Virus record (IMG/VR): IMGVR_UViG_3300010373_000003
Span: 1-64,000 of that record
DNA: 64,000 bases
From: a virus
Reading direction: 5' to 3' (one strand)
The position numbers and the translations under genes were made by a program. Under the pieces are notes generated by a model. That model did not search any database and was not told the DNA's origin. It saw nothing but the letters and a program-made list of their open reading frames with translations. Within the stretch, counting starts at the first letter, position 1. Each line of letters opens with the position of its first letter. This document shows positions 1-64,000 of this stretch, in pieces.

Positions 1-110
1 GTAAGACTATAATGAAACTTTTCTCTAGCTTTAATACGTTCTTTCTTTTTAGTATCTAATAGACTACTAACATTACTAAGAATTTGTATTACACTTTCAG
101 GTTTACCCAT
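1..110 (-). CDS. hypothetical protein, N-terminal part only (runs off window start)
   Basis: ATG at 110 (minus) reads MGKPESVIQILSNVSSLLDTKRKERIKAREKFHYSL with no stop before position 1; starts 10 bp after the stop of 121..339. Confidence 0.5.
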   Translation of the reverse strand, partial: MGKPESVIQILSNVSSLLDTKKKERIKAREKFHYSL

Positions 111-120
111 AACATTAACA

Positions 121-339
121 TTAAGCACTATAAGAGTTTTCAGCTATAAATCTAGGTTCACCTACACCAAATGCACAGACAATACATACCCAACCTTCAA
201 TTTTATATCTTTCACCTAAATGTTTATCATATTTAAGAAGAAGTTTATGAGCTTCTTCAGGACTATTAGCTATGGCTACAGCCATACCTCCACAATAACT
301 AATACATGTAGTATTGTGATATACATTAAGATAAGTCAT
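121..339 (-). CDS. hypothetical protein (72 aa), paralog of the C-terminal domain of 341..817
   Basis: Tight packing; LNVYHN..GMAVAIANSPEEAH..GW..PRFIAENSY matches LYVYYN..GVAIVVANNKLEAH..GW..PSFITEHSY. Confidence 0.75.
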   Translation of the reverse strand: MTYLNVYHNTTCISYCGGMAVAIANSPEEAHKLLLKYDKHLGERYKIEGWVCIVCAFGVGEPRFIAENSYSA

Positions 340-340
340 A

Positions 341-817
341 TTATTCTTGATAAGAATGTTCAGTAATAAAACTAGGTTTAGTATCAGTACTAGGAGAAGC
401 TACAAACCAACCATTAGCATCATATTGAGAAGATTTAAACTCATCAACATTAACACATAATATAGTATGAGCTTCTAATTTATTATTAGCAACTACAATA
501 GCAACGCCAGAACCATAACCTACTTTACATTTATTGTAATAGACGTATAACACTGATTCTGACTGCTGTACCTCCCCCGTAGAGGAATCACCCTCAATAG
601 ACTTTACTAGATCTCCATCAGATAGATCTTTAATATCATTATGAACTTCATTAACGACTTTATTAAAAGTACAACTAATCATACTCATAACCATAACTCT
701 ATCCATAACAGATAGTTGACTAATATTAACAGGTTTATAGTTCTTAGTAATAGTATGATAAACAGGTTTGTTATCAACACTAATAATATTTATTTTAAAA
801 TCTTTATTATTTTCCAT
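341..817 (-). CDS. two-domain hypothetical protein (158 aa; start revised to MENNKDF)
   Basis: The track ORF 341..1021 has a spurious hydrophobic N-terminal extension overlapping 807..1109; ATG at 817 overlaps the previous stop. Confidence 0.7.
   Translation of the reverse strand: MENNKDFKINIISVDNKPVYHTITKNYKPVNISQLSVMDRVMVMSMISCTFNKVVNEVHNDIKDLSDGDLVKSIEGDSSTGEVQQSESVLYVYYNKCKVGYGSGVAIVVANNKLEAHTILCVNVDEFKSSQYDANGWFVASPSTDTKPSFITEHSYQE
572..587 (-). repeat. dispersed 16-bp element, copy 1 (TTCCTCTACGGGGGAG)
   Basis: + strand CTCCCCCGTAGAGGAA; encodes SSTGE in the linker of 341..817. Confidence 0.9.
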
Positions 818-1109
818 AATCTTGGACTTTATAGTTAAGTAAATAAAAACTAGGATTATAATTAAACTCATCAATATCAAAGTCTTTGTACTTAATAACA
901 GCAACAAAATCATTAAATGATATAGATTTAAATACACCTTTATTATCTTTAAAGGAACCACTACTAAATACTTTATGATCTTCACTATCATCACCTGCAT
1001 AGAATCTAATAGATAAACCATAACGTTTAACTTTATCTTCTATATATTCAGTAATACATATCATAGGAGTATCAATAGGTATCTCTGTTCTATAAGGACT
1101 ATTTCCCAT
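807..1109 (-). CDS. hypothetical protein (100 aa; start MGNSPY)
   Basis: ATG at 1109 overlaps the end of 1099..1287; operon-like packing. Confidence 0.65.
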   Translation of the reverse strand: MGNSPYRTEIPIDTPMICITEYIEDKVKRYGLSIRFYAGDDSEDHKVFSSGSFKDNKGVFKSISFNDFVAVIKYKDFDIDEFNYNPSFYLLNYKVQDYGK

Positions 1110-1287
1110 CTTTAAATGCATTAGTAATACACTCAGCAAGTTCTAATAGTTCTTTCTTAGACATTTCCATAGAACATATATCTCCATCCCCACCAATGGT
1201 TAAAAGATATTCATTAAGGTTATCATAATGAGTAATATCAATTATACCATCATGAGTAATTAACTCAATTATCTTATTAGCTGCCAT
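1099..1287 (-). CDS. hypothetical protein (62 aa), paralog of 1290..1478
   Basis: IIELITHDGIIDI..MSKKEL versus IVSMTDDGVITV..ITKKEF. Confidence 0.7.
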   Translation of the reverse strand: MAANKIIELITHDGIIDITHYDNLNEYLLTIGGDGDICSMEMSKKELLELAECITNAFKDGK

Positions 1288-1289
1288 AA

Positions 1290-1478
1290 TTATAAGTGTT
1301 TATTAATAAGTTTAACAATATTATTAAATTCTTTTTTAGTAATACAAATATCACTACTTTGTTTATCAGTATTCTTAACATTTATAATAAGAGTATTTCT
1401 ACTTTCTCCATTAACAACAGTAATAACACCATCGTCTGTCATAGAAACTATTTGAACAATACAACTATCTTTTATCAT
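1290..1478 (-). CDS. hypothetical protein (62 aa), paralog of 1099..1287
   Basis: Same length, shared pattern, 2-bp spacing. Confidence 0.7.
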   Translation of the reverse strand: MIKDSCIVQIVSMTDDGVITVVNGESRNTLIINVKNTDKQSSDICITKKEFNNIVKLINKHL

Positions 1479-1694
1479 GAATAATTAATATTAATGGGTT
1501 ATAAATGATTTTAATGAGATTTAAGCCACTCAATTATAATTCTCGATTAATAACCTTACTATTACAGGTCAATTGATTGTGCAGCCCCGAGCAGCTATCT
1601 ATCGACAAATAGTAAGGTTATCAACCATTCAGGTTGTATACTATCCAGTATTTACCTTTAATATCATTAGTATCTTTAGCAATACTAATATTTG

Positions 1695-1766
1695 TTGTAT
1701 TAGCAGGATTCGAACCCACATCAATCGCTTAGAAAACAATTGCTCTACCAGTTGAGCTATAATACA
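1695..1766 (-). tRNA. tRNA-Arg (anticodon UCU)
   Basis: Minus strand folds as acceptor TGTATTA/TAATACA, D-arm GCTC-AACTGGTA-GAGC, anticodon arm ATTGT-TTTCTAA-GCGAT, T-arm GTGGG-TTCGAAT-CCTGC; followed by CAA rather than CCA. Confidence 0.85.
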
Positions 1767-1801
1767 AACCAACTTAACGATGAAAAGTTAGTTTATGGTA
1801 T

Positions 1802-2119
1802 TTAACCCTTAAAAGTTACATTACCAAATTTATTAAGATCTTCATCACGAAGACCAAGTTCTTCAGCTAATTTATCAATAGCATCAAGACCTTTAGTACA
1901 ACCATCTACACTTACAGATAGTTTTATAATTTTACTAACATCTAAAGGAAAAGTACTCTTAGCAGTAGCTAATTCTCTTTCTTTAGCAGCTAATGATTGT
2001 TCCGTTGCCAATCTGTCTACTTTCAACTGTAGCGCAGCTTCTTGTAACTTCAATAGCAATTCCTTTTGACTCATTTCGCTTTCCGCAAGCAGTGTCTGCT
2101 TCTTGTAATCTATCCTCAT
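1802..2119 (-). CDS. hypothetical coiled-coil protein (105 aa)
   Basis: Heptad-rich KELLLKLQEAALQLKVDRLATEQSLAAKERELA. Confidence 0.75.
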   Translation of the reverse strand: MRIDYKKQTLLAESEMSQKELLLKLQEAALQLKVDRLATEQSLAAKERELATAKSTFPLDVSKIIKLSVSVDGCTKGLDAIDKLAEELGLRDEDLNKFGNVTFKG

Positions 2120-2447
2120 TAGAATATTCTTTAAGTTTAGTAAATAGTTCAGTTAAATTATTACAACCTTGATCATTATTATGAGAAGCTGTATTAAGTA
2201 TAGTACTAGTAGCCCACTTACCTAAACAAATAGGTCCATTGTCTTGATAAAAGATAATATTATCATAAGCACTAAATGCACAATTTCTTAATCTATCTAT
2301 ATCACTTAAACTACTAGCAATTCTAATATCAGAATGAAATGCTTTTACAGACTTAACAAAGTTATAAATATAGTCAGATGTTAAAGAACTAGTAATATCT
2401 TTTACAACATCTTTAATAGATATATAACATATTATAGTATTTGCCAT
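1983..2447 (-). CDS. hypothetical protein (up to 154 aa)
   Basis: ORF track; the last ~45 codons overlap 1802..2119 and may be non-functional run-on. Confidence 0.55.
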   Translation of the reverse strand: MANTIICYISIKDVVKDITSSLTSDYIYNFVKSVKAFHSDIRIASSLSDIDRLRNCAFSAYDNIIFYQDNGPICLGKWATSTILNTASHNNDQGCNNLTELFTKLKEYSNEDRLQEADTACGKRNESKGIAIEVTRSCATVESRQIGNGTIISC

Positions 2448-2470
2448 AATAATAACAATTGGTTTAAAAC

Positions 2471-2521
2471 AATAAAAGCTGATAGCTATATTAGATACAC
2501 ATCTAACACAACTATCAGCTA
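2471..2521 (-). terminator. probable intrinsic terminator
   Basis: AGCTGATAG...CTATCAGCT inverted repeat with a T-rich tail on the minus strand, downstream of 2534..2713. Confidence 0.55.
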
Positions 2522-2533
2522 TATTTAATTTAT

Positions 2534-2713
2534 TTAATCAAGACCGTAACGTTTTTCTTCAAACTCATCATTATCTCCATCTAAAGTTCCTTCAAAGTTA
2601 ACATCATCAAAATCAGTTGTTAACAACTCTTCATGAATCTCCATTGAAGTATCAATATCTTCACCATCACCAGTCTCCATGTAATCATCTGGATTATACC
2701 TAATATCTCTCAT
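2534..2713 (-). CDS. highly acidic 59-aa protein (not in ORF track)
   Basis: Manual translation MRDIRYNPDDYMETGDGEDIDTSMEIHEELLTTDFDDVNFEGTLDGDNDEFEEKRYGLD*; ATG 1 bp after the stop of the upstream gene; followed by a hairpin. Confidence 0.75.
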   Translation of the reverse strand: MRDIRYNPDDYMETGDGEDIDTSMEIHEELLTTDFDDVNFEGTLDGDNDEFEEKRYGLD

Positions 2714-2714
2714 A

Positions 2715-3428
2715 CTATTTATTAGTTAAAGAGTCATGGATATAAGCAATTTCTTCATTAGAACAAACATCATTAATGGTCTTACCCATTTCTAAATGAA
2801 TGAACTTATCAATAGTCTTTTGAGCAGAAGCACTAAAACTAGCAAATGAAGCAGCTAAACAGTTTAAGAAGAAAGGCTCAGTATAAGAATACTCTTTAGT
2901 AAGAGTATCAACCTTAACAGAAAACTTATTCCACTTAAATGTAACAAACCTAGATTTACCTTTAATCTCTCCCTTTTGTAAAAGGTAATTAAGAACACCA
3001 AGACTAGTAAACCTACGTATCTCAGCATTGTTCTTAATAATAAGAGCAATTTCAACCATATGAGCAGGATACTCACCATTAATAGGAGGCAACTCTACAC
3101 CATTAGCTTTATTGTTAACAGGTTTATTGTTATGCTTAAAAGGTTGCTTAGTAGCAATAGCATTATGTTTAACTGGATGTTGTTTAGCAACATGAGTGTT
3201 ACTTACAACGTCTGCATCTGTATGATATACAGTAGCATCAGGCTGCGGTTTGTCTTCCTCTACGGGCAAGCTCTTATTGTCAACAACTTCAGGAGCTTTC
3301 TTATCAGTAGCAATAACCTTATCTACAATATCACTTTCAGTAATAGTAGACTTAGAAACAGCTTTAGTAGCTTTCTTAGCAGCAGGTTTAGTCTTAGTAG
3401 TGGCAAAAGTTTGATCAATTTGTGTCAT
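2715..3428 (-). CDS. hypothetical protein with Lys/Thr/Ala-rich low-complexity N-terminus (237 aa; start MTQIDQ)
   Basis: ORF track 2715..3497; start revised to the ATG at 3428 after an AT-rich leader. Confidence 0.75.
   Translation of the reverse strand: MTQIDQTFATTKTKPAAKKATKAVSKSTITESDIVDKVIATDKKAPEVVDNKSLPVEEDKPQPDATVYHTDADVVSNTHVAKQHPVKHNAIATKQPFKHNNKPVNNKANGVELPPINGEYPAHMVEIALIIKNNAEIRRFTSLGVLNYLLQKGEIKGKSRFVTFKWNKFSVKVDTLTKEYSYTEPFFLNCLAASFASFSASAQKTIDKFIHLEMGKTINDVCSNEEIAYIHDSLTNK
3255..3270 (+). repeat. dispersed 16-bp element, copy 2 (TTCCTCTACGGGCAAG)
   Basis: Antisense to its host gene; encodes LPVEE. Confidence 0.85.
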
Positions 3429-3659
3429 AACAATAACAATTTTAATATTAGTATAATTAAGAATAATATGATAAGCACCATGCAAACCATATAACATTTA
3501 AGGTACGAACTATATAATCAAAAGTGAAAATAATTAATATATTTTTATTAATACATGTCGCTCCATGAGCATGTTAAGTATGCTCAAAAGAACAATCAAC
3601 ATATAACAGTATAATTAATATAAATCAACTATATTTAATTTGATTATAAGTATAAATAA

Positions 3660-3691
3660 TAGTGATAATAACTATAACATTATTATCACTA
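3660..3691 (-). terminator. probable intrinsic terminator
   Basis: TAGTGATAATAA-N8-TTATTATCACTA 12-bp inverted repeat just downstream of 3710..4294. Confidence 0.6.
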
Positions 3692-3709
3692 CCATCTACA
3701 TAATGAGAA

Positions 3710-4294
3710 TTAGAATCCCATAAGTTTATCGGCTAATCTATTAGCCATAGCTTTACCGCTTTCACCAAGTTTAAAGCTAACAACATTATTAATAATAATA
3801 TTGTGATCATAAACTCTAGAATCAGCATCTTCCTTTGTACTAAAAGGATTAAAATACTCTTCACCAGCAGCTACTTCTTGTTGAAGTACATCAATGCTAG
3901 AACCATTTAAGATAAGATTAAGAGCTTGTGGATTTTCAAGTAAAGCATTACCCATCCATCCAAGGTTCTCATCCTCTTTAATAGCACCAACAATAGCAAA
4001 CAGAGAAGTAAAGATAGTAGTAGTTAAACCTATCTCATAACTGTTACCCTCATCTTTGGTAACATAGCCTCTAACAGGAGAAGCTAGTGTAAAGCTAACC
4101 ATATTATAGTTATCTTTTTGAGTGAAATTAACGTTCTTAACTCTAACAGAGTTTACACGTTTACAACCAGAAGCAATAAGCTTCTTAATAATGTTTTGAT
4201 AACCAACAGCGTTAGAAGCTTGTTCAGTAGCGTTAGTAGTTTGATCACTAGCACCAGTAGTAGGTGTAGCAACAGCATTAGCTTTCCCAGACAT
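3710..4294 (-). CDS. hypothetical protein (194 aa), distant paralog of 6064..6576
   Basis: ALNLILNGSSIDVLQQEVAAGEEY versus AELQVVLRGAKLDIERTKFAIGDEY; has its own promoter motif and hairpin. Confidence 0.85.
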   Translation of the reverse strand: MSGKANAVATPTTGASDQTTNATEQASNAVGYQNIIKKLIASGCKRVNSVRVKNVNFTQKDNYNMVSFTLASPVRGYVTKDEGNSYEIGLTTTIFTSLFAIVGAIKEDENLGWMGNALLENPQALNLILNGSSIDVLQQEVAAGEEYFNPFSTKEDADSRVYDHNIIINNVVSFKLGESGKAMANRLADKLMGF

Positions 4295-4376
4295 AATCTA
4301 AAATTTTAAAGTTAATATATAATGTTAATTGTGTTATTTAATATATTATTAGATAGAGAACTCTTACAAGTCAACT

Positions 4377-4407
4377 ATCCAACATTTATTATGTTTTGTA
4401 TGAGGTC
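4377..4407 (-). promoter_or_regulatory. putative phage early promoter (GACCTCATAC-N17-GGAT)
   Basis: One of four copies upstream of minus-strand genes. Confidence 0.65.
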
Positions 4408-4410
4408 AAA

Positions 4411-4450
4411 TAAAGAAAAGATCAATAAGCTAATAATGCTATTGATCTTG
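4411..4450 (-). terminator. probable intrinsic terminator
   Basis: AAGATCAATA..TATTGATCTT hairpin with a T-tail on the minus strand, downstream of 4461..4667. Confidence 0.6.
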
Positions 4451-4460
4451 TAGATATCTA

Positions 4461-4667
4461 TTATGTTGAAATATATGATAACATTAACCATATTGCAGCT
4501 ACCATATTAACTATTAATAGTAAATACCAAGCAAATATTGTTAGTGTAGATCTAAACCTGACTATATAATAGTCTTTATTTATTTCTGCTATTTCTATAT
4601 AATGATATATTCTAGAACCTGTTAAAGCTATTGCTATAATAACTATAACTAATATTAATTGTATCAT
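4461..4667 (-). CDS. small two-TM membrane protein (68 aa)
   Basis: Two hydrophobic segments; resembles 4677..4889. Confidence 0.65.
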   Translation of the reverse strand: MIQLILVIVIIAIALTGSRIYHYIEIAEINKDYYIVRFRSTLTIFAWYLLLIVNMVAAIWLMLSYIST

Positions 4668-4676
4668 AGTTGATAA

Positions 4677-4889
4677 TTAAGATATTAATAATTGTGAATT
4701 AAGTATTACATCTAATATGTAAACAGCTATTGCTAATAGTACTGCATATACCATTACCATTACTATCCAATCAAATAAAGATAAATGATTAGATTTGCCA
4801 TTTGCCATTAGTATTGTTGATTCTTTTCTTACTCTTAATGCTGATAATAGTGTTGCAGCTATTAGTATTGATATGATTAATGCTATCAT
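4677..4889 (-). CDS. small two-TM membrane protein (70 aa)
   Basis: Two hydrophobic segments; HLSLFDW versus TLTIFAW in its neighbour. Confidence 0.65.
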   Translation of the reverse strand: MIALIISILIAATLLSALRVRKESTILMANGKSNHLSLFDWIVMVMVYAVLLAIAVYILDVILNSQLLIS

Positions 4890-4893
4890 AATG

Positions 4894-5238
4894 TTATAGT
4901 GTTATTTTATAAAGATGATCAATGTATTCTAATACCTCTTTATCTCCATCATAATCAAGTTCATTACAAAGTTCTTTATAGAAATTAGCTGATGTTAGAT
5001 TAACTGTTCTTATAGCTAAGAACATACCTTCTATTGCACCTATTGTTCTTGATTTAAAACATATAGATTTTTTAGTTTCTTTAACCGATGTTACTGGTGT
5101 AAATGCTGGTGTTGTTGGATCTTCTGACATATCTTTAGATTTAATTAATGGTCTTAATAATCCTCCTCGTATTATACCAACTGCTGGTATAGATATGAAT
5201 ACTGATTCAGGAGAACCTATTGGTGATGACTTATTCAT
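4894..5238 (-). CDS. hypothetical protein (114 aa)
   Basis: ORF track; tight packing. Confidence 0.6.
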   Translation of the reverse strand: MNKSSPIGSPESVFISIPAVGIIRGGLLRPLIKSKDMSEDPTTPAFTPVTSVKETKKSICFKSRTIGAIEGMFLAIRTVNLTSANFYKELCNELDYDGDKEVLEYIDHLYKITL

Positions 5239-5256
5239 AATATCTGGAGTTAATGA

Positions 5257-5439
5257 TTATAATTTAATAGTTAATAAAGCTTGTGGATTATGTTCTATTT
5301 CTCCTGATAATCCAAAGAACCAGAAGTCTTCTCCTTTATCAAGTATTACACCTGCTGCTGATATAGACTTCTGTTGATTCCATTGATATCCCTCATTAAT
5401 GAGTTCATTCATCTTTTTATGTTGTTCTATTGTACCCAT
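5257..5439 (-). CDS. hypothetical protein (60 aa)
   Basis: ORF track; A-rich leader; globular-looking composition. Confidence 0.65.
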   Translation of the reverse strand: MGTIEQHKKMNELINEGYQWNQQKSISAAGVILDKGEDFWFFGLSGEIEHNPQALLTIKL

Positions 5440-5640
5440 TTTTAATAAAGGTTTAGTTGATATTTGAATGATTGTTATTGAAGAGGAGATAAGGAGTTTG
5501 ATGAAAATTAGAGATAAAGGTTGTGTAACAGTAATAGTGTTTGTGGAGGTGAGAGTAGTGGATAAGGTGGGATGAGGAGAGGAGGGGTGTGCGGTGGGTG
5601 TTACTAATCCTTATTCTCGTCCTCATTCCGATTATATTGC

Positions 5641-5880
5641 TCAATATCCTGCTGTTCCTACAAATGACCATATTTGCACTATAACATATACAATAACTAG
5701 TATTACCAGCATTATAATCATCATCAACCTCATCACTATCTTAACTTTATCTTTAAAAGGTATAACAGGATAACCGTAATTAGTATTAAATACAGCATCT
5801 TTAAGTCTATCCACTGCATAAGATATTACTATATCTGACAATATGTAGATCAAGTAGAATGGTGTTATAATGTATAACAT
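5641..5880 (-). CDS. small membrane protein (79 aa; start MLYIIT)
   Basis: The track ORF 5641..5994 starts inside the promoter motif, so the ATG at 5880 is preferred; two hydrophobic segments. Confidence 0.45.
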   Translation of the reverse strand: MLYIITPFYLIYILSDIVISYAVDRLKDAVFNTNYGYPVIPFKDKVKIVMRLMMIIMLVILVIVYVIVQIWSFVGTAGY

Positions 5881-5982
5881 AAGCAGTCTCAATTTAGACA
5901 ATAGTGTTTTTAGTATTAGTTTCATGAGTGTTAGGATTAGGTTAAGAACTGTTAAAAGAACTCTTAAAAGGATTATAAGAAC

Positions 5983-6011
5983 TCCAAAATTCATTATGTT
6001 TAGTATGAGGT
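5983..6011 (-). promoter_or_regulatory. putative phage early promoter (ACCTCATAC-N17-GGA)
   Basis: Copy of the four-fold motif. Confidence 0.6.
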
Positions 6012-6023
6012 ATAATAGTATAA

Positions 6024-6057
6024 TAAAAAATAGTACTAGCTATTACACTAGTACTAT
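6024..6057 (-). terminator. intrinsic terminator
   Basis: ATAGTACTAG-N8-CTAGTACTAT hairpin followed by a T-run on the minus strand, right after 6064..6576. Confidence 0.7.
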
Positions 6058-6063
6058 CTGTAT

Positions 6064-6576
6064 TTATATTGAGAACACACTGTCCATCATATCATCTAAT
6101 TTGTTTTGAACTCTATCAGATACTTTAATACCAACAATGTTAGTATTATAACCAGCATTATCATGAGTAAGAACTTCACCAGTTTTAGTAGTATACTCAT
6201 CGCCAATAGCGAATTTAGTTCTCTCAATATCTAGTTTAGCACCACGAAGAACAACTTGTAATTCAGCAGCACCAAATCCTGATTGGTTATCATTACGAAT
6301 ACCAACTTCTTTCTTCTTAGTATACATTAAGTCAAGACCCTCAATATGATTAATACATTGAGCAACTAATACACTAGGAACAAAGTCAATGTAATCAACT
6401 TGACCATCAACATACTCATCAGTCAATTGATCTCTTTTAATAGCATCTATTGCAACATCTAATGTTACTCTATATCTAACATCGCTGTTGTTATTAGAAT
6501 AAACTTGAATAGATTTAATGCCACATTTAATAGTAACAGGAGCCGCAGCTACAACTGTGTTTGGTTTATTAGCCAT
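6064..6576 (-). CDS. hypothetical protein (170 aa), distant paralog of 3710..4294
   Basis: ORF track; see paralog; flanked by promoter motif and terminator. Confidence 0.85.
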   Translation of the reverse strand: MANKPNTVVAAAPVTIKCGIKSIQVYSNNNSDVRYRVTLDVAIDAIKRDQLTDEYVDGQVDYIDFVPSVLVAQCINHIEGLDLMYTKKKEVGIRNDNQSGFGAAELQVVLRGAKLDIERTKFAIGDEYTTKTGEVLTHDNAGYNTNIVGIKVSDRVQNKLDDMMDSVFSI

Positions 6577-6607
6577 AGTAATATAAGTTAAGTAATTAAT
6601 AATAATT

Positions 6608-6638
6608 ATCCAGTATTCAATGTGTTTAGTATGAGGTC
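6608..6638 (-). promoter_or_regulatory. putative phage early promoter (GACCTCATAC-N17-GGAT)
   Basis: About 30 bp upstream of the ATG at 6576. Confidence 0.65.
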
Positions 6639-6648
6639 TATGATAAAT

Positions 6649-6677
6649 AGTATTAACAGCATCACACTATTAATACT
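6649..6677 (-). terminator. weak hairpin / possible terminator
   Basis: AGTATTAACAG-N7-CTATTAATACT after 6685..6903. Confidence 0.4.
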
Positions 6678-6684
6678 TATCATA

Positions 6685-6903
6685 TCATGATATTGTAATC
6701 TTAACAACAACTATAACTATAAGAACTATGAATGCAATAGCAGCAGCAATACACATCTTATCAGCGATACTTAATGTATCAACAGCTGTTGTTATAGTAT
6801 TTACATTGTCTTCATGATCTACATTGTTATCATCTCTAAGTATCATTTGATTAGAATATATCTTAGTTAGTATATCATCATTGGTTTCAGTTTGATCTTT
6901 CAT
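6685..6903 (-). CDS. small protein with acidic N-terminus and C-terminal TM (72 aa)
   Basis: ORF track; first gene of the minus-strand block. Confidence 0.65.
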   Translation of the reverse strand: MKDQTETNDDILTKIYSNQMILRDDNNVDHEDNVNTITTAVDTLSIADKMCIAAAIAFIVLIVIVVVKITIS

Positions 6904-6925
6904 TGAAGTAAGTTTATGTTAATTA

Positions 6926-6958
6926 ATCCAAGTTTTAGTATGTCGAGTGTATGAGGTC
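6926..6958 (-). promoter_or_regulatory. putative phage early promoter (GACCTCATAC-N19-GGAT)
   Basis: About 22 bp upstream of the ATG at 6903. Confidence 0.6.
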
Positions 6959-7552
6959 TCACCACAAAGTTGACGGGGGTATTCAAGATGACTTAGAACA
7001 CCCCGGGGTCTTATGGTAGTACCCACCGCTTCTCATCTACCTGCTAATTCCCAGTACCCCTAGTTCGTCCTTATACAACTTCTCATTCAACAAAAGATCC
7101 AATAACCTCTTCTTCAACTCTAACTTCTTTATACTTATCTCCCTATTCAAAGGAAGATCTAACATCTCCACCGCCTCTCATCCATATAACAAACTCTATA
7201 CCCCCTCTATTATCTCCATTAATTCTCCTAATATCTTTATGACTAAAATCTAACATAACTCCACATCTATTAACTATACTATCTTCTCTATTAAAAATCA
7301 GTATTAAATCTCAATCATCATCATTAGATTATCACTTATATAAATCTCCTTTATCATTAAGATCATCCTGATCAACTTCATCATATGTTTCTTTTCTATT
7401 ACTAACAACATCTTCTTTATTATAATAAGGATCAATACTGATAACATTATAATGGTAAGTTCTAGTAAGAGTAATATTATGATAGTCAGTAATAACAATA
7501 GCAACTATACTTGTAGGATTATTAGTTGAGTTAAATATAATATGAATTATTG

Positions 7553-7582
7553 TTGTATGCTGAACATCAAATGTTTATATTG
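7553..7582 (+). promoter_or_regulatory. putative Bacteroidota-type promoter TTG-N20-TATATTG
   Basis: Resembles the -33 TTG / -7 TAnnTTTG consensus; same arrangement at 8464, 18571 and 33738. Confidence 0.4.
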
Positions 7583-7612
7583 AGAACATTGGATGTTAGT
7601 AATAATATAAGT

Positions 7613-8053
7613 ATGAGCATTAAAGTATATAATCAAAAGTCTAATATAACAGTTTATGATAATGTTAATATTAAACATGCTACTAAAGAAGAAGTATTGC
7701 ATTTAACTATAGACAATAATAAAGATTATTTAAGAACTATAATTAAAATTATTGCAGATAGTCTTTATCTTAATGATAGTGAAAGAGAATTATATTATAT
7801 ATTAAGTAGAGATACTGTTGATTGTTCTCCTGTAAATAAAGATAAAGTTATTAATACTACTTTATATGCTTTTAATAAAACTGCTGTAACTTATCATAGA
7901 GCTATTAAAAATCTTATTATTAAAGGAGTTATTAGATATCATAATAACTATAATGATATTAGTCTTACTAATACTTTTAATGTTAATACTATTACTAAAG
8001 GTATTAAATATATTGTTATAGATGTTAAAGATGCAGGAGATGATAGTGAATAA
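7613..8053 (+). CDS. winged-helix DNA-binding protein, RepL-like (146 aa; start MSIKVY)
   Basis: LNDSERELYYIL...TYHRAIKNLIIKGVIRY winged-HTH pattern; sits at the strand switch next to origin-like DNA. Confidence 0.55.
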   Translation: MSIKVYNQKSNITVYDNVNIKHATKEEVLHLTIDNNKDYLRTIIKIIADSLYLNDSERELYYILSRDTVDCSPVNKDKVINTTLYAFNKTAVTYHRAIKNLIIKGVIRYHNNYNDISLTNTFNVNTITKGIKYIVIDVKDAGDDSE

Positions 8054-8460
8054 TTTCGATATCCAAGCGCTGCACTTGTCAGGTACGATCCACCGTATAT
8101 TCCAACAGTTCCCCCATGTTCCTGTATATGCCGTACATATATTCCCATTTGGGTGTGGAGGTTGTAGGAGGTGAAGTACCAAGAGAACGAAGTAATGTTG
8201 GTGGTGGTAGTGGTGGTAAAGATAAGGGTACTTGTCGTGCGTCTAGTATGGGAGTAGTTGCTGAGGGTAGACCTGTTTTCGGTGGGTTGTTTATAATGGT
8301 AATACTTCGTCTCTTACTACGTAAGAGACTCAAAGGGCGCGCACACCCGTATACATGAGGCGCACACATATCGCATACACACGTACACTATACACACACG
8401 TATACACGCATACACGAGGCACATAACAGTATACTAATACTCGTACTTGTACTCATAATA
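8054..8460. other. non-coding origin-like region (GC-richer, strand-skewed, TACAC/RY repeats, perfect hairpin)
   Basis: G-rich 8151-8290; palindrome 8309-8329; alternating purine-pyrimidine tract 8337-8425. Confidence 0.45.
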
Positions 8461-8463
8461 TAT

Positions 8464-8493
8464 TTGGAAATGAGAAACCTGTTTTATATATTG
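8464..8493 (+). promoter_or_regulatory. putative Bacteroidota-type promoter TTG-N20-TATATTG
   Basis: Upstream of the plus-strand block starting at 8622. Confidence 0.4.
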
Positions 8494-8621
8494 GACTTAT
8501 TGTTAACCTTATATATGTTCTTATTATGGAAAATGTTACTGGTCTTAAACTAGGAGGAATTGTAGTTGTAACTACAACCTAGACTATTGTTGAATTAAAT
8601 GTTAAATTAAAAAGAAAAACT

Positions 8622-9197
8622 ATGTTACAAATTAAAAGTGTTGATAAACCTTATGGTATTAACTTTCCAACTTCTCTAAATGAGTTTACTCCTGAAGTTT
8701 TAACTAGTATTGCGGAGAGTGTTAAACTTCCTCCTTATTATGCTATTGTTGGTTTATGTTTTGAGATTAAGCTATTTGACTTTGCTATGAATATCCGATC
8801 TGGTAAATCTGGTAGTTCTCAAGTTGTTCCTATTCTTGTTAAAGCACATCAAGAAGATATGGATAAAAGAAATATATCTATTGGAGATAAAGTTATTGTA
8901 GATAGAAGTTCTTTAGAAAGAGGTGTTCATCTTAAATTACCTTTAGCTATTAGTGCTGATAATGCTACAGCTTATCTTAAAGATGATGAGAAGTTAATGA
9001 CTAATATCATTAAAGGTACTAATAAAGACGCTAAGGTTACTGATCCTATTATTCAAAATATGATTGATAACAAACACAATAGTATATTCATTATTGAATT
9101 TAAACTTATTGCAGCTACAGATATTGTTGCTTCTTTACACATTGACAGTAAAGTTGTTGATCCTTTTAAATTCAATCCTAAAGAACTAGTTTCTTAA
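8622..9197 (+). CDS. hypothetical protein (191 aa)
   Basis: ORF track; A-rich leader. Confidence 0.85.
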   Translation: MLQIKSVDKPYGINFPTSLNEFTPEVLTSIAESVKLPPYYAIVGLCFEIKLFDFAMNIRSGKSGSSQVVPILVKAHQEDMDKRNISIGDKVIVDRSSLERGVHLKLPLAISADNATAYLKDDEKLMTNIIKGTNKDAKVTDPIIQNMIDNKHNSIFIIEFKLIAATDIVASLHIDSKVVDPFKFNPKELVS

Positions 9198-9245
9198 AGT
9201 GTTAATAGTATATCTAATAAAGCTATAGAAGATCAATATTTGTGC

Positions 9246-9261
9246 TTCCTCTACGGGGGAG
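9246..9261 (+). repeat. dispersed 16-bp element, copy 3 (TTCCTCTACGGGGGAG)
   Basis: Intergenic, about 45 bp upstream of the HU/IHF-like gene. Confidence 0.9.
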
Positions 9262-9304
9262 GTACATTGATCTTTTACAGCAGAACAATCTAAACGATCT
9301 TATT

Positions 9305-9829
9305 ATGAATGATACTAAGTCCAATGATATAGATAATATTAATACTGAATATAGTATGGTTGTTAGGACTATGCCTGATGTATTATATCATGTCTCTAAA
9401 GATCCTATGGATAGACTTATATGTGAGTCTATTATAGATAATCTTGAAGAGACTGCTGCTAATGCTGTATTAGCGGATAAAGTTGTCCAACTTCCTTATA
9501 TAGGATGTATTAGACGCAATCCTATTAAGTTAGCTATTAAAGCTCAACATATTAATTTTAGTGCTGCTAGAAAAGTAATGACTACTGATCAGTATAAAGA
9601 TCATGTTAGAGAAGTCATTATTGATGTTAAAGAAAATCAAATTAAACTAGATAAGAATAAGTCATTTCTTAAAAAGTTTAAAGCTAAGAATCAAAAGAAG
9701 TATGACTCTTTGTATATTAGAATAGGTAAAGGTTATGCTGATATGTATATTCAATCTCTTCTTATGTTTAAAGAGATTCCATTTGATATTGAAGTACAGC
9801 AACATTTTGATAATTTAAATGGTTATTAA
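9305..9829 (+). CDS. HU/IHF-like DNA-binding protein with helical extension (174 aa; start MNDTKS)
   Basis: IIDNLEETAANAVLADKVVQLPYIGCI resembles the HU helix-2/strand pattern; crAss-like phages carry IHF-like genes in the structural block. Confidence 0.55.
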   Translation: MNDTKSNDIDNINTEYSMVVRTMPDVLYHVSKDPMDRLICESIIDNLEETAANAVLADKVVQLPYIGCIRRNPIKLAIKAQHINFSAARKVMTTDQYKDHVREVIIDVKENQIKLDKNKSFLKKFKAKNQKKYDSLYIRIGKGYADMYIQSLLMFKEIPFDIEVQQHFDNLNGY

Positions 9830-9832
9830 CAT

Positions 9833-10450
9833 ATGAAAACTACAGGTCTTGTTATTGAGAAACTATTAACTATTGATATTATCAGTGGTATAGCTAAACC
9901 TCCTAATATTCGTCAACTTCAAAACAAAGAAGTTTCTCTACTTTGGTCTAGAGATAATACTCCTGACAAATCTAGGTATATGAAAGAGGTTGGAGTTATA
10001 TACTATATGGGTGATCCTAAAAGTTCTCCTAGACAAAGAGGACTTAGCGATATTGAATGTCTTAAGGAAGCAATAGAAAACTATGATCTTCCTAAAGATT
10101 ATATACCTGATCATTTAGTTGCTAAACTAACAGGTATGTATTATGCTGAAAACATTACAGAAGCTGGAATGGTAATTGAATCATTACAACGTTCTGTACA
10201 TCTATCTGGAATAGCTTCTAATCGTATTACCGAATTACTTAATAAGAAGTTAAGTGGAGCTATTGATGAAAGTGAGATTACAGGTATATTAACTTTAATG
10301 GATGCTGTTAATAAACGAGTTATAGAACTTCCTATTCTTACTAAAGCTTTAGCTACTGCTTATGAGAATCTTAGAAATGAGAAAGAGGAACAACTAGGTA
10401 GAGGTAAACAAGTTATTCAAAGTTCTATGGATGCTGACGAAGATGATTAA
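9833..10450 (+). CDS. crAss-type conserved protein upstream of the terminase (possible small terminase subunit)
   Basis: LWSRDNTPDK..IYYMGDPKS pattern and helical C-terminus; function inferred from position only. Confidence 0.5.
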   Translation: MKTTGLVIEKLLTIDIISGIAKPPNIRQLQNKEVSLLWSRDNTPDKSRYMKEVGVIYYMGDPKSSPRQRGLSDIECLKEAIENYDLPKDYIPDHLVAKLTGMYYAENITEAGMVIESLQRSVHLSGIASNRITELLNKKLSGAIDESEITGILTLMDAVNKRVIELPILTKALATAYENLRNEKEEQLGRGKQVIQSSMDADEDD

Positions 10451-10453
10451 GAT

Positions 10454-10705
10454 ATGAAAGGTAAATCTAATTTTAAAAAGAAACTTAAACAGATTTCTAT
10501 TAATACTAAGAAAGTTGATAATCCTTATTATGATAATATTCCTTCTGGTGAAAAGTTTATTGAAGATTTTAATAAAGCTATTCAAGAAGTTATAGATAAT
10601 AATAATTCTGATAACTATTATAAAGAGACTAGATATAGTGATGGTTCTATTCTAATAGAATCTAAACATAATGGTAGAAGTTTAAATTTAATGGTAGAAG
10701 TTTAA
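10454..10705 (+). CDS. 83-aa protein with a capsid-like peptide; N-terminal part of a gene split by a 20-bp duplication
   Basis: Its stop lies within the second repeat unit. Confidence 0.65.
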   Translation: MKGKSNFKKKLKQISINTKKVDNPYYDNIPSGEKFIEDFNKAIQEVIDNNNSDNYYKETRYSDGSILIESKHNGRSLNLMVEV

Positions 10706-10714
10706 ATTTAATGG
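10671..10714 (+). repeat. perfect 20-bp tandem duplication (ATGGTAGAAGTTTAAATTTA x2 + ATGG)
   Basis: 10671-10690 is identical to 10691-10710. Confidence 0.95.
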
Positions 10715-10842
10715 GAGGTTCTGGTTTTACTAAAGAGTTTGATGAAGCTTTTGATAAAGCTATGAAAGAAGAAGCTGCTAAATTTAATTATACAATTGAT
10801 CCTAATATGTCTGTTAAAGACGCATTCAAAAATAAACAATAA
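10711..10842 (+). CDS. 43-aa ORF with a capsid-like peptide; C-terminal part of the split gene (not in ORF track)
   Basis: MGGSGFTKEFDEAFDKAMKEEAAKFNYTIDPNMSVKDAFKNKQ*; ends 6 bp before the next ATG. Confidence 0.65.
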   Translation: MGGSGFTKEFDEAFDKAMKEEAAKFNYTIDPNMSVKDAFKNKQ

Positions 10843-10848
10843 CGTTAT

Positions 10849-11847
10849 ATGCTAAAACTTAGAGATACTAGATACAATGATGTAAGGTTAATGTTTGACG
10901 AACCTACTCATAAATATACTGATACTTTTGGTAATCCTTACATTAGTACTACTACTATCCTTGGTCAGTATAAGAAAGCTTTTGATAAAAAGTATTGGCT
11001 TACTAAGAAGTCTAAGGAACTAGGTATTAGTGAAAAACGTCTTGAAGGACAATGGCAAACTATTACTGATGAAGCTTGTGCTCGTGGTAATAAAACCCAT
11101 AATGGAATTGAAGATGGTATTCGAGGTATATCTATGTTCAAAGAAGCAGTTAAACATATTAACAGATCGACTGGAGATATGGTTACTATTGCTGATATTC
11201 CTAATATCAATATGCATATTAAAGAACTTAGTATTAAAGATTTCATAGAGTGTACTGAAAATAAGTATCCTGAAATATATAGAGTTCTTCAATATTATGT
11301 TGATAACGGTTATAAGATTTATGCAGAGATTGGAGGATTTCTACTTGATTATCTTATATCTGGTACTATTGATGTTCTTATTATTCGTGATGATAGGTTT
11401 GTTATAGGAGATTGGAAAACTAATAGAGGGGGACTTAAGTTTACTTCTGGTTATTATAAAAAAGATAAGACTCAAACTCCTGCTCAAACTACTGACATAT
11501 GGGTTCCTAAGAATGATACTTTATTAGCTCCTGTTAATAATCTTCCTGAATGTAACGGAATGATATATAATCTTCAGTTATCATTATATGCCACTATGGT
11601 GGAAATTATACTAGGTATACCTAATGCTGGATTATGGTTAGCCCATATTGATTCTGACTTTGTTCTTAATGAGTATGGAATGCCTAAACGTTTTCCTGAT
11701 GGACTATATCATGTTAAAAAGAATCCTGTTGAGAAAGTTACTATTCACAAAATGAAATTTCTACGTGAGGAGATTAAAGCTATTTTTAATGATAGACGTA
11801 GAGTTATTGAAGCTAGTAAAGTTACAAGTCACACTTTATTTAATTAA
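10849..11847 (+). CDS. PD-(D/E)XK (RecB/Cas4-like) nuclease
   Basis: FDEPTHKY, YISTTTIL, RGNKTH, GTIDVL..IGDWKT and YNLQLSLYA motifs. Confidence 0.85.
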   Translation: MLKLRDTRYNDVRLMFDEPTHKYTDTFGNPYISTTTILGQYKKAFDKKYWLTKKSKELGISEKRLEGQWQTITDEACARGNKTHNGIEDGIRGISMFKEAVKHINRSTGDMVTIADIPNINMHIKELSIKDFIECTENKYPEIYRVLQYYVDNGYKIYAEIGGFLLDYLISGTIDVLIIRDDRFVIGDWKTNRGGLKFTSGYYKKDKTQTPAQTTDIWVPKNDTLLAPVNNLPECNGMIYNLQLSLYATMVEIILGIPNAGLWLAHIDSDFVLNEYGMPKRFPDGLYHVKKNPVEKVTIHKMKFLREEIKAIFNDRRRVIEASKVTSHTLFN

Positions 11848-11850
11848 CAT

Positions 11851-12300
11851 ATGAAAGTTAAATACAAAAAAACACTATGGAATTGTATAGATTATTCTGC
11901 TATATACATTCCTGCTATTGCTATAATACTTAGCTTATCTTGTTGTACAGAAGTTAAACGTCCTAGTGATGTTGCTGTTAAACCAATAGATGTATCTATT
12001 GCTGATACTGTTGGTAATAAGTATTCAGCTGATGCTGAAATGTTTGAGATAGCTAGAGAGTTTAATCTATCTAAAGATTCTTTAGAAGTTCTTAAAGATT
12101 CTATTATTAAAGTAAACGTAAGATTACTTAAAGCTATTAGTAGTAGAGACTCTGTTATTAGAGTTAATGTTTCTACTAAAGAAAAGTTAGCTGTTGCTGA
12201 ATATAAGATACTACGTATACGTGAGTATAATCGTATTGCTGCACAAGGTAATAACATTGTGTTTCTAAGAGGTTGGATAAGTCGTACCATTAATAAATAA
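11851..12300 (+). CDS. putative lipoprotein with coiled coil and a C-terminal GH108-type peptidoglycan-binding-like motif
   Basis: Hydrophobic segment ending LSLSCC; C-terminus YKILRIREYNRIAAQGNNIVFLRGWISR. Confidence 0.6.
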   Translation: MKVKYKKTLWNCIDYSAIYIPAIAIILSLSCCTEVKRPSDVAVKPIDVSIADTVGNKYSADAEMFEIAREFNLSKDSLEVLKDSIIKVNVRLLKAISSRDSVIRVNVSTKEKLAVAEYKILRIREYNRIAAQGNNIVFLRGWISRTINK

Positions 12301-12302
12301 TT

Positions 12303-12536
12303 ATGTCTAAGAAAATTAAGTATGAAGTATTAGGTCATACATTCAACGGTAATGTTGATTATAATAATAGCAAAGATAGATATTATAAATATGATATTCG
12401 TATTAATAAATCTACTGATAATACTCAAAGATTATGGCAAGGTATTGCTAAAGGTCTTGATAAGTATGAAGAGTTTGAAACAACTCGTAATCCTATTAAG
12501 AAATGGTTTATTGGTTGGTTTATGGGTTTTAAATAA
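12303..12536 (+). CDS. hypothetical protein (77 aa)
   Basis: Packed between lysis-related genes; amphipathic C-terminus. Confidence 0.65.
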   Translation: MSKKIKYEVLGHTFNGNVDYNNSKDRYYKYDIRINKSTDNTQRLWQGIAKGLDKYEEFETTRNPIKKWFIGWFMGFK

Positions 12537-12545
12537 TATATTACT

Positions 12546-12995
12546 ATGAATAATTACTTTGATCAATCCTTTAAAGAACTTATACTTGATGAAGGAGGAT
12601 ATGCTAATAACCCTAATGATACTGGTAAAGAAACTTATCTAGGTGTTAGTAGAGTTCATAATCCTAAAGCTAAGATGTGGGGGATTATAGATAATATTAA
12701 GAAAGATATTAAGAACTTAAATACTTCTGCGGGAGTTGCAGAACTTAATAGAAAACTTAAAGCTATACCTGCTATTGTTAATGAGGTTAAACAAATATAC
12801 AAACGTAATTACTGGGATGTTATTCAATTAGACCAACTTAATAGTAAAGCTTTATGTCATCAAATATTTGATGAAGCTGTTAATGCAGGTGTATCTTTAG
12901 CTATTAAGCTTGCTGAAGAACTTGTAGGTTTACCTAAGACTGGTAAGTATAGTAATCTTTTACTTGAAAAACTTAAAGTATATGGAGCTGAATAA
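12546..12995 (+). CDS. endolysin, glycoside hydrolase family 108 catalytic domain
   Basis: EGGYANNPNDTGKETYLGV, YKRNYWD and FDEAVNAGV motifs. Confidence 0.9.
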   Translation: MNNYFDQSFKELILDEGGYANNPNDTGKETYLGVSRVHNPKAKMWGIIDNIKKDIKNLNTSAGVAELNRKLKAIPAIVNEVKQIYKRNYWDVIQLDQLNSKALCHQIFDEAVNAGVSLAIKLAEELVGLPKTGKYSNLLLEKLKVYGAE

Positions 12996-13281
12996 ATATA
13001 GTCTAATATCATTTGGGTTAGGATTGCTAGTAGGTATGCTGGTTATAAGTTTGTTAGATAAGAAATTTGGTCCTACCGGAGAATTACTTAAACAACCTGA
13101 CACAACCTATAACAAAGTTAAACTTGATAGCATTAATGTTCAAATAGGTAAACACGATACCACAATTTATAAACTTAATATTAAACTTAAAGATGATGTT
13201 GAAAAGAGCTATCAATTGTCTGATAGTGCTACTGTTGATCTGTTCCGTAAACTTAGTACAGGGACAGATAAAGATAAGTAA
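12982..13281 (+). CDS. spanin-like membrane protein with N-terminal TM (99 aa; start MELNKY)
   Basis: Overlaps the endolysin stop; TM LISFGLGLLVGMLVISLL. Confidence 0.55.
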   Translation: MELNKYSLISFGLGLLVGMLVISLLDKKFGPTGELLKQPDTTYNKVKLDSINVQIGKHDTTIYKLNIKLKDDVEKSYQLSDSATVDLFRKLSTGTDKDK

Positions 13282-13618
13282 GCCGATTGTTCTCTCTACG
13301 GGGGAGATACTAAAATCAGATACGTCTAAAGTTACTATTCCAATTAGTTATATACGTGATGCTAATGCTAAACTTATAGAACGTAATTATCTTATTAAGA
13401 TTAATGCTGAACAAGATTCTGTTATTAAACTTAATAAACTTTATGCTAAAGAACAAGATGTTATTATTAAAGACTTTCAACTTAGATTGTATGAAAGTAA
13501 TATGTATAATAGTCAACTTGAAAAAGATATTATTAAACAGAGAAATAAAACTAAGATTTTAACAGGAGTATCTGGTGTTAGTATACTAGTTGTTATTATA
13601 TCTTTGTTTGTTAAATAA
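13193..13618 (+). CDS. spanin-like protein: signal peptide, coiled coil, C-terminal TM
   Basis: Overlaps the previous gene by 89 bp, reminiscent of Rz/Rz1 pairs. Confidence 0.55.
   Translation: MMLKRAINCLIVLLLICSVNLVQGQIKISKPIVLSTGEILKSDTSKVTIPISYIRDANAKLIERNYLIKINAEQDSVIKLNKLYAKEQDVIIKDFQLRLYESNMYNSQLEKDIIKQRNKTKILTGVSGVSILVVIISLFVK
13291..13306 (+). repeat. dispersed 16-bp element, copy 4 (TCTCTCTACGGGGGAG)
   Basis: 14/16 match; encodes LSTGE. Confidence 0.8.
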
Positions 13619-13633
13619 ACTATTATTGATTAT

Positions 13634-15877
13634 ATGGAAAGTTATCCTTTTTTAGATTATATCAATGAAGATAAATCTCATTATAAAACTGCTAGAGAAG
13701 CAGGATATGTTGATCCTGATGATCTATTTCTAATTGGGAATAGTGGTGGATTCTTATTGAATATTAATGCTGGTAATAGTTTTATTAATACTGAGTTATT
13801 TTATGAAGTTGCTGATTATCATAGAGCTAATAAATCATATACTCAATATAAGATAGATTCTATTCCTCATAGACAGTTTCGTAAACGAGAACAACATAGG
13901 AGAAAGCATGGATTCTCTGCTCCTTGTTTAAGGTTAGATGATGGTACTGTTAAAAATATTCGTATTACAGGTTCTCATTATAACTTTCTTAATTATACTA
14001 GAATTGAGCAATTAAATGAGGCTACTATTCAAAGAGGTAATACTAATACTGCTGAGAAACATTATGACTTTCCTAAGTTTATTGATGCTCAATATTGGAC
14101 ATTCCATGTTATGGAGTTCTGTAGAAAGAATGGTTTCCATCTTATTATTGATAAGACTAGACGTGGAGGTTTCTCATATATTATGGCTGCCGATAGTTCT
14201 AATACTGTTAATGCTGAATCAAGAAAAGTTGCTATACATGTTGCTGTAGATAAAAAGTATCTTACAATGACAGGAGGTTTAACTGATTTTGCTGTTGCTA
14301 ATCTTAGATCTTTTGAACAGAACACTCCTTTTGTTAGAGGTATACTTAGTCCTATTAAGTCTGACTTTAAACTTGGATATAAACTTACTGATGGTACAGA
14401 AGCAGATAAGAGTTGGAGAAGTGCTTTACTCTCTGTATCTGCTTTTAATAATCCTGATTGTGCTATTGGTAAGGATGCTGTATCTGTTAAAGTTGAAGAG
14501 ATATCAACTATGGATAACTTTGATAAATTTATGGAAGTTACTGAACCAGCTATGAGAACTGGTGCTTATACCACTGGATTCCTTTGTGCTTGGGGTACTG
14601 CTACATCCGGTAATATGCAAGTCTTTGAACAGAACTTTTATAATCCTAGAGCTTATAATTTTATAGCATTTGAGAATGTTTGGGATAAAGATTCTCGTGG
14701 TGAGGTTTGTGGATTCTTTAAACCTTATTGTTGGGGACTACAAGGAGAAGTAAAAGGAACTATGGGTATGGATCAATACGGTAATAGTAATATTCTTGTA
14801 GGTCTTCAAATAGCTAAAGGTGAACGTGAGAGAAAGAAAGCTAATAGTAAGACTTATGCTGAATATATTAATTATCTTGGTCAGTATGCAAATATGCCTT
14901 CTGAATCATTTAGTAATGCTTCTGAAAATATATTTAGTTCTGAGGAACTTACTCTTTGGGAGAATATACTTAAGACTGATAATGATTATAAGTTTTATGT
15001 TGATGGAGCTTATGAACAAGATTCTAATAACATTCTTAAGTTTAAAAGTAATGTTCGTTTAAGAGCTGAAGGTAAGAAAGCTTACGATTATATTGTTGGT
15101 GTTCCTAGAAGAGGTCATGAAGATCCTCATGGTTGTATTAGAAGATGGTTTGCTCCTGAACATATTGAAGAGATACAACCTAATGGTAACACTAAGAAAG
15201 TTATTCCTCCTGGGTTATATGAAATAACATATGACCCTGTTGGTGTTGATAAAGCTAAAAATGAAATTACTAATAAACATTCTCATAATAGTATTAAAGT
15301 TTGGATGAATCCTCATTATCTTAATGGGTTTAAACAAAAGCTTGTTGCTGTTTATTATGGTCGTCCTGATAAGTTAGAAGATGCAGATAGAATTGCTTTA
15401 CATTTAGCAATGGATTATAATTGTATTCGTACTACTAATGTTGAGGTCAATAGAGGTGAGACTGTTAGTAACTTTAAAAAATGGGGAGGATTGAAGTATC
15501 TATCTTATGAACCTATCTTTCTTTGGGATGCTACTCTTAAAGGAAAATTTGGTTCTACTTATGGATATAATATTTCTGGTGGTGATCGTAAGTTAGAAGC
15601 TATTCGACTTACTAAAGAGTTTATGTATGAGGAGATAGGTAAAGATGAACATGGTAATCCTATTAGGAATTTTCATCGTATATATGACTATCAAACTATT
15701 GTTGAATTTAAAAAGTGGAGTTCTGTTGGTAACTTTGATAGAGTGTCTGAAACTCTACTTAGAGGTATAAGTTGGAAAGCTAGAAAAGCTCTTGCTGAGA
15801 GTCAGCTTACAAATACAGTTGCTCTTACAGGAGACAATGTAGATAAACATGATATTTTAAATAGAGAATGGTTTTAA
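13634..15877 (+). CDS. terL: terminase large subunit
   Basis: DKTRRGGFSY Walker A, KVEEI Walker B, WGT coupling motif, YDPVGVD and NFDRV nuclease motifs; directly before the portal. Confidence 0.92.
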   Translation: MESYPFLDYINEDKSHYKTAREAGYVDPDDLFLIGNSGGFLLNINAGNSFINTELFYEVADYHRANKSYTQYKIDSIPHRQFRKREQHRRKHGFSAPCLRLDDGTVKNIRITGSHYNFLNYTRIEQLNEATIQRGNTNTAEKHYDFPKFIDAQYWTFHVMEFCRKNGFHLIIDKTRRGGFSYIMAADSSNTVNAESRKVAIHVAVDKKYLTMTGGLTDFAVANLRSFEQNTPFVRGILSPIKSDFKLGYKLTDGTEADKSWRSALLSVSAFNNPDCAIGKDAVSVKVEEISTMDNFDKFMEVTEPAMRTGAYTTGFLCAWGTATSGNMQVFEQNFYNPRAYNFIAFENVWDKDSRGEVCGFFKPYCWGLQGEVKGTMGMDQYGNSNILVGLQIAKGERERKKANSKTYAEYINYLGQYANMPSESFSNASENIFSSEELTLWENILKTDNDYKFYVDGAYEQDSNNILKFKSNVRLRAEGKKAYDYIVGVPRRGHEDPHGCIRRWFAPEHIEEIQPNGNTKKVIPPGLYEITYDPVGVDKAKNEITNKHSHNSIKVWMNPHYLNGFKQKLVAVYYGRPDKLEDADRIALHLAMDYNCIRTTNVEVNRGETVSNFKKWGGLKYLSYEPIFLWDATLKGKFGSTYGYNISGGDRKLEAIRLTKEFMYEEIGKDEHGNPIRNFHRIYDYQTIVEFKKWSSVGNFDRVSETLLRGISWKARKALAESQLTNTVALTGDNVDKHDILNREWF

Positions 15878-15907
15878 ATAATTGTTAATGTTAATATATA
15901 AAATGAT

Positions 15908-18319
15908 ATGAGAGGTGAATTTCAAAGTTATGATTTTCCTAAACAAAGGATTCCTAATAGTGAAAAGACTCCTGATTGGGGTTACAAATGTTGTGATTGG
16001 GTTATAGCTCAAGGACAAGGTCAAAAAGATGTTGCTGAAGTAGAAACAATATATGGTTTAATTCAAGGTCATATTCCTGATGAATATTATAAGAAAGTTC
16101 TTAATCCTTATAATTCTACTAATGAAAAGTATACTCGTTTTCCTGCTACCATGCGTCATTATGATATGGCTAAAGGTATTATACGTAGATACATAAGTGA
16201 ATATATTCGTAATCCTCATGATTTTATTGTAGGAGCTAACAATGCTGAAGTTGTAATGGCTAAGAATGCTAAACTTAGGGAAGAGTTAGTTGCAGTTGTT
16301 CAACAAAAGATCGCTGCTGAGATACAAAAGAGTTATGCTCAATGGGTTAATCAAGGTCAATCACCTGAAGAATTTAGTCCCCAAGAAGCTTTAGATGTTG
16401 AGAAGTTTATAAAAGACTTTAATGATAAGTATGTAGATGATATATCTGCACAAGGTCAAGAGATTCTTAATGTTATTAAAGACATTACAGAAGATGCTTT
16501 ATTGTATGCTAAATCATATTTTGACTTTGTTGTTTTTGGTGAAACTTATACTTATGCTGATGTACAAGCTACTACTTTCATTAAAGATAATGTAACTGTT
16601 AGAGATGCGTTTCCTATAAGAACTGATAACTTCTTTGTTGAAGACGATGATGCTTTTGCTCGTAGACGTAAGATGACCTATCAGCAAATTATGGATAACT
16701 TTGATGATGATCTTAATGATACTAAAAGATCTTTCTTAGAAACATATTATGCTAAAGAAGGTTCAGCTGTTTCTGCTGAATATGCTTATTCTATATATGA
16801 AAGTTATTTCCCTGAGGTATGTAACAAGTATACTGATAAGGATAGAGAACTATTTAAGAAAGATAAGATTATGTCTAGGGATGGTAACTCTGATCTTTAT
16901 GATGTTTGGCATGTGGTTTGGAGAGGAGAGGTTAGACAAGCTATTGTTACTTATGTTAATGAAGCTAGTTTAATTGATACTAGAGTTGAACCAGACGATT
17001 ATACTCTTAATACATCTATTGGAGATTTAAGTATTGAATATGTATATCAACCTCAAGTATATGAGTGTGTTCGTATTGGAGGATGTAACGATGCAATCTA
17101 TCCTTATGATGCAAGAGCTATAGCTTATAATAGAAATGGTAAACTTCCTTATAATGGAGTAACTGAATTACTTCAAGGTTTAGGTAAGTTTAGTATTGTT
17201 AAGACTATTATGCCTTATAATGTATTTTATAATATAGTAGCTTATCATAGAGAAATGGCTCTTTCTAGAAATAAGCTTTCTATACTTATGATTGCTAAAT
17301 CATTACTAGGTGCTGTACCTGAGGATACTATTCATAAAATGCTAGCCGATGGTGTTTTATACTATGATGATACTGATGACGCTGGTGCACAAAGAGCACA
17401 ACAGGTTCGTATGTTACAAGCTAGTAATGCTGATTATATTGCTCAGTTAGGTCAACTAATGATTGAAGTAGAACAAGCTGCTAAGAACCAAGTTGATATG
17501 ACTCCGCAGCGTTATGGAGAGATTGCTAATAGTGCAGGTAAAGGAACTACTGAAGAAGCTATTGTTCGTGGATCTATGGGTTCTGTTATTATAGAGTTCA
17601 TTATGGATTATATGAGAGAGAGGGATTATGCTAGAGATATGGACTACAGTAAGTTTGCTTGGATTGATGGTTTAGATACTTCTTATAGAGACATGTCTGG
17701 TAATCTTAAGTATATTAGTTTAGATGTTGAGAAACATAACTACGCTGATTATCTTATTAAAGCTAAGAGTGCTGTTAATGAGAAAGAGAAACTTGATCAA
17801 TACAAACAACTTGCTTTTAGTGCTGCTCAAAATGGAGATATGAAAATGGCTAAAGCTGCTATCGAAGGAGATAACGTTGCAGCTATATCTAAACTCATAG
17901 ACCAGTATGCTGCTGATAAAGAAGCTTATGAATTGAACATGAAGCAGATTGAACAACAGACTGAACAACTTCGTCAAAATTGGGAAACTAAAAAGATTGT
18001 TGTTACTGGTGAAGAACAAAGAAAACTTGCTACTCTTAAAGGTCAGATTGATGCAGAGATTGAATTGATTAAAGCTGATGCTAATATGATATCATTTGAT
18101 AACGGAGTTAGTGAGTCTGACAAACAAGCTGGTATGCAAAGACTAGAACAATCTCGTTCAAATATTGCTCGTGAGAAAATAAAAGCAGATAAAGGTAAAT
18201 CTATTTTAGATGCTTATAATAAGTTTGAAGATCGTAAAGTTAAAGAGAAAGATATTGAAGCTAAAATAACTATCGCTGAAACTAATCGAAATAGGTATGA
18301 TAGTAAGCCTAAGAAGTAA
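15908..18319 (+). CDS. portal protein
   Basis: 803 aa after terL; FPKQRIP N-terminus, KLPYNG, MTPQRYG, C-terminal coiled coil; crAss gene order. Confidence 0.88.
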   Translation: MRGEFQSYDFPKQRIPNSEKTPDWGYKCCDWVIAQGQGQKDVAEVETIYGLIQGHIPDEYYKKVLNPYNSTNEKYTRFPATMRHYDMAKGIIRRYISEYIRNPHDFIVGANNAEVVMAKNAKLREELVAVVQQKIAAEIQKSYAQWVNQGQSPEEFSPQEALDVEKFIKDFNDKYVDDISAQGQEILNVIKDITEDALLYAKSYFDFVVFGETYTYADVQATTFIKDNVTVRDAFPIRTDNFFVEDDDAFARRRKMTYQQIMDNFDDDLNDTKRSFLETYYAKEGSAVSAEYAYSIYESYFPEVCNKYTDKDRELFKKDKIMSRDGNSDLYDVWHVVWRGEVRQAIVTYVNEASLIDTRVEPDDYTLNTSIGDLSIEYVYQPQVYECVRIGGCNDAIYPYDARAIAYNRNGKLPYNGVTELLQGLGKFSIVKTIMPYNVFYNIVAYHREMALSRNKLSILMIAKSLLGAVPEDTIHKMLADGVLYYDDTDDAGAQRAQQVRMLQASNADYIAQLGQLMIEVEQAAKNQVDMTPQRYGEIANSAGKGTTEEAIVRGSMGSVIIEFIMDYMRERDYARDMDYSKFAWIDGLDTSYRDMSGNLKYISLDVEKHNYADYLIKAKSAVNEKEKLDQYKQLAFSAAQNGDMKMAKAAIEGDNVAAISKLIDQYAADKEAYELNMKQIEQQTEQLRQNWETKKIVVTGEEQRKLATLKGQIDAEIELIKADANMISFDNGVSESDKQAGMQRLEQSRSNIAREKIKADKGKSILDAYNKFEDRKVKEKDIEAKITIAETNRNRYDSKPKK

Positions 18320-18341
18320 GCTATTATAATAGTGCTTGATT

Positions 18342-18387
18342 ATAGCCCTGTTCTAACCAATGTGTTAGGATGGGGCTATTTTTGTTT
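18342..18387 (+). terminator. intrinsic terminator
   Basis: ATAGCCCTGTTCTAAC-N6-GTTAGGATGGGGCTAT followed by TTTTGTTT. Confidence 0.8.
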
Positions 18388-18462
18388 ATAAGGAGCTGTT
18401 TTAGGCTGCGTATATAAACGTTTAACGTGATCGGGTATATTGTGTAGGGTTCTAAGATTGGT

Positions 18463-18478
18463 TTCCTCTACGGGGGAG
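18463..18478 (+). repeat. dispersed 16-bp element, copy 5 (TTCCTCTACGGGGGAG)
   Basis: Intergenic, between portal and scaffold-like gene. Confidence 0.9.
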
Positions 18479-18570
18479 ATACAACGAGCAAATACAGCCA
18501 GTTTGTAGTAACAGTATATATAATAGTAGTGCTAAACTATATATTCATTAAGCTTATGTTGTAGGAGGTA

Positions 18571-18601
18571 TTGTATATACTGATAAATAATGTTATAATT
18601 G
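18571..18601 (+). promoter_or_regulatory. putative Bacteroidota-type promoter TTG-N20-TATAATTG
   Basis: About 30 bp upstream of the capsid operon, after a terminator. Confidence 0.5.
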
Positions 18602-18632
18602 TGTTCATAAATAATCACTAAATAATTAAACA

Positions 18633-19964
18633 ATGGATTTTGGATTTGGAGGTACAGGAGATAAAAGTGCTAGTGCTAGCAATGCTCCTGCTAATAATGC
18701 CGATGGTTCTCAAACTACTGATTTAAGTACTGGTCAAGTAGCAAATACTGCTAATGGTCAACCCGCTGATGACATCAATGATGATGATAATGCAGGAGGT
18801 TCAAGTGCTGACAAGGGAAGTTTTGATAACGGAGACAATAGTTCTGGTGGAAATGATACTAAAGGTGATGATCAGAATAAACCTGATAAGAAACCTGCTG
18901 GTGATGATACTACTACAACTTTAGTTGAAGGATCAACTATTGAACTAGGTGATGATAAATACACTGTTGATGCTATAGGTAATGTAGTTGATAAAGACGG
19001 TAATGTATTTAAAGAAGCAAAAGATGTAACCGATTGGTTAGCTTCCTTTGATAATGTTGAGGATGGAGATACTGCTCTATCTATAGATAACATTCAAGAT
19101 GTTATAGGTATTGAAATTACAGATGATAATGACAAACCTATTGTATTTGATAATACTCCTGAAGGTGTTAAAGCTTATATTGATTCTGTTATGGAAGTCA
19201 GTAGAGATGACATTCGTGAAGAAACAATTAATACTCTTTATCAGAAGTATCCTATTATTTCTGATGTTATAAATTACTATATTGCTAATGGTAATTCTAT
19301 TGAAGGTTTTGGAGAAGTTCAAGATCGTTCTAGTATTACCATAGATGATGCTAACGAGGCACAACAAGAAAGTATCATTCGTACTGCTTGGGCTGAGCAA
19401 GGTAAAAGGGGAGATGTCGAAACTTATATTAATTATCTCAAATCTTCAGGTATTCTTTTGGCTACTGCTAAGGATGATCTTGCTGCTTTGCAAGAAGGAG
19501 ATAAAGAATACAGAGATCAATTAAGATTAGATGCTGAAAAGGCTGAAAATGATAAGATCGAAACTAATAAGAATTATTGGAATAGTGTTAAAGAAACTAT
19601 TGATAGTAAAAAGATTGCTGGTTATTCTATACCAGATACTATTATAAGAACTATTGATGGTAAGAAAGTATCTGCTACTCCTAATGATTTTTATAACTAT
19701 GTTTATCTAGTAGATAAAGATGGTAAGTCTTCTTATGAAAAAGATCTTGCTAAAGAAACTCCAGAAAGTCGTAAAGAAGATGAACTTTTGCGTGCTTATT
19801 TAAGGTTTAGTGGAGGTAATTATTCTAATCTAGTGGGAATGGCCGTTAATAAAGATAAGGTTACTAACCTTAAAGTACGTGCCAATGGTAGAACTACTAG
19901 TTCGGTTAAAGTAATTAAACCTGTTACAAATCAAACTAAAGAAGTTAAAGACTTTGGTTATTAA
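18633..19964 (+). CDS. acidic scaffold-like capsid assembly protein
   Basis: Asp/Gly/Asn-rich disordered N-terminus; lies between portal and MCP. Confidence 0.65.
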   Translation: MDFGFGGTGDKSASASNAPANNADGSQTTDLSTGQVANTANGQPADDINDDDNAGGSSADKGSFDNGDNSSGGNDTKGDDQNKPDKKPAGDDTTTTLVEGSTIELGDDKYTVDAIGNVVDKDGNVFKEAKDVTDWLASFDNVEDGDTALSIDNIQDVIGIEITDDNDKPIVFDNTPEGVKAYIDSVMEVSRDDIREETINTLYQKYPIISDVINYYIANGNSIEGFGEVQDRSSITIDDANEAQQESIIRTAWAEQGKRGDVETYINYLKSSGILLATAKDDLAALQEGDKEYRDQLRLDAEKAENDKIETNKNYWNSVKETIDSKKIAGYSIPDTIIRTIDGKKVSATPNDFYNYVYLVDKDGKSSYEKDLAKETPESRKEDELLRAYLRFSGGNYSNLVGMAVNKDKVTNLKVRANGRTTSSVKVIKPVTNQTKEVKDFGY

Positions 19965-19997
19965 TAATTTTAATTACTTTATTTAAAAGATTGTATT

Positions 19998-21470
19998 ATG
20001 TATAAAATGCGTGTTCTTTCTCAAGGTAAGTATGAGGACAGAGGATATTCTAACGAAGAGAGTATTGCTTATCTTCAATTACAAAAACCTGTTGAGATTA
20101 ATGCTTTCCTTACTTATAACTATGGTTTGGATGATGATAGGTTTCCTTTATCATTTATGACTGAAGGTCAAGGTAAGAGTGGAGTTAAAGAAGTTAAGAC
20201 TGTTCAATGGACTTGGTCGACTATGGGTCGTATGAAGTTTACTGATATGGTTACTTATTTCAATACTGCTAACGTTGAACCGGGTCGTGGTGGTGTAGAG
20301 ATTGAAGTTCACTTTGCCAGTCATTGGTTTATTGAGCAATATGGTCTTACTGCTCCTGATGGTAAAACTCAGGTTCGTATTCAGAAAGATCTTGGAGAGT
20401 CTGCTTATGGTTATGGTTATTTACTTAAATTAACTAATCCTAATCCAGATGCTTTCATTGATCCTGAAATGCTATCTAAAGGTAAGTATTGGAGTATGGG
20501 TGCTCCTACTGTTTCTGAATCGTATTCTAAAGGTAACCGTAGTAATACTATGGGACCGGGTAAAATGACTTCTCAATTAGAGTTCCAACGTTACTCTAAA
20601 GAGATTGCTGGTAACCTTGCCAATGTTATTACTGAATATGAGTTCAAAAATAAAGAAGGTGCTAGTTCTAAGTTGTGGATAAACGAAGAGATGCGCCAGT
20701 TCCATTTGAATATGCGCGTTATGAATGAGGAACGTCTATGGATGGCAGAGTATAACCGTTTACCTAATGGTGAGGTTACTCTTAAAGACAGAGACAATGG
20801 TAAACCTATTCCTCATACATCAGGTATGTTAGAGATTGCTCGTGAGTCTAACTATGATACTTATGGTGAGTTCTTAACTCTTAACAAAATTAAGAGAACT
20901 ATCGGTGATGTGATAGATAAAGATACTGACAGCGGTAAAATGGAAATTGTACTTACCGGTGGTAAAGGTTTCCTTGAAGACTTTGATGAAGCTATGAAGC
21001 TTGACGCAAAGGATAACGGTTTCTTAACTCCTCTTGGAGAGAAAGAGATTCAGGGAAGTGGAGACAATTTAGAGTATGGTGCTTATTTCAGAGCATATAA
21101 GACTGTAGATGGTCACCGTGTAATTGCTAAACATGCTTCATTCTTTGATAAAGGTACTATTGCTGAAGCTGCTAAACAGAATGGTATGATCCATCCTCGT
21201 TCAGGTCTTCCAATTACTTCACATCAAGCTGTTGCTATGGACTTCTCTAACTATGGTGGTAACCGTAACATTCGTATGGTTCGTCAAGAAGGACAAGTTT
21301 ATAAAGCTAAAGTTCTTAAAGGTATGACTGATGTTCCTGCATCATGGGGTGTATCTGATAACAATTTCATTGCTACTGAAATAGACATGAGTCGTTATGA
21401 AATTAAGAGTTCTATAGGGTTACAAGTTGATAACTCTAACAAGATGTTCTTATTGAGTTGTAAATTGTAA
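19998..21470 (+). CDS. major capsid protein (crAss type)
   Basis: 490 aa; N-terminus RGYSNEE..DDDRFPLSFMTEGQG recalled from crAssphage-group MCPs; position in gene order. Confidence 0.9.
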   Translation: MYKMRVLSQGKYEDRGYSNEESIAYLQLQKPVEINAFLTYNYGLDDDRFPLSFMTEGQGKSGVKEVKTVQWTWSTMGRMKFTDMVTYFNTANVEPGRGGVEIEVHFASHWFIEQYGLTAPDGKTQVRIQKDLGESAYGYGYLLKLTNPNPDAFIDPEMLSKGKYWSMGAPTVSESYSKGNRSNTMGPGKMTSQLEFQRYSKEIAGNLANVITEYEFKNKEGASSKLWINEEMRQFHLNMRVMNEERLWMAEYNRLPNGEVTLKDRDNGKPIPHTSGMLEIARESNYDTYGEFLTLNKIKRTIGDVIDKDTDSGKMEIVLTGGKGFLEDFDEAMKLDAKDNGFLTPLGEKEIQGSGDNLEYGAYFRAYKTVDGHRVIAKHASFFDKGTIAEAAKQNGMIHPRSGLPITSHQAVAMDFSNYGGNRNIRMVRQEGQVYKAKVLKGMTDVPASWGVSDNNFIATEIDMSRYEIKSSIGLQVDNSNKMFLLSCKL

Positions 21471-21489
21471 TTTAATATAAGATAAAGTT

Positions 21490-22662
21490 ATGAATGAAAA
21501 TAATTCTGTAGGGGGTGGTCAATTTGCATTTGGTAAAGCAAATACTCCCGTTGAGAAACAGAAAGATAGTATTACCTCGCCCGTAGAGGAAGCAGATATT
21601 AGACAAACTATTAATACTGCTGTTTACGAAGAAGAACAAGAATCAGAAGATATTATGTCTTCTGAATATACTCATGAAGCTAGTATATCTATTTCTCTAG
21701 TTAAGAATTATTCATTATACCGTAGGGCTAATGATAAAGTTCTTCCTAAGAAGAGAGATTATATAGGTGGATCAGTTAGTGCTTCTCGTATTCTATCTTC
21801 AAACAAAGAAGAGGTTGAAAACTATTTTCCAACTATACTTGGTCTTAATGCTAGTCATCAAGATTTTACAATGAGACTTAAACAATATCTAAATAATATT
21901 CGTATAGCTGTAGATGAGCTAGGAATTAATTTAGATATTTCTTTTGTTTATCATCGTAAGTCTGATTATTATAAATTTAGAGACGCTGCGCAAAAGATTG
22001 AAGATGACTTTAATAAAGTTGATCGTCAGAATCTATCTAAGCTTAAAGCTGCTTTAAAAGATAAGATAACTAAACTGAACGTACTTGAAAGTACTAAACA
22101 TAAATATGGTTATCCTGTCAATGTAGATCATTATATAAGTTACAGACATTGTTTACTGTATGATGATATAGCTAAAGATGTCGCTATTATTAATAGCAAT
22201 ACTTCAGTTAGATTCTACTTTAAAGATGATCAGAGAGAAGAAGATAAACTTCGTAAATTCAGAGGTGAGGTTAATAAGGCTAAAGTTAACTATGTTGCTA
22301 CTTTATCTGATGATGTATTATTTGATGCAGTTTATATTCAGTATTTAGTCGAAGAGAGACAACCTGTTATTGCTGGACTTCTTGAGAAGAGAATGGATAG
22401 AGAAACTAAACTTGATAAATTTAGTGGAGAAGAACCTATTAAATTCAACAAGATTGTTAACTCTAAACATGTTAAACTTATCGGTACTATTGAATTACTA
22501 ATTGCTCATGGTCAATTACAACGTTCGCAGTTTAATCAGAATATTACTACAGATGAAGGTAACTTTATAGGTTCTAATATGAAGGAAGCTGTTGCTTGGT
22601 TTACTAACCCTGACAATAACTCTACTGTTGACGCTTATTACAATAAGTTAAAGAATACTTAA
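21490..22662 (+). CDS. crAss-type conserved protein downstream of MCP (390 aa)
   Basis: YGYPVNVDHYISYRHCL and FIGSNMKEAVAWF patterns; position. Confidence 0.7.
   Translation: MNENNSVGGGQFAFGKANTPVEKQKDSITSPVEEADIRQTINTAVYEEEQESEDIMSSEYTHEASISISLVKNYSLYRRANDKVLPKKRDYIGGSVSASRILSSNKEEVENYFPTILGLNASHQDFTMRLKQYLNNIRIAVDELGINLDISFVYHRKSDYYKFRDAAQKIEDDFNKVDRQNLSKLKAALKDKITKLNVLESTKHKYGYPVNVDHYISYRHCLLYDDIAKDVAIINSNTSVRFYFKDDQREEDKLRKFRGEVNKAKVNYVATLSDDVLFDAVYIQYLVEERQPVIAGLLEKRMDRETKLDKFSGEEPIKFNKIVNSKHVKLIGTIELLIAHGQLQRSQFNQNITTDEGNFIGSNMKEAVAWFTNPDNNSTVDAYYNKLKNT
21576..21591 (-). repeat. dispersed 16-bp element, copy 6 (TTCCTCTACGGGCGAG)
   Basis: + strand CTCGCCCGTAGAGGAA; encodes SPVEE. Confidence 0.9.
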
Positions 22663-22663
22663 C

Positions 22664-23344
22664 ATGACTATACAAGAAATGCATACTGCATTTCGGACTC
22701 TTGGTCAGCAGATGGGTATGCAAACTATTCGATCTGTACTTGGAGAGAGTATTGATGTATACCTTAATCAAGCGATTACTGAGACTGTTAGAAATGTAGT
22801 TTTAGTTAATGCTACAACTCAATTTAACGATCGTGTTGCTATTCAAGATAATTCTATATCTCCCGTTAATAGTATTAGAACTCTAGTTAGAAAAGGTTCT
22901 AATACTATTCCAACAATGGGTAGTGATAAAGATTACTATTCTATTTTATTACTTACAGCTGATGTAATGTATTATACTTCTTTTGGTATTAAATATGAAA
23001 ACCAAAATAAAAGAATAGGTGCTAGATTTATAGAAGGTGATAAAGTTGATGATACTAGATCTGATTATTGTAATCGAGATACATGGGATTATCCAATTGT
23101 TTCACTTTCTATGGATAGTGCTAGTAGAGAAATTATTGAACTCTATATTGGAGATACTACTAAGAAACCTAAAACACTTGAAGTTTCTTATATTAAAACT
23201 CCTAATGTTGTTAAAAGAAGTACTGATAGTTCTGCCAATGTTCATTGTGATTTACCAGTTGGTATTCATCGTAATATTGTTGAGATTGCTGTTAATAAGT
23301 TCTTTAGTTCTATAGGAAGTACTACTAAACCTGTTTCCCGTTAA
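22664..23344 (+). CDS. head-tail connector / ring protein
   Basis: IDVYLNQA, YIKTP and CDLPVGIHRNIVEIAV patterns typical of adaptor-like ring proteins. Confidence 0.65.
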   Translation: MTIQEMHTAFRTLGQQMGMQTIRSVLGESIDVYLNQAITETVRNVVLVNATTQFNDRVAIQDNSISPVNSIRTLVRKGSNTIPTMGSDKDYYSILLLTADVMYYTSFGIKYENQNKRIGARFIEGDKVDDTRSDYCNRDTWDYPIVSLSMDSASREIIELYIGDTTKKPKTLEVSYIKTPNVVKRSTDSSANVHCDLPVGIHRNIVEIAVNKFFSSIGSTTKPVSR

Positions 23345-23370
23345 TTATTAATTAATTAAAATTTTAAACT

Positions 23371-24261
23371 ATGCGTCAATTTATTTTAGCAGGTGCCGCT
23401 GCTTATAGTGCTGCTCCACTTGTACAGAATGTAGCCGCTGGTGCTTTAGCTTTCTATTATCAGAACAATGGAGTTCTTACTCCTACTGCTACTGGTGTTG
23501 AGATTATGGGTAAAGCCGATCTTGTATTAGGTCGTTCTTCTGCAAATGGAGGTCCAGTTATACTACCAATACATAAAAATAACTTTAGTTATACTAAAGG
23601 TGTTTATCAGGCTGCTACTAAATTTGTAGCAACTGTTGTTATTCCTGCTCCTACAGCTAAAGGAAATTATTCTATTATCATTAATGTTAATGGTAAACAG
23701 TTTAATGAAAGAAATAAATATACACCTGAATATTATGTACCTGCTGATACTGGTACTACTGCTGCTCAGTTAGCTCAAAAGCTTCAAGCAGCTATAAATG
23801 CTAATACTTCATCTCATGGTATTATTGCTACATTAGCTACTGCTACATTAACTTTAACTGCTGATAAATTTGGTGTAAATTATACTATTATTCCTGCTGA
23901 TAAGTTAACTGGAGTTAATCCAACTTATACAACTAGAGGAATTCCTGCTTATGCCGATGCTGCTTATATTAGAGATTTAGCTAACAAAGCTGCTGCTGAT
24001 AAAGGTTTCTCTTATACTTGGACTGATGATGTAGCTTTGTTATACCCTGGGTATGATCTTGATCCTTTAGCTCAACCTGCTGGAACAGATATTGGTTATA
24101 CATTATTTAATTTGAGATTTGCTGAACCTCGGGACGTTAAGACTCGTGATGAAGTAGTACATCAAATTGTACAAGTTGCTATACCTACTGGTGGAGCTGG
24201 TATTGCTACATTTGAGACAGTACTTAAATCTCTTTCTGGAATAGTTCCTATTACTCCATAA
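23371..24261 (+). CDS. virion structural protein (auxiliary capsid-like)
   Basis: Ala/Thr-rich, beta-rich 296 aa; ends the capsid operon before a terminator. Confidence 0.55.
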   Translation: MRQFILAGAAAYSAAPLVQNVAAGALAFYYQNNGVLTPTATGVEIMGKADLVLGRSSANGGPVILPIHKNNFSYTKGVYQAATKFVATVVIPAPTAKGNYSIIINVNGKQFNERNKYTPEYYVPADTGTTAAQLAQKLQAAINANTSSHGIIATLATATLTLTADKFGVNYTIIPADKLTGVNPTYTTRGIPAYADAAYIRDLANKAAADKGFSYTWTDDVALLYPGYDLDPLAQPAGTDIGYTLFNLRFAEPRDVKTRDEVVHQIVQVAIPTGGAGIATFETVLKSLSGIVPITP

Positions 24262-24282
24262 TTATTATAACCTTGATTTAAT

Positions 24283-24330
24283 AAAAGAGAGATTGTTGAT
24301 ATTAATATCGATGATCTCTCTTTTTTGTTT
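24283..24330 (+). terminator. intrinsic terminator
   Basis: AAAAGAGAGATTGTTGAT..ATCGATGATCTCTCTTTTTT hairpin plus T-tail. Confidence 0.75.
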
Positions 24331-24337
24331 GATCTAA

Positions 24338-24904
24338 ATGGAGATATTAAATGATGCACTTAAACAAGGAATAGCTCCTGCTATTGTAGTAGCTATATAT
24401 TTAATTATTACTAAAGCTTTAGATAATAAGCGAGAGAATGCTCAAATTAGACTTAGCACTGAACTTACTAAATCTATTAATGTTATAAGTGAATTTCTAA
24501 CCGATATTACTAAGAACATTATAGATAGAGAAAAGGATAAATGTAAGAGTGCTATTGAAGATGCAATGTTTTCTACTGGTATGAGATTAGTTAGTTTTGT
24601 ATCATCTACTATTATTAATAATCATATTGATGCTAATAAAACTACTATATTATCTAACATTAATAATATAGTTAATTCTGAATTTTATACAATTTATTCT
24701 ACATTATCAATGTATAAAATAAATGGTATTGTAGTGTCTGATTATTTAGATAAAGAATGGATGGCTACTATCGAACAAGATATGGTAGATATTATTTATA
24801 ATAATCTATTAGACAAAGATGATAAAATATTGTCTTTTTCTAATAAGATTACTCTTAAGTTTCAGACATATGTTACTTATATAACTAATAACATTATTAA
24901 ATAA
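24338..24904 (+). CDS. membrane-anchored hypothetical protein (188 aa)
   Basis: N-terminal TM GIAPAIVVAIYLIIT. Confidence 0.7.
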   Translation: MEILNDALKQGIAPAIVVAIYLIITKALDNKRENAQIRLSTELTKSINVISEFLTDITKNIIDREKDKCKSAIEDAMFSTGMRLVSFVSSTIINNHIDANKTTILSNINNIVNSEFYTIYSTLSMYKINGIVVSDYLDKEWMATIEQDMVDIIYNNLLDKDDKILSFSNKITLKFQTYVTYITNNIIK

Positions 24905-24936
24905 ATTACTATGATTATTGGAGGAGTTATAAATAT

Positions 24937-25725
24937 ATGGCTTTAAAACAAAAACTTATCATTGATAAGGAACTTACTAATAATATACAGATTATTGTAA
25001 GAGATGAAACTGGCATATATAGTGCTAGTAATTTAACTGGATATGGTGGAGGAGGTAATAGTAATCCTATATCAGATTTTGATAAATATATATTTGAACT
25101 TTATAATATGCATACTAACTCTAAGTATGTTCATATTCAAAGTGATAATCCTTTACCTAACGAATACTATCAACCTAGTATAGCTCAAATTGTAGATAAA
25201 TACAATGTTACAATTGATGCTGATGACTATGGTATTCTTAATTTTGAAGATGGTCTTTATAGACTTAGTATGACTATCAAAATGAAGAGTACTATACAAG
25301 GAACTGGTGTAGTAAATGGAGAGGTTATAACTGGAGTTCAAGATGCTGCTGGAATATATAATTCTTACAAGTACATAGTTGTAGGAAATGAAGTATATTT
25401 AATTAGAGATGCTATTGCTAATACTTTAGTATTAGATAGACCTATTACTGTTGCGTTCTCTAACTTTACTGTTGGTATAAGAACTAGTGTTAATCTTATA
25501 ATATCTGATTCTATTAATATTCATATAGATACAGCTATATCTAAACTATCTAAATCTTGTGGTTGTTCATCTGATTTTGATATACTAAATAAACTATCAG
25601 AAGCTCAACTTTATTTGTGGGGTATAGATAGATGTGTTGATAAGAATGATTATATGCAGGCTTATGAATACTTTAAGTTGGTACAAAAGATATGTAAATC
25701 TATTAGATGTAACTGCGATGATTGA
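24937..25725 (+). CDS. tail structural protein (collar/fibre-docking candidate), Cys-rich C-terminus
   Basis: RDETGIYSASNLTGYG; SCGC and CKSIRCNC; opens the fibre block. Confidence 0.55.
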   Translation: MALKQKLIIDKELTNNIQIIVRDETGIYSASNLTGYGGGGNSNPISDFDKYIFELYNMHTNSKYVHIQSDNPLPNEYYQPSIAQIVDKYNVTIDADDYGILNFEDGLYRLSMTIKMKSTIQGTGVVNGEVITGVQDAAGIYNSYKYIVVGNEVYLIRDAIANTLVLDRPITVAFSNFTVGIRTSVNLIISDSINIHIDTAISKLSKSCGCSSDFDILNKLSEAQLYLWGIDRCVDKNDYMQAYEYFKLVQKICKSIRCNCDD

Positions 25726-25951
25726 TGATAATAAAGAGTATCAGAAAGTTTATGATAAACTTTGTGATAAGATAGAAGCTAAACTTTTATATTTTTATAA
25801 AATTCGATCTATAGGTGGATATATAGATTATAATATTATTAAACTTCTAAACCTTTATATAAATTATTTAAATAGAGTTAAAGACTCTAAATATACATAT
25901 TATCATATAAAAGGTTTAGATACAATATCTAACTCTTTAAATAAAATATAA
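25718..25951 (+). CDS. hypothetical protein (77 aa; start MIDDNK)
   Basis: ATG overlaps the previous stop region; its stop overlaps the next ATG. Confidence 0.6.
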   Translation: MIDDNKEYQKVYDKLCDKIEAKLLYFYKIRSIGGYIDYNIIKLLNLYINYLNRVKDSKYTYYHIKGLDTISNSLNKI

Positions 25952-26754
25952 TGGGTTGTACATGTAATAACAAAAGATGTAATGGAGATTGTTTTGTTAC
26001 TAGACAAATTAGAGTTAACAGTGGGTTAGGTAGAGCAGGAGGTATTGGTGAGGATACACTAGATGACGTATCTCAAAGAGGTAATGTCACTACTGTATCT
26101 CTAGTAGCTAAACCTGCTATATTTGATTATGAGCTTGCTACTCTAGGTCAAGTTAAAGAATATAGTCAAAGTGAAGGTTTTAAATATATAGAGCAAGAAG
26201 AGAACGGTGATGTTATAATTGTTGGTTCTTCTATGCAAAAAGTTGTAATAAGTCAAGACGCTGTTATCAATGCTAATGTTAATAGTGCTGGTCAAAGAGG
26301 AGTCTTGATTCTTAAAGTTAATGATGATGGTGGTTACAAATATTCATTCGCAGAAGGTAATATTGGTAATACTATTTTAAATACTTTACCTAGGGCACAA
26401 ACTAGATTATACTGGGAAAGATACGATGATTTAGTTAGGTGGACTTCTGATATTATAATGGAAGGTATTAAACCTACTCCTATTCCTGTATTTGCTATTG
26501 ATGATTACTATGATACTTTAGAAGTGTTTAGTAGTTATGCTGATAGTGAAATACTACTTTCTACTGATAACGGACCTTTCCTTCCTTATCCGGGTAAATT
26601 TAATATTGGAGCTGTAGATAGACCTGCTGGTTATTGGAAGGCTAAAGTTAAGTCTTTAGAACCTTCTAGACTTGAAAGTTATATTGCTTACAGTTTACCT
26701 ACTCATTCTGTTAAGGTTGGGTTCCCATTTGTATTACCTTTAACATTATCATAA
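25951..26754 (+). CDS. tail fibre-associated protein with DRPAGYWK module
   Basis: N-terminal CTC..C..C, TLDDVSQRGNVTT fibre-like motif, shared module. Confidence 0.6.
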   Translation: MGCTCNNKRCNGDCFVTRQIRVNSGLGRAGGIGEDTLDDVSQRGNVTTVSLVAKPAIFDYELATLGQVKEYSQSEGFKYIEQEENGDVIIVGSSMQKVVISQDAVINANVNSAGQRGVLILKVNDDGGYKYSFAEGNIGNTILNTLPRAQTRLYWERYDDLVRWTSDIIMEGIKPTPIPVFAIDDYYDTLEVFSSYADSEILLSTDNGPFLPYPGKFNIGAVDRPAGYWKAKVKSLEPSRLESYIAYSLPTHSVKVGFPFVLPLTLS

Positions 26755-26755
26755 T

Positions 26756-28204
26756 ATGAGTTTAGATATAAAAAAACAAGAAGGAGAATTATTGCACGGG
26801 CCTGAGATTAATACTATAGCTACTGCAATTAATGCTAATGATGATAGTGTAAACAAGCCTGCTTATTCTTTAAGTAATGATGATTTTCAGGTTGATAATA
26901 AAAATATATCATTAACTCCAGAAGCAGGAGGTATGTATTTCTATGGTACTCAATTTGTAGGTGATGGTTCTGAAACTAATCCTTTTAGAATAAATCCTAA
27001 CCTATTAGATGGTAATAACCCAGGAGTTATTGTAGAACAATTGATTACTGGATGTAATTATAATAACTCTCCTTATACAATAAGAAGTCCTGATTTTGAA
27101 TCAGTATCTTTTTATTCTAAGAGAACTATGTTTGTAGCTTCTAAAGAATTAAGGTTTGAATGGGCTAACAATAGTAACTCTGTGACAGATGTTTATAGGG
27201 ATAGAGTAGGTTTAAACAATATCACTATTAAAGCCTCTGTTAAACATAATGGTATTACTTATCCTATTAACTTCTCAGGAGTAAGAAGTAAAACTCTTGT
27301 TCCCGGAGAAATTGTTAAATCTGATATAGTTAATCTTGAAGTTCGAGCTAATGATCAGATTCAGATTATTGTTTATGTAACTGTTCCAGCTGGTGGAGAA
27401 ATACCAGTTAATAGAACTACTGTAAATAATAATGGAGAAGGTTTTGCTGATTTTCCTAGAAATGTAGACTATACTGATGGAGGAACTCCTGGTCAGATTA
27501 TAGGTTCTACTATATTTGATTGTACTGGTATATATGGTAAACCTTTATCTTCTAATACAGATGTTGTATTATTGATGGGTGATTCTATTATGTCTGGTTA
27601 TGGTTCTAATACTCCTATAAGGAATCATTTTGAAAGAGCTCTAGCTTCTCTAAAAATACCTTATTTTAATATAAGTCTTAGTGGAGATAAAGCTATTTAT
27701 TTCAATAGTACTACTTATAGTTCTGAACGAAGAAAACATATAACTGTAGGTAAGTTTACTACTATATTTAGTAACTATGGTACTAATGATATTCAGAATG
27801 GTGGTGATTCTGGAACTGATACTATAAACTCTCTTAAAGCTTTATTTACTGCAATTAAAGCTCTTGTAGGTGGTACAAATAAATTATACCAAACTACTTT
27901 ATTTCCTAAGACTAATAGTATTAATAATTGGACTAATGGCGCAGGTCAATCTTTTGTAAAAGAAAGTCCTAGAGTTCAAGTTAATACTTTTGTTAGAACA
28001 ACTCCTACTCCTTTAACAGGATTTATAGATGTTAATTCTGAGGTTGAAACTAATATTAATAATGTTTTAACTTTAAATGGAGGATATTGGGCTACTAATG
28101 GTACTCCTAATTATTCTACTACTGATGGTGTAAATCCTAGTGATAATACTTATCAAATAGTAGGAAATGCAATTAAACCTTTTCTGTCTACTATATTATC
28201 TTAA
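26756..28204 (+). CDS. tail spike/fibre with SGNH (GDSL) hydrolase-like domain
   Basis: LMGDSI (block I), NYGTND (block III), DGVNP (block V with His replaced by Asn); N-terminal anchor shared with the next gene. Confidence 0.8.
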   Translation: MSLDIKKQEGELLHGPEINTIATAINANDDSVNKPAYSLSNDDFQVDNKNISLTPEAGGMYFYGTQFVGDGSETNPFRINPNLLDGNNPGVIVEQLITGCNYNNSPYTIRSPDFESVSFYSKRTMFVASKELRFEWANNSNSVTDVYRDRVGLNNITIKASVKHNGITYPINFSGVRSKTLVPGEIVKSDIVNLEVRANDQIQIIVYVTVPAGGEIPVNRTTVNNNGEGFADFPRNVDYTDGGTPGQIIGSTIFDCTGIYGKPLSSNTDVVLLMGDSIMSGYGSNTPIRNHFERALASLKIPYFNISLSGDKAIYFNSTTYSSERRKHITVGKFTTIFSNYGTNDIQNGGDSGTDTINSLKALFTAIKALVGGTNKLYQTTLFPKTNSINNWTNGAGQSFVKESPRVQVNTFVRTTPTPLTGFIDVNSEVETNINNVLTLNGGYWATNGTPNYSTTDGVNPSDNTYQIVGNAIKPFLSTILS

Positions 28205-28207
28205 GTT

Positions 28208-29590
28208 ATGAAAATAAATATTCCAGTTAAACAAGATGGTCAACTCCTTCAAGCAGGAGAGATTAATCAAATAGTTACTGCTGTCAATGAGACGGATATA
28301 GAATCAAAAATACCTTCTCATACATTTGGTCCTGATTTCATAGAAGATGGAGCTGAAGTAATTGAAGGTGTACCTATACCAGTTATTAAACTTAATCCTA
28401 CTAGAGTTAAAAAGTATTTTGATACTTCTCAATTCGATGGTGATGGATCAGTTGAATTTCCTTATAAAATTAAGGATAATATAATAGGAGGTGGATCTAT
28501 GCCAACTCTTAATACTCCTGTACCTGTATCTTCTAATATAACTGAAACTACTGCTACTATTAGTTGGTTAGCTATTTTACATGCTGAACAATATACTTTA
28601 CAAAGAGCTAGAAATAGTGGATTTGGTGTAGATTTACAAACTCTTCAAGTTGGTACTCAGCTATCATTTAATGATACTGCTCTAACACAAAACACTGAAT
28701 ATTGGTATAGAGTTATTGCATCTGCTACAGGTTATATTAATAGTATACAAGGTGTTGTTAACTTTACTACTAAGTTGGCTGGAGCTACTACTCCTACTCC
28801 TCCTATAGTTACAGGTAATGATACTGCTAATACTCTTATTGCTACTCATGCAACATATCCTAATGATATTGTTGTAAGCACTAATAACTCTCCTTATGTT
28901 GACTACACAGAAACTATTTTAGTAGGTAACGTAGATAGACCTGCGGGTTATTGGAAGTTTAAGATTAAAGCTGCTCTTCCAGGAAGGAACGAAAGTTCTA
29001 TTGTTAGTAGTCCTGTATTTACAGCTGCGGAAGAGGATAATCTTATTCATCCATTAGTGTTTACTATCTTAAGTAGTGGTATAGTTTATAATGCTGCTGC
29101 TAATAGTTACAAATCTACTTATGTGGCTAGTGAAGGATGGGGACATGGTGTTATGAATGCAGGTAAGAAACTAGCAGCTGGTGCTGATGGAGGTATTTAT
29201 CTGAAGTTTGAAGACTTACCTAATGAGACTACACTTTTAAGTGGTGTAGGTTTTTCTACTACTAATACTACTGGTGCTTTCTTAGGAGCTTACGATGTTG
29301 GTTTCTATTTTGGAAATAGACAATATCCTGATCTTGGAATTGTAGAAGGTGGAAGTATGAGTGTTGCTGATGGTATTAAGCATATTGTAGGATATGACTA
29401 TAGACTATATAGAACTGCTGGAGTTTGGAAGCTTCAAAGAAGTAATGATGAATGGGTTACTGTTCAAGATCTAAAAATATATAGCTATACTTCTAATGTA
29501 GACTTATATCCAAAAGCTGATATAAGAACTGGTTCTACTAATCTACCTATACTAGTTAATCCTAGACAAAGTAAATTAATTAATATATAA
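28208..29590 (+). CDS. tail fibre protein with FN3 domain and DRPAGYWK module
   Basis: ATISW..YTLQR..FNDTALTQNTEYWYRVIA FN3 pattern; shared N-terminal anchor. Confidence 0.75.
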   Translation: MKINIPVKQDGQLLQAGEINQIVTAVNETDIESKIPSHTFGPDFIEDGAEVIEGVPIPVIKLNPTRVKKYFDTSQFDGDGSVEFPYKIKDNIIGGGSMPTLNTPVPVSSNITETTATISWLAILHAEQYTLQRARNSGFGVDLQTLQVGTQLSFNDTALTQNTEYWYRVIASATGYINSIQGVVNFTTKLAGATTPTPPIVTGNDTANTLIATHATYPNDIVVSTNNSPYVDYTETILVGNVDRPAGYWKFKIKAALPGRNESSIVSSPVFTAAEEDNLIHPLVFTILSSGIVYNAAANSYKSTYVASEGWGHGVMNAGKKLAAGADGGIYLKFEDLPNETTLLSGVGFSTTNTTGAFLGAYDVGFYFGNRQYPDLGIVEGGSMSVADGIKHIVGYDYRLYRTAGVWKLQRSNDEWVTVQDLKIYSYTSNVDLYPKADIRTGSTNLPILVNPRQSKLINI

Positions 29591-29593
29591 CAA

Positions 29594-32500
29594 ATGGGAA
29601 TTGTAATAAAGAATAAAGTTAAAGTTAATAGGGCTAATACTTTTAATCCTATTCCTGTTGGAACATACTCTAGTCCAATTAAACTTAAACCTGAGTTAGT
29701 ATTTCATAATTTTCCTGCTTATGCTGTAGATAGTTTAGGTAAGAAATTAGCTGCTACTAATTTATGTGATATAAGTACTATAAATAATGTTAATGGGGTT
29801 CCTTTGGGAACCCCTGCTAACCAAGGTATGGTACTAAGTGCTTATAATCTAATCAAATCTGATTGGTATAATGTAGGTTCTTATAAAGTTATATTTGATC
29901 TTGACGGTGTGTATGATTTAGATTATGCATATGTTTGGATTGAAGGTTCTAATAGAGGACCTGTACGTATGGCTTGTTCTGAAGATGGTACTACATGGAA
30001 AGAACTATTTGGACCTCAAGACCAATTAAATAGTAATGGTTGGAGAAAGATAGAGTTTAATATAGCTTCTAAAGGTGGTAACAAATTCTTCATGTTAGGT
30101 TGTGATTGGGCTGATATGGGTATTAGAAGTTTAGTTGTCTATGGAAGACCTGTAGGAACTAAACTAAATCATGGTGTTAAACTAAATAGAAAGGTACCTA
30201 GTAGAAAAGCAGATGAATCTATTGGTACTAATGGGTTTTATTTTGAACATCCTGAGGAGATGTATAAAGTAAGTTCTATTCAACGTTTTTATGTTGAGCC
30301 AGATTGGTTTATGGGAGACGCTTTTAGACGTACTGGCGATGCTATTGGTAAACATCCTGATGATCTAACATTTAAGTTTAGTACTTCTCATATGGGTAGT
30401 ATTGATCAACTACTTCAAGGCTTTAAGAATACTGGTGCTAAAGTTATGTTTACTCAGGTAAGTCAACCTGTTTGTTATAGACCTGTTGGTACATCAAGAG
30501 CGGGACAAAGTAAACCTGTTGATCCTGGGTTTAGTTCTACTGTACTCGCTCATACTGTTAATCCTCTTAACTATAAGTTCATAGCTAGAGTAGGATATAA
30601 TATAGCTGCTAGATATGGTAGTAATAAGAATGTAGATCAGACTTATATACAATTACAAGAAGGTCAACAAGTTAAAGTTGGTCTTAATCTTATATATTGT
30701 ATGGAGATTGGTAACGAGATGGATAAATGGTGGTTAGGAGAACAAGCTTATGCTAATCCTGAAGAAATGGCTGCTTATATGTCTGCTCTATATGATGGAC
30801 ATAAAGGAGCAATGGGACCTGGGTATGGTATTAAAGCTGCTGATCCATCTATGAAAGTATCTATGATTTCTTTAGCTGCCGGAGATAATACTGCTTATAT
30901 TAGACAAATGCTTTGGTGGTTTGATAAGTATAGAGGTGAAGGTGATTATGCTTTTGATGTTATTAACTATCACTGGTATAATTCCTCACAAGGTTCTCAA
31001 GATGTTGGAGATAGTTCATATGCTCTACAACCTGAAAGAGCTCAACTTATGGATGTTAATCAAAGATGGTGTACTATTAGAGATACCTATTGTCAATCTG
31101 CTGAACTATGGCTAACTGAAACAGGGTATGATGAACATCTTGGAGGTGTATACGCTCCTAAGTTTAATACTCAATTCTTAAGGTCTAGGTATAAGTCTTA
31201 TTGGCTAGTTAGAACTCATCTAGTTGATATATACGGTGCTGTTGACGTTACTAACCAATATTGGTATGCTACTACAGGAGGTCAAAAGCTACAAGAACTA
31301 AATCCTAATGAGCCTAATCCGGCTAAGTTTATTAGTTCTGCTATGGCTGAAGGTATACAGAATACTGAGGATTGGAATAGACAACCTCTTATGTCGTTTT
31401 GGTATATGGCTAATATTAAGAGTGCTTTAGAAGGATATACATATTCTCATGAAGTGTTTGTAAAAGGAGAACTAAAAGCAGAAGATAGATTAATAAATTC
31501 TACTAGCGAATATCTTTGGGCTTTAGCTTTTAAGAATGTTGTTGATGGTACTGGTCTATTAGTTATTTGGTTAGATTCTGCTGAACAAAGAACAGAGTCT
31601 ACTACTGTAAAGGTTATAGAATCTACTGTTCAAGTTGTTAATATAGACAATGCAGAAGTAAGACAATCTATAACTGGAACTATTACTAATGTTACACCTC
31701 TTGATGGCTTAATAGGTATTACTATATCTGAATGTCCTATAATTGTTAAAACTACTAATTTAAGTGTTCCTTTAGTTATTCAACCTCTTAATATTGAGAA
31801 ACAAGTATTAGAAGATTCTTCTGTTCTACTTACATGGTTAGATAGAAATATAGAAGAAACTGATGCTATTATTAGTAGAAGTCTTACTCTTAATGGTGTG
31901 TATGATGATATATACCAAGGTAAAACTTATAAAGCTCAATATGTAGATGAAACAGCTTTACCTAATGTTAATTATTTCTATAAGATAAAGCTTATAAGAG
32001 CAGGAGGTTCTGTACCAATTATAGTACCTAGTCCTCCTACAATTGTTGCTAATGACCAATTAGATACTATTGAAGCTACTCATCAAGTTTATCCTAATAA
32101 CATTGTTGTTAGTATAAATAATAACAGTTATGAGAAATATAATGGTCATTTATCTGTTGGTAATGTTAATAGACCTGAAGGATACTTTAAGTTTAAAATA
32201 GAAGCAGGTTTTAATAGAACTGAATCTAGTATTGTTTATAGTCCTGCGTTTACTGTTTCAAATGATCCTGTTCCTGAATTATGGAAAACTAACTTTGATC
32301 ATGCTTACTTAGGTAATAAAGTTCTAAATTATTCTAATGTTCAAGCAGAAGATGGTGAAGAAGTTAAAACTATAATAGATCAAATAGGTGCTTTGAATAT
32401 GAACTATAACGGAGTTGCTGTTCCTAATTTAACAGAGAGTAAGCCTAGGTTCTATGATAACTTAAATGGTTATGTATTCCTACCTAATGAGACTAACGTT

Positions 32501-33280
32501 AAGTATTCTACTGCTTATATTCAAGGAGGTAATTATCCTAGTGAAAGATGGATAATTGGTGTTATTTCTAACTTCCAATTATATGAAGCTTTTGTTAATA
32601 ACTTCTTTAGTCCTTATATTGGAGACTTAGGTCAAGAAGGTTTAAGAACTAAGAATGCTGCTGACTTCCCAGGAGATACTAGTTGGAAAACTAATGTACC
32701 TATTGCTCTAAATAGACCTTTTCTTATTAGACAGAAGTTTACAGATAATGCTAGTATACCTGATAGGGTCTCTACAGATATGTGGGTAAATGGTGTGTAT
32801 GTTGGTCAAACTATGACTACATATAAAAATACTAATATGTCTCTTGTTATAGGAGCTGATACTAATAACTCACATTGGGGTTTCATGTTCTATGGTTTTA
32901 ATAAAGGTCATATTAATGAAAGTATTGCTAGTGTTATGACTTCTCAGTTAATGGCTAAGTATAATGTTAATTTACCTATTGAATTACCTTATGCTGGTAA
33001 CTTAAATGTTGTTAAGTCTGGTAGTACTTACACTGCTACATTTGTTTACAAAGGTATTAATAATATTCCAGAGAATATTTCTAAGAGGAAGGTAAGATGG
33101 ATTATCTTTATAAGTGGTCCTACTATTGCTTATTATATGCCTGAACTAGAAGGTCTATTAACTTTTAATGCTAATGATTATCCTCAATATGATATGGCTA
33201 ATAAACGAGTTAGAGTAGAGATTACATGTGAGGATACTGCTGAGAACAAATTCTCTATTCCTCAATCATTTTTAAAATAA
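29594..33280 (+). CDS. multidomain receptor-binding glycoside hydrolase (clan GH-A TIM barrel, FN3, beta-sandwich domains)
   Basis: EIGNEMD (acid/base), INYHWY, LWLTETGYD (nucleophile); discoidin-like N-terminus (SEDGTTW); FN3 (YVDETALPNVNYFYKI). Confidence 0.75.
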   Translation: MGIVIKNKVKVNRANTFNPIPVGTYSSPIKLKPELVFHNFPAYAVDSLGKKLAATNLCDISTINNVNGVPLGTPANQGMVLSAYNLIKSDWYNVGSYKVIFDLDGVYDLDYAYVWIEGSNRGPVRMACSEDGTTWKELFGPQDQLNSNGWRKIEFNIASKGGNKFFMLGCDWADMGIRSLVVYGRPVGTKLNHGVKLNRKVPSRKADESIGTNGFYFEHPEEMYKVSSIQRFYVEPDWFMGDAFRRTGDAIGKHPDDLTFKFSTSHMGSIDQLLQGFKNTGAKVMFTQVSQPVCYRPVGTSRAGQSKPVDPGFSSTVLAHTVNPLNYKFIARVGYNIAARYGSNKNVDQTYIQLQEGQQVKVGLNLIYCMEIGNEMDKWWLGEQAYANPEEMAAYMSALYDGHKGAMGPGYGIKAADPSMKVSMISLAAGDNTAYIRQMLWWFDKYRGEGDYAFDVINYHWYNSSQGSQDVGDSSYALQPERAQLMDVNQRWCTIRDTYCQSAELWLTETGYDEHLGGVYAPKFNTQFLRSRYKSYWLVRTHLVDIYGAVDVTNQYWYATTGGQKLQELNPNEPNPAKFISSAMAEGIQNTEDWNRQPLMSFWYMANIKSALEGYTYSHEVFVKGELKAEDRLINSTSEYLWALAFKNVVDGTGLLVIWLDSAEQRTESTTVKVIESTVQVVNIDNAEVRQSITGTITNVTPLDGLIGITISECPIIVKTTNLSVPLVIQPLNIEKQVLEDSSVLLTWLDRNIEETDAIISRSLTLNGVYDDIYQGKTYKAQYVDETALPNVNYFYKIKLIRAGGSVPIIVPSPPTIVANDQLDTIEATHQVYPNNIVVSINNNSYEKYNGHLSVGNVNRPEGYFKFKIEAGFNRTESSIVYSPAFTVSNDPVPELWKTNFDHAYLGNKVLNYSNVQAEDGEEVKTIIDQIGALNMNYNGVAVPNLTESKPRFYDNLNGYVFLPNETNVKYSTAYIQGGNYPSERWIIGVISNFQLYEAFVNNFFSPYIGDLGQEGLRTKNAADFPGDTSWKTNVPIALNRPFLIRQKFTDNASIPDRVSTDMWVNGVYVGQTMTTYKNTNMSLVIGADTNNSHWGFMFYGFNKGHINESIASVMTSQLMAKYNVNLPIELPYAGNLNVVKSGSTYTATFVYKGINNIPENISKRKVRWIIFISGPTIAYYMPELEGLLTFNANDYPQYDMANKRVRVEITCEDTAENKFSIPQSFLK

Positions 33281-33298
33281 GTAATAGTTATAGTTTAT

Positions 33299-33634
33299 AT
33301 GGAATATATTGATATTGTTATTAAGCAAATCATTGATAACTTTGATTTTGCTTTTATGTTTATTATTAATGTGCTTTCTTATCTTATTGTTAGATTTGTC
33401 TATTCTATTAAGAAAGGTGCTTATGTTAATACTTGGTCAAAAAGATTTATTCTTATGGCTTGTACTGTAGCAGTTGGTATTGTTTATTGGCTTGCTGGAT
33501 ATGATAAGATTATTGTTATTATCAATTCTGCTATTCTTGCTCCTGTTTTTTGGGATTGGATTCTTCGTCCTATATTTGTTAAACTTGGTGTTGATTATAA
33601 AAAGTTTGAGAGATATGATGATGTTGAAGGTTAA
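33299..33634 (+). CDS. putative holin
   Basis: 111 aa, three hydrophobic segments, charged C-terminus. Confidence 0.6.
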   Translation: MEYIDIVIKQIIDNFDFAFMFIINVLSYLIVRFVYSIKKGAYVNTWSKRFILMACTVAVGIVYWLAGYDKIIVIINSAILAPVFWDWILRPIFVKLGVDYKKFERYDDVEG

Positions 33635-33662
33635 TATCTTATTATAAATATTACTATTGCTT

Positions 33663-33697
33663 AGGCAGTACTTCTTAATTGAGGTACTGCCTTTTTT
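33663..33697 (+). terminator. intrinsic terminator
   Basis: AGGCAGTACTTC-TTAATT-GAGGTACTGCCT followed by TTTTT. Confidence 0.85.
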
Positions 33698-33737
33698 CGT
33701 ATAGATAGTGCTAGTATAAATAATTATTAAAATTAAC

Positions 33738-33767
33738 TTGCATATAAATATTAAAATATTATATTTG
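33738..33767 (+). promoter_or_regulatory. Bacteroidota sigma70-type promoter TTG-N19-TATATTTG
   Basis: Exact -7 TAnnTTTG with -33 TTG, after a terminator and upstream of the tail operon. Confidence 0.65.
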
Positions 33768-33803
33768 TTACTACTGTTAATCATAATAATAATAATATTG
33801 CTT

Positions 33804-34487
33804 ATGAGTTCTATTAATCAACTAGTTTCTGAACTTGCTCATTCTGTGCAGCAAGCTGATAGTGTTCCTGTACGTCGAGCTCTTAAACTTAGTATAATTC
33901 ATTCTCGTAATGAACTTATACGTAAGAGTTATGACAATAATAAAGTGCTAGACAAAGTTCTACAACAAAGATTTAGAATTAGTCTTATTGATGTTCCTGA
34001 TGGAGATAATACTATTTCTAAAGATCTTCCTGTAGGTCAAATTAAAAGAAGTACTAATAAAGTACCTAGACCTGTTAGACTTAGTAATGGTATGCCTTTT
34101 AATTCTGTTCGTACCATGGGTGTTGAATATCCTCAATCTATAGCTTTTGTTAAAGAGGCTGTTTCTAACTTCTATGGAAGTCTTCCCGGTATGTGTTCTG
34201 TTGCTACTTATGATTATATAAATGAATATATTTATATAGACACTATGAGAAGTAAAAGGCTGTTAGACCTTGGACACATTATTGTTGAATCACCTTTTGA
34301 ATATCCTCATCTTATAAAGACTGAAACTCAGGATGGTATTCTAGATATTAATTCAATTGATGATGATGACGAATTCCTACTTCCTGAAGATATGATTAAT
34401 GCTATTAAGAAACTTACTCTAGAAACATTTAATCCACAAGTTAATCGTCAGACTAATGAAATACCTACTCCTAATTTAGTAAAATAA
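33804..34487 (+). CDS. tail ring protein (227 aa; start MSSINQ)
   Basis: Track ORF 33738 trimmed to the ATG at 33804; DDDDEFLLPEDMINAI adaptor-like end. Confidence 0.6.
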   Translation: MSSINQLVSELAHSVQQADSVPVRRALKLSIIHSRNELIRKSYDNNKVLDKVLQQRFRISLIDVPDGDNTISKDLPVGQIKRSTNKVPRPVRLSNGMPFNSVRTMGVEYPQSIAFVKEAVSNFYGSLPGMCSVATYDYINEYIYIDTMRSKRLLDLGHIIVESPFEYPHLIKTETQDGILDINSIDDDDEFLLPEDMINAIKKLTLETFNPQVNRQTNEIPTPNLVK

Positions 34488-34496
34488 GATACACCT

Positions 34497-35444
34497 ATGA
34501 CCCCTGATGTTAATTTAAAAAGTTATTATCTCCAATATATCAGTAATGCTAAAGCTGATATTATAAAGTATAATGAAGCTATTGCTCAAACTATAGAGAT
34601 AAAAGAAAAACTATATGAATATTTAGATAAACATATTGTTGATATTAAAATTCATTATAATATTAATCTTGCTGATTATGATAAAGAATGGAATCATAAA
34701 GAGTATGATAATGAAGTTCTCTATAATAAAGTTATAACAACTCTTAATGTTGTATCTAGTACAGATGTTAATAGAATTAAACTTATTCAACTTATCAAAT
34801 ATTGTAATGCTCTTCGTTCTGAATATAAGAATAGACAACTAATAACTATTTGTGATACTCGTAAGAATATTACTTTTGGTAAATATCGTACTTACGTTGT
34901 TAATTATTATAATCAAGTTCATAAGGTTGTATTAGAAGGTGATGGTTATAAGTTTGGTCATGGTATCGGAACTTATTGTATTAATCATTGGAAGATTGAT
35001 CTAGATAAGCATAACAAAGTTAAACGTTTAGACTTTGCTGCTACTAATGCTAAGAAGAAAGAACTTATAGCTAAAGGAGTTAAACTTTATGATGATAAAG
35101 AAGCTACTTGGTATGCTGCTAGAAATATACCGTATGATGGTGTACATTATAGAGTGTTTAAAAATGAAAGTTCTTTCTATGATTTTACTTTTGTTAAATC
35201 TTCTATTTTTCCTGCTAAGACTCTTGAATATAAGAGAACTGAATATATTGCTACTAAGTATAGAGGTCTGTCATATAAAGATATGTACGACGCTCTATGT
35301 ACAAGTATAAAAGATGTTTATACTTTACAAGTTGATATTAAGTATAAACTTAATATTCTTTTACATAAAGATCCTAATATTTATTTAAACTTTATTCGTA
35401 ATGCTGAACAACACAAGTATAAGCGTGGAGCACATAATAGCTAA
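34497..35444 (+). CDS. crAss-type protein with divergent HU/IHF-like domain (315 aa)
   Basis: YYNQVHKVVLEGDGYKFGHGIGTYCI..LDFAATNAKKKELI pattern; position before ring and stabilisation genes. Confidence 0.55.
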   Translation: MTPDVNLKSYYLQYISNAKADIIKYNEAIAQTIEIKEKLYEYLDKHIVDIKIHYNINLADYDKEWNHKEYDNEVLYNKVITTLNVVSSTDVNRIKLIQLIKYCNALRSEYKNRQLITICDTRKNITFGKYRTYVVNYYNQVHKVVLEGDGYKFGHGIGTYCINHWKIDLDKHNKVKRLDFAATNAKKKELIAKGVKLYDDKEATWYAARNIPYDGVHYRVFKNESSFYDFTFVKSSIFPAKTLEYKRTEYIATKYRGLSYKDMYDALCTSIKDVYTLQVDIKYKLNILLHKDPNIYLNFIRNAEQHKYKRGAHNS

Positions 35445-36234
35445 GTTAGACAATGACTTTAATATAGATCATGGTGATTGGATACCTCGTGTTGGTGCGT
35501 GGATTATAGATGCTATGGGTCAGCTAAATGTTCTTCGTAAGAAACGTAGTAAAATAAAGCTAGATGTTCATAACTGTATAGCTTATTCTAATTGTCCTAT
35601 TAATAGTCCTAATCTTATAGTTACTGATTCTAATGGTTGCCCAATTGTCAAACATAAATCTAATGCTAGTGGTTGTTGTTCTTCCTCTACGGGGGAGGTA
35701 ACAAAGCTAGGTGATGTAACTCCCTCAACGGTAGATGCTATCTATAATCCTAATGCTGCTTATGTCCCAGATCATACTGTAGCTGAAACTGTCAATGGTA
35801 GTAATAAACCTCCTAGATATAATATTGTTAACTATGATAACTCTGGAGGACAACCTAGAAATTATGTTCTATTAGATGATAACAAACTTGAATTAAACTT
35901 TAATACAAGTTGTGTTTATGTTGAAACTGATGTAGTTGAAACTGTATGGAGTAAAACCTATGAATGCGATATTCCTGTTGTTCCTAATGTTGGTATTCTT
36001 ATAGAAGCTATTGGTTTTTATTGTATGTATAAAATGTTAACTCGTGGATATAAACATCCTGTATTTAATCTTAATGCTAGTCAATATGGAACTAATCCTT
36101 ATTATGAGTGGAAGACTCTAAAACCTGAAGCTAAGAGAGCTGTTACTATTGATGCTCAGGGTAATATACTGGTTACTGATGGAGGTCTATTTAAAAGTTC
36201 ATTCTTTATCACTACATTCCCCAATAGTAAATAG
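35401..36234 (+). CDS. tail tubular / ring protein
   Basis: Directly before the tail stabilisation gene; IPVVPN..LIEAIGFYCMYK. Confidence 0.6.
   Translation: MLNNTSISVEHIIAKLDNDFNIDHGDWIPRVGAWIIDAMGQLNVLRKKRSKIKLDVHNCIAYSNCPINSPNLIVTDSNGCPIVKHKSNASGCCSSSTGEVTKLGDVTPSTVDAIYNPNAAYVPDHTVAETVNGSNKPPRYNIVNYDNSGGQPRNYVLLDDNKLELNFNTSCVYVETDVVETVWSKTYECDIPVVPNVGILIEAIGFYCMYKMLTRGYKHPVFNLNASQYGTNPYYEWKTLKPEAKRAVTIDAQGNILVTDGGLFKSSFFITTFPNSK
35682..35697 (+). repeat. dispersed 16-bp element, copy 7 (TTCCTCTACGGGGGAG)
   Basis: Encodes SSTGE. Confidence 0.9.
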
Positions 36235-36357
36235 CCATTAATATCTCATATAATAGCAATTTAAAGCTGTATACTGGACGATATTAATTTAACTGTATAA
36301 TAACGTATATCGACTTTAGATAGTCGCTTATATGAACTTAAAATAAGATGTAAGCAA

Positions 36358-39300
36358 ATGAGCGTTAATACAAAACTTAATCTCAATAAACATCCAAAAG
36401 ATAATGATAATTTATCTCTTGTTAATGCTCAGGCTGTAAAGATTAGCCACGATGGGAGTTGTATTACTAGTGAAGATTCTATTAAAGAGAATTCTTTTAT
36501 TCATAATTATCTTAGTGCTTTTTATGGTACTAACCCTGTTATTGGTTATAAGATAGTAGGTATTATACCTTGTAATAACGAATTAGTTATTGTAGTTAAA
36601 CCTTCTAATACTGTTGATGATGCTGATATATTTAGATATCAAGAACCTATCAATGACAATATTGAAAAGATGTATTGTGCTTATGGAGGATTAGGTAGTC
36701 CTAATAGATTTAAATATCAAGGAGGTCTTATTAAAGGAGCTTTTACTTATAACGTAGAGAATAGTTTAGTTATAGCTATTAGTGAGTATGGTAATTCTAA
36801 TATTAGAATACCTTTACGTACTATTAATCTTGGTAACTCTGACGACCCTACTGTTTATAATGATAAGGATTTATCTAATTCTAAATTATACATATCTCCT
36901 GAAGTTAGACTACCTAGTGTTAATAATTTAGATTATACCGCAGGTAGTGCTTATAAAGGATGGTACTATATGTTTATTCGTTATAAGATTAATAGTGTTG
37001 ATTATACTCAATGGTATTCTATTGGTCCTCCTATTTATATTGATACTTTAGAACAATATCAGATTATAAGGTATCCTTTTGGTAGAGATACTAAGTTTGC
37101 AGCTAGTGCATTAAATGATATAGTTAGTCCTGCTTGGCCAGATGATGGTTATGGAGCAGGTGCTTCTGATTATTTTAGTAATAGTTCTGATATAGCTAAA
37201 GAGACATTTAAAGTAGATTTATATTTTAATAAGAATATTGATTATACTAAATATCAAATAGGAGTAATTTGTGCTTCTAAGTCTTATACTAAAGCTTTTA
37301 GAACTGCTGATATTTACTTAGATAAAAACTATAATGAAGGTTTTAATGTTCGTATACAAAAGTATGTTCTTGATAATAAGTCTTTAATTGAGTATAATGT
37401 TAGTAGTTTTATTACTGACAATGGTAATTACTTTAATAGTAAGAATGTAATTAATTATAAGAATAGATTATATATTAGTAACTATCTAGAAGATAATGCT
37501 AATAATGATGATATACCTCAAAGTATTATTGATTCTATTAATGTTAATTTATATACTTCTTATGTAAGAGATTATGGTTTAGTATATGATACAGCTCTAA
37601 TAGTAAATTGGGTTACTGGAGCTAATCAGTATGATACTTATAAGTTTACTGAAATACCTCTAGCTAGATTTCTAAACATATCAGAAGAAACTATTGTTAC
37701 TATTAGTGCTTCTGGACATACTACTAAAATAAGTAAAGCTGGTCAATTTTATATTACTTCTGGTAATAGTGTTCCCGGATATGCTTATATTCAATTAAGA
37801 GAACCGGGTCCACTTGGTAGTGTTTCTGTTACTAATTATGGAGTTCAACCTTATAGTGATTATATTTATTTAGCTATTGCTGATGTTAATAATAATCCTC
37901 AAAGTAATTTTACATTTGATCCTGTTAGGTCTGCTATTAATGGCGGAATGATGTATACTAATACTAATATTGATTTTGATAGTCGTAAGAAACAAAGTTG
38001 TTTAATACCGGGTGAAGTTTATAATTTTAATATACATTTTACTAATAAGTATAGTGGTGCTACTAACGGTTATAGAATACCAAATAATACTAAATGGATT
38101 GTAAATGGAGAACCTAATAGAGAAATAATACCTATTTCATTTAATCTTAGAGTTAATAGTGAAACTGTTACATATTATGCTGCTATGGATGTTGATTCTA
38201 ATGTAGCAAGAGAAGACTTTACTGTTAATGAAAGATATTCTATTAATGTAAATGGTATAAGGTTTTTTAAACAATATAATACATTTGGTACTAGTCCTAC
38301 TTTAAGTAGTGAGGTTACTAGTCCTTCTGATTTACAAAGTTGTGTTGCTGCTTTTAAAGAGTTTTTCTCTTCTTATAATAGTGATAAGTTTTCTACTACT
38401 AAATGGTATCAAGTATCATATGGACCGGGAGGAGATAAGTTTCATTTATTTATTAATAATAATGGAGATAGACTATTTAAGATTCCTACTATTGAATCGT
38501 TTACTGGAGCATGGGATGGTTTCCCTGATGAAGTAGCACCTTTCAAACAATACAATCTTCATACTCTAATGAGAGCTTCTTTTGATAATATAGAAATACC
38601 TGAAGGTTATGACGGATTCTATATATCTTATGAGAAGTTTGAGTCACAAGCTAGAGCTACTGGACTACTTACTCGTAATGATTTCCGTACTCAGGATTGG
38701 ATTGTTAAAGGAGGTAATACTGTACAACTAGGTACTAGAAACTCTGCTAAGTCTGATAAGATGTTCTTTTATAGCAGTACTTATGATATTTCTGATACTA
38801 TTAAATTAGATTATAGTATAATGAGAATTGAAGCTATTAATCCTTTTAAGAAAGAAGATATACCTGAATGGGATTATTTTCAAAGGAATAATACTTTTAA
38901 CTTTCTTCATGATATGAATAAGCCTCAGGTTGCTTCTTATTTTGAGGATGTTCAAAGAACTTATGCTATGCCTGAATATAAGATAGCTGTAGCTGATAGT
39001 GTTGCTGATGATAGAATGGGTGTAGGTACGGCTTTACAAATAAAGGATTCTTATAATCTATTTGCTAGTTATGTTACTAGTGCTGGTATACATGATAGAT
39101 TAAAAGTATATAGAGTTACTCTATTGAATACTACTCGTGACATTTATATGTCTGATAGTAAAACTCTTATTAGACTAGGTGATGTTGTTTATAGGTCTGA
39201 AGGTGCTCCTACTAATTATAAGTATTCACAATATATTAATTCTGGATATAATGGACATTATACTTATGATGGTATTCCTATTTATGAGAATGCAGGAGTT

Positions 39301-40818
39301 GTATTTAACACTGCTAATAATAGAGTTTTTAGAATTAATAATCATGATCATTATTATAAGTTTGAGGTTCCAAATGATAAACCTCATACTTATCAGAATG
39401 ATGTTCCTTTTCTAGCTTATTTACAATTACCTATATGTACTGATGTATTCTTTGAAAGTAAGTCTTATAAGAATAGTCCTGTAGGATTTATGTCTTTAGT
39501 TAAAGGTTCAGATGAGAACTCTAATAAGTTTGCTAAAGGTACTATGGTTACTCCTGTTAATAGTATTGATTTATTTGAAAATAGACAAGGTTCTGCTGAT
39601 CAGTTTAATCCTAAGACTTATGTTAACTTTAGAGAAGATTTAGTTTCTGTTGAACAATTTGATAAGACTATTCGTAGATCTAATGTTATACAGAATGAAA
39701 GTAGAGTTAATGGTTGGAGAACTTTCCCTATTGAAGGTTATAAAAATATAACTGAGAATAAAGGAAAGATTACTAATATAATTGGAATAGGTACTGTTCT
39801 ACTTGCACATACTGAACATAGTATGTTTATGTTTGATACTGATAATACTCTTAAGACTGAAGGTAAAGATATTCAATTATTACAACCTGATGCTTTTGAA
39901 GTATCGTACAATGAAGTGTTTACTTCTGATAAAGGTTTTGGTGGTTTACAAGATGATAAATCATATATTGTTAATGACTTTGGTTATATATTTTATAGTG
40001 ATGATACTAATCGTATTTATCGGTTTGACGATAAGCAGTTAGATAACATGGACGAAGATATAATACAATGGCTTAAAAAATATAAACCTTTTAATGTTAG
40101 GATGGCTAACGATAAAGAAAATAATCGTATACTTATGAAATTCGATTATCTTGTTACTGGACTAACTAGAAGTACTGTTATTAGTTATAATTATAATGAG
40201 AAGAATTTTGTATCTCAACATCCTTATTACTTTGACGAAGCTTTTAATACTAAAGTTGGTTTATACTTACAATGCACTAATGATCATAATGGATGCTCTT
40301 TACATAATTTTGATTATAAAGGAGATGTTTATGGTAGATATGATAATATCAAAGGTACATTAGGTCAATCAATTGTTGCTCATTCTAAACTTAGTTTTAT
40401 TATTAATGATTCTTATAGTATTGTTAAGTTCTTAGAGTATATTACTTATAAACTTACTAAGTATGCCGAGTATTCCGGTACTGATTTTACTAACTTGCCC
40501 GTAGAGGAATACAAGACTCCTTATGCTGGATATACACTTGCTGTATATAATAATAATGTTAATACTGGTGTATTAAATATAACTACTGACATTGAAGCAA
40601 ACAAAAACATGTTTGATGTTATTGACAAACCTTATTGGGATTTAGGAGTTTGGAACTTTAGTTATCTTCGTAATAGAATAAGTGAACTAAATAATGGAGT
40701 TAGTGATGATAATATAACTAGATTATTTGGTAACTATTTCATTGTTGAATTTGTATTTGATAACGAGGACGGTCGTAAGATTGATTTTGAAGAATTAAAT
40801 TATAATGTTTCTGAGTAA
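36358..40818 (+). CDS. tail stabilisation / muzzle protein (P22 gp10-like)
   Basis: 1486 aa, beta-rich; KLNLNKHP start, NRLYISNY, GWRTF..YKNITENKGKITNI, FGNYFIVEF. Confidence 0.75.
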   Translation: MSVNTKLNLNKHPKDNDNLSLVNAQAVKISHDGSCITSEDSIKENSFIHNYLSAFYGTNPVIGYKIVGIIPCNNELVIVVKPSNTVDDADIFRYQEPINDNIEKMYCAYGGLGSPNRFKYQGGLIKGAFTYNVENSLVIAISEYGNSNIRIPLRTINLGNSDDPTVYNDKDLSNSKLYISPEVRLPSVNNLDYTAGSAYKGWYYMFIRYKINSVDYTQWYSIGPPIYIDTLEQYQIIRYPFGRDTKFAASALNDIVSPAWPDDGYGAGASDYFSNSSDIAKETFKVDLYFNKNIDYTKYQIGVICASKSYTKAFRTADIYLDKNYNEGFNVRIQKYVLDNKSLIEYNVSSFITDNGNYFNSKNVINYKNRLYISNYLEDNANNDDIPQSIIDSINVNLYTSYVRDYGLVYDTALIVNWVTGANQYDTYKFTEIPLARFLNISEETIVTISASGHTTKISKAGQFYITSGNSVPGYAYIQLREPGPLGSVSVTNYGVQPYSDYIYLAIADVNNNPQSNFTFDPVRSAINGGMMYTNTNIDFDSRKKQSCLIPGEVYNFNIHFTNKYSGATNGYRIPNNTKWIVNGEPNREIIPISFNLRVNSETVTYYAAMDVDSNVAREDFTVNERYSINVNGIRFFKQYNTFGTSPTLSSEVTSPSDLQSCVAAFKEFFSSYNSDKFSTTKWYQVSYGPGGDKFHLFINNNGDRLFKIPTIESFTGAWDGFPDEVAPFKQYNLHTLMRASFDNIEIPEGYDGFYISYEKFESQARATGLLTRNDFRTQDWIVKGGNTVQLGTRNSAKSDKMFFYSSTYDISDTIKLDYSIMRIEAINPFKKEDIPEWDYFQRNNTFNFLHDMNKPQVASYFEDVQRTYAMPEYKIAVADSVADDRMGVGTALQIKDSYNLFASYVTSAGIHDRLKVYRVTLLNTTRDIYMSDSKTLIRLGDVVYRSEGAPTNYKYSQYINSGYNGHYTYDGIPIYENAGVVFNTANNRVFRINNHDHYYKFEVPNDKPHTYQNDVPFLAYLQLPICTDVFFESKSYKNSPVGFMSLVKGSDENSNKFAKGTMVTPVNSIDLFENRQGSADQFNPKTYVNFREDLVSVEQFDKTIRRSNVIQNESRVNGWRTFPIEGYKNITENKGKITNIIGIGTVLLAHTEHSMFMFDTDNTLKTEGKDIQLLQPDAFEVSYNEVFTSDKGFGGLQDDKSYIVNDFGYIFYSDDTNRIYRFDDKQLDNMDEDIIQWLKKYKPFNVRMANDKENNRILMKFDYLVTGLTRSTVISYNYNEKNFVSQHPYYFDEAFNTKVGLYLQCTNDHNGCSLHNFDYKGDVYGRYDNIKGTLGQSIVAHSKLSFIINDSYSIVKFLEYITYKLTKYAEYSGTDFTNLPVEEYKTPYAGYTLAVYNNNVNTGVLNITTDIEANKNMFDVIDKPYWDLGVWNFSYLRNRISELNNGVSDDNITRLFGNYFIVEFVFDNEDGRKIDFEELNYNVSE
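40494..40509 (-). repeat. dispersed 16-bp element, copy 8 (TTCCTCTACGGGCAAG)
   Basis: + strand CTTGCCCGTAGAGGAA; encodes LPVEE. Confidence 0.85.
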
Positions 40819-40827
40819 GATATAGAT

Positions 40828-41496
40828 ATGAAACGTAGAGTAGTTAAAAAGAATGGTCGTAAGGAAGCTTTCCTAGGGGCCATTATAGGTACAGTTGCAG
40901 GTATTGCAGGTAGTATTATTAGTGGTAAAAAGCAGAAGAAAGCTGATGAATTAGCTTTTAAGCAAGCACAAGCTGAACAGAATAGAATAGATGGTTTACA
41001 ACAAGCCCAAGCTTTAAGTAGTAGTTATGCTAATCAAAGTTATGTTGATCAATACAAAGATAAAGTTGTTCTTAAAAATGGTGGTAAAATGAAAGTTAAA
41101 GCAGTTAAAAAAGGAGATCGTATAGATACTTTTAAAAAGTATAAAGTAGGAGGTAGAATACCTATTGGTAGCAATAAGAAAGAATATGGTTCCCTTATAG
41201 GTAAAGATGGTATTGGTGGTGTTGTTAGCGGTGGAATTGGAGGTGTTGGCAGTTTAATAAGTTCTATATTTAGTAAACCTAAAGCTCCTAAAACAATTGT
41301 TAAATCTGATGGTTTTTCAGTTGCTGCACCTAAAACAGGCATTGCTCCTACTAGTTATACTTTAGATGCTGATGGTAATCCTTTAACTACTGTTCCTACT
41401 ATTCCTGCTTCTATTGAACCTCAATTAGACGGACTTACTGGTCAGCGTATGAAATTGCCACAGGCTAAGGTAGGTAAGAGACTTATATTAAAATAG
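40828..41496 (+). CDS. virion cargo/ejection protein with glycine-rich hydrophobic segments
   Basis: AFLGAIIGTVAGIAGSIISG and GIGGVVSGGIGGVGSLISS; basic. Confidence 0.65.
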   Translation: MKRRVVKKNGRKEAFLGAIIGTVAGIAGSIISGKKQKKADELAFKQAQAEQNRIDGLQQAQALSSSYANQSYVDQYKDKVVLKNGGKMKVKAVKKGDRIDTFKKYKVGGRIPIGSNKKEYGSLIGKDGIGGVVSGGIGGVGSLISSIFSKPKAPKTIVKSDGFSVAAPKTGIAPTSYTLDADGNPLTTVPTIPASIEPQLDGLTGQRMKLPQAKVGKRLILK

Positions 41497-41519
41497 ATAG
41501 CTATTTAAGGCTATCTATT
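41492..41519 (+). terminator. hairpin at gene end, possible terminator
   Basis: AATAGATAGC-N8-GCTATCTATT; weak T-tail. Confidence 0.4.
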
Positions 41520-41610
41520 ATAGTTTATATATGATCCTTTACATTTATATGGGATTATATAGTAATGCTCTTATACGCCATAATAGTTAGTCATAATAAT
41601 TAATAATTAT

Positions 41611-42888
41611 ATGAAGTCTAATAAAGTACTTAAGCCTAAAGTTGTTAGAGGAGGAGCTGCTGTTCCTCTTGGTAAGAACTTTTATTATATGAACGGTCGT
41701 AAACATGAAGATGGAGGTATTGCTATTGGTAAGAATCCTCGTACTGGTCTTGAAGTTGAAGACGGTGAAGTAATGCATTTAACTAATAAAGAAGTTAAAG
41801 TATTTAGTTCAGTTCCTTTTCTTAATAATGAATCACCTGCTCAAAGAGTAATGAAAGGTGAAGATGCTAATAAAGTCTTTAATGCTCAAGAAGACTATAA
41901 ACAAACTAATGGTATTAATGATGATGGTAGTTTAAAACAAAAAGGAAATAAAGATATGAAACGTAGTAAACACGCTATTGGAGGTAAAAAGAAAAGTCCT
42001 TCTCTTTCTCCTGTTGCTAATAATATTCAACTTGGAGGATATGATCCTACTCCTTACAATGATTTAAAACTAACAGCTGAAGCTGATATGTTAACAGGTA
42101 TGAGAGATGTTAATCCTGTTAATCCTGCTACTCCTAATAGATTCAATAGAGTCTTAACAGATGTTAAAATTGGAGCTCAAAGAGTAGGAGAAGGTATTAA
42201 CAAATTCTATAATGATAGACCTGGTGCTCTCGGTGATACTATTGGAGTTGGTGCTAACATAATTGGAGGACTTGTTGCTAATAGAGCTAACAATAAGATG
42301 TTAGACAAACTTGAATATTCTAAACAACCTACTCCTCGTAAAGCTACAAAGCTTAAAACTAATATTAATATTAATCCTCAACTTGATAAGATGCGAGAAT
42401 CTCTTGCAGATTATGAAAGAGATATTGAGGGAAATACTGCTAGTTCTAGAGTATCTGTTGCTAGAAAACAAAGAGGTCGTGTTGCTAATACATTACAGAC
42501 TAATGAGTTGTATGGTAATAAAGAGAATCTAGAAACTGAATTGGTTAATAGAGATAGAATTAATCAACAACAAGTTGGTAATGCTAACATTGAAGATTAT
42601 AATCGTTGGCAAGAAGGTAAATCGGCATTTAATAATGCTGTTAGAGAAAAACGTTCTGAGAATACAGTTGGTCTTGTAGAAACACTTAATGCAGGTGTAC
42701 AAGATGTTATAACTAGAGGTGAGAAACGTAGTGCTACCAGAGAAAACATGTTAACTATGGCTGCTGCTAGTCCTAATGTTAATCCTAGAATACTAAAAGA
42801 TTTAGGAGTTAAAAACATAACGGATCAAATGGTTGCAGATTGGGATAGAGCTAATGCTAAGAAACGTAAGAAATCTAATAGTAAATAA
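41611..42888 (+). CDS. virion cargo/ejection protein
   Basis: GRKHEDGGI..EVEDGEV motif, glycine-rich hydrophobic segment, helical C-terminus. Confidence 0.65.
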   Translation: MKSNKVLKPKVVRGGAAVPLGKNFYYMNGRKHEDGGIAIGKNPRTGLEVEDGEVMHLTNKEVKVFSSVPFLNNESPAQRVMKGEDANKVFNAQEDYKQTNGINDDGSLKQKGNKDMKRSKHAIGGKKKSPSLSPVANNIQLGGYDPTPYNDLKLTAEADMLTGMRDVNPVNPATPNRFNRVLTDVKIGAQRVGEGINKFYNDRPGALGDTIGVGANIIGGLVANRANNKMLDKLEYSKQPTPRKATKLKTNININPQLDKMRESLADYERDIEGNTASSRVSVARKQRGRVANTLQTNELYGNKENLETELVNRDRINQQQVGNANIEDYNRWQEGKSAFNNAVREKRSENTVGLVETLNAGVQDVITRGEKRSATRENMLTMAAASPNVNPRILKDLGVKNITDQMVADWDRANAKKRKKSNSK

Positions 42889-42897
42889 TATCCTGAA

Positions 42898-45549
42898 ATG
42901 AAGAATTTTAATTATATTAATAGAGAATCTGTTAATCCTATTGACTTAAATGTTTTAGGAAGAACTTATAATACTCTTGAACAAGGACACCAAGAAGCAG
43001 TAAAGGCTGCTTCAGACCTTGAAGTTACAATGGCTAGTCTTGATCTTAATGAAGCTGAGTCTGGGTATAGACAACAGAAGCTTGCTGAGATTAGACAGAC
43101 TGTAGCTGATAATACTAATCACGGTAATGCTTATGGAGCATTAGATGATATTATTTCTAAAGCTGGTAATATTGCTTCTGATCATGGTATGATTGGAAGA
43201 TTACAAGCACAAAAGGATTTTAAGACATATAGAGAAGGTCTTGAAAAACGAACTGATCTTCCTGAAGATTATAAAGATTATTATAGAGAAGCTAATCCTT
43301 ATCATTATAAAGATAAAGTAGATGAGACTACTGGTCAAGTTATAGGAGGTACTAAATGGCAACCTATGACTTCTCCAACTCAAGTAGTTCCTCTTAATGA
43401 GATTATATCCCAAGGTCTTAAGTGGGCAGCTAAAGAGAGTGGTGGAGGTGAAGCTACTAGATGGATTGATGTTCAAGGTAGAGTTACAAATGATCCTTCT
43501 CAAGCTTATGATGGTCAAGTATATAATAGTACTAGTAACCAATGGGAGAAGCTTAGTAAAGAGAAGATTAGACAAGGTATTAAAGCTTCTATAGCTGCTA
43601 CTCCTGGCGCTAAAGAAAGTATTGCTCAAGATTATAAGATAGCTGAATGGAAACATGGTAAAAATGTTAGAGCTAATGGAGGTAAACCTGTTGTAGGTGA
43701 TGTTACTGATAGAAATGGTATTCTTCTTAATGAAGATGAATATCTATTTAAACGTGTTGATCCTGCAGTTCAAGCTGCTTCTTATCATAATTCTGTTAGT
43801 AAAACTAATTATGGTCAAGGTTTAGCTACTTATAAAGCTGGAGTTAAAGCCGCTGCCAATGCTGCTGCTAATCAACAAAACACTATGACTGATGCTATGA
43901 TTGGAGGTAGAGATACTCCTGTTAGTGTTCCTATAGATGCAGCTGCTAGTTTTGTTGCTGTTAAGAATACATCTGGTAATCAGCTTAAAGATATATACAA
44001 AAAGATTACAGGTAGTGATCTACATATTGCAGATACTGGTGGTATTAGTAATATGGAAGGTTTGCTAGACAAATATAATGTTCCTGCTGCTGCTAGACAA
44101 CAAGTTAGATCATTAGTTAAATCTTATAATGAAGGTGTTCATAATCTTCAAGCTTATACTAATAAAATGTCTCCTACTGATAAAGCAGAGTTTGAATTTG
44201 CTGCTCGTATGAAGTCAGGAGGTGAACTTAAGTCTAGCGCTAACGGTGGTTCTAAATATGATGATCGTGCTATTGAACTTATTAATAAGTTATATAAGAA
44301 TGGTAATTCTATTGAAGTTGATCTAAGTGATGATAGTATTAGAAAAGAGTTTGAAAATATTATAGGCGGAGGTCAATATAATGGTTATAAGAACCTTGGT
44401 ATAGAGGTTGCTAATAACAAAATTACTATTCCTAAGAGTTCTATGTATAGTACTCCTCTTATATTTGATGCTTTAGAGAAAGCTAAACAAAGTGCTAAGT
44501 CTGTTAGAAATGAAAAAGGTAGTTTCATAGATAAGTATTTTAGACCTGATCCAGTATATACTGTAAAAGGTGTTAATGCTTCAGGAGATGCTGTTGGAGT
44601 TAATAGATTGATTGATGAAAGTCATGATCTCATTGCTACTAGACTTCGTACTGGTTTTGCTAAAGCTGATGAAATAGGTAAGACTGTATCTAATAAATAT
44701 AAGATTGCTAACAAAGAAGTTCAATTAAGTAGTTTAAATCTTGATGGTAATCATTTTACTGATGGTACTTTACTAGATCAATATAATAAAGGTATTCTAT
44801 CTAAAGAAGAGTATGGTGTTCAAAAGAAATACTATGATGACTCTTTTGATAATATTCTTTCTAATACTGACTTTAGTCAAATGGATATGTATCATCTTGC
44901 AGATGGTGATAATGTTAAACGTAGAGTTGTAGATGGAGCTGAAAGATTTAACTTTGGTTCTGATATTCTTAAAGCTGTTAAAGATAAAAGAGTTACAGTA
45001 ACTCCTTCTATAGTCCCAGGTATTAGTGATCCTGTATCTGGTGCACCTATTGCAGGTTATAACATTACTGTTCTTCCTGAAAAGAAAGATGGTAAGAATA
45101 GTACTGAGGCTCCTAAACGTTTTTATATACCCGGAATGGTAAATGAAACTGCTTCTAAACATATGATGCAAGATCCTACTGTTCAAGCGTTTAATGCTAT
45201 TACAATAGCTGGTGCTACTAAATCTACTAAATCATTAACAGATACCAATGTTAACCCTAAGCTTGGTAATATATCTGTAAGTGGTATGGGAGATAACAAC
45301 TTTATGGTTGACTTTAACGGTATTAAGAAACAAGTTAATCAAGAGACTGCTGTAGGTTTAACTACTGCTCTTAATAACTATAACGCTGTTAAGAATAGAG
45401 TTCTAGCTGAAAGTTATGGTAAATCTGATTATCAATTGAATCCTGCTATGAAAAGCACTATTGCTAATGCAGCTACTACAATTGGTAGAATAACAGGTAC
45501 TAACCCTAATGCTGTTCTTGAGAAACTTATTGATGACATTAATAAATAA
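42898..45549 (+). CDS. large virion cargo protein (883 aa)
   Basis: Precedes the two giant genes, as in crAss-like phages. Confidence 0.65.
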   Translation: MKNFNYINRESVNPIDLNVLGRTYNTLEQGHQEAVKAASDLEVTMASLDLNEAESGYRQQKLAEIRQTVADNTNHGNAYGALDDIISKAGNIASDHGMIGRLQAQKDFKTYREGLEKRTDLPEDYKDYYREANPYHYKDKVDETTGQVIGGTKWQPMTSPTQVVPLNEIISQGLKWAAKESGGGEATRWIDVQGRVTNDPSQAYDGQVYNSTSNQWEKLSKEKIRQGIKASIAATPGAKESIAQDYKIAEWKHGKNVRANGGKPVVGDVTDRNGILLNEDEYLFKRVDPAVQAASYHNSVSKTNYGQGLATYKAGVKAAANAAANQQNTMTDAMIGGRDTPVSVPIDAAASFVAVKNTSGNQLKDIYKKITGSDLHIADTGGISNMEGLLDKYNVPAAARQQVRSLVKSYNEGVHNLQAYTNKMSPTDKAEFEFAARMKSGGELKSSANGGSKYDDRAIELINKLYKNGNSIEVDLSDDSIRKEFENIIGGGQYNGYKNLGIEVANNKITIPKSSMYSTPLIFDALEKAKQSAKSVRNEKGSFIDKYFRPDPVYTVKGVNASGDAVGVNRLIDESHDLIATRLRTGFAKADEIGKTVSNKYKIANKEVQLSSLNLDGNHFTDGTLLDQYNKGILSKEEYGVQKKYYDDSFDNILSNTDFSQMDMYHLADGDNVKRRVVDGAERFNFGSDILKAVKDKRVTVTPSIVPGISDPVSGAPIAGYNITVLPEKKDGKNSTEAPKRFYIPGMVNETASKHMMQDPTVQAFNAITIAGATKSTKSLTDTNVNPKLGNISVSGMGDNNFMVDFNGIKKQVNQETAVGLTTALNNYNAVKNRVLAESYGKSDYQLNPAMKSTIANAATTIGRITGTNPNAVLEKLIDDINK

Positions 45550-45558
45550 AATATCTAT

Positions 45559-48500
45559 ATGGATATTAATGACTTTTTAAATAACGGAGTTACGGTTAAG
45601 AACCCTAATTATAAGAAACCCACTAAGAGAGATCCTAGTGGGTCTCCTCGTTTTATACAATCTGGTGATTACAATGCAGCTGTTGATCGTGATAGTCGTA
45701 TTGGTGGATTTCTTGCTGAAAATAGTTATGATCTAACAGGTCTTAACAATGACGAGAATAAGTATGCTGATTATGATGTCCGTATTAACCCAGTTAATAC
45801 TAAAGATGAACTTGATCAACAACGTGCTAAGAACCAATCTGCTTGGGAACAAACAGGTAGACTTGTTACGCAAGCTGTAGGTAATGAAATAGTTCTAGGT
45901 ACTGCTTTAGGATTATCCAATCTTGTAGATATGGGTGTTAATATTGGTAAAGAGGCTGGAAAAGATGATTATACTAATCCTTTTAGTACTTTCTTAGAAG
46001 GTAAACAAGATGAGATTAGAAAAGCTTTTGAGATATACCAAGAGAATCCTAATGAGACTTTTCAAGTTGGAGACTTTGGATGGTGGGCAGGTAATGCTGT
46101 AAGTGTTGCTTCTACATTATCTATGCTTATACCTTCAATGGCAGTTACTAAAGGTTTAGGTGCAGCTGGTAAATTTGCTAAACTTGAAAGACTTAGTACT
46201 GGTATTGCTAAAGCAGCTAGTGGTGTAGGTCTAACAAAGAATACTGCTACATTAGCTAGAGCTATTAACTCTGGTGCTGAAATAGGTACCGCAGCGTTAC
46301 TTAGTAGAACAATGGAAGGATATCTTGAAGCTAGAGGTGTTTATAAGGAAACTTATGATAAATCTTTAGGTAAACTTGAATCTATGACTGTTGATGAGAA
46401 AGCTAAGCTTTTTAAGAATAATCCTCAGTTTGTTGGAATGTCTAATGAAGAAATGGCTAGTAATATGTCTAGTTTTTCTGCTGATGAAACCTTTAAGAAT
46501 GATTATGCAATGTTACTATTTGATATTGCTCAATTTAAAGCTTTAGGTTCTATGTGGAAAGGTGTTGCTAATAAAGCAGTTAACTCTACTCTAAGAACAG
46601 CTAATAGAAATGCTATTGCTGGACTTGCTGATGATGGAGCAGCTGCTATTGGAAACATGGGATTCTTTGCTAAACGTGCTGAGATTATTAAACATGCTAT
46701 AAAGAATCCTATGAGTAGTCTTACAGCTATTCAACTTAGTGAAGGTCTTGAAGAAGGTTATCAAGGAGTTCAAACAGAGAAAGGTAAAGAGATTGCTGAA
46801 AAGATGCTTGATCCTAATTTTAATGCTAGAACTCTTGAAAGTTATCTTAAAGATGGTGCTATATGGGAACAAGCATTTTGGGGAGTAGTTGGAGGAATGG
46901 CTTTCCAATCTATAGGTACTGGTGTTGGTAATTTAGCTACAGCTGTTAAAGGTAAAGTTAATAAACGTACTATGTCTGAAGAAGATTATGCTCTTTCTCA
47001 AATGACTGATGAAAAGATCAGAGAACAAGAGATTGTAGGTCGTCAGGCTCGTATGCAAGACTTTACAGAGAGTATGCAGCTTCTTAATAATGGTAAGAAT
47101 CCTTTTGGTTATAAGATTGATCCTGATACTAAACAACCTATTCTAGCAGACGGTAGTAAAGTCAATGAAGATGTTAGTCAAGAAGAAGCTGAATTGCTTA
47201 AGACTCAACTTACTAATGATTTTGTTACTAATATGGTATTAGATGCTACTGATAAAGGTAATTACGATCTATTCAAAGAATATGTTACTGATCAGAACTT
47301 TGATAAGTTCTTTCAAGATGCTGGACTAGAGTCTAACTCTGGTGATAAATCTTTTAGTAGAATGTTAGTTGATAAGATGGATCAAACATATGAAGAATAC
47401 AATGGTGCTCTTTATGATGTTATGAATTCTATTAGTGTAGAGAATGAAAGTGTGGCTAAGATTGTGGCACGAAGTATTGCTAGAAGAAAACTACAAGTAT
47501 CAGACTTATATAATAGTTCTGATGATCTAGCTAATCAAATAGCAACTAACGCAGATACTACTGATTATATAGATTATGAAGAGAATCAAAGAGTTAAATA
47601 TGTAAAAGATCGTATAGCTGAAATAGATAAAAAAGAACAAGGTCTTCAAGAAATGTTAACTAATAAACAAATTAGTTCTCAAGCTGTAGATCAAATTATT
47701 AAAGAAAATAATATTAGACGTAATCAACTTCTAGCATTTGCTTCTACTGGTAATATGTTTGGTAACCCTGATGTTATAAGCAATATCTTAAGTTCTAATA
47801 TTAATGATGCTAATACTGGTGAATTCTTAGCAGAGTTTAATAAGTTCTTAGCAACTATTGATCAAGATGTTAAACCCGGTACTCCTAAGAAGTCTGTTCA
47901 AGATATTGTTAAAAAGAAGATTGAAGTAGATGATCATTTAGATTATATTGAGAAAACATTACCTACTACACAATCTAACTATCAAACAGAATATGATGAT
48001 GTTGCTAGAAATGTAGATAGACTTACTGTTGAAAGATATGATAAAGCTGTAGACATTGTAGGAGAATATATAGAATCTCAACCAGATCTAGATACAGCTC
48101 ATAACAATGTTATGACTAATAATGTTCCTGCTAATATAAAGGAACAATTAGATATACTTAAACTTGGACATCATAGTACTTCTAAATATACTAGTCAGAT
48201 TAATTCTATATTCAGAGAAGTTAACAATGATAGAACAGCAGCTGCTGCTGAAGCTAGAAATGTTAATGTTGATAATACTGTTACTAATGATACTACAGCT
48301 GAAAATGATATACTTGATATAGATGGTGTAGTTGCTGAAACTGACAATAGAGAATCTGTCACTGAGTCTTCCTCTACGGGGGAGGTTATACAATCAGATG
48401 TATCAAAACCGGCTGCTGTTGAAGAAGTAGTTAATCCTGAAACATTTATTGCTCCTTTTGACATAGTTGAAGAAGTTGCTTCTTTAGATAAAGCTACTGA

Positions 48501-51500
48501 AAGTGTTATCAATGATCAAACTAATGATTTTATATTAGACAATGATGCAAGAGCTGTAGGTTTAGCAAGTAGTATTACTTTTAATCTATTTAAAACTTCT
48601 CGTAATCTATTTGATAATCTAGAAGGTAAAGATGTTAATAGTTCTGAATTTAATAATATTGTTGATATAGTTGCTGATGATTTATTTACACAAGGTGTAT
48701 CTAGAGGTTATACTAGACAAGCTGCTGTAGATGGTATTAGAATGGCAATGAATATGATACATCGTAGACTTAGTTCTAAGAATATTAGTGGTGCTGATAT
48801 GTTTAAAGTATTAGCTGATCAGCTTGCTAATAAACAAAGAGTTGAAGTTGATAGTGAAGGTAAAGCTTCTACTACTACTCTTATTCCTGATAGTGAATTT
48901 AATCAAGTTATTGATCAGTTCATTGATAATTATATTCAAAATAGAGGAGTATATACTGTTAAAGGATTTAAGACTATTATTAATGTTGAAGATTTGTTTA
49001 GAGAACTATTAAATAATGATGGTATTACTTATGAGCAAGCTAAACATGTATTCTTTAATATAGCTGATTATATCAGAGCAAATAATCCTAAGTATATATT
49101 TATTAATAAGACTGATCTTAATAAGAATCTTAAGACTCCTAGTACTTTTTTTAATAATCTTATTAATAATAAATCAACTGTTGAAACAGTAGATAGTTAT
49201 ATGCATATAGCTGCTCCTTCTAATAAACCTGAAGGTTATGATAAAGCTGTAAATGAAGCTATTAATGGAGAACCAGTTGTTATTAGTTATTTTGAAGGAG
49301 AACGAGGTACTAGTAATAACTCTATTTCTATTAAAAGAAATGGTATTGAGATTGGTTATCTTGGTTCTGTTCAACCTAATCCTATTAATACTGGTTATAA
49401 ATTAAAGAGACAGAATCAAGGTTTTGTTTATGATCTTGTTAATAACAATGGTAACATTGAAAGTAATTTAGATAAACTATTTATACCTCTTATTAATAGA
49501 GAAACTACTAATTATTCTTATTTAATGGATATTGCTTATAAGCAATTTGCTTATGAAAGTGCTATTAAAAATGGATCTTCTAGTCAAGATATTACTTCTG
49601 ATGAAGTGAGAGACATTGTACATAATGCTATGATTAAATCATTAGTTGCTTCAGGAGATATTAAAATACCTGCTGATAAGATTACTGATAAGATGAAGGC
49701 TAAGTATATACTTAATCAAATTAATAACATTATCTTTTATGATAATGCTGCGATTACTACTCCTTTAATATTAGAGAGTTATGCTTATTGGAAGTCTTCT
49801 ACTTTTAATAATTATGTTAATACTCATAAGATACAACAAGGTCTTGATACTAACAAAAAGATTAATACTAAGCTTGTAAATGTTGCTACTGGTAAAGTAT
49901 TATTAGATAATACTAATCATAATATTTCTGATATAGGTTTTACTTATGAACAAAACCCTATTATGATAGTAGATGCTAATGGTAATATTATCAATGAAAA
50001 AGCTAATACTAGTTATAGCAATGTAGCTGGATTTGAAGTAGGCACTATGGGTATGTTGATTACTGATAATCCTAGTGCTCCTATTATAGCTTTATTTACA
50101 GAATCTAATAATGTTTCTAGTAATAAAGAACTTGCTAATAGAGTATATTCTGAACTTACAGATTTACTTACAGGTTTTCAAAATAGAGAAGTTAGTTTTG
50201 ATAAACTAGCTACTTCATTAGGAGATATGTTTAGTGGTCCGGGTATTAGAAGTAATAATCTATTTAGTGGTTATAGTGTTATTAAAACTAATGATAGAAT
50301 AGCTCTTAATATACAAGGTCGTAAAGGAGAGTATAATCTTATTGTTCATAAGTTTGAAAAAGGTTCTAATACAGAAGGAACTGGTATTACTCATATACCT
50401 AATGGTGATAAGAGTAAAGCTAATAGTTCTGTTACTACTAGTAAATCTTTTAATAATGCTATTGCTAAAGAGATTGTTTCTAATCTTACTTTTAATAAAA
50501 CATTCTATGCTATTAACAATAAGAATGTTGATAATGATAAATCTAATCAATATCTGTATAAAGAAGGAGGTAAACTAATAATTGAAATAGGAGGTAAGAA
50601 AGATAGTTATAATAGTTTTGGTCAGTTTGTTTTGACTAATAATGCTTTTAAGACTAATCAAGGTAAAAATAAAGATGGTGGTTTCTTTGACACAACTGAT
50701 GCTGTTAAGTCACTTTACATCAATACTGCAATCATTACCTCGCCCGTAGAGGAAACACCATTGACAGATCGTAATAGAACTGCTTCTGATGTTATTAAAT
50801 CAGCTACTAAGACTGAGAGTGTTAATACTTCTGAAATACTAAGTTTAGCAGGAGTTGAAGAAGATAAGATTGCTGTTCTTACTGGTACTAATCAGTTTGG
50901 TATAGAACTTATTCCTAAGGAATCGTACTTTGATAATCGTGCTACTAAAGCTGAAGCTTATTATAGTAAAGGTAAAATGTACTTTACTAATAAAGGTGCT
51001 AATAATATTAGAAGAAGTCCTAATAACCTTATGAGACTTCTTATTCATGAAAATCTTCATGCTAAGTTTGAAGAACAAGGTTTGTTTCAACAAGCTGGTA
51101 TTGTAGATGATCTTATGAATACTTATAATAGTTTTATTGAAGCTGTTAATAATGATACTACAAGTGCTGAAGTTAAAGTTATTAAAAATTGGATTGAAAC
51201 TAATAAATTTAATCCTATTGATTATATTAGTACTTTATCTGTCGAACAACAAAGAGCATGGATTAATCGTAGTGATGCTGATAAAGCTGCTCAATTTGCT
51301 GAAGAATGGTTAGTTGAAAGTCTTACTCAACCTTCTATTATTAGATATCTTAATAATACTATTTATACTGGAGGAGATGTTTCTGTTGAAGGAATTGATA
51401 ATAGTGCTAAGACTATATGGCAACGTATTATAGATGTTCTATTAAAATTATTTGGTAGAAATAGTGGAAATATAAAAAATAATACTATATTAGCACAACA

Positions 51501-51897
51501 GTATGCTATACTAGGTCGCCAGAACGATGTTAATGTAGCTACTGTAACTGATACTAATTATAATACTCCGGGAGAAACTCCATTGGAGAATGTTACTGAT
51601 GTGCCATTAATAGGAGATACACAAGTTGAAGATACTACTGATCTAGGTTTTGAGAATGAGAGCAAAAGGTTCGATGAACAAAGTGATGTAGATGATCTTG
51701 ATTTTGCTGTTACTTCTATGATAGAAGATGCTGATGAAGTTAGAATTGCCACTAGAGATATTAGTCCTAACCCTAATATGAGTGGTGTTCAAGTTGTTAC
51801 TGATATGAATAAATATGTCAACCAATTCCCTGTACAGGATAGGCCGAGAATAAGCGAAATGCTTACGTCTGCTGAACTTAAATTTAGTTGTCAATAG
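45559..51897 (+). CDS. giant virion protein with C-terminal zincin-like HExxH motif (2112 aa)
   Basis: LIHENLH at 51040-51060 plus downstream AEEWLVE; hydrophobic Gly/Ala-rich N-terminal region. Confidence 0.75.
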   Translation: MDINDFLNNGVTVKNPNYKKPTKRDPSGSPRFIQSGDYNAAVDRDSRIGGFLAENSYDLTGLNNDENKYADYDVRINPVNTKDELDQQRAKNQSAWEQTGRLVTQAVGNEIVLGTALGLSNLVDMGVNIGKEAGKDDYTNPFSTFLEGKQDEIRKAFEIYQENPNETFQVGDFGWWAGNAVSVASTLSMLIPSMAVTKGLGAAGKFAKLERLSTGIAKAASGVGLTKNTATLARAINSGAEIGTAALLSRTMEGYLEARGVYKETYDKSLGKLESMTVDEKAKLFKNNPQFVGMSNEEMASNMSSFSADETFKNDYAMLLFDIAQFKALGSMWKGVANKAVNSTLRTANRNAIAGLADDGAAAIGNMGFFAKRAEIIKHAIKNPMSSLTAIQLSEGLEEGYQGVQTEKGKEIAEKMLDPNFNARTLESYLKDGAIWEQAFWGVVGGMAFQSIGTGVGNLATAVKGKVNKRTMSEEDYALSQMTDEKIREQEIVGRQARMQDFTESMQLLNNGKNPFGYKIDPDTKQPILADGSKVNEDVSQEEAELLKTQLTNDFVTNMVLDATDKGNYDLFKEYVTDQNFDKFFQDAGLESNSGDKSFSRMLVDKMDQTYEEYNGALYDVMNSISVENESVAKIVARSIARRKLQVSDLYNSSDDLANQIATNADTTDYIDYEENQRVKYVKDRIAEIDKKEQGLQEMLTNKQISSQAVDQIIKENNIRRNQLLAFASTGNMFGNPDVISNILSSNINDANTGEFLAEFNKFLATIDQDVKPGTPKKSVQDIVKKKIEVDDHLDYIEKTLPTTQSNYQTEYDDVARNVDRLTVERYDKAVDIVGEYIESQPDLDTAHNNVMTNNVPANIKEQLDILKLGHHSTSKYTSQINSIFREVNNDRTAAAAEARNVNVDNTVTNDTTAENDILDIDGVVAETDNRESVTESSSTGEVIQSDVSKPAAVEEVVNPETFIAPFDIVEEVASLDKATESVINDQTNDFILDNDARAVGLASSITFNLFKTSRNLFDNLEGKDVNSSEFNNIVDIVADDLFTQGVSRGYTRQAAVDGIRMAMNMIHRRLSSKNISGADMFKVLADQLANKQRVEVDSEGKASTTTLIPDSEFNQVIDQFIDNYIQNRGVYTVKGFKTIINVEDLFRELLNNDGITYEQAKHVFFNIADYIRANNPKYIFINKTDLNKNLKTPSTFFNNLINNKSTVETVDSYMHIAAPSNKPEGYDKAVNEAINGEPVVISYFEGERGTSNNSISIKRNGIEIGYLGSVQPNPINTGYKLKRQNQGFVYDLVNNNGNIESNLDKLFIPLINRETTNYSYLMDIAYKQFAYESAIKNGSSSQDITSDEVRDIVHNAMIKSLVASGDIKIPADKITDKMKAKYILNQINNIIFYDNAAITTPLILESYAYWKSSTFNNYVNTHKIQQGLDTNKKINTKLVNVATGKVLLDNTNHNISDIGFTYEQNPIMIVDANGNIINEKANTSYSNVAGFEVGTMGMLITDNPSAPIIALFTESNNVSSNKELANRVYSELTDLLTGFQNREVSFDKLATSLGDMFSGPGIRSNNLFSGYSVIKTNDRIALNIQGRKGEYNLIVHKFEKGSNTEGTGITHIPNGDKSKANSSVTTSKSFNNAIAKEIVSNLTFNKTFYAINNKNVDNDKSNQYLYKEGGKLIIEIGGKKDSYNSFGQFVLTNNAFKTNQGKNKDGGFFDTTDAVKSLYINTAIITSPVEETPLTDRNRTASDVIKSATKTESVNTSEILSLAGVEEDKIAVLTGTNQFGIELIPKESYFDNRATKAEAYYSKGKMYFTNKGANNIRRSPNNLMRLLIHENLHAKFEEQGLFQQAGIVDDLMNTYNSFIEAVNNDTTSAEVKVIKNWIETNKFNPIDYISTLSVEQQRAWINRSDADKAAQFAEEWLVESLTQPSIIRYLNNTIYTGGDVSVEGIDNSAKTIWQRIIDVLLKLFGRNSGNIKNNTILAQQYAILGRQNDVNVATVTDTNYNTPGETPLENVTDVPLIGDTQVEDTTDLGFENESKRFDEQSDVDDLDFAVTSMIEDADEVRIATRDISPNPNMSGVQVVTDMNKYVNQFPVQDRPRISEMLTSAELKFSCQ
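48369..48384 (+). repeat. dispersed 16-bp element, copy 9 (TTCCTCTACGGGGGAG)
   Basis: Encodes SSTGE in an acidic linker. Confidence 0.9.
50739..50754 (-). repeat. dispersed 16-bp element, copy 10 (TTCCTCTACGGGCGAG)
   Basis: + strand CTCGCCCGTAGAGGAA; encodes SPVEE. Confidence 0.9.
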
Positions 51898-51918
51898 TTT
51901 ATACATATATTATATAAA

Positions 51919-51964
51919 ATTGTAGGATATGGCTTTAAAATAGGTCATATCCTACAATACTTTT
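51919..51964 (+). terminator. hairpin / probable terminator between the two giant genes
   Basis: ATTGTAGGATATGGC..GTCATATCCTACAAT inverted repeat, then ACTTTT. Confidence 0.65.
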
Positions 51965-52027
51965 ACGAAAACACATAATGTTTATGTTGTTGATTATATT
52001 GCCAAAACTTATAATAACAATAAAAGA

Positions 52028-55000
52028 ATGAGTTGTATTGAATATGGTTTCACAATCCAAGGGGATGTGGATAACAAACTTGCTAGAAGTGTTGAATATG
52101 TAGCTGGTGCTGATTATACCAAAGCTACTATACTCGCAAGTTATTTCGGGACTGAGGATTTTGCTCAGTACGTTGAACAAGAGACAGAGACAAGAGATTA
52201 CGCTAATGTTAATGCTAACACTATGCGTAGGCTTCTTGGCTCTTTTTTTGTTTCTAGACATAATAGTATTAATAATACTATTAATAAAAAGAATGCTGAT
52301 ACTCTTAATGGTTTTTCTAGTGCTAAAGCTAAAACTATTGCTAAGGATCATACTGCTAATCTTATTATAGAATCTTATTATAATGAGATTAATAAACCTA
52401 AAGCTGATAGGATTGGTAAAGATGCTATCATTAGAGAAGTTAGTAAGACTATTAATAATCATTTTAATTCTAAAGTAGCTGTTCCTCTTATTAAGAGAGT
52501 TCAAGCTGAAAATACTAATAAAGCTGCATTATCTCTTATAGAGAAAGCTTCTGCTATTAATGCTCAGATTAAAGATCTTAATAGACAAAGAACTAATCTT
52601 GTTGCTCAATTTAATCAAGATCAAGAAGAAGGAGTTTCTACAATATTAGATACATCTATTGATGCTATAGGTACACAACTTGCTACTAAAGATTCTGAAA
52701 GATATGTTATATTTAAGAATATTATAGAACTTGCAGGTAATGTTCGTGAAAAGAATTATTCTACTCTTACTTCACAAGTTAGAGGTAATACTTATAGTTG
52801 GTATGAATCAGTGTTTGCTACTTCTAAATTAGTTAACCTTGTTGACGAGTTTAATATTACTCTTGAAAATGATAAAATTATTGAGAGAAATTATACTGAT
52901 GAAAACGATGTTTCTAATCCTGATAGTGACAGTGTTGATGAAATGTCTAAATCTTGGGAAGATAGTCTGTATGGTTCTTTTGATAGACATGTTAATGCTA
53001 AGCTTAAAGTTTATCTTGATAGAGTTTATAGATTAGCTACTCCTACACCTATTGGTAGTAATGAATATCAATTTGATGATAATAATGAATTAGGTGTTCC
53101 TATGACTATAGGTGCTAACTTTATTATTGCACAAATTAGTAACTATGCTACATTTAATTCTGTAGATGATTTTATTAATAGTGTTAGTAGAGTTAGTCAA
53201 ATCAATCCTGCTTTATATGGTTTAAGTAAAGTTGTTAATGATATGCTTGCTGATAGAGTATTTGCTAATCAAGTATTTCAACAACTAGCTAATCCTAAGA
53301 TTGCTAAAACTATTATTACTATAGCAGATAATGATATTAATTTTGATCAAAGTAATAAATCAGCTGATGCACTAAGTCATTTAGTATTTAACTTTATTAA
53401 TTCTGCTAAGTCTAATTATAGAAGTTCTTTTAGTCTTTCTGATAAAGAAAGTATTAAGGATGGATTACTTAATCTTAACAAGGTTAAAGATGTTAATGTA
53501 TTTAACAATGGTGCTATTATTAAATCTACTGATGATTTAATTAATGGTTTACTTGTTAAGTATTTCCCTAAGATAGATAGAAGTTCTGTTAACAATTATT
53601 TACGTAATAATCCTGCTGATAGTGTTAATATTTATAAAGGAGTTTTACAAGATCTATCTGGGTTAATAAATTCTGTTGAAGATATTGTTGATGATTATAA
53701 TTCTAAGTGGGGTGATTATCTTGGACAATATAGAACTTGGGCTAATAAGAGAAAAATTGCTAATGAAATAGGTGAATCTTTTGGAGAACCTATGCCAGTA
53801 TTTGATTATTCTAGTGTAGACTATAATAAACTATATCCTTCTGTTATTAGTTTAGCTAAGAAGTTAGTTAATTATACTGCTGTAAAGAATGAACTTAATA
53901 GTATCAATGCTGAAGGTAATATGGCTTCTGATCTTATTGGAAATAACTATATTACTAATTTCCTTAAACAGATACAGTATGGTACTGCTGAAGAAGCTGA
54001 TGCAGGTCTTAATCGTCTTAAAGATTTTATAACTAAAAGTCCTCAATATAAATATTCTCCTTTTTACTTTGGTACTAAAGATTCTAGAGGTAATACTTTA
54101 GTTGAAGGTTTATTTAATAGAGATATTAGTGGTAAAGTTACTGTAAATCCTAATGCTAGAAATATGATTAATATTTCTTTGTTTGACGGTGCTAAAGATA
54201 GAAGTAACTCTAAATCTACTATGTATAGCGGTATGAGTAAAGGTGATTACTTTCTTACTCAACTTGTAGCTTTTAATACTCCTATTAATTATGTAACTCA
54301 AGAAGGTAATAATGTTCCTACTGCTGGATTCTTTATGCGTACTCCTTCAGATGCTCCTAAGAACTTTATAGTTCAAGCTCCTAAATATAATATAGATGGT
54401 TTATGGCAAGTTGTTACTGCTAGTCGTAATCAATATGTTGCTGATATACAAAAGGAGTTAGGTAATAAGTTTACATTTACTAATGAAGGTCAGTATATAG
54501 ATATGTCTGAAGATATAATTACTGGTTCTATTAAAGGTAAGATATCTAATAATGTCATGACTGCTGAGCAGATTTATGATATGTTTAGAAATCCTATTGA
54601 TAATAAAACTTATACTAATTTATATCATACTTATGATCCTAATACTAATAAAGTATTAATACCTATTATATATAATACAGAAGAAGGACCTCTTATTACT
54701 TATCTTGAAGGAGATAAAGTTGTAGGTACTGTTAATAACATAGCTGAAAACATTGTTATTAAAGAAGTATATACTTTTTCTAATATGTTAGATGGTGTTT
54801 TACCTTATGAATTTCTTATAGATATTGCTGATACTATTACACAAGATGGTATTAATGAAGGTAGGATACAAAGGTCTATTGATAAAAACAATCCTGCTTT
54901 TAGAGCTTTACATGCTCATGCTTTAGGAGAAGTTAATAACTTTGTTAACAATCTTAATAATGTATTTGAGAAGAAGGCTGGTAAATGGGTTACTAAAAGT

Positions 55001-58000
55001 AATACTCATAATCTAATAGATCGTGCTCACTATAATGGTGATAGTGTTGTAAAAGATGGAGTACTTACTGGTAATTTCTTTAACTTTATTAGACTATTTG
55101 AAACACAAGGTTATAAAGCTAATGAAGAGATTAAGAATGCTTTCTTCCTCTACGGGGGAGATACAGCTAACGGTATTGATCCACTGCTCGTTAAGAATAA
55201 GAAAGGTGATCTAACTCTTAATATTAATAGAAAAGATCTTATTGCTATTAATAATAATCATATAGAGCTTAGTATATCTGATAATAACTTAGAAGTTATT
55301 GATTCTGTTGTTGAGAATTGGCTTAATAATTATTATAATGAAGTACTAGATAAAACTTCTCAGTTTAATACTATTATTGAAGATAGATATTCTAATAATG
55401 ATATTGTTGACTATGCTGTTAACAATGCTATTATGGAAATGAACTTTGATGATGTGTTTGAAGGTGATAGTAAGTTCTATAAAGGACCTCAGGATTTCCT
55501 TAAGAGAGCAAAAGAAGTTCAAGCTGCTGGTAAAGCTTATACTGGTTTTAATATTAATGAAGCTATTGGTGGTCCAGTTCATCCTATTAAAGATGCAAGT
55601 GGTGGTGAGATTCCTATAATGGTTAATGGAGTTGAAGTTGCTAAGGCTAGAAATGGTTTTAAAGGTGTTACTATTTATAATACCGTTAGACCTTCTCAAA
55701 GTGCTGGTCAAATAAAACAAGAACTTGTAGGTATACTTACTCCTAGTGTTGGTAAGACTGAAGCTAATCGTATTGCTACTGAAATATCTCAAGGTTATTT
55801 TGATTCTACTAAAGTCAATGATGCTCAATCCTATATTACTCTTGATGAGTTTATAGCTAGACGTCATGCAGATGGTACATTGAATGATTATCAAGATTTA
55901 CTTGCTCAATTAACTGATGATAAAATCAGTGTTGGAGATATGAATCTTAAAGGTATTAATGCTCGTATTCAAGTACAGAAGAACTTCTATTTTGATAAAC
56001 AGTTTGATGATAATACTGGAACCTTTTATCCTAGACAGATTAAGAATGCTGAATTTGTTCTTATTCCTAAGTTGATTAAAGGTACTGATCTTGAAACTCT
56101 TTATAACATAATGAAAGCTAATGGTGTTGACCAAGTTAATACTGTTGAAGCTTCTAAAGCTGCTAAAAAGAATATACTTACTTTTTGGGATAATCAAGGT
56201 GTTGCTAATGCTGAAGCGTTTGATGCTAGTCTTAAAGCTGATAACAATATAGCTATTGAAGACTACTACTATCAGTATCTTTATAAACAACAAGATGTTG
56301 CTGATCATATGGTTAATGAGAAGAACAAAGCTGGTATTCAAATCATGAAGAAAATCATTGATAATGCTAATGCTGAAGTTCAAGGAGATATTGATAATTT
56401 CTTTAATAGCTATGTTGCTAATATTAAAGATGACTTTAATATGCTTCTTAATCGTATGGGTTGGAGAGTTGAAAATGGTTCTTTAGTTGATAGTAGTGGT
56501 AAGACTAATGCTGATGGTAAGAATGTACTTCAATTTGAAGATTTTTATAAGAAAGCACGTGTTGAGGCTCAACGTCTTGGTATGGATTCTAACTTTATAG
56601 AATATCTTACTCCTGATCAGTTTGGTTCTCCTGTTATGCCTAACTATATGAACAATGTCTCTTCTAAGTTAGAAAGTATTGCTCAAAGTATATTTAATAA
56701 TGGTGTTACTAGACAGACTCTTCCTGGATGGCATGCTGCTCAGGTTACTAGTGTTGGACATGGTGTTCCATCATTAGGAGAAGATGGTGTATGGAGAACT
56801 CTTAAGTATCACCCTCAAGTTACTAGAGAAGATGGTACAGTAGTTCAAGAAGCTTATGCTGAAGTTATGCTTCCTAGATGGAGTACTTTAATTCCTAAAG
56901 ATTATGATATTTCTAAGTTAGAATCTGAAGGTATTGATATTCATTTAGGTTATCGTATTCCTACTGAAGGTAAACAATCTATTAGTAATCTAAAAGTTGT
57001 TGCTTTCTTAGATGAGGTTTATGGTTCTACTATTATGGTTCCTGATGAATGGGTAACTCAAACAGGTAGTGACTTTGACGTTGATAGTGTTTATGGTATT
57101 TCTCATGAAATATATAAAGACAGAGAGGGTACTATTAAGAAAGTACAGTTTGATAACTCTACAGAAGTTAAAGATGTTGAACGTAGATATGTTAATTATA
57201 TTAATGGAGCTATAGAACATCGTGTAGATAAAGATATTATACCTGATGAGTTTATAACTGATAAAGTTAATGAAGCTAGAGATCAAATTAAAGACTTAGA
57301 TATTGTTAGAAAAGAATCTAAATATCTTGGTGAATTGATTTCTAATCATGGTAGTATTTATAGACAACTTCCTACTGAGGTTCAAGATCAAGTTAAATCT
57401 ATTAATAGAAGATTTAGAACTGGTAATATATATGATAGATACAATGCTTTAGCTGCTACATTTGAAGTACTATCTTCTCAGGAAACTGGAGAACTTAAAG
57501 ATGTTTATGAAGAATTTGGTTCTTATAGTGAGGCTATTGCTAATGCTTATGAATATATTAAAAGTATAGATACTGATTCTATTCCTAAGTTTAATAAGTC
57601 TGAAGTTATTAAAGGTATATTTGAAAATGCTCGTATTGAGTATTTAAATAAAGTTAAGAAAGCTGCTAAAGCTTCTAATCTTGTTACTTATGAAGAGTTT
57701 GCTAATTGGTCTATAGAAGATCAGAATAGTCGTAAGGCTCGTAATAATAGGATATTAGATAGTATGATTAATGTTATGAATAATAGTAATTCTCGTGAAG
57801 AGAACTATTCTCGTAGTAATTTTGATGATCTATCTAATGCTATGAAGAAAATGAATGCTCTTCGTGGTGCTTCCTCTATTGTTCGTAGTGCTTATAATCC
57901 TTTAGATCAAGTTGATTTTATGGAGAATGCTATGAGTGGTGCTACTCTTAAAGCTTTCTCTGTTACTAGAGATACTTTTAATTCTGTTAATAACTATACA

Positions 58001-61000
58001 AAATCTAAACTAGGTGAAGGTCATGAAATTAAAGTTGAGTATGATCTTAATCAATATGATATTAAACATTTAAATAGCGCTTATAATGGTGTACAACTTG
58101 ATAAATCTCGTAATGTGGCTATTGTTATGCATAATAGCTTGGCTAATAGTAATAACAACAGGAACGTTGTTGGTAAAATCCTTACAGTTTATAGTTCTCA
58201 AACTACAGCTCATATTCTAGATGCTGTTAAAGAAGGTACTATTTTCAATGAGAATGATTATACCTTTGGAACATTTAAAACTCTTATTGATGTAGGTATT
58301 GATTATGAAACTGCTATTGGTTTCTTAATGCAACCAGGAATTACTAAGATTGTAGATGCTTACTTCCAAAGTAAAAGTATTTATATTAATAGTACTTCTA
58401 ACCCTATTAATGTTGCTATTAAGTCTATAGCTACTGATCTAGGTATTACTATTGGAGGACGTGCTATTGATGACTATACCCCTGTTAAGAGTGTAGTACA
58501 AAGATTGAGTACTTACCCGAGATTGCAAATGGCGTATAGACAGCTGTTTGCAGCTAATCTAGGATATAATAATACTATTGACGTACAATCACAAAACCTT
58601 AATGGTTTAATGCTTCAGAACCGCTTAAAAGGGGTTGAAATAACTAATACTTTAACATTAACACTAGATCAACAACAGTATCAAAATGCTGCTTTTGATT
58701 TAGCTATGATTGCTAACTTTGATAAGTATCGTAAGACTACTCGTAATATTGAAGCTTTAGCTAGAGTTAGTAATCCTGATAGGTTTGGTGCTAAGCAAAC
58801 AATTAGAGGAACTAGAGTTACTTTAAATAATATTGCTAAATATGCTACTGATCCTAATGATATAGTTGGTGAAACTATAATGGTTGGAAATAAGAATATT
58901 ATTCAATCTTTATACCCAGGTTTTAATACTAGAGAAGGTATAGATATTACTAATAGTTCTTATCCATATCTTGCTGCGTTTTTAAAGTTTGCTACTCAAC
59001 CTAGTGTTGAAGCTAATAGTCAGTTGTTTCCTACTGAAAGTAATAGTTATAATGCTATTACAGATACTGTTCAAGCTAGAATGGGTATTAATTTTACTGA
59101 TGAACAGTATAAAGAATATAAACAATATATGATTTCTAATGTTTATGCTGGTGTTCCATTTTTAACATCACCTTTAACATTGAATGAATATGGTTTAATT
59201 ACTTTAGATAATGTAGCTATTGAAGCTGAAGTTAATTTAAATAATCAATATTGGGATGTTGAACGTTCTAGAATATTTGGTTACGATGTTACCCAAAGTG
59301 GCAATATTACTATTAAAGATATTAATAATCCTAATGAGGAAGAAGTATTTAATTTTAATCAACTTACTCCTGCTCAGAAAGTTATATGGATTCAACGTAA
59401 TTTTAATGAAGGTAGAGGTGTATTTGATTTCTTAGATGTTAATACTTTTAATCAGTATGAGTTTAAGAATAAAGGATTTAGTAGTCAATCTATTAAATAT
59501 AGTGATCAAATTGATGATATTGAAGAAGTGTATGTTGCTTTTAGAGATAGCTTCTTTAATAAGAATCCTTTAGTTAGACTTGCTACTATTGACTTAATTA
59601 AGTATTCTTTTGTTGCTGAAGGGTTTAAATTTAAACGTGGAAGTATTAGTAAAATTATTACTAATGATACGTTGTATTCTAATCTAGAAGATAAAGGTAT
59701 TAATCTAATTGAAGCTATACAGCAACAATTTATGATTTATAATAATCCTCTTGAAGCTACTACTCAAAAGTTTATTGATAAGTTTATACGTAGTCATAGT
59801 GAACTTGTTAAAGAAGTTTCTATTCCTAAAGGTAAAACTGATAAACAAGGTAATGAGAATATTGGTCGTAAGTTTAATAGACAAATACAAGGAGAGAATA
59901 TAGTTTTTATTCCTTTTGCTGAGTCTACTAAAGAGTTACTAGAACATCTTAACATTATTGAAGATAGTCCTAAAGGTTATGTTAGAATTGGTAGATATAT
60001 CAATGATACTCAACGTAGAACTACTTTATATAAAGTTACTAATACTAGACAAGGTGTTTATTTAACTCCTTTGAATATACTTGAACGTAATGAGACTTCT
60101 GAGTATTCAGTTAATGCTAAAAATAACTTATATAAAGCTACTGAATATTATGATGCTATAATTAATTTATCTGTAGATAATGGAGTTCCTGTTAATGAGT
60201 TACTTAAAGATGGTAAAACTGTTGAACAACTTAATATTCTTAAAGATCAGTTTACTATAACTCCTCATAAGTCTAAACATATAATTGAAAGTGTTGAAAA
60301 CACTAATGAAGTTATTAGAGTTATGCAGTATGGTACTAATATTGAGCAAGCTGAGACTGCTAAGTTTGTATCTGACATTGTAGATTACATAACTTCCCCT
60401 GTAGAGGAAGCAGGTAACTATGGCGTTATTAAAAATGATAATGGTTTTATTAATTCTCTTATCCCTCATGGTGTTTCTGTTATTCAGAACATACCTAATG
60501 GTGAAGATATTATAACTGTTAAGATTACTAAACATACTAAGAAGAATGGTTTAAGTAAACAATTTGAATATGTACTTAAAGGAGACAAACGTGGAGATCT
60601 TGCTAAGGTTAAACCTGAAGAAAGAAAGGCTTTACAGAACTCTATTGATGCTAAAAGTATTAGACCTACATTATATAAGATTGAAAGGGTTACCAGTGAA
60701 CAAGAAAGAGAGAACTACGAAGAACTTAGAAAACAAGTAGAAGATCAAGCTGCTTCTCAAATGAATGCAGTTACTAATCTAATTGAAGACTTTGATGTAG
60801 ATGTTGTTTTCAATTATACTGAAACTGATAAGGTTGCTAAAGATATATTTAATGAACTTAATAAACGTGCTTTATCTAATGATGATAAACGTGCTGTTAA
60901 ATTTAAGAAAGCTATGGATATAGCAGGTATAGATAGGACTAGTGCTAATTCTATACATGATAATAAGAGAAATATATATACTTCTGCTGCTAAGTATTAT

Positions 61001-64000
61001 ACTGAACGTTCACATGAACTTCTTTCTAATATTGAAAGCTTTACAGGTATTAACGGAGAACAATACTCTATAGATAATCCTGATTTGTATAAACATCTTA
61101 CTGAATATCCTGAAGATTATCCTTTGTTACTTAAACTTATACTTGATGCTAAAACATTTGGTGATCAGTTTTATGATATATTTAATCTTAATTTAGTTGG
61201 AGAAGATGAAAGTACTAGTAAAGCTATTGAGAAAACAAGAGCGGCAATTAATAATGTTCGTACTAGTTCTAAGCTTAAGAACGCTGTTAATCTTATGTTC
61301 AATGATTATATTGCTAACAATTATTCTACTAATTCTTTAGTTCGTCATGGTATTATTGAACTTAAAACTCAATTTGGAGATACAGACTGGTTTGATTCTA
61401 TATTTAGTGATGTTGGTGAGTTAAATCATAAACAAGTTCAATCTGTTGTTAAATATGTTAATACTGTTATTAATGAAGCTACTAAAGTTATAGCTCCTAA
61501 ATCTATTAATACTTTTAATAAACAATATGAGACTATAGAGAAGTCTACTGGTCCTTTTGATATTAATAATATTATAACTAAACAAGGTAAGTTTGTAACT
61601 CCTTATACTGAACAGTTTTTAGAAGATAGAGAGAAGATTGTTAGTGATGTTAAAGTTGCTAAGGATACATATGGTATTGATAGTATACAGTATGTTAAAG
61701 CTAAATTAGCTAGAGACGAATGGAGAGCAAAGAATGTTCATCAAGATATTATTTCTACATACTATAATGAGAATAATGCTTTACTTCGTAATGTTATTAA
61801 TCAAGCTCCTGATGAGTATATTGAATACATGAGACTTATTCATGAGTTATATGGTGATCAACGTAGTCCTAGTCTTTTAACTAAAGAAGAGAAAGATTAT
61901 CGTAAAGAACTTAATACTAAGATACGTAATATTACTTCTGACTTTAATCAATCTGGTGAACTTAAATCTGATAAGCAACGTTTTCAAGCTGCTAGACTTA
62001 AGAACTATATTAATGCTAAAAAGCTTCTTAATGAAGAGTATTTTGATTATAATGAGACTGATGGATTTAAAGATACAGTTGAGTATTATACTAATATTAT
62101 TAAACAGTATGAAAAGAAACATCCTTTAGAGACTTTAGATCAGAAGCTTAATAATAGTAATTATGCTGAAGCTTATGAATGGATTAAAGGTAATACTATT
62201 TATACTTTAGATGCAGCTACACAAAAGATTATTAGTGATTCTTTTGCTGCGTTAAAATCTAAAGATAACACTAGTTCTTTTGAAGTTAAGAAGATTCTTA
62301 AAGATAGTGATGCTTATGATAGATATGGTAACATTGATGCTCGTAAGTTATCAACTGAACAGCTTACTAAGATTAAACAACTTACTGAACATAAGTTTTC
62401 ATGGACTTATGAGAGTAATGCTGGTGAGGCTATTTTAATTAAAGATGTTCCTTCTGATCTACCTGTACTTAGTGATAAGTTCTATAGAATGCTTCGTGGT
62501 TCTAGTGAGAATGATAGCGGAGTCAATGTTGAAAGGATTGCTGTTATAGGTAAAATTAATGCATTATTAGGTAGAGCTGTTGATCGTAATACTGGTCAGA
62601 TTAATTCTAAAGATCTATTTGATAAACTTACTGAAGACGAACTTAATGATTTAGGTTCATATTATAGAAGATTACATAATATTAAAGGTGATCGTAACAA
62701 TAAAGAGTTAGCTGAGAAGTTTAAAGCTAATGTTGATTTTAAAGTTAATGATGCTGCTTTTAATAGAGAATGGGCTTATGCTCAATCTAATCTTAAGAAT
62801 ACTAAACATTATGATACTTGGTTAAATATCTTTATTCAAACTAATAAAGATGGAGAATACGTTACTGATGAGCAAGGTAAATTTGTAGCTAATAATGATA
62901 TTTTTGGTTATATTGAACCTAAGGACAAAACTTATATAGATGCTGAAAGAACAGCGGCTAGACAAGTTTTAGAAAATGATATAGAATATGTACCTACTGA
63001 ATACTATTATGCTGCTTTAAAGGAAGCTTCTAACAATGGTACTTTCAATGAATGGTATAATGCTAATCATGTATTCAATCCTTATTCTCATAGAATGGAA
63101 CCTCTTAAGGTTTGGACTGAAATGCAAGTTAATCCTAATGGTAATCTTAATGGAACATATAGTTATGCTCCTACTTATGAGAATACTGAACGTACTGTTA
63201 AAGATGATTTTATAAATCCTAATCATAAACAATACTCTACTAATTATAATACTGATAGTGGTGATTATAATAATCTATCTAAACTTTCTACTAAAGAAAG
63301 AGATATGTTAGATCTATTACAATCTACTATAAATGCTCATGCTAGTACTCACTCTATGAGAATGTTTGCAGAACAAGGTTATTTACCTAGACGTGCTAGA
63401 CATACTCCTGATGCTAAATGGTATGTTGGTCAAGCTTTAGGTTCAATGGGTTTAGAGTTTAGAAATACTGGTGAACAGCAATGGACTGATAAGATTGATT
63501 ATACTAATGATTTTGATACAGACTTTGACATGATGTCATTGATTAAACAAAAAGGGTATAAAGAACGTATCAAAATTGATAGTAAAGGTACTAGAGAGTC
63601 TGATGAAGATTATGCTAAACGTGTAGAGGATATTCGTAAAGAGAATAAACTTATAGATGAAGCTAATCTTAAACTAGATAATGAGATATTAGATAATGAT
63701 TGGAAAAGTGTATTTAATGACTTTATAAATAAGTCTACTGAATATAATGCTAAACAACGTGCTAAGAATACTGTATATTTATTACTAGAAGATCTTAAAG
63801 ATTCTCCTGCTTTTAAAGAAAGTGCTTGGGGTAGAAACCTTAAGAGAGATGGAGCTAGAAGTACTAACGAACAAGATAGTTATCAAACAGTTGGACAAAC
63901 TAATACTCATAAGACTGTTGAGAACTGGGCTAGACGTATTTTGTTTGATCAGTTTAAGAAAGGTAGTCCTTATAGTAAATATGCTGATTTAGCACAAAAC
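52028..64000 (+). CDS. virion DNA-dependent RNA polymerase of crAss type, >3990 aa, 3' end outside window (absent from ORF track)
   Basis: ATG 52028 (MSCIEYGFTIQ); in-frame GYRIPTEGKQS near 56948 and QTGSDFDVD with DFDVD at 57071-57085; the same frame is still open at 64000 and the track reports no stop-terminated ORF in it. Confidence 0.9.
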   Translation, partial: MSCIEYGFTIQGDVDNKLARSVEYVAGADYTKATILASYFGTEDFAQYVEQETETRDYANVNANTMRRLLGSFFVSRHNSINNTINKKNADTLNGFSSAKAKTIAKDHTANLIIESYYNEINKPKADRIGKDAIIREVSKTINNHFNSKVAVPLIKRVQAENTNKAALSLIEKASAINAQIKDLNRQRTNLVAQFNQDQEEGVSTILDTSIDAIGTQLATKDSERYVIFKNIIELAGNVREKNYSTLTSQVRGNTYSWYESVFATSKLVNLVDEFNITLENDKIIERNYTDENDVSNPDSDSVDEMSKSWEDSLYGSFDRHVNAKLKVYLDRVYRLATPTPIGSNEYQFDDNNELGVPMTIGANFIIAQISNYATFNSVDDFINSVSRVSQINPALYGLSKVVNDMLADRVFANQVFQQLANPKIAKTIITIADNDINFDQSNKSADALSHLVFNFINSAKSNYRSSFSLSDKESIKDGLLNLNKVKDVNVFNNGAIIKSTDDLINGLLVKYFPKIDRSSVNNYLRNNPADSVNIYKGVLQDLSGLINSVEDIVDDYNSKWGDYLGQYRTWANKRKIANEIGESFGEPMPVFDYSSVDYNKLYPSVISLAKKLVNYTAVKNELNSINAEGNMASDLIGNNYITNFLKQIQYGTAEEADAGLNRLKDFITKSPQYKYSPFYFGTKDSRGNTLVEGLFNRDISGKVTVNPNARNMINISLFDGAKDRSNSKSTMYSGMSKGDYFLTQLVAFNTPINYVTQEGNNVPTAGFFMRTPSDAPKNFIVQAPKYNIDGLWQVVTASRNQYVADIQKELGNKFTFTNEGQYIDMSEDIITGSIKGKISNNVMTAEQIYDMFRNPIDNKTYTNLYHTYDPNTNKVLIPIIYNTEEGPLITYLEGDKVVGTVNNIAENIVIKEVYTFSNMLDGVLPYEFLIDIADTITQDGINEGRIQRSIDKNNPAFRALHAHALGEVNNFVNNLNNVFEKKAGKWVTKSNTHNLIDRAHYNGDSVVKDGVLTGNFFNFIRLFETQGYKANEEIKNAFFLYGGDTANGIDPLLVKNKKGDLTLNINRKDLIAINNNHIELSISDNNLEVIDSVVENWLNNYYNEVLDKTSQFNTIIEDRYSNNDIVDYAVNNAIMEMNFDDVFEGDSKFYKGPQDFLKRAKEVQAAGKAYTGFNINEAIGGPVHPIKDASGGEIPIMVNGVEVAKARNGFKGVTIYNTVRPSQSAGQIKQELVGILTPSVGKTEANRIATEISQGYFDSTKVNDAQSYITLDEFIARRHADGTLNDYQDLLAQLTDDKISVGDMNLKGINARIQVQKNFYFDKQFDDNTGTFYPRQIKNAEFVLIPKLIKGTDLETLYNIMKANGVDQVNTVEASKAAKKNILTFWDNQGVANAEAFDASLKADNNIAIEDYYYQYLYKQQDVADHMVNEKNKAGIQIMKKIIDNANAEVQGDIDNFFNSYVANIKDDFNMLLNRMGWRVENGSLVDSSGKTNADGKNVLQFEDFYKKARVEAQRLGMDSNFIEYLTPDQFGSPVMPNYMNNVSSKLESIAQSIFNNGVTRQTLPGWHAAQVTSVGHGVPSLGEDGVWRTLKYHPQVTREDGTVVQEAYAEVMLPRWSTLIPKDYDISKLESEGIDIHLGYRIPTEGKQSISNLKVVAFLDEVYGSTIMVPDEWVTQTGSDFDVDSVYGISHEIYKDREGTIKKVQFDNSTEVKDVERRYVNYINGAIEHRVDKDIIPDEFITDKVNEARDQIKDLDIVRKESKYLGELISNHGSIYRQLPTEVQDQVKSINRRFRTGNIYDRYNALAATFEVLSSQETGELKDVYEEFGSYSEAIANAYEYIKSIDTDSIPKFNKSEVIKGIFENARIEYLNKVKKAAKASNLVTYEEFANWSIEDQNSRKARNNRILDSMINVMNNSNSREENYSRSNFDDLSNAMKKMNALRGASSIVRSAYNPLDQVDFMENAMSGATLKAFSVTRDTFNSVNNYTKSKLGEGHEIKVEYDLNQYDIKHLNSAYNGVQLDKSRNVAIVMHNSLANSNNNRNVVGKILTVYSSQTTAHILDAVKEGTIFNENDYTFGTFKTLIDVGIDYETAIGFLMQPGITKIVDAYFQSKSIYINSTSNPINVAIKSIATDLGITIGGRAIDDYTPVKSVVQRLSTYPRLQMAYRQLFAANLGYNNTIDVQSQNLNGLMLQNRLKGVEITNTLTLTLDQQQYQNAAFDLAMIANFDKYRKTTRNIEALARVSNPDRFGAKQTIRGTRVTLNNIAKYATDPNDIVGETIMVGNKNIIQSLYPGFNTREGIDITNSSYPYLAAFLKFATQPSVEANSQLFPTESNSYNAITDTVQARMGINFTDEQYKEYKQYMISNVYAGVPFLTSPLTLNEYGLITLDNVAIEAEVNLNNQYWDVERSRIFGYDVTQSGNITIKDINNPNEEEVFNFNQLTPAQKVIWIQRNFNEGRGVFDFLDVNTFNQYEFKNKGFSSQSIKYSDQIDDIEEVYVAFRDSFFNKNPLVRLATIDLIKYSFVAEGFKFKRGSISKIITNDTLYSNLEDKGINLIEAIQQQFMIYNNPLEATTQKFIDKFIRSHSELVKEVSIPKGKTDKQGNENIGRKFNRQIQGENIVFIPFAESTKELLEHLNIIEDSPKGYVRIGRYINDTQRRTTLYKVTNTRQGVYLTPLNILERNETSEYSVNAKNNLYKATEYYDAIINLSVDNGVPVNELLKDGKTVEQLNILKDQFTITPHKSKHIIESVENTNEVIRVMQYGTNIEQAETAKFVSDIVDYITSPVEEAGNYGVIKNDNGFINSLIPHGVSVIQNIPNGEDIITVKITKHTKKNGLSKQFEYVLKGDKRGDLAKVKPEERKALQNSIDAKSIRPTLYKIERVTSEQERENYEELRKQVEDQAASQMNAVTNLIEDFDVDVVFNYTETDKVAKDIFNELNKRALSNDDKRAVKFKKAMDIAGIDRTSANSIHDNKRNIYTSAAKYYTERSHELLSNIESFTGINGEQYSIDNPDLYKHLTEYPEDYPLLLKLILDAKTFGDQFYDIFNLNLVGEDESTSKAIEKTRAAINNVRTSSKLKNAVNLMFNDYIANNYSTNSLVRHGIIELKTQFGDTDWFDSIFSDVGELNHKQVQSVVKYVNTVINEATKVIAPKSINTFNKQYETIEKSTGPFDINNIITKQGKFVTPYTEQFLEDREKIVSDVKVAKDTYGIDSIQYVKAKLARDEWRAKNVHQDIISTYYNENNALLRNVINQAPDEYIEYMRLIHELYGDQRSPSLLTKEEKDYRKELNTKIRNITSDFNQSGELKSDKQRFQAARLKNYINAKKLLNEEYFDYNETDGFKDTVEYYTNIIKQYEKKHPLETLDQKLNNSNYAEAYEWIKGNTIYTLDAATQKIISDSFAALKSKDNTSSFEVKKILKDSDAYDRYGNIDARKLSTEQLTKIKQLTEHKFSWTYESNAGEAILIKDVPSDLPVLSDKFYRMLRGSSENDSGVNVERIAVIGKINALLGRAVDRNTGQINSKDLFDKLTEDELNDLGSYYRRLHNIKGDRNNKELAEKFKANVDFKVNDAAFNREWAYAQSNLKNTKHYDTWLNIFIQTNKDGEYVTDEQGKFVANNDIFGYIEPKDKTYIDAERTAARQVLENDIEYVPTEYYYAALKEASNNGTFNEWYNANHVFNPYSHRMEPLKVWTEMQVNPNGNLNGTYSYAPTYENTERTVKDDFINPNHKQYSTNYNTDSGDYNNLSKLSTKERDMLDLLQSTINAHASTHSMRMFAEQGYLPRRARHTPDAKWYVGQALGSMGLEFRNTGEQQWTDKIDYTNDFDTDFDMMSLIKQKGYKERIKIDSKGTRESDEDYAKRVEDIRKENKLIDEANLKLDNEILDNDWKSVFNDFINKSTEYNAKQRAKNTVYLLLEDLKDSPAFKESAWGRNLKRDGARSTNEQDSYQTVGQTNTHKTVENWARRILFDQFKKGSPYSKYADLAQN
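55145..55160 (+). repeat. dispersed 16-bp element, copy 11 (TTCCTCTACGGGGGAG)
   Basis: Different reading frame: encodes FLYGG. Confidence 0.9.
60394..60409 (-). repeat. dispersed 16-bp element, copy 12 (TTCCTCTACAGGGGAA)
   Basis: + strand TTCCCCTGTAGAGGAA, 14/16 match; encodes SPVEE. Confidence 0.75.

Follow-up and report, generated by a model that had tools for sequence, protein, structure and literature searches.

Eighteen near-identical copies of a single GC-rich motif are distributed over the 92,895-bp genome of the crAss-like gut phage recorded as IMGVR_UViG_3300010373_000003, 12 of them inside the analyzed window (the whole stretch of 64,000 nucleotides that opens the record) and six beyond it. 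Our analysis indicates, with a probability of about 90%, that the motif is a DNA-level, strand-specific signal, private to the Intestiviridae and read by a trans-acting factor which changes together with it. The motif is conserved across this family, to which the prototype crAssphage, Carjivirus communis, belongs. This virus ranks among the most abundant in the human gut, yet little is known of how it replicates and expresses its genes. It is apparently a real DNA signal without prior description, as none was found in the literature searched (mainly open-access, including a 2023 review of the Crassvirales and the paper on the phi14:2 RNA polymerase).

The motif of the present genome reads TTCCTCTACGGG[G/C][G/A]AG-RTA-N5-ATC, with a core composed of a Y-rich arm, TAC and a G-run. 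The window copies (Table 1) comprise six exact matches and six with one or two mismatches, seven on the plus and five on the minus strand, and all 12 were found at the positions given in the initial annotation. Further descriptive claims held as well: (i) the copies are separated by gaps of 2.4–7.9 kb plus a single longer one (14.1 kb, previously put at about 14 kb), (ii) a (G/A)TA extension trails the motif, and (iii) two copies (at 9246 and 18463) are intergenic, while ten lie in coding sequences and are read in three ways. Further downstream we distinguished a 3′ box, ATC(A)G, with a C at position +26 in 17 of the 18 copies. A second TA(C) box follows the first by 11–12 nt, i.e., approximately one helical turn, which hints at duplex recognition. 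No copy arose across 100 dinucleotide-preserving shuffles. All 17 genomic occurrences of the 7-mer CTACGGG fall within motif copies, and decayed copies are therefore absent.

Table 1. Copies of the motif in the 64,000-nt window (G numbers denote genomes).
Position	Strand	Form	Location	Peptide	Orthologues
572..587	-	exact	sense, gene 341-1021	SSTGE	
3255..3270	+	GGGCAAG variant	antisense, gene 2715-3497	LPVEE	
9246..9261	+	exact	intergenic, co-oriented; TAC 53 nt upstream of ATG of 9305-9829		orthologous intergenic copy in G013, G003, G006
13291..13306	+	TCTC... form	sense, 13193-13618	LSTGE	in 8/8 relatives compared, spelling particular to each
18463..18478	+	exact	intergenic, portal to 18633-19964, co-oriented; TAC 164 nt upstream of ATG		
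21576..21591	-	GGGCGAG variant	antisense, 21490-22662	SPVEE	GGGGGAG form in relatives
35682..35697	+	exact	sense, 35401-36234	SSTGE	in 6/8 relatives
40494..40509	-	GGGCAAG variant	antisense, 36358-40818	LPVEE	
48369..48384	+	exact	sense, 2112-aa gene 45559-51897	SSTGE	
50739..50754	-	GGGCGAG variant	antisense, gene 45559-51897	SPVEE	
55145..55160	+	exact	sense, 4532-aa gene starting at 52028	FLYGG	
60394..60409	-	TACAGGGGAA variant	antisense, gene starting at 52028	SPVEE	in G006

The ten coding copies of the window encode SSTGE (4), [S/L]PVEE (5, all antisense) or FLYGG (1), and the genome-wide numbers of these readings are 4, 7, and 3, respectively. As had been claimed, the codons used at the copies are rare, each accounting for 1–3% of its synonymous set: ACG for 2% of Thr, GGG for 3% of Gly, CCC for 3% of Pro, TCG and TCC for 1 and 2% of Ser, and CTC for 2% of Leu. 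Within-gene synonymous codon shuffling, the codon-preserving control proposed in the initial annotation, left approximately 2.3 copies (roughly those located outside called genes) compared with the 18 observed. Selection on the motif forces the rarest codons into essential genes, namely those of the primase, the virion RNA polymerase and the neighbors of the terminase and PolB. Selection of such strength indicates that the motif belongs to a central step in the life cycle of the phage, one that has received no study. It is hardly credible that the copies derive from a miniature mobile element or arose as a side effect of repeated peptides or codon bias. Many of them are near-identical, some form inverted pairs, and the peptides SSTGE and SPVEE recur, but a peptide or codon effect does not account for the use of three frames, both strands and the rarest codons, or for the loss of copies upon synonymous shuffling. 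A mobile repeat of the MITE or REP-like type is contradicted by the unrelated flanks, the lack of decayed copies and of target duplications, and the occupation of orthologous positions across deep divergence, with the spelling changed in place. Scans against Rfam and for tRNAs yielded a single match, a tRNA-Arg gene located away from any copy.

The conservation in relatives that had been suggested as a check was indeed observed: the motif is kept at orthologous positions in genomes of 65–70% nucleotide identity, in which the flanking DNA is diverged and indel-rich. The spelling is particular to each lineage or genome and recurs at all 18–40 sites there, including the orthologous ones, and 162 of 171 sites (95%) are retained across six genome pairs of 90–94% identity. 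Rare codons, loss upon synonymous shuffling, orthologous retention and the absence of decayed copies together argue for selection at the DNA level, while the per-genome spelling points to a reader which co-evolves with the motif and is lineage-specific and probably phage-encoded. Orthologous conservation, concerted spellings and site retention also support two proposals of the initial annotation, that selection acts on the nucleic acid and that the copies together make up a system of dispersed cis-acting sites. Within the Intestiviridae, this system was found in C. communis (31 copies), crAss002 and Rudgehvirus jaberico. The seven genomes examined from other families (Steigviridae, one; Crevaviridae, one; Suoliviridae, five) lack the motif. 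Two of the carriers are cultured, crAss002 in Bacteroides xylanisolvens (APCS1/XY) and R. jaberico in B. cellulosilyticus, which makes the question of its function directly testable. The lineage spellings may serve as compact typing markers for the Intestiviridae, and any recoding or engineering of these phages must respect them. An excess of divergence just 5′ of the motif, seen in one genome pair (G028/G029; 15.9 vs. 6.6%, p = 0.003), was rejected because it failed to replicate over the six pairs (11.2 vs. 10.8%, p = 0.14). In the same pair, about 5–6 of 17 alignment breaks, considered as possible mosaic or recombination breakpoints, lie near a motif site, a proximity confounded by the location of the sites themselves in variable non-coding DNA.

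The arrangement of the copies follows the strands and not the genes. The 269 sites from several genomes comprise 99 sense, 90 antisense and 80 intergenic copies, so that 70% of the copies reside inside genes, and no link was found to gene ends, gene starts or the Bacteroidetes -7 box. The two strands carry equal numbers of copies. On each strand the spacing is even (coefficient of variation 0.31–0.54 vs. approximately 0.9 under random placement), and for almost all genomes and strands the shortest same-strand gap exceeds, and the longest falls below, what random placement gives. Copies on opposite strands, by contrast, approach each other as closely as 23–90 bp in most genomes. The balance of strands and of sense and antisense copies, together with even per-strand spacing and close opposite-strand copies, points to a strand-specific, transcription-independent reading; the evenness is equally expected of any process which scans DNA directionally.

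A rather improbable explanation of this pattern is that a phage RNA polymerase uses the copies as promoters, either of genes or of primer RNA. Like the promoters of the T7 group (T7, T3, SP6, and K11), the motif is an asymmetric word of about 20 bp, present in tens of copies per genome (here 18–40). Its lineage-specific spelling changes along with a reader that is probably phage-encoded here too, and a G-rich segment follows the TA step, as it does where T7 and T3 transcripts initiate. Where a single copy is intergenic, it mostly has the orientation of the gene that follows and places TAC 26–70 nt before the ATG. However, T7 promoters are all intergenic and share the direction of the genes, upstream of those they drive, whereas half of the coding copies of the motif are antisense, most copies are intragenic without a tie to gene starts, and each strand is covered evenly. 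Only genes for giant, multisubunit-type RNA polymerases were found among the RNA polymerase genes of the annotated p-crAssphage and Rudgehvirus records. Although all Crassvirales have the giant polymerase, the three further families sampled lack the motif. Moreover, the early transcripts made by the virion RNA polymerase of phi14:2 share no common upstream motif, and its middle and late genes use the host polymerase (bioRxiv 10.1101/2020.03.07.982082).

The initial annotation compared the motif with the stoperators of mycobacteriophage L5 and with parS/matS sites. In its general form, this idea assumes an oriented duplex-binding protein which either gives the genome its organization or forms a polar roadblock, and we consider it unlikely. 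In its favor are a long (about 24–33 bp) asymmetric footprint with two TA(C) boxes separated by one helical turn, the concerted change of site and reader, and, in four genomes, an intergenic copy that precedes the Intestiviridae-specific gene 9305-9829 by 53–70 nt, an arrangement resembling autoregulation. L5 stoperators are likewise asymmetric, similar in copy number, spread genome-wide and present also within genes; they are bound by a temperate-phage repressor and oriented with transcription. The motif differs in that it has no orientation bias (99 sense vs. 90 antisense), no repressor was identified, and its order is per strand. The analogy is thus not supported: a plain duplex operator does not explain such order, nor would per-strand evenness with free opposite-strand placement be expected of it. 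The binders proposed earlier also found no support. The 174-aa product of 9305-9829, annotated as HU/IHF-like, was modeled as all-helical and gave no HU/IHF-type match; 33804-34487, which adjoins the second such candidate, 34497-35444, encodes a tail ring protein (Pfam CrAss_Ring_2). Pfam gave no support for the “RepL-like” 7571-8053, and in BLASTP nothing in the present genome corresponded to the RepL genes of p-crAssphage.

Two further explanations invoke enzymes acting on one strand. In the first, the motif would be a Chi-like self-marker, read on one strand by a helicase-nuclease or translocase that scans DNA from a break and changes its activity at the motif. Chi sites of RecBCD/AddAB are also one-stranded, orientation-dependent, located within genes and spaced one per few kb, and the even per-strand spacing is compatible with such reading. 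The motif is gene-independent, occurs about once per 3–5 kb with per-strand gaps bounded at both ends, and, with copies evenly placed in both orientations, would bound damage from any entry point. The phage encodes an SF1 helicase, a PD-(D/E)XK-type exonuclease, a RecT-like gene product and a Gam-like Gp157 protein. Known Chi sites are, however, words of 5–8 nt set by the host enzyme and skewed with the direction of replication, whereas here 16–24 nt are conserved, the spelling differs between related phages and both strands are equal; furthermore, a Gam-like inhibitor would lessen the need for Chi. We therefore assign this explanation a low probability. The second, which we regard as similarly doubtful, assumes a phage nickase which cuts the motif strand at each copy, so that virion DNA would carry localized single-strand interruptions like those of T5, phiKMV-like and tf-like phages. 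The nick motifs of these phages are also dispersed, conserved, strand-specific and partly intragenic, the motif studied here is asymmetric with lineage-specific spellings, and the phage encodes an ATP-dependent ligase. The one-strand restriction typical of T5 was nevertheless not seen, nor was a nickase identified. With equal copies on both strands, nicks at opposite-strand sites 23–90 bp apart would produce staggered, nearly double-strand breaks.

As to the process in which the strand-specific signal takes part, we tentatively propose, from sequence evidence, initiation or loading of phage DNA synthesis. Each copy would be a start or loading site for synthesis on the strand which carries it, acting by priming or re-priming of a single-stranded template, so that any stretch of either strand would lie within a few kb of a usable site, whatever the direction of the fork or displaced strand. 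Pairs of opposite-strand copies in non-coding DNA, such as 66214+/66291- just outside the window, might provide two-way start points. The reader may be an Intestiviridae-only factor that either works by itself or guides the universal DnaG-type primase. A role in replication fits the phage's own PolB, SF1 helicase, DnaG-type primase and ligase, as well as the inverted site pairs in non-coding DNA bordering the replication block. Three 9-bp repeats between 66214+ and 66291-, considered as possible iterons, were not seen at the paired sites of relatives. The primase alone cannot explain the motif, since it is present in all four Crassvirales families tested, including those whose sampled genomes lack the motif. 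A link to PolA/PolB switching was likewise dismissed: PolA was found only in crAss001, and the motif-free Crevaviridae and Suoliviridae also lack it.

Known strand-specific start signals resemble the proposed initiation sites in part. They include ssiA and ssiB of RSF1010, matched by the inverted opposite-strand pair in non-coding DNA, the G4 origin, and the sites of T7 primase. Besides the hint of duplex recognition, two differences count against initiation: known primases read 3–5 nt, compared with 16–24 nt here, and known ssi signals are hairpin-dependent, with one or two per replicon, compared with 18–40 long, unstructured copies. The C(UACG)G (UNCG-type) tetraloop hairpin suggested in the initial annotation was abandoned, as pairing showed no covariation beyond shuffles and folding as single-stranded DNA is weak or absent (ΔG -1.3 to -3.1 kcal/mol, z-scores -0.2 to -2.3), the CAAG variant having no fold. 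A hairpin functioning in transcripts is also at odds with the antisense placement, relative to the mRNA, of half of the coding copies.

The motif might, though we regard this as speculative, belong to none of the classes discussed (promoter, primase site, nick site, or Chi) and constitute an undescribed form of genome punctuation, i.e., a phage-private, strand-specific word used by Intestiviridae-only machinery. The word would recur every 6–9 kb per strand in the present genome, and phage DNA could, for example, be self-marked for a scanning enzyme which spares marked DNA. Candidate machinery comprises a gp19-like protein (82081-82908) and an SNF2-like ATPase (84028-85413), the gene of which adjoins PolB. 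These two and the 174-aa product of 9305-9829 are, judged by their phyletic pattern only, leads for the reader of the motif. All three are restricted, or nearly so, to the Intestiviridae, and their phyletic profiles do not discriminate between them. Pfam and PHROGs returned nothing for most motif-bearing and candidate proteins. The model of the gp19-like protein (pLDDT 81) gave no fold match (Foldseek E ≥ 0.1, VIA Z ≤ 4), and the structure search listed only weak MraZ and B3 entries.

The terminase, portal and major capsid genes identify the source virus, whose record comprises 92,895 bp with a 123-bp terminal overlap and has the window as its first 64 kb, as crAss-like; its capsid protein shares 73% identity with that of Carjivirus communis (p-crAssphage, the prototype crAssphage). 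Twelve copies of TTCCTCTACGGGGGAG (at most two mismatches; 7 on the plus and 5 on the minus strand) were found in the window, at exactly the positions reported in the initial annotation, and none in 100 dinucleotide-preserving shuffles of it. The whole genome carries 18 copies. The 7-mer CTACGGG occurs 17 times genome-wide, in every case within a copy, and the lowest-scoring copy reaches 29.6 bits in a position-weight matrix search with a 14-bit threshold; the motif family is therefore sharp, and neither analysis revealed decayed members in the genome. Conservation extends past the 16 nt, with RTA, then five bases and an ATC(A)G box, and C at +26 in 17 of the 18 copies. A second TA(C) box, placed 11-12 nt (about one helical turn) downstream of the first, is common to all spellings of the motif. 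The suggested hairpin found no support: pairing of the pyrimidine-run and G-run arms is no better than in within-genome shuffles, folding energies of the copies as single-stranded DNA are weak (-1.3 to -3.1 kcal/mol), and no fold was obtained for the CAAG variant.

Two window copies (9246 and 18463) are intergenic, and the coding copies have three readings, as had been proposed. Genome-wide, the seven sense coding copies are read as SSTGE-type (4) or [F/I]LYGG (3), and every one of the seven antisense copies as [S/L]PVEE. The codons involved are indeed rare, ACG, GGG, CCC, TCG, TCC and CTC representing 2, 3, 3, 1, 2 and 2% of their synonymous sets, respectively. Synonymous-codon shuffling within genes, which the initial annotation had named as a possible refutation, left a mean of about 2.3 copies vs. 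18 observed, approximately the number lying outside called genes; the motif thus withstands this test. Copies with a C-interrupted G-run (GGGCRAG; 3255, 21576, 40494, 50739, 66291 and 78242) lie almost exclusively antisense to the gene, and across 11 genomes 21 of 109 antisense copies have this form, vs. 6 of 120 in the sense orientation (Fisher p = 0.0009). For two relatives (G028 and G029) the bias is partly due to coding (Arg-Pro vs. Pro-Pro); in this genome the choice between TCG and TCC is synonymous, and coding does not explain it.

Relatives from IMG/VR (capsid identity 64-90%) align over just 13-56% of the length of this genome, at 68-70% identity. The motif is nevertheless conserved in them, with copies at orthologous positions despite diverged, indel-rich flanks (examples in the table). 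Each relative carries 27-40 copies in its own spelling, including TTTCTTCTACGGGGGAGCT, TCCCTCTACGGGGGAG, ..TACGGGGGGTCT, CATACCTTTTACGGGG[C/G]GGCTAGA and T.TCTCTACAGGGAATT; the constant core joins a pyrimidine-rich arm to a downstream TAC[G/A]GGG, and the arms vary among genomes. At orthologous positions the spelling is that of the genome concerned, which means that the sites changed together without moving, as would be expected if they co-evolve with their reader, the trans-acting factor recognizing the motif. In six independent genome pairs (90-94% identity), 162 of 171 sites are kept at the orthologous position. Divergence amounts to 0-2% in TAC and the G-run, 2-6% at -4 to -1 and about 10% elsewhere, the core value being partly forced low by the condition that both genomes match the core, so that the 95% retention is the cleaner figure. 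Polar hypervariability, an excess of divergence immediately 5' of the motif, was tested for and rejected. An origin as a mobile element or as an artefact at the protein level can practically be dismissed.

All motif carriers found belong to Intestiviridae: (i) C. communis (31 copies, tCCATCCTC[T/C]ACGGGG[G/A]GT, with the same evenness on each strand), (ii) the cultured Rudgehvirus jaberico, a phage of B. cellulosilyticus (26 copies), (iii) the cultured crAss002 (NC_055828.1), a phage of B. xylanisolvens (about 27 copies, TAT spelling included), and (iv) cr107_1 (10 core matches). The core is absent from crAss001 (Steigviridae), cr127_1 (Crevaviridae) and five Suoliviridae, and a de novo k-mer scan of these seven genomes yielded no comparable word. 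Judged from these genomes, the motif is restricted to Intestiviridae among the families sampled. In crAss002 two spellings, CTCCTTTACGGGGGA (12 copies) and CTCCTTTATGGGGGA (15), occur together, so that TAT can stand in place of the "invariant" TAC; a mixture of TAC (16) and CAC (15) occurs in p-crAssphage. The genome of cr127_1 (NC_055886.1) has a different, GC-rich repeat, GTTTAATGGCCACAAGGGCGAGAGGTGTTCCGA, which is about 33 nt long and present in about 10 copies (5+/5-). String and keyword searches of the literature found no description of the motif, which is also undescribed in a 2023 Crassvirales review (PMC10136315) and the phi14:2 RNAP preprint (10.1101/2020.03.07.982082).

The arrangement was analyzed for 269 sites of nine genomes. 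Intergenic sites constitute 30% (80/269), vs. a non-coding share of 8-10% of the DNA, and coding sites are divided into 99 sense and 90 antisense. The strands carry equal numbers, and adjacent sites switch strand more often than expected by chance. Regularity within each strand is stronger than this alternation: same-strand gaps have a coefficient of variation of 0.31-0.54 vs. about 0.9 under random placement (0.43 on the plus strand of this genome, p = 0.004, and 0.47 on its minus strand, p = 0.034), and for almost all combinations of genome and strand the minimum gap is above random and the maximum below it. The shortest same-strand gaps in this genome are 4,045 and 4,253 bp; opposite-strand copies lie as close as 23-90 bp, mostly in non-coding DNA, and the relative phasing of the two strands differs from genome to genome. 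Lone intergenic copies mostly face the gene that follows, their TAC lying 26-70 nt ahead of the ATG, and a few orthologous genes repeatedly have such a copy upstream; site positions are unrelated to gene ends and to the Bacteroidetes -7 box, and a role as promoters of a phage RNA polymerase is improbable. The arrangement argues for a strand-specific, transcription-independent reading of the DNA.

These data fit a signal read one strand at a time and required on both strands at intervals of limited length, with a reader evolving alongside. In the mechanism that we prefer (probability roughly 0.3), a copy would serve as a start or loading site for phage DNA synthesis. Nick sites, a Chi-like signal for an enzyme scanning the DNA, and recognition by a protein that binds the duplex in one orientation are all doubtful alternatives.

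Concerning the reader, the DnaG-type primase profile matches in all 11 genomes, which represent the four families, and primase alone therefore cannot explain an Intestiviridae-restricted motif; PolA/PolB usage does not track motif presence. Three conserved proteins are confined, or nearly so, to Intestiviridae (a gp19-like protein, a 174-aa product and an SNF2-like ATPase), and since that profile is not unique to any one of them, they count as leads rather than as evidence. The gp19-like protein is found only in Intestiviridae, apart from a marginal N-terminal match beside the cr127_1 primase. Its model is confident (pLDDT 81) and without a fold match; the N-terminal segment seems to resemble an AbrB/MraZ-type strand-helix motif, but the search gave only rows for MraZ and B3 that were weak (Z about 3). 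The binders proposed earlier found no support: the supposed HU/IHF-like 174-aa product models as all-helical, and BLASTP found no counterpart in this genome to the RepL genes of p-crAssphage. In p-crAssphage the ortholog of the CrAss_Ring_2 gene carries the annotation of an IHF subunit. The "IHF-like" labels among the genes of this block are therefore likely to denote tail ring proteins; the crAss001 structure reportedly shows "IHF-like" crAss proteins as such.

Positions of motif copies and other features in the genome
Feature	Position	Strand	Remarks
tRNA-Arg(TCT) gene	1694-1766	-	in window, amid small minus-strand genes; Rfam 63.5 bits, ARAGORN
174-aa product	9305-9829		Intestiviridae-restricted or nearly
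Gene with orthologous copy	13193-13618
CrAss_Ring_2 (Pfam)	33804-34487		tail ring protein 2; E 1.8e-43
Gene with orthologous copy	35401-36234
Motif copy	66214	+
Motif copy	66291	-
Convergent copy pair	66214-66306		77 bp apart, non-coding, between structural and replication blocks
Replication block	66486-75204		N4_gp49/Sf6_gp66 family, DUF932 and Sipho_Gp157 (Gam-like) proteins
Tad3-like Thoeris inhibitor domain	within 66486-75204		E 7e-26
Motif copy	75834	-
Motif copy	78242	+
Motif copy	80087	-	primase gene; orthologous copy
gp19-like protein	82081-82908	-	275 aa, conserved, between RecT-like and SSB-like genes
SNF2-like ATPase	84028-85413		also in Crevaviridae
Motif copy	84919	+	SNF2-like gene; orthologous copy

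The convergent pair just past the window encloses three tandem 9-bp repeats (TYAAGAYSR), which are absent at the paired sites of relatives, and matches in position the p-crAssphage pair 28083-/28177+, downstream of an N4_gp49-like gene. The replication block contains several genes of counter-defence type.

What the first reader, a model, noticed from the sequence alone, without database searches (positions are those of the whole stretch)
572..60409. Variant of the 16-bp element tracks its orientation relative to transcription
Seen: all seven copies co-directional with local transcription (572, 9246, 13291, 18463, 35682, 48369, 55145) carry TACGGGGGAG. All five antisense copies lack the intact form: GGGCAAG at 3255 and 40494, GGGCGAG at 21576 and 50739, CAGGGGAA at 60394. 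The rule holds across the strand switch, where 572 and 3255 are flipped relative to the + strand. Coding need does not explain it, since TCC CCC GTA would encode the same SPV as the observed TCG CCC GTA. Only the sense form closes the full UUCCUC-UACG-GGGGAG RNA hairpin. Inference: two functional site classes, or an RNA-level role for the sense class.
Basis: partly seen in the sequence, partly recalled or inferred. Interest (0 to 1): 0.72.

Follow-up and report, generated by a model that had tools for sequence, protein, structure and literature searches.

The report
Orientation-linked spellings of crAss-phage motif
A 16-base DNA word that crAss-like gut phages keep evenly spaced on both strands has two spellings in this genome that mostly follow gene direction, but the rule vanishes in 17 related phages, so it is a lineage quirk of an undescribed DNA signal, not an RNA hairpin.

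Summary
The window is the first 64 kb of a 92.9-kb crAss-like (Intestiviridae-type) phage. All 7 co-directional copies in the window carry TACGGGGGAG and all 5 antisense copies do not (Fisher p=0.0013).

Genome-wide there are 18 copies. The rule weakens but survives (p=0.013 to 0.0003). One clear exception is an intact copy at 84919, antisense inside a helicase-like gene. An intergenic inverted pair at 66.2 kb also breaks the rule if it is scored by its flanking genes.

In 17 related genomes the intact form is equally common in both orientations (26% each, odds ratio 1.00). One lineage shows the reverse tendency. One genome uses only the "C" spelling.

The RNA-hairpin idea fails. The outer stem pairs do not covary, flanks are not complementary, and full hairpins are no more frequent in sense copies.

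The element is a DNA-level, strand-specific, phage-private signal with core CCTCTACGGG. It is evenly spaced on each strand, kept at orthologous positions even when the reading frame changes, and spelled in lineage "dialects". Its reader is unknown. Earlier agents of this scan reported the same motif system in at least eight other crAss genomes. The orientation split is new but lineage-specific: this genome and one relative.

The parts
572..587 (-). G-form copy (exact 16-mer), sense in minus-strand ORF 341-1021, read as SSTGE
3255..3270 (+). C-form copy (GGGCAAG), antisense in minus-strand ORF 2715-3497, read as LPVEE
9246..9261 (+). G-form copy, co-directional, 44 nt upstream of an in-frame ATG at 9305 (probably intergenic)
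13291..13306 (+). G-form copy with TCTCTC 5' part, sense in ORF 13193-13618 (LSTGE); orthologous copies in 9 relatives
18463..18478 (+). G-form copy, intergenic between the portal-like gene (ends 18319) and the next gene (starts 18633), co-directional
21576..21591 (-). C-form copy (GGGCGAG), antisense in ORF 21490-22662 (SPVEE). The orthologous copy is G form in 8 relatives and is flipped to sense in G019
35682..35697 (+). G-form copy, sense in ORF 35401-36234 (SSTGE); orthologous copies in 13 relatives with varied 3' spellings
40494..40509 (-). C-form copy (GGGCAAG), antisense in the 1486-aa ORF 36358-40818 (LPVEE); the orthologue is G form in most relatives and C form in G008, G009 and G019
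48369..48384 (+). G-form copy, sense in the 2112-aa RNAP-like ORF 45559-51897 (SSTGE)
50739..50754 (-). C-form copy (GGGCGAG), antisense in the same 2112-aa ORF (SPVEE)
55145..55160 (+). G-form copy, sense in the giant 4532-aa ORF 52028-65626, in a different frame (FLYGG)
60394..60409 (-). Variant copy (TACAGGGGAA, CpG lost), antisense in the giant ORF (SPVEE via TCC CCT GTA); the same spelling is the genome-wide dialect of relative G016

Best explanation
The 16-bp element is this phage's version of a family-wide, phage-private DNA signal of Intestiviridae-type crAss-like phages. It has an invariant core CCTCTACGGG and a less constrained 3' part (positions 13-16) that differs between lineages as dialects. 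It is read on the DNA in a strand-specific way by an unidentified factor that is most likely phage-encoded. My guess is a nicking, priming or recombination-type reader acting during replication or packaging. This guess is inferred, not shown. This sorting is a lineage-specific state, not a conserved rule, and it has nothing to do with closing an RNA hairpin. Shown: the DNA-level selection, the polarity and even spacing, the dialects, and the absence of a family-wide rule. Inferred: the kind of reader and the reason for the sorting.
For: The core 10-mer occurs 8-21 times in 18 of the 19 crAss-like relatives queried, against 0-1 for the reversed control word. G016 has none and carries the TACAGGG dialect. 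The core is no more frequent than the control in 43 Bacteroidales genomes. Copies sit at orthologous places in proteins whose flanks have diverged; median protein identity between these genomes is about 53-58%. Some copies sit in a different reading frame, for example FLYGG against PLRG and SPVEE against LPRRG. One is flipped in orientation in G019. The word is built from the rarest codons of the genome: CCC 3%, TCC, TCG and ACG 1%. Orientation alternates in 191 of 271 neighbour steps against 139.7 expected. Same-strand spacing is regular (CV 0.58 against 0.88). Pairs closer than 700 bp are inverted 50 times and direct twice. Dialects change in concert: G016 has TACAGGG at all copies in both orientations, and crAss002 has CTCCTYTAYGGGGGAA. 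Position 13 is G in 71% and C in 26-28% of copies in both sense and antisense coding copies, and almost never A or T. The intact form has odds ratio 1.00 between orientations in relatives.
Against: No reader, nick, modification or transcript end has been observed, so the mechanism is a guess by analogy. The sorting in this genome is too clean for pure drift: 15 of 17 scored copies have G on the sense strand at position 13 (binomial p=0.002), and six antisense copies share the same G-to-C change. Weak family-wide signals suggest the two orientations are not fully equivalent. Antisense copies are more heterogeneous in 13 of 18 genomes (p=0.02). Sense and antisense copies differ in G016, G019 and crAss002.
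Confidence: 0.6

Rival explanations
1. There are two functional site classes tied to direction. Copies facing with transcription and replication and copies facing against it do different jobs, or are read with different strength or by two readers. Each lineage evolves its own pair of spellings for the two classes.
For: G000 has G forms co-directional and C forms counter-directional (p=0.013-0.0003), and the two classes also differ at positions 20-21. G019 repeats the tendency and has flipped one antisense site to sense G form. G007 shows a reverse split, with CGGA-type copies sense and GGGGGAA antisense (p=0.018); G004 and G009 lean the same way but not significantly. crAss002 has TACG in 10 sense and 3 antisense copies, and TATG in 4 sense and 10 antisense copies. 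Antisense copies are more heterogeneous in 13 of 18 genomes (Wilcoxon p=0.02). The distance test excluding G000 gives a combined p=0.0095.
Against: Most genomes show no split at all (G001, G002, G003, G005, G006, G008). The genomes are related, so the combined p-values are inflated. Positions 17-18 in the distance test are confounded by codon phase, because sense and antisense copies sit in different fixed frames. The helicase-gene copy is an intact G form in antisense orientation here and in 11 of 16 relatives that keep that site; the other five carry their own spellings.
Confidence: 0.2
2. One reading: sense copies act in the mRNA as a UACG-tetraloop hairpin for stability, pausing or processing, and antisense copies are disabled versions.
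For: The G-form 16-mer folds at -7.0 kcal/mol with a C(UACG)G loop, and flanks extend it in some copies (-14.9 at 9246). C forms fold at -0.7, and the reverse-complement transcripts at -1.4 to -2.8.
Against: In relatives a full 6/6 stem occurs in 23% of sense and 26% of antisense copies. Stem pairs 1/16, 2/15, 3/14 and 4/13 are paired in only 58-79% of copies, and positions 2 and 15 do not covary. Positions -1/+17 to -6/+22 are not complementary above chance in 351 copies. G001 uses the non-folding GGGCAAG in 10 sense copies. Antisense copies are conserved at orthologous sites and evenly spaced on their own strand. There is no Rfam family at any copy.
Confidence: 0.05
3. The split is a by-product of coding constraints or strand-biased mutation, with no bearing on the element's function.
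For: Sense and antisense copies occupy fixed, different reading frames, and apparent flank conservation is a codon-phase effect. In crAss002 the TATG variant costs Val-to-Ile in the antisense frame but Thr-to-Met in the main sense frame, so AT-biased mutation would be tolerated mainly in antisense copies (inference). The sense strand is G-rich, with GC skew about +0.2.
Against: Position 13 is a wobble base in both main frames, and GGG/GGC and TCC/TCG are about equally used. The G007/G009 lineage has the opposite base on the sense strand. In relatives pooled there is no sense-strand preference.
Confidence: 0.12

Closest known systems
Nick-associated motifs of phages tf/LUZ24-like (TACTRTGMC), phiKMV-like and T5 (PMC3517423, read)
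   Same: A short phage-private consensus present about 10-15 times per genome. Positions are similar in related phages. The spelling differs between relatives (TACTGTGAC against TACTATGAC), and the authors suggest co-evolution with a nickase. Copies lie inside genes. The function is enigmatic.
   Different: In tf, T5 and phiKMV-like phages all sites lie on one strand only. Here both strands carry an evenly spaced series. No nick has been shown here. The crAss word is longer, with 10-12 invariant bases.
Chi sites read by RecBCD/AddAB (own knowledge)
   Same: A polar, strand-specific word that is over-represented and useful only if met in the right orientation. That would explain an even series on each strand.
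   Different: Chi is 5-8 nt, is defined by the host enzyme and is enriched in the host chromosome. This core is not enriched in 43 Bacteroidales genomes, and it differs between phages of the same host genus (crAss001 against crAss002).
DNA uptake sequences (Neisseria DUS, Pasteurellaceae USS) and their dialects (own knowledge)
   Same: A 9-12-nt core with lineage dialects, in both orientations, written into coding DNA in preferred frames, with inverted pairs between convergent genes.
   Different: Those sequences serve natural transformation of bacteria. No analogous uptake step is known for a phage genome. USS/DUS copies are not reported to be evenly spaced per strand.
REP/BIME elements with Y and Z types in alternating orientation (own knowledge)
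   Same: Sequence variants of one repeat are tied to orientation, and copies alternate in orientation.
   Different: REPs are about 35-bp palindromes confined to extragenic transcribed DNA and are mobilised by RAYT transposases. This word is not palindromic, lies mostly inside genes at orthologous sites, and no such transposase was seen.
Stable C(UNCG)G tetraloop hairpins in phage T4 intercistronic RNA (own knowledge)
   Same: The G form can close a C(UACG)G loop.
   Different: There is no stem covariation. Half the copies are antisense. Many dialects cannot fold.

Membership tests
Phage nick-site motifs (T5, phiKMV-like, tf) | All copies on one DNA strand | tested here: not met
   10 plus-strand and 8 minus-strand copies in this genome, and roughly equal numbers in most relatives. 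In tf all 14 are on the top strand.
Phage nick-site motifs (T5, phiKMV-like, tf) | A physical single-strand interruption at the motif in virion DNA | not testable with these tools
   Needs virion DNA, for example denaturing gels, primer extension or long-read signal.
Phage nick-site motifs (T5, phiKMV-like, tf) | Phage-private consensus, positions shared by relatives, spelling co-varying with lineage | tested here: met
Chi sites | Word set by the host RecBCD/AddAB and over-represented in the host chromosome | tested here: not met
   0-7 copies per 2-8-Mb Bacteroidales genome (one genome has 15), never above the reversed control word. Different words occur in crAss001 and crAss002. The true host of this phage is unknown.
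Chi sites | Polar action, so that orientation matters | tested here: inconclusive
   Even spacing per strand and alternation fit a polar signal, but no activity was tested.
DUS/USS-type uptake signals | Over-represented short word in both orientations, in coding DNA in preferred frames, with dialects | tested here: met
DUS/USS-type uptake signals | Read by a DNA-uptake receptor during transformation | not testable with these tools
   No such process is known for phage DNA.
Structured RNA hairpin (UNCG tetraloop stem-loop) | Stem pairing maintained across copies and relatives, with compensatory changes | tested here: not met
   Outer pairs are 58-79% paired, positions 2 and 15 do not covary (p=0.18, wrong direction), and flanks are not complementary. 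No Rfam hit.
Structured RNA hairpin (UNCG tetraloop stem-loop) | Restricted to the transcribed orientation | tested here: not met
   148 of 346 copies in relatives are antisense and equally often intact.
crAss-like middle/late promoters (phi14:2 type; bioRxiv 10.1101/2020.03.07.982082) | Intergenic, sense-oriented, with -35/-10-like blocks upstream of genes | tested here: not met
   About 80% of copies are inside ORFs and about 40% are antisense. The paper reports promoter hits that are mostly intergenic and nearly all sense.
Mobile mini-elements (MITE, REP, RPE-like inserts) | Copies at non-orthologous places, seen as insertions relative to homologues | tested here: not met
   Copies align in register with orthologous proteins across up to 17 genomes, with diverged flanks and no flanking repeat structure.

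The most novel reading that the evidence does not exclude
The unknown reader of the crAss-phage motif works directionally with respect to replication or transcription. Copies facing with and against that direction are functionally distinct classes that lineages spell differently: G against C at position 13 here, the reverse in the G007/G009 lineage, and TACG against TATG in crAss002. That would point to two readers, or to a leading/lagging-strand-specific process such as site-specific priming or nicking on both strands. No such process has been described for any phage.
Probability: 0.15. Interest if true: 0.75.

Novelty: new variant of a known kind. Interest (0 to 1): 0.45.

Why it matters
crAss-like phages are the most abundant viruses of the human gut, yet how they replicate and package DNA is largely unknown. 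A 16-base word is kept against codon usage, at the same gene positions, in genomes whose proteins are only about 55% identical, and it is evenly spaced on each strand. That marks a cis-acting process nobody has described. My searches by sequence and by topic found no paper. This finding asked whether the spelling variants reveal the mechanism. The answer narrows the options. The element is not an RNA hairpin, position 13 needs only a G:C pair, and the orientation split is lineage-specific. The split still gives a practical handle. crAss002, a cultured relative with its own two spellings, is the obvious test system.

Tried and rejected
- **Extended 28-bp element.** In G000 the flank looked conserved (rTA...aTCa). 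Pooled data show this is codon-phase composition. It is strongest in antisense coding copies, has 3-base periodicity, and is absent in intergenic copies.
- **Codon-usage explanation for G against C at position 13.** Rejected, because TCC is about as common as TCG, and GGG about as common as GGC.
- **GC-skew or mutation-bias explanation.** It fits G000, but the G007/G009 lineage is opposite and the pooled data are flat.
- **Host Chi-like or host-chromosome signal.** Rejected.
- **Promoter reading.** Rejected by position and orientation, and by comparison with the published phi14:2 promoters.
- **Literature by sequence and by topic.** Nothing on this motif.
- **Very close relatives of G000.** A 21-mer specific to its C-form copies found none in IMG/VR. 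The nearest full genomes share only about 83-85% major-capsid identity.
I compared G016, which has a changed dialect, with G000, G017 and G019. This gave only small unannotated ORFs, a weak UDG-like ORF and Tad3-like ORFs. Nothing is interpretable as a sequence-specific DNA binder.
- **PHROG annotation of the ORFs that host the copies.** Hits were dNMP kinase, ligase and primase. There were no hits for the others, and no common theme.
- **Similarity of the 572 copy plus flank to the 16S rRNA 341F region.** Judged coincidental by eye and not pursued.
Full report
**What the window is.** The window is the first 64 kb of a 92,895-bp virus record. The terminase and portal genes match crAss-like phages at about 75% nucleotide identity. 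Gene order follows that of Bacteroides phage crAss002, Intestiviridae. Genes run on the plus strand from about 7.5 to 65.6 kb; these are structural genes and the giant RNA-polymerase-like genes. They run on the minus strand from 65.8 kb around to 6.9 kb. GC content is 30%, and GC skew follows gene direction.

**The observation.**
- TACGGGGGAG occurs 7 times against 0.00 expected.
- All antisense copies lie in one frame, x-(S/L)-P-V-E-E.
- Sense copies use two frames, SSTGE or FLYGG.
- Position 13 is a wobble base in the main frames. TCC (24 uses) and TCG (18) are equally rare, so coding need does not explain the variant.
- The G form folds at -7.0 kcal/mol as RNA and the C forms at -0.7.
- Within the window the association gives Fisher p=0.0013.

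**The rest of the genome.** Six more copies lie beyond the window.
- Obeying the rule: 75834(-) and 80087(-) are sense G forms, in a dNMP-kinase-like and a primase gene. 78242(+) is an antisense CAAG form in a ligase gene.
- A clear exception: 84919(+) is an intact G form lying antisense in the minus-strand ORF 84028-85470, read as YSPVEE. My first gene list had dropped this ORF.
- An ambiguous pair: 66214(+) G form and 66291(-) CAAG form are an inverted pair 77 bp apart, between two minus-strand ORFs just past the point where the two gene blocks converge.
- Depending on how the pair is scored, the genome-wide association has p=0.013, 0.0009 or 0.0003.

The rule is real in this genome but not perfect.

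**Relatives.** I scanned IMG/VR for the word and for the major capsid protein, and assembled 16 related genomes in full (G001-G012, G016-G019) plus crAss002.
- Of the 19 crAss-like relatives queried for the exact core 10-mer, 18 carry it 8-21 times against 0-1 for the reversed control word (one search gave 14-24 copies per genome for the 16-mer with up to 2 mismatches). The exception, G016, has none and spells the word differently.
- Pooled over the 17 assembled relatives, the intact TACGGGGGAG form is found in 52 of 198 sense copies and 39 of 148 antisense copies. That is 26% each, odds ratio 1.00.
- Position 13 is G in 71% and C in 26-28% of copies in both orientations, and almost never A or T.
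G007 shows the reverse (p=0.018), with G004 and G009 leaning the same way. G001 uses GGGCAAG for nearly all copies in both orientations.
- G019 resembles G000. Its antisense copies orthologous to 40494 and 78242 are C forms. The copy orthologous to 21576 has been flipped to a sense G form. The helicase-gene copy stays an intact antisense G form.

The split is a property of the G000/G019 lineage.

**The RNA hairpin.**
- In 339 copies the inner two pairs are fixed and therefore say nothing. The four outer pairs are paired in only 58-79% of copies.
- Positions 2 and 15 do not covary (p=0.18, in the wrong direction).
- A complete stem is present in 23% of sense and 26% of antisense copies.
- Positions flanking the word are not complementary above chance in 351 copies.
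- No Rfam family matches any copy.
- Antisense copies are as well conserved as sense copies.

The RNA-level reading is rejected.

**What the element is.** Several independent results show selection on the DNA itself.
- The word is made of the rarest codons of the genome.
- Copies lie at orthologous positions in proteins whose flanking residues have diverged. Median protein identity between G017 and each of G000, G016 and G019 is 53-58%.
- At some orthologous positions the word sits in a different reading frame, and at one it is flipped.
- Apparent conservation beyond position 18 is a codon-phase artefact.
- Orientation alternates far more than chance: 191 of 271 neighbour steps against 139.7 expected, with none of 5000 shuffles reaching that.
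- Neighbours closer than 700 bp are inverted 50 times and direct twice.
- Same-strand spacing is much more even than random: mean CV 0.58 against 0.88. For the G000 plus strand, CV is 0.33 with p=0.0005.

These results fit two independent, evenly spaced, strand-specific series.

The word is also private to the phages.
- The core is no more frequent than its reversed control in 43 Bacteroidales genomes.
- A 15-mer scan of 596 Gb of prokaryote genomes gave only scattered single hits.
- Spellings change in concert within a genome. G016 has TACAGGG at every copy in both orientations. crAss002 has CTCCTYTAYGGGGGAA. crAss001, in another family, has an unrelated 9-mer 27 times on both strands.

Concerted change argues for a reader that co-evolves with its sites.

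**Mechanism.** None is shown.
- Published crAss-like promoters are intergenic and sense-oriented, which excludes a promoter role.
- The nearest described systems are the nick-associated motifs of tf, phiKMV-like and T5 phages. They share privacy, conserved positions and lineage spellings, but lie on one strand only.
- Chi and DUS/USS share polarity or distribution but fail on host enrichment or on biology.
- I commit to a strand-specific DNA signal read by a phage-encoded factor during replication, recombination or packaging, with nicking or priming as the most likely chemistry. I rate this about 0.6 as a class of explanation and much lower for any single chemistry.

**Why the spellings are sorted here.** I cannot say.
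- Pure drift is unlikely. Six antisense copies share the same G-to-C change, and 15 of 17 scored copies have G on the sense strand at position 13 (p=0.002).
- Codon usage and GC skew do not explain it.
- There are weak hints that orientation matters elsewhere. Antisense copies are more heterogeneous in 13 of 18 genomes (p=0.02). Sense and antisense copies differ in G016, G019 and, at position 9, in crAss002.
- These tests are confounded by codon phase and by the relatedness of the genomes.
- I therefore keep "two directional classes" as a 0.2 rival and as the novel case.

**Earlier notes of this scan.** Follow-up agents reported the same motif system in at least eight other crAss-like genomes: evenly spaced per strand, with dialects, reader unknown. 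First-stage notes on this genome mention the alternation and the 66-kb pair. I reached the same picture from my own computations. The orientation-by-spelling question is the new part. My answer is that the split is real but lineage-specific.

Noticed in passing
L396:2214-2306 (genome 66214-66306, just beyond the window): An inverted pair of the motif (G form, then C form on the other strand) is 77 bp apart, at the junction of the two convergent gene blocks. It encloses three tandem 9-bp units of the form (T/C)(T/A)AAGA(C/T)(G/C)(G/A). A close inverted pair near this junction is present in almost every relative, with a spacer of 25-163 bp, and in crAss002 at 64738/64774. It is a candidate terminus, origin or bidirectional terminator.
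   Followed up: partly
L256-L260 (relative G016): Every copy of the motif in this genome is spelled TACAGGG (CpG lost), in both orientations. This is a concerted dialect change. The same spelling is the odd copy at window 60394. G016 also has the lowest GC content (27.8%) and gave no hit to a weakly UDG-like ORF present in G017, G000 and G019.
   Followed up: partly
L271:12425-12440 (relative G019) against window 21576-21591: At the orthologous place in the orthologous protein the motif is flipped: sense PSTGE instead of antisense SPVEE. G019 has 12 plus-strand and 4 minus-strand core copies, so it departs from the usual strand balance.
   Followed up: partly
L174 and L175 (Bacteroides phage crAss001): A different 9-mer, CTTCTGGAG, occurs 27 times against 0.36 expected, on both strands and throughout the genome, often as convergent pairs 0.5-1.8 kb apart. 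It may be an analogous signal in Steigviridae.
   Followed up: no
L397:28-1470 (genome 84028-85470, minus strand): The motif copy in this helicase-like gene is kept in antisense orientation with TTCC at its 5' end in all 16 Intestiviridae relatives that have the site, even those whose dialect is TCCC. The exact TTCCTCTACGGGGGAG form is in 11 of them. The flanking peptide IYSPVEEHRYG is also conserved, so protein and DNA constraints may coincide there.
   Followed up: partly
window, whole (codon usage of ORFs of at least 150 aa): Codon bias is extreme: codons ending in T dominate (for example CCT 84% of Pro, ACT 79% of Thr, GTT 69% of Val). A visible share of all CCC, ACG and TCC/TCG codons in the genome belongs to motif copies.
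   Followed up: yes
window 1694-1766 (-): A single tRNA-Arg(TCT) gene lies in the minus-strand block (ARAGORN and Rfam).
   Followed up: no
window 1-123 and genome 92773-92895: The first and last 123 bases of the record are identical. Relatives show 55, 99, 119 and 127 bp, which are k-mer-like lengths. These are probably assembly overlaps of circular or concatemeric assemblies rather than true terminal repeats.
   Followed up: no
L262:3600-4385 and L262:5160-5897 (relative G017): Two neighbouring ORFs match Pfam Tad3, a Thoeris inhibitor (E=8e-35 and 3e-7). They suggest an anti-defence island in the relatives.
   Followed up: no
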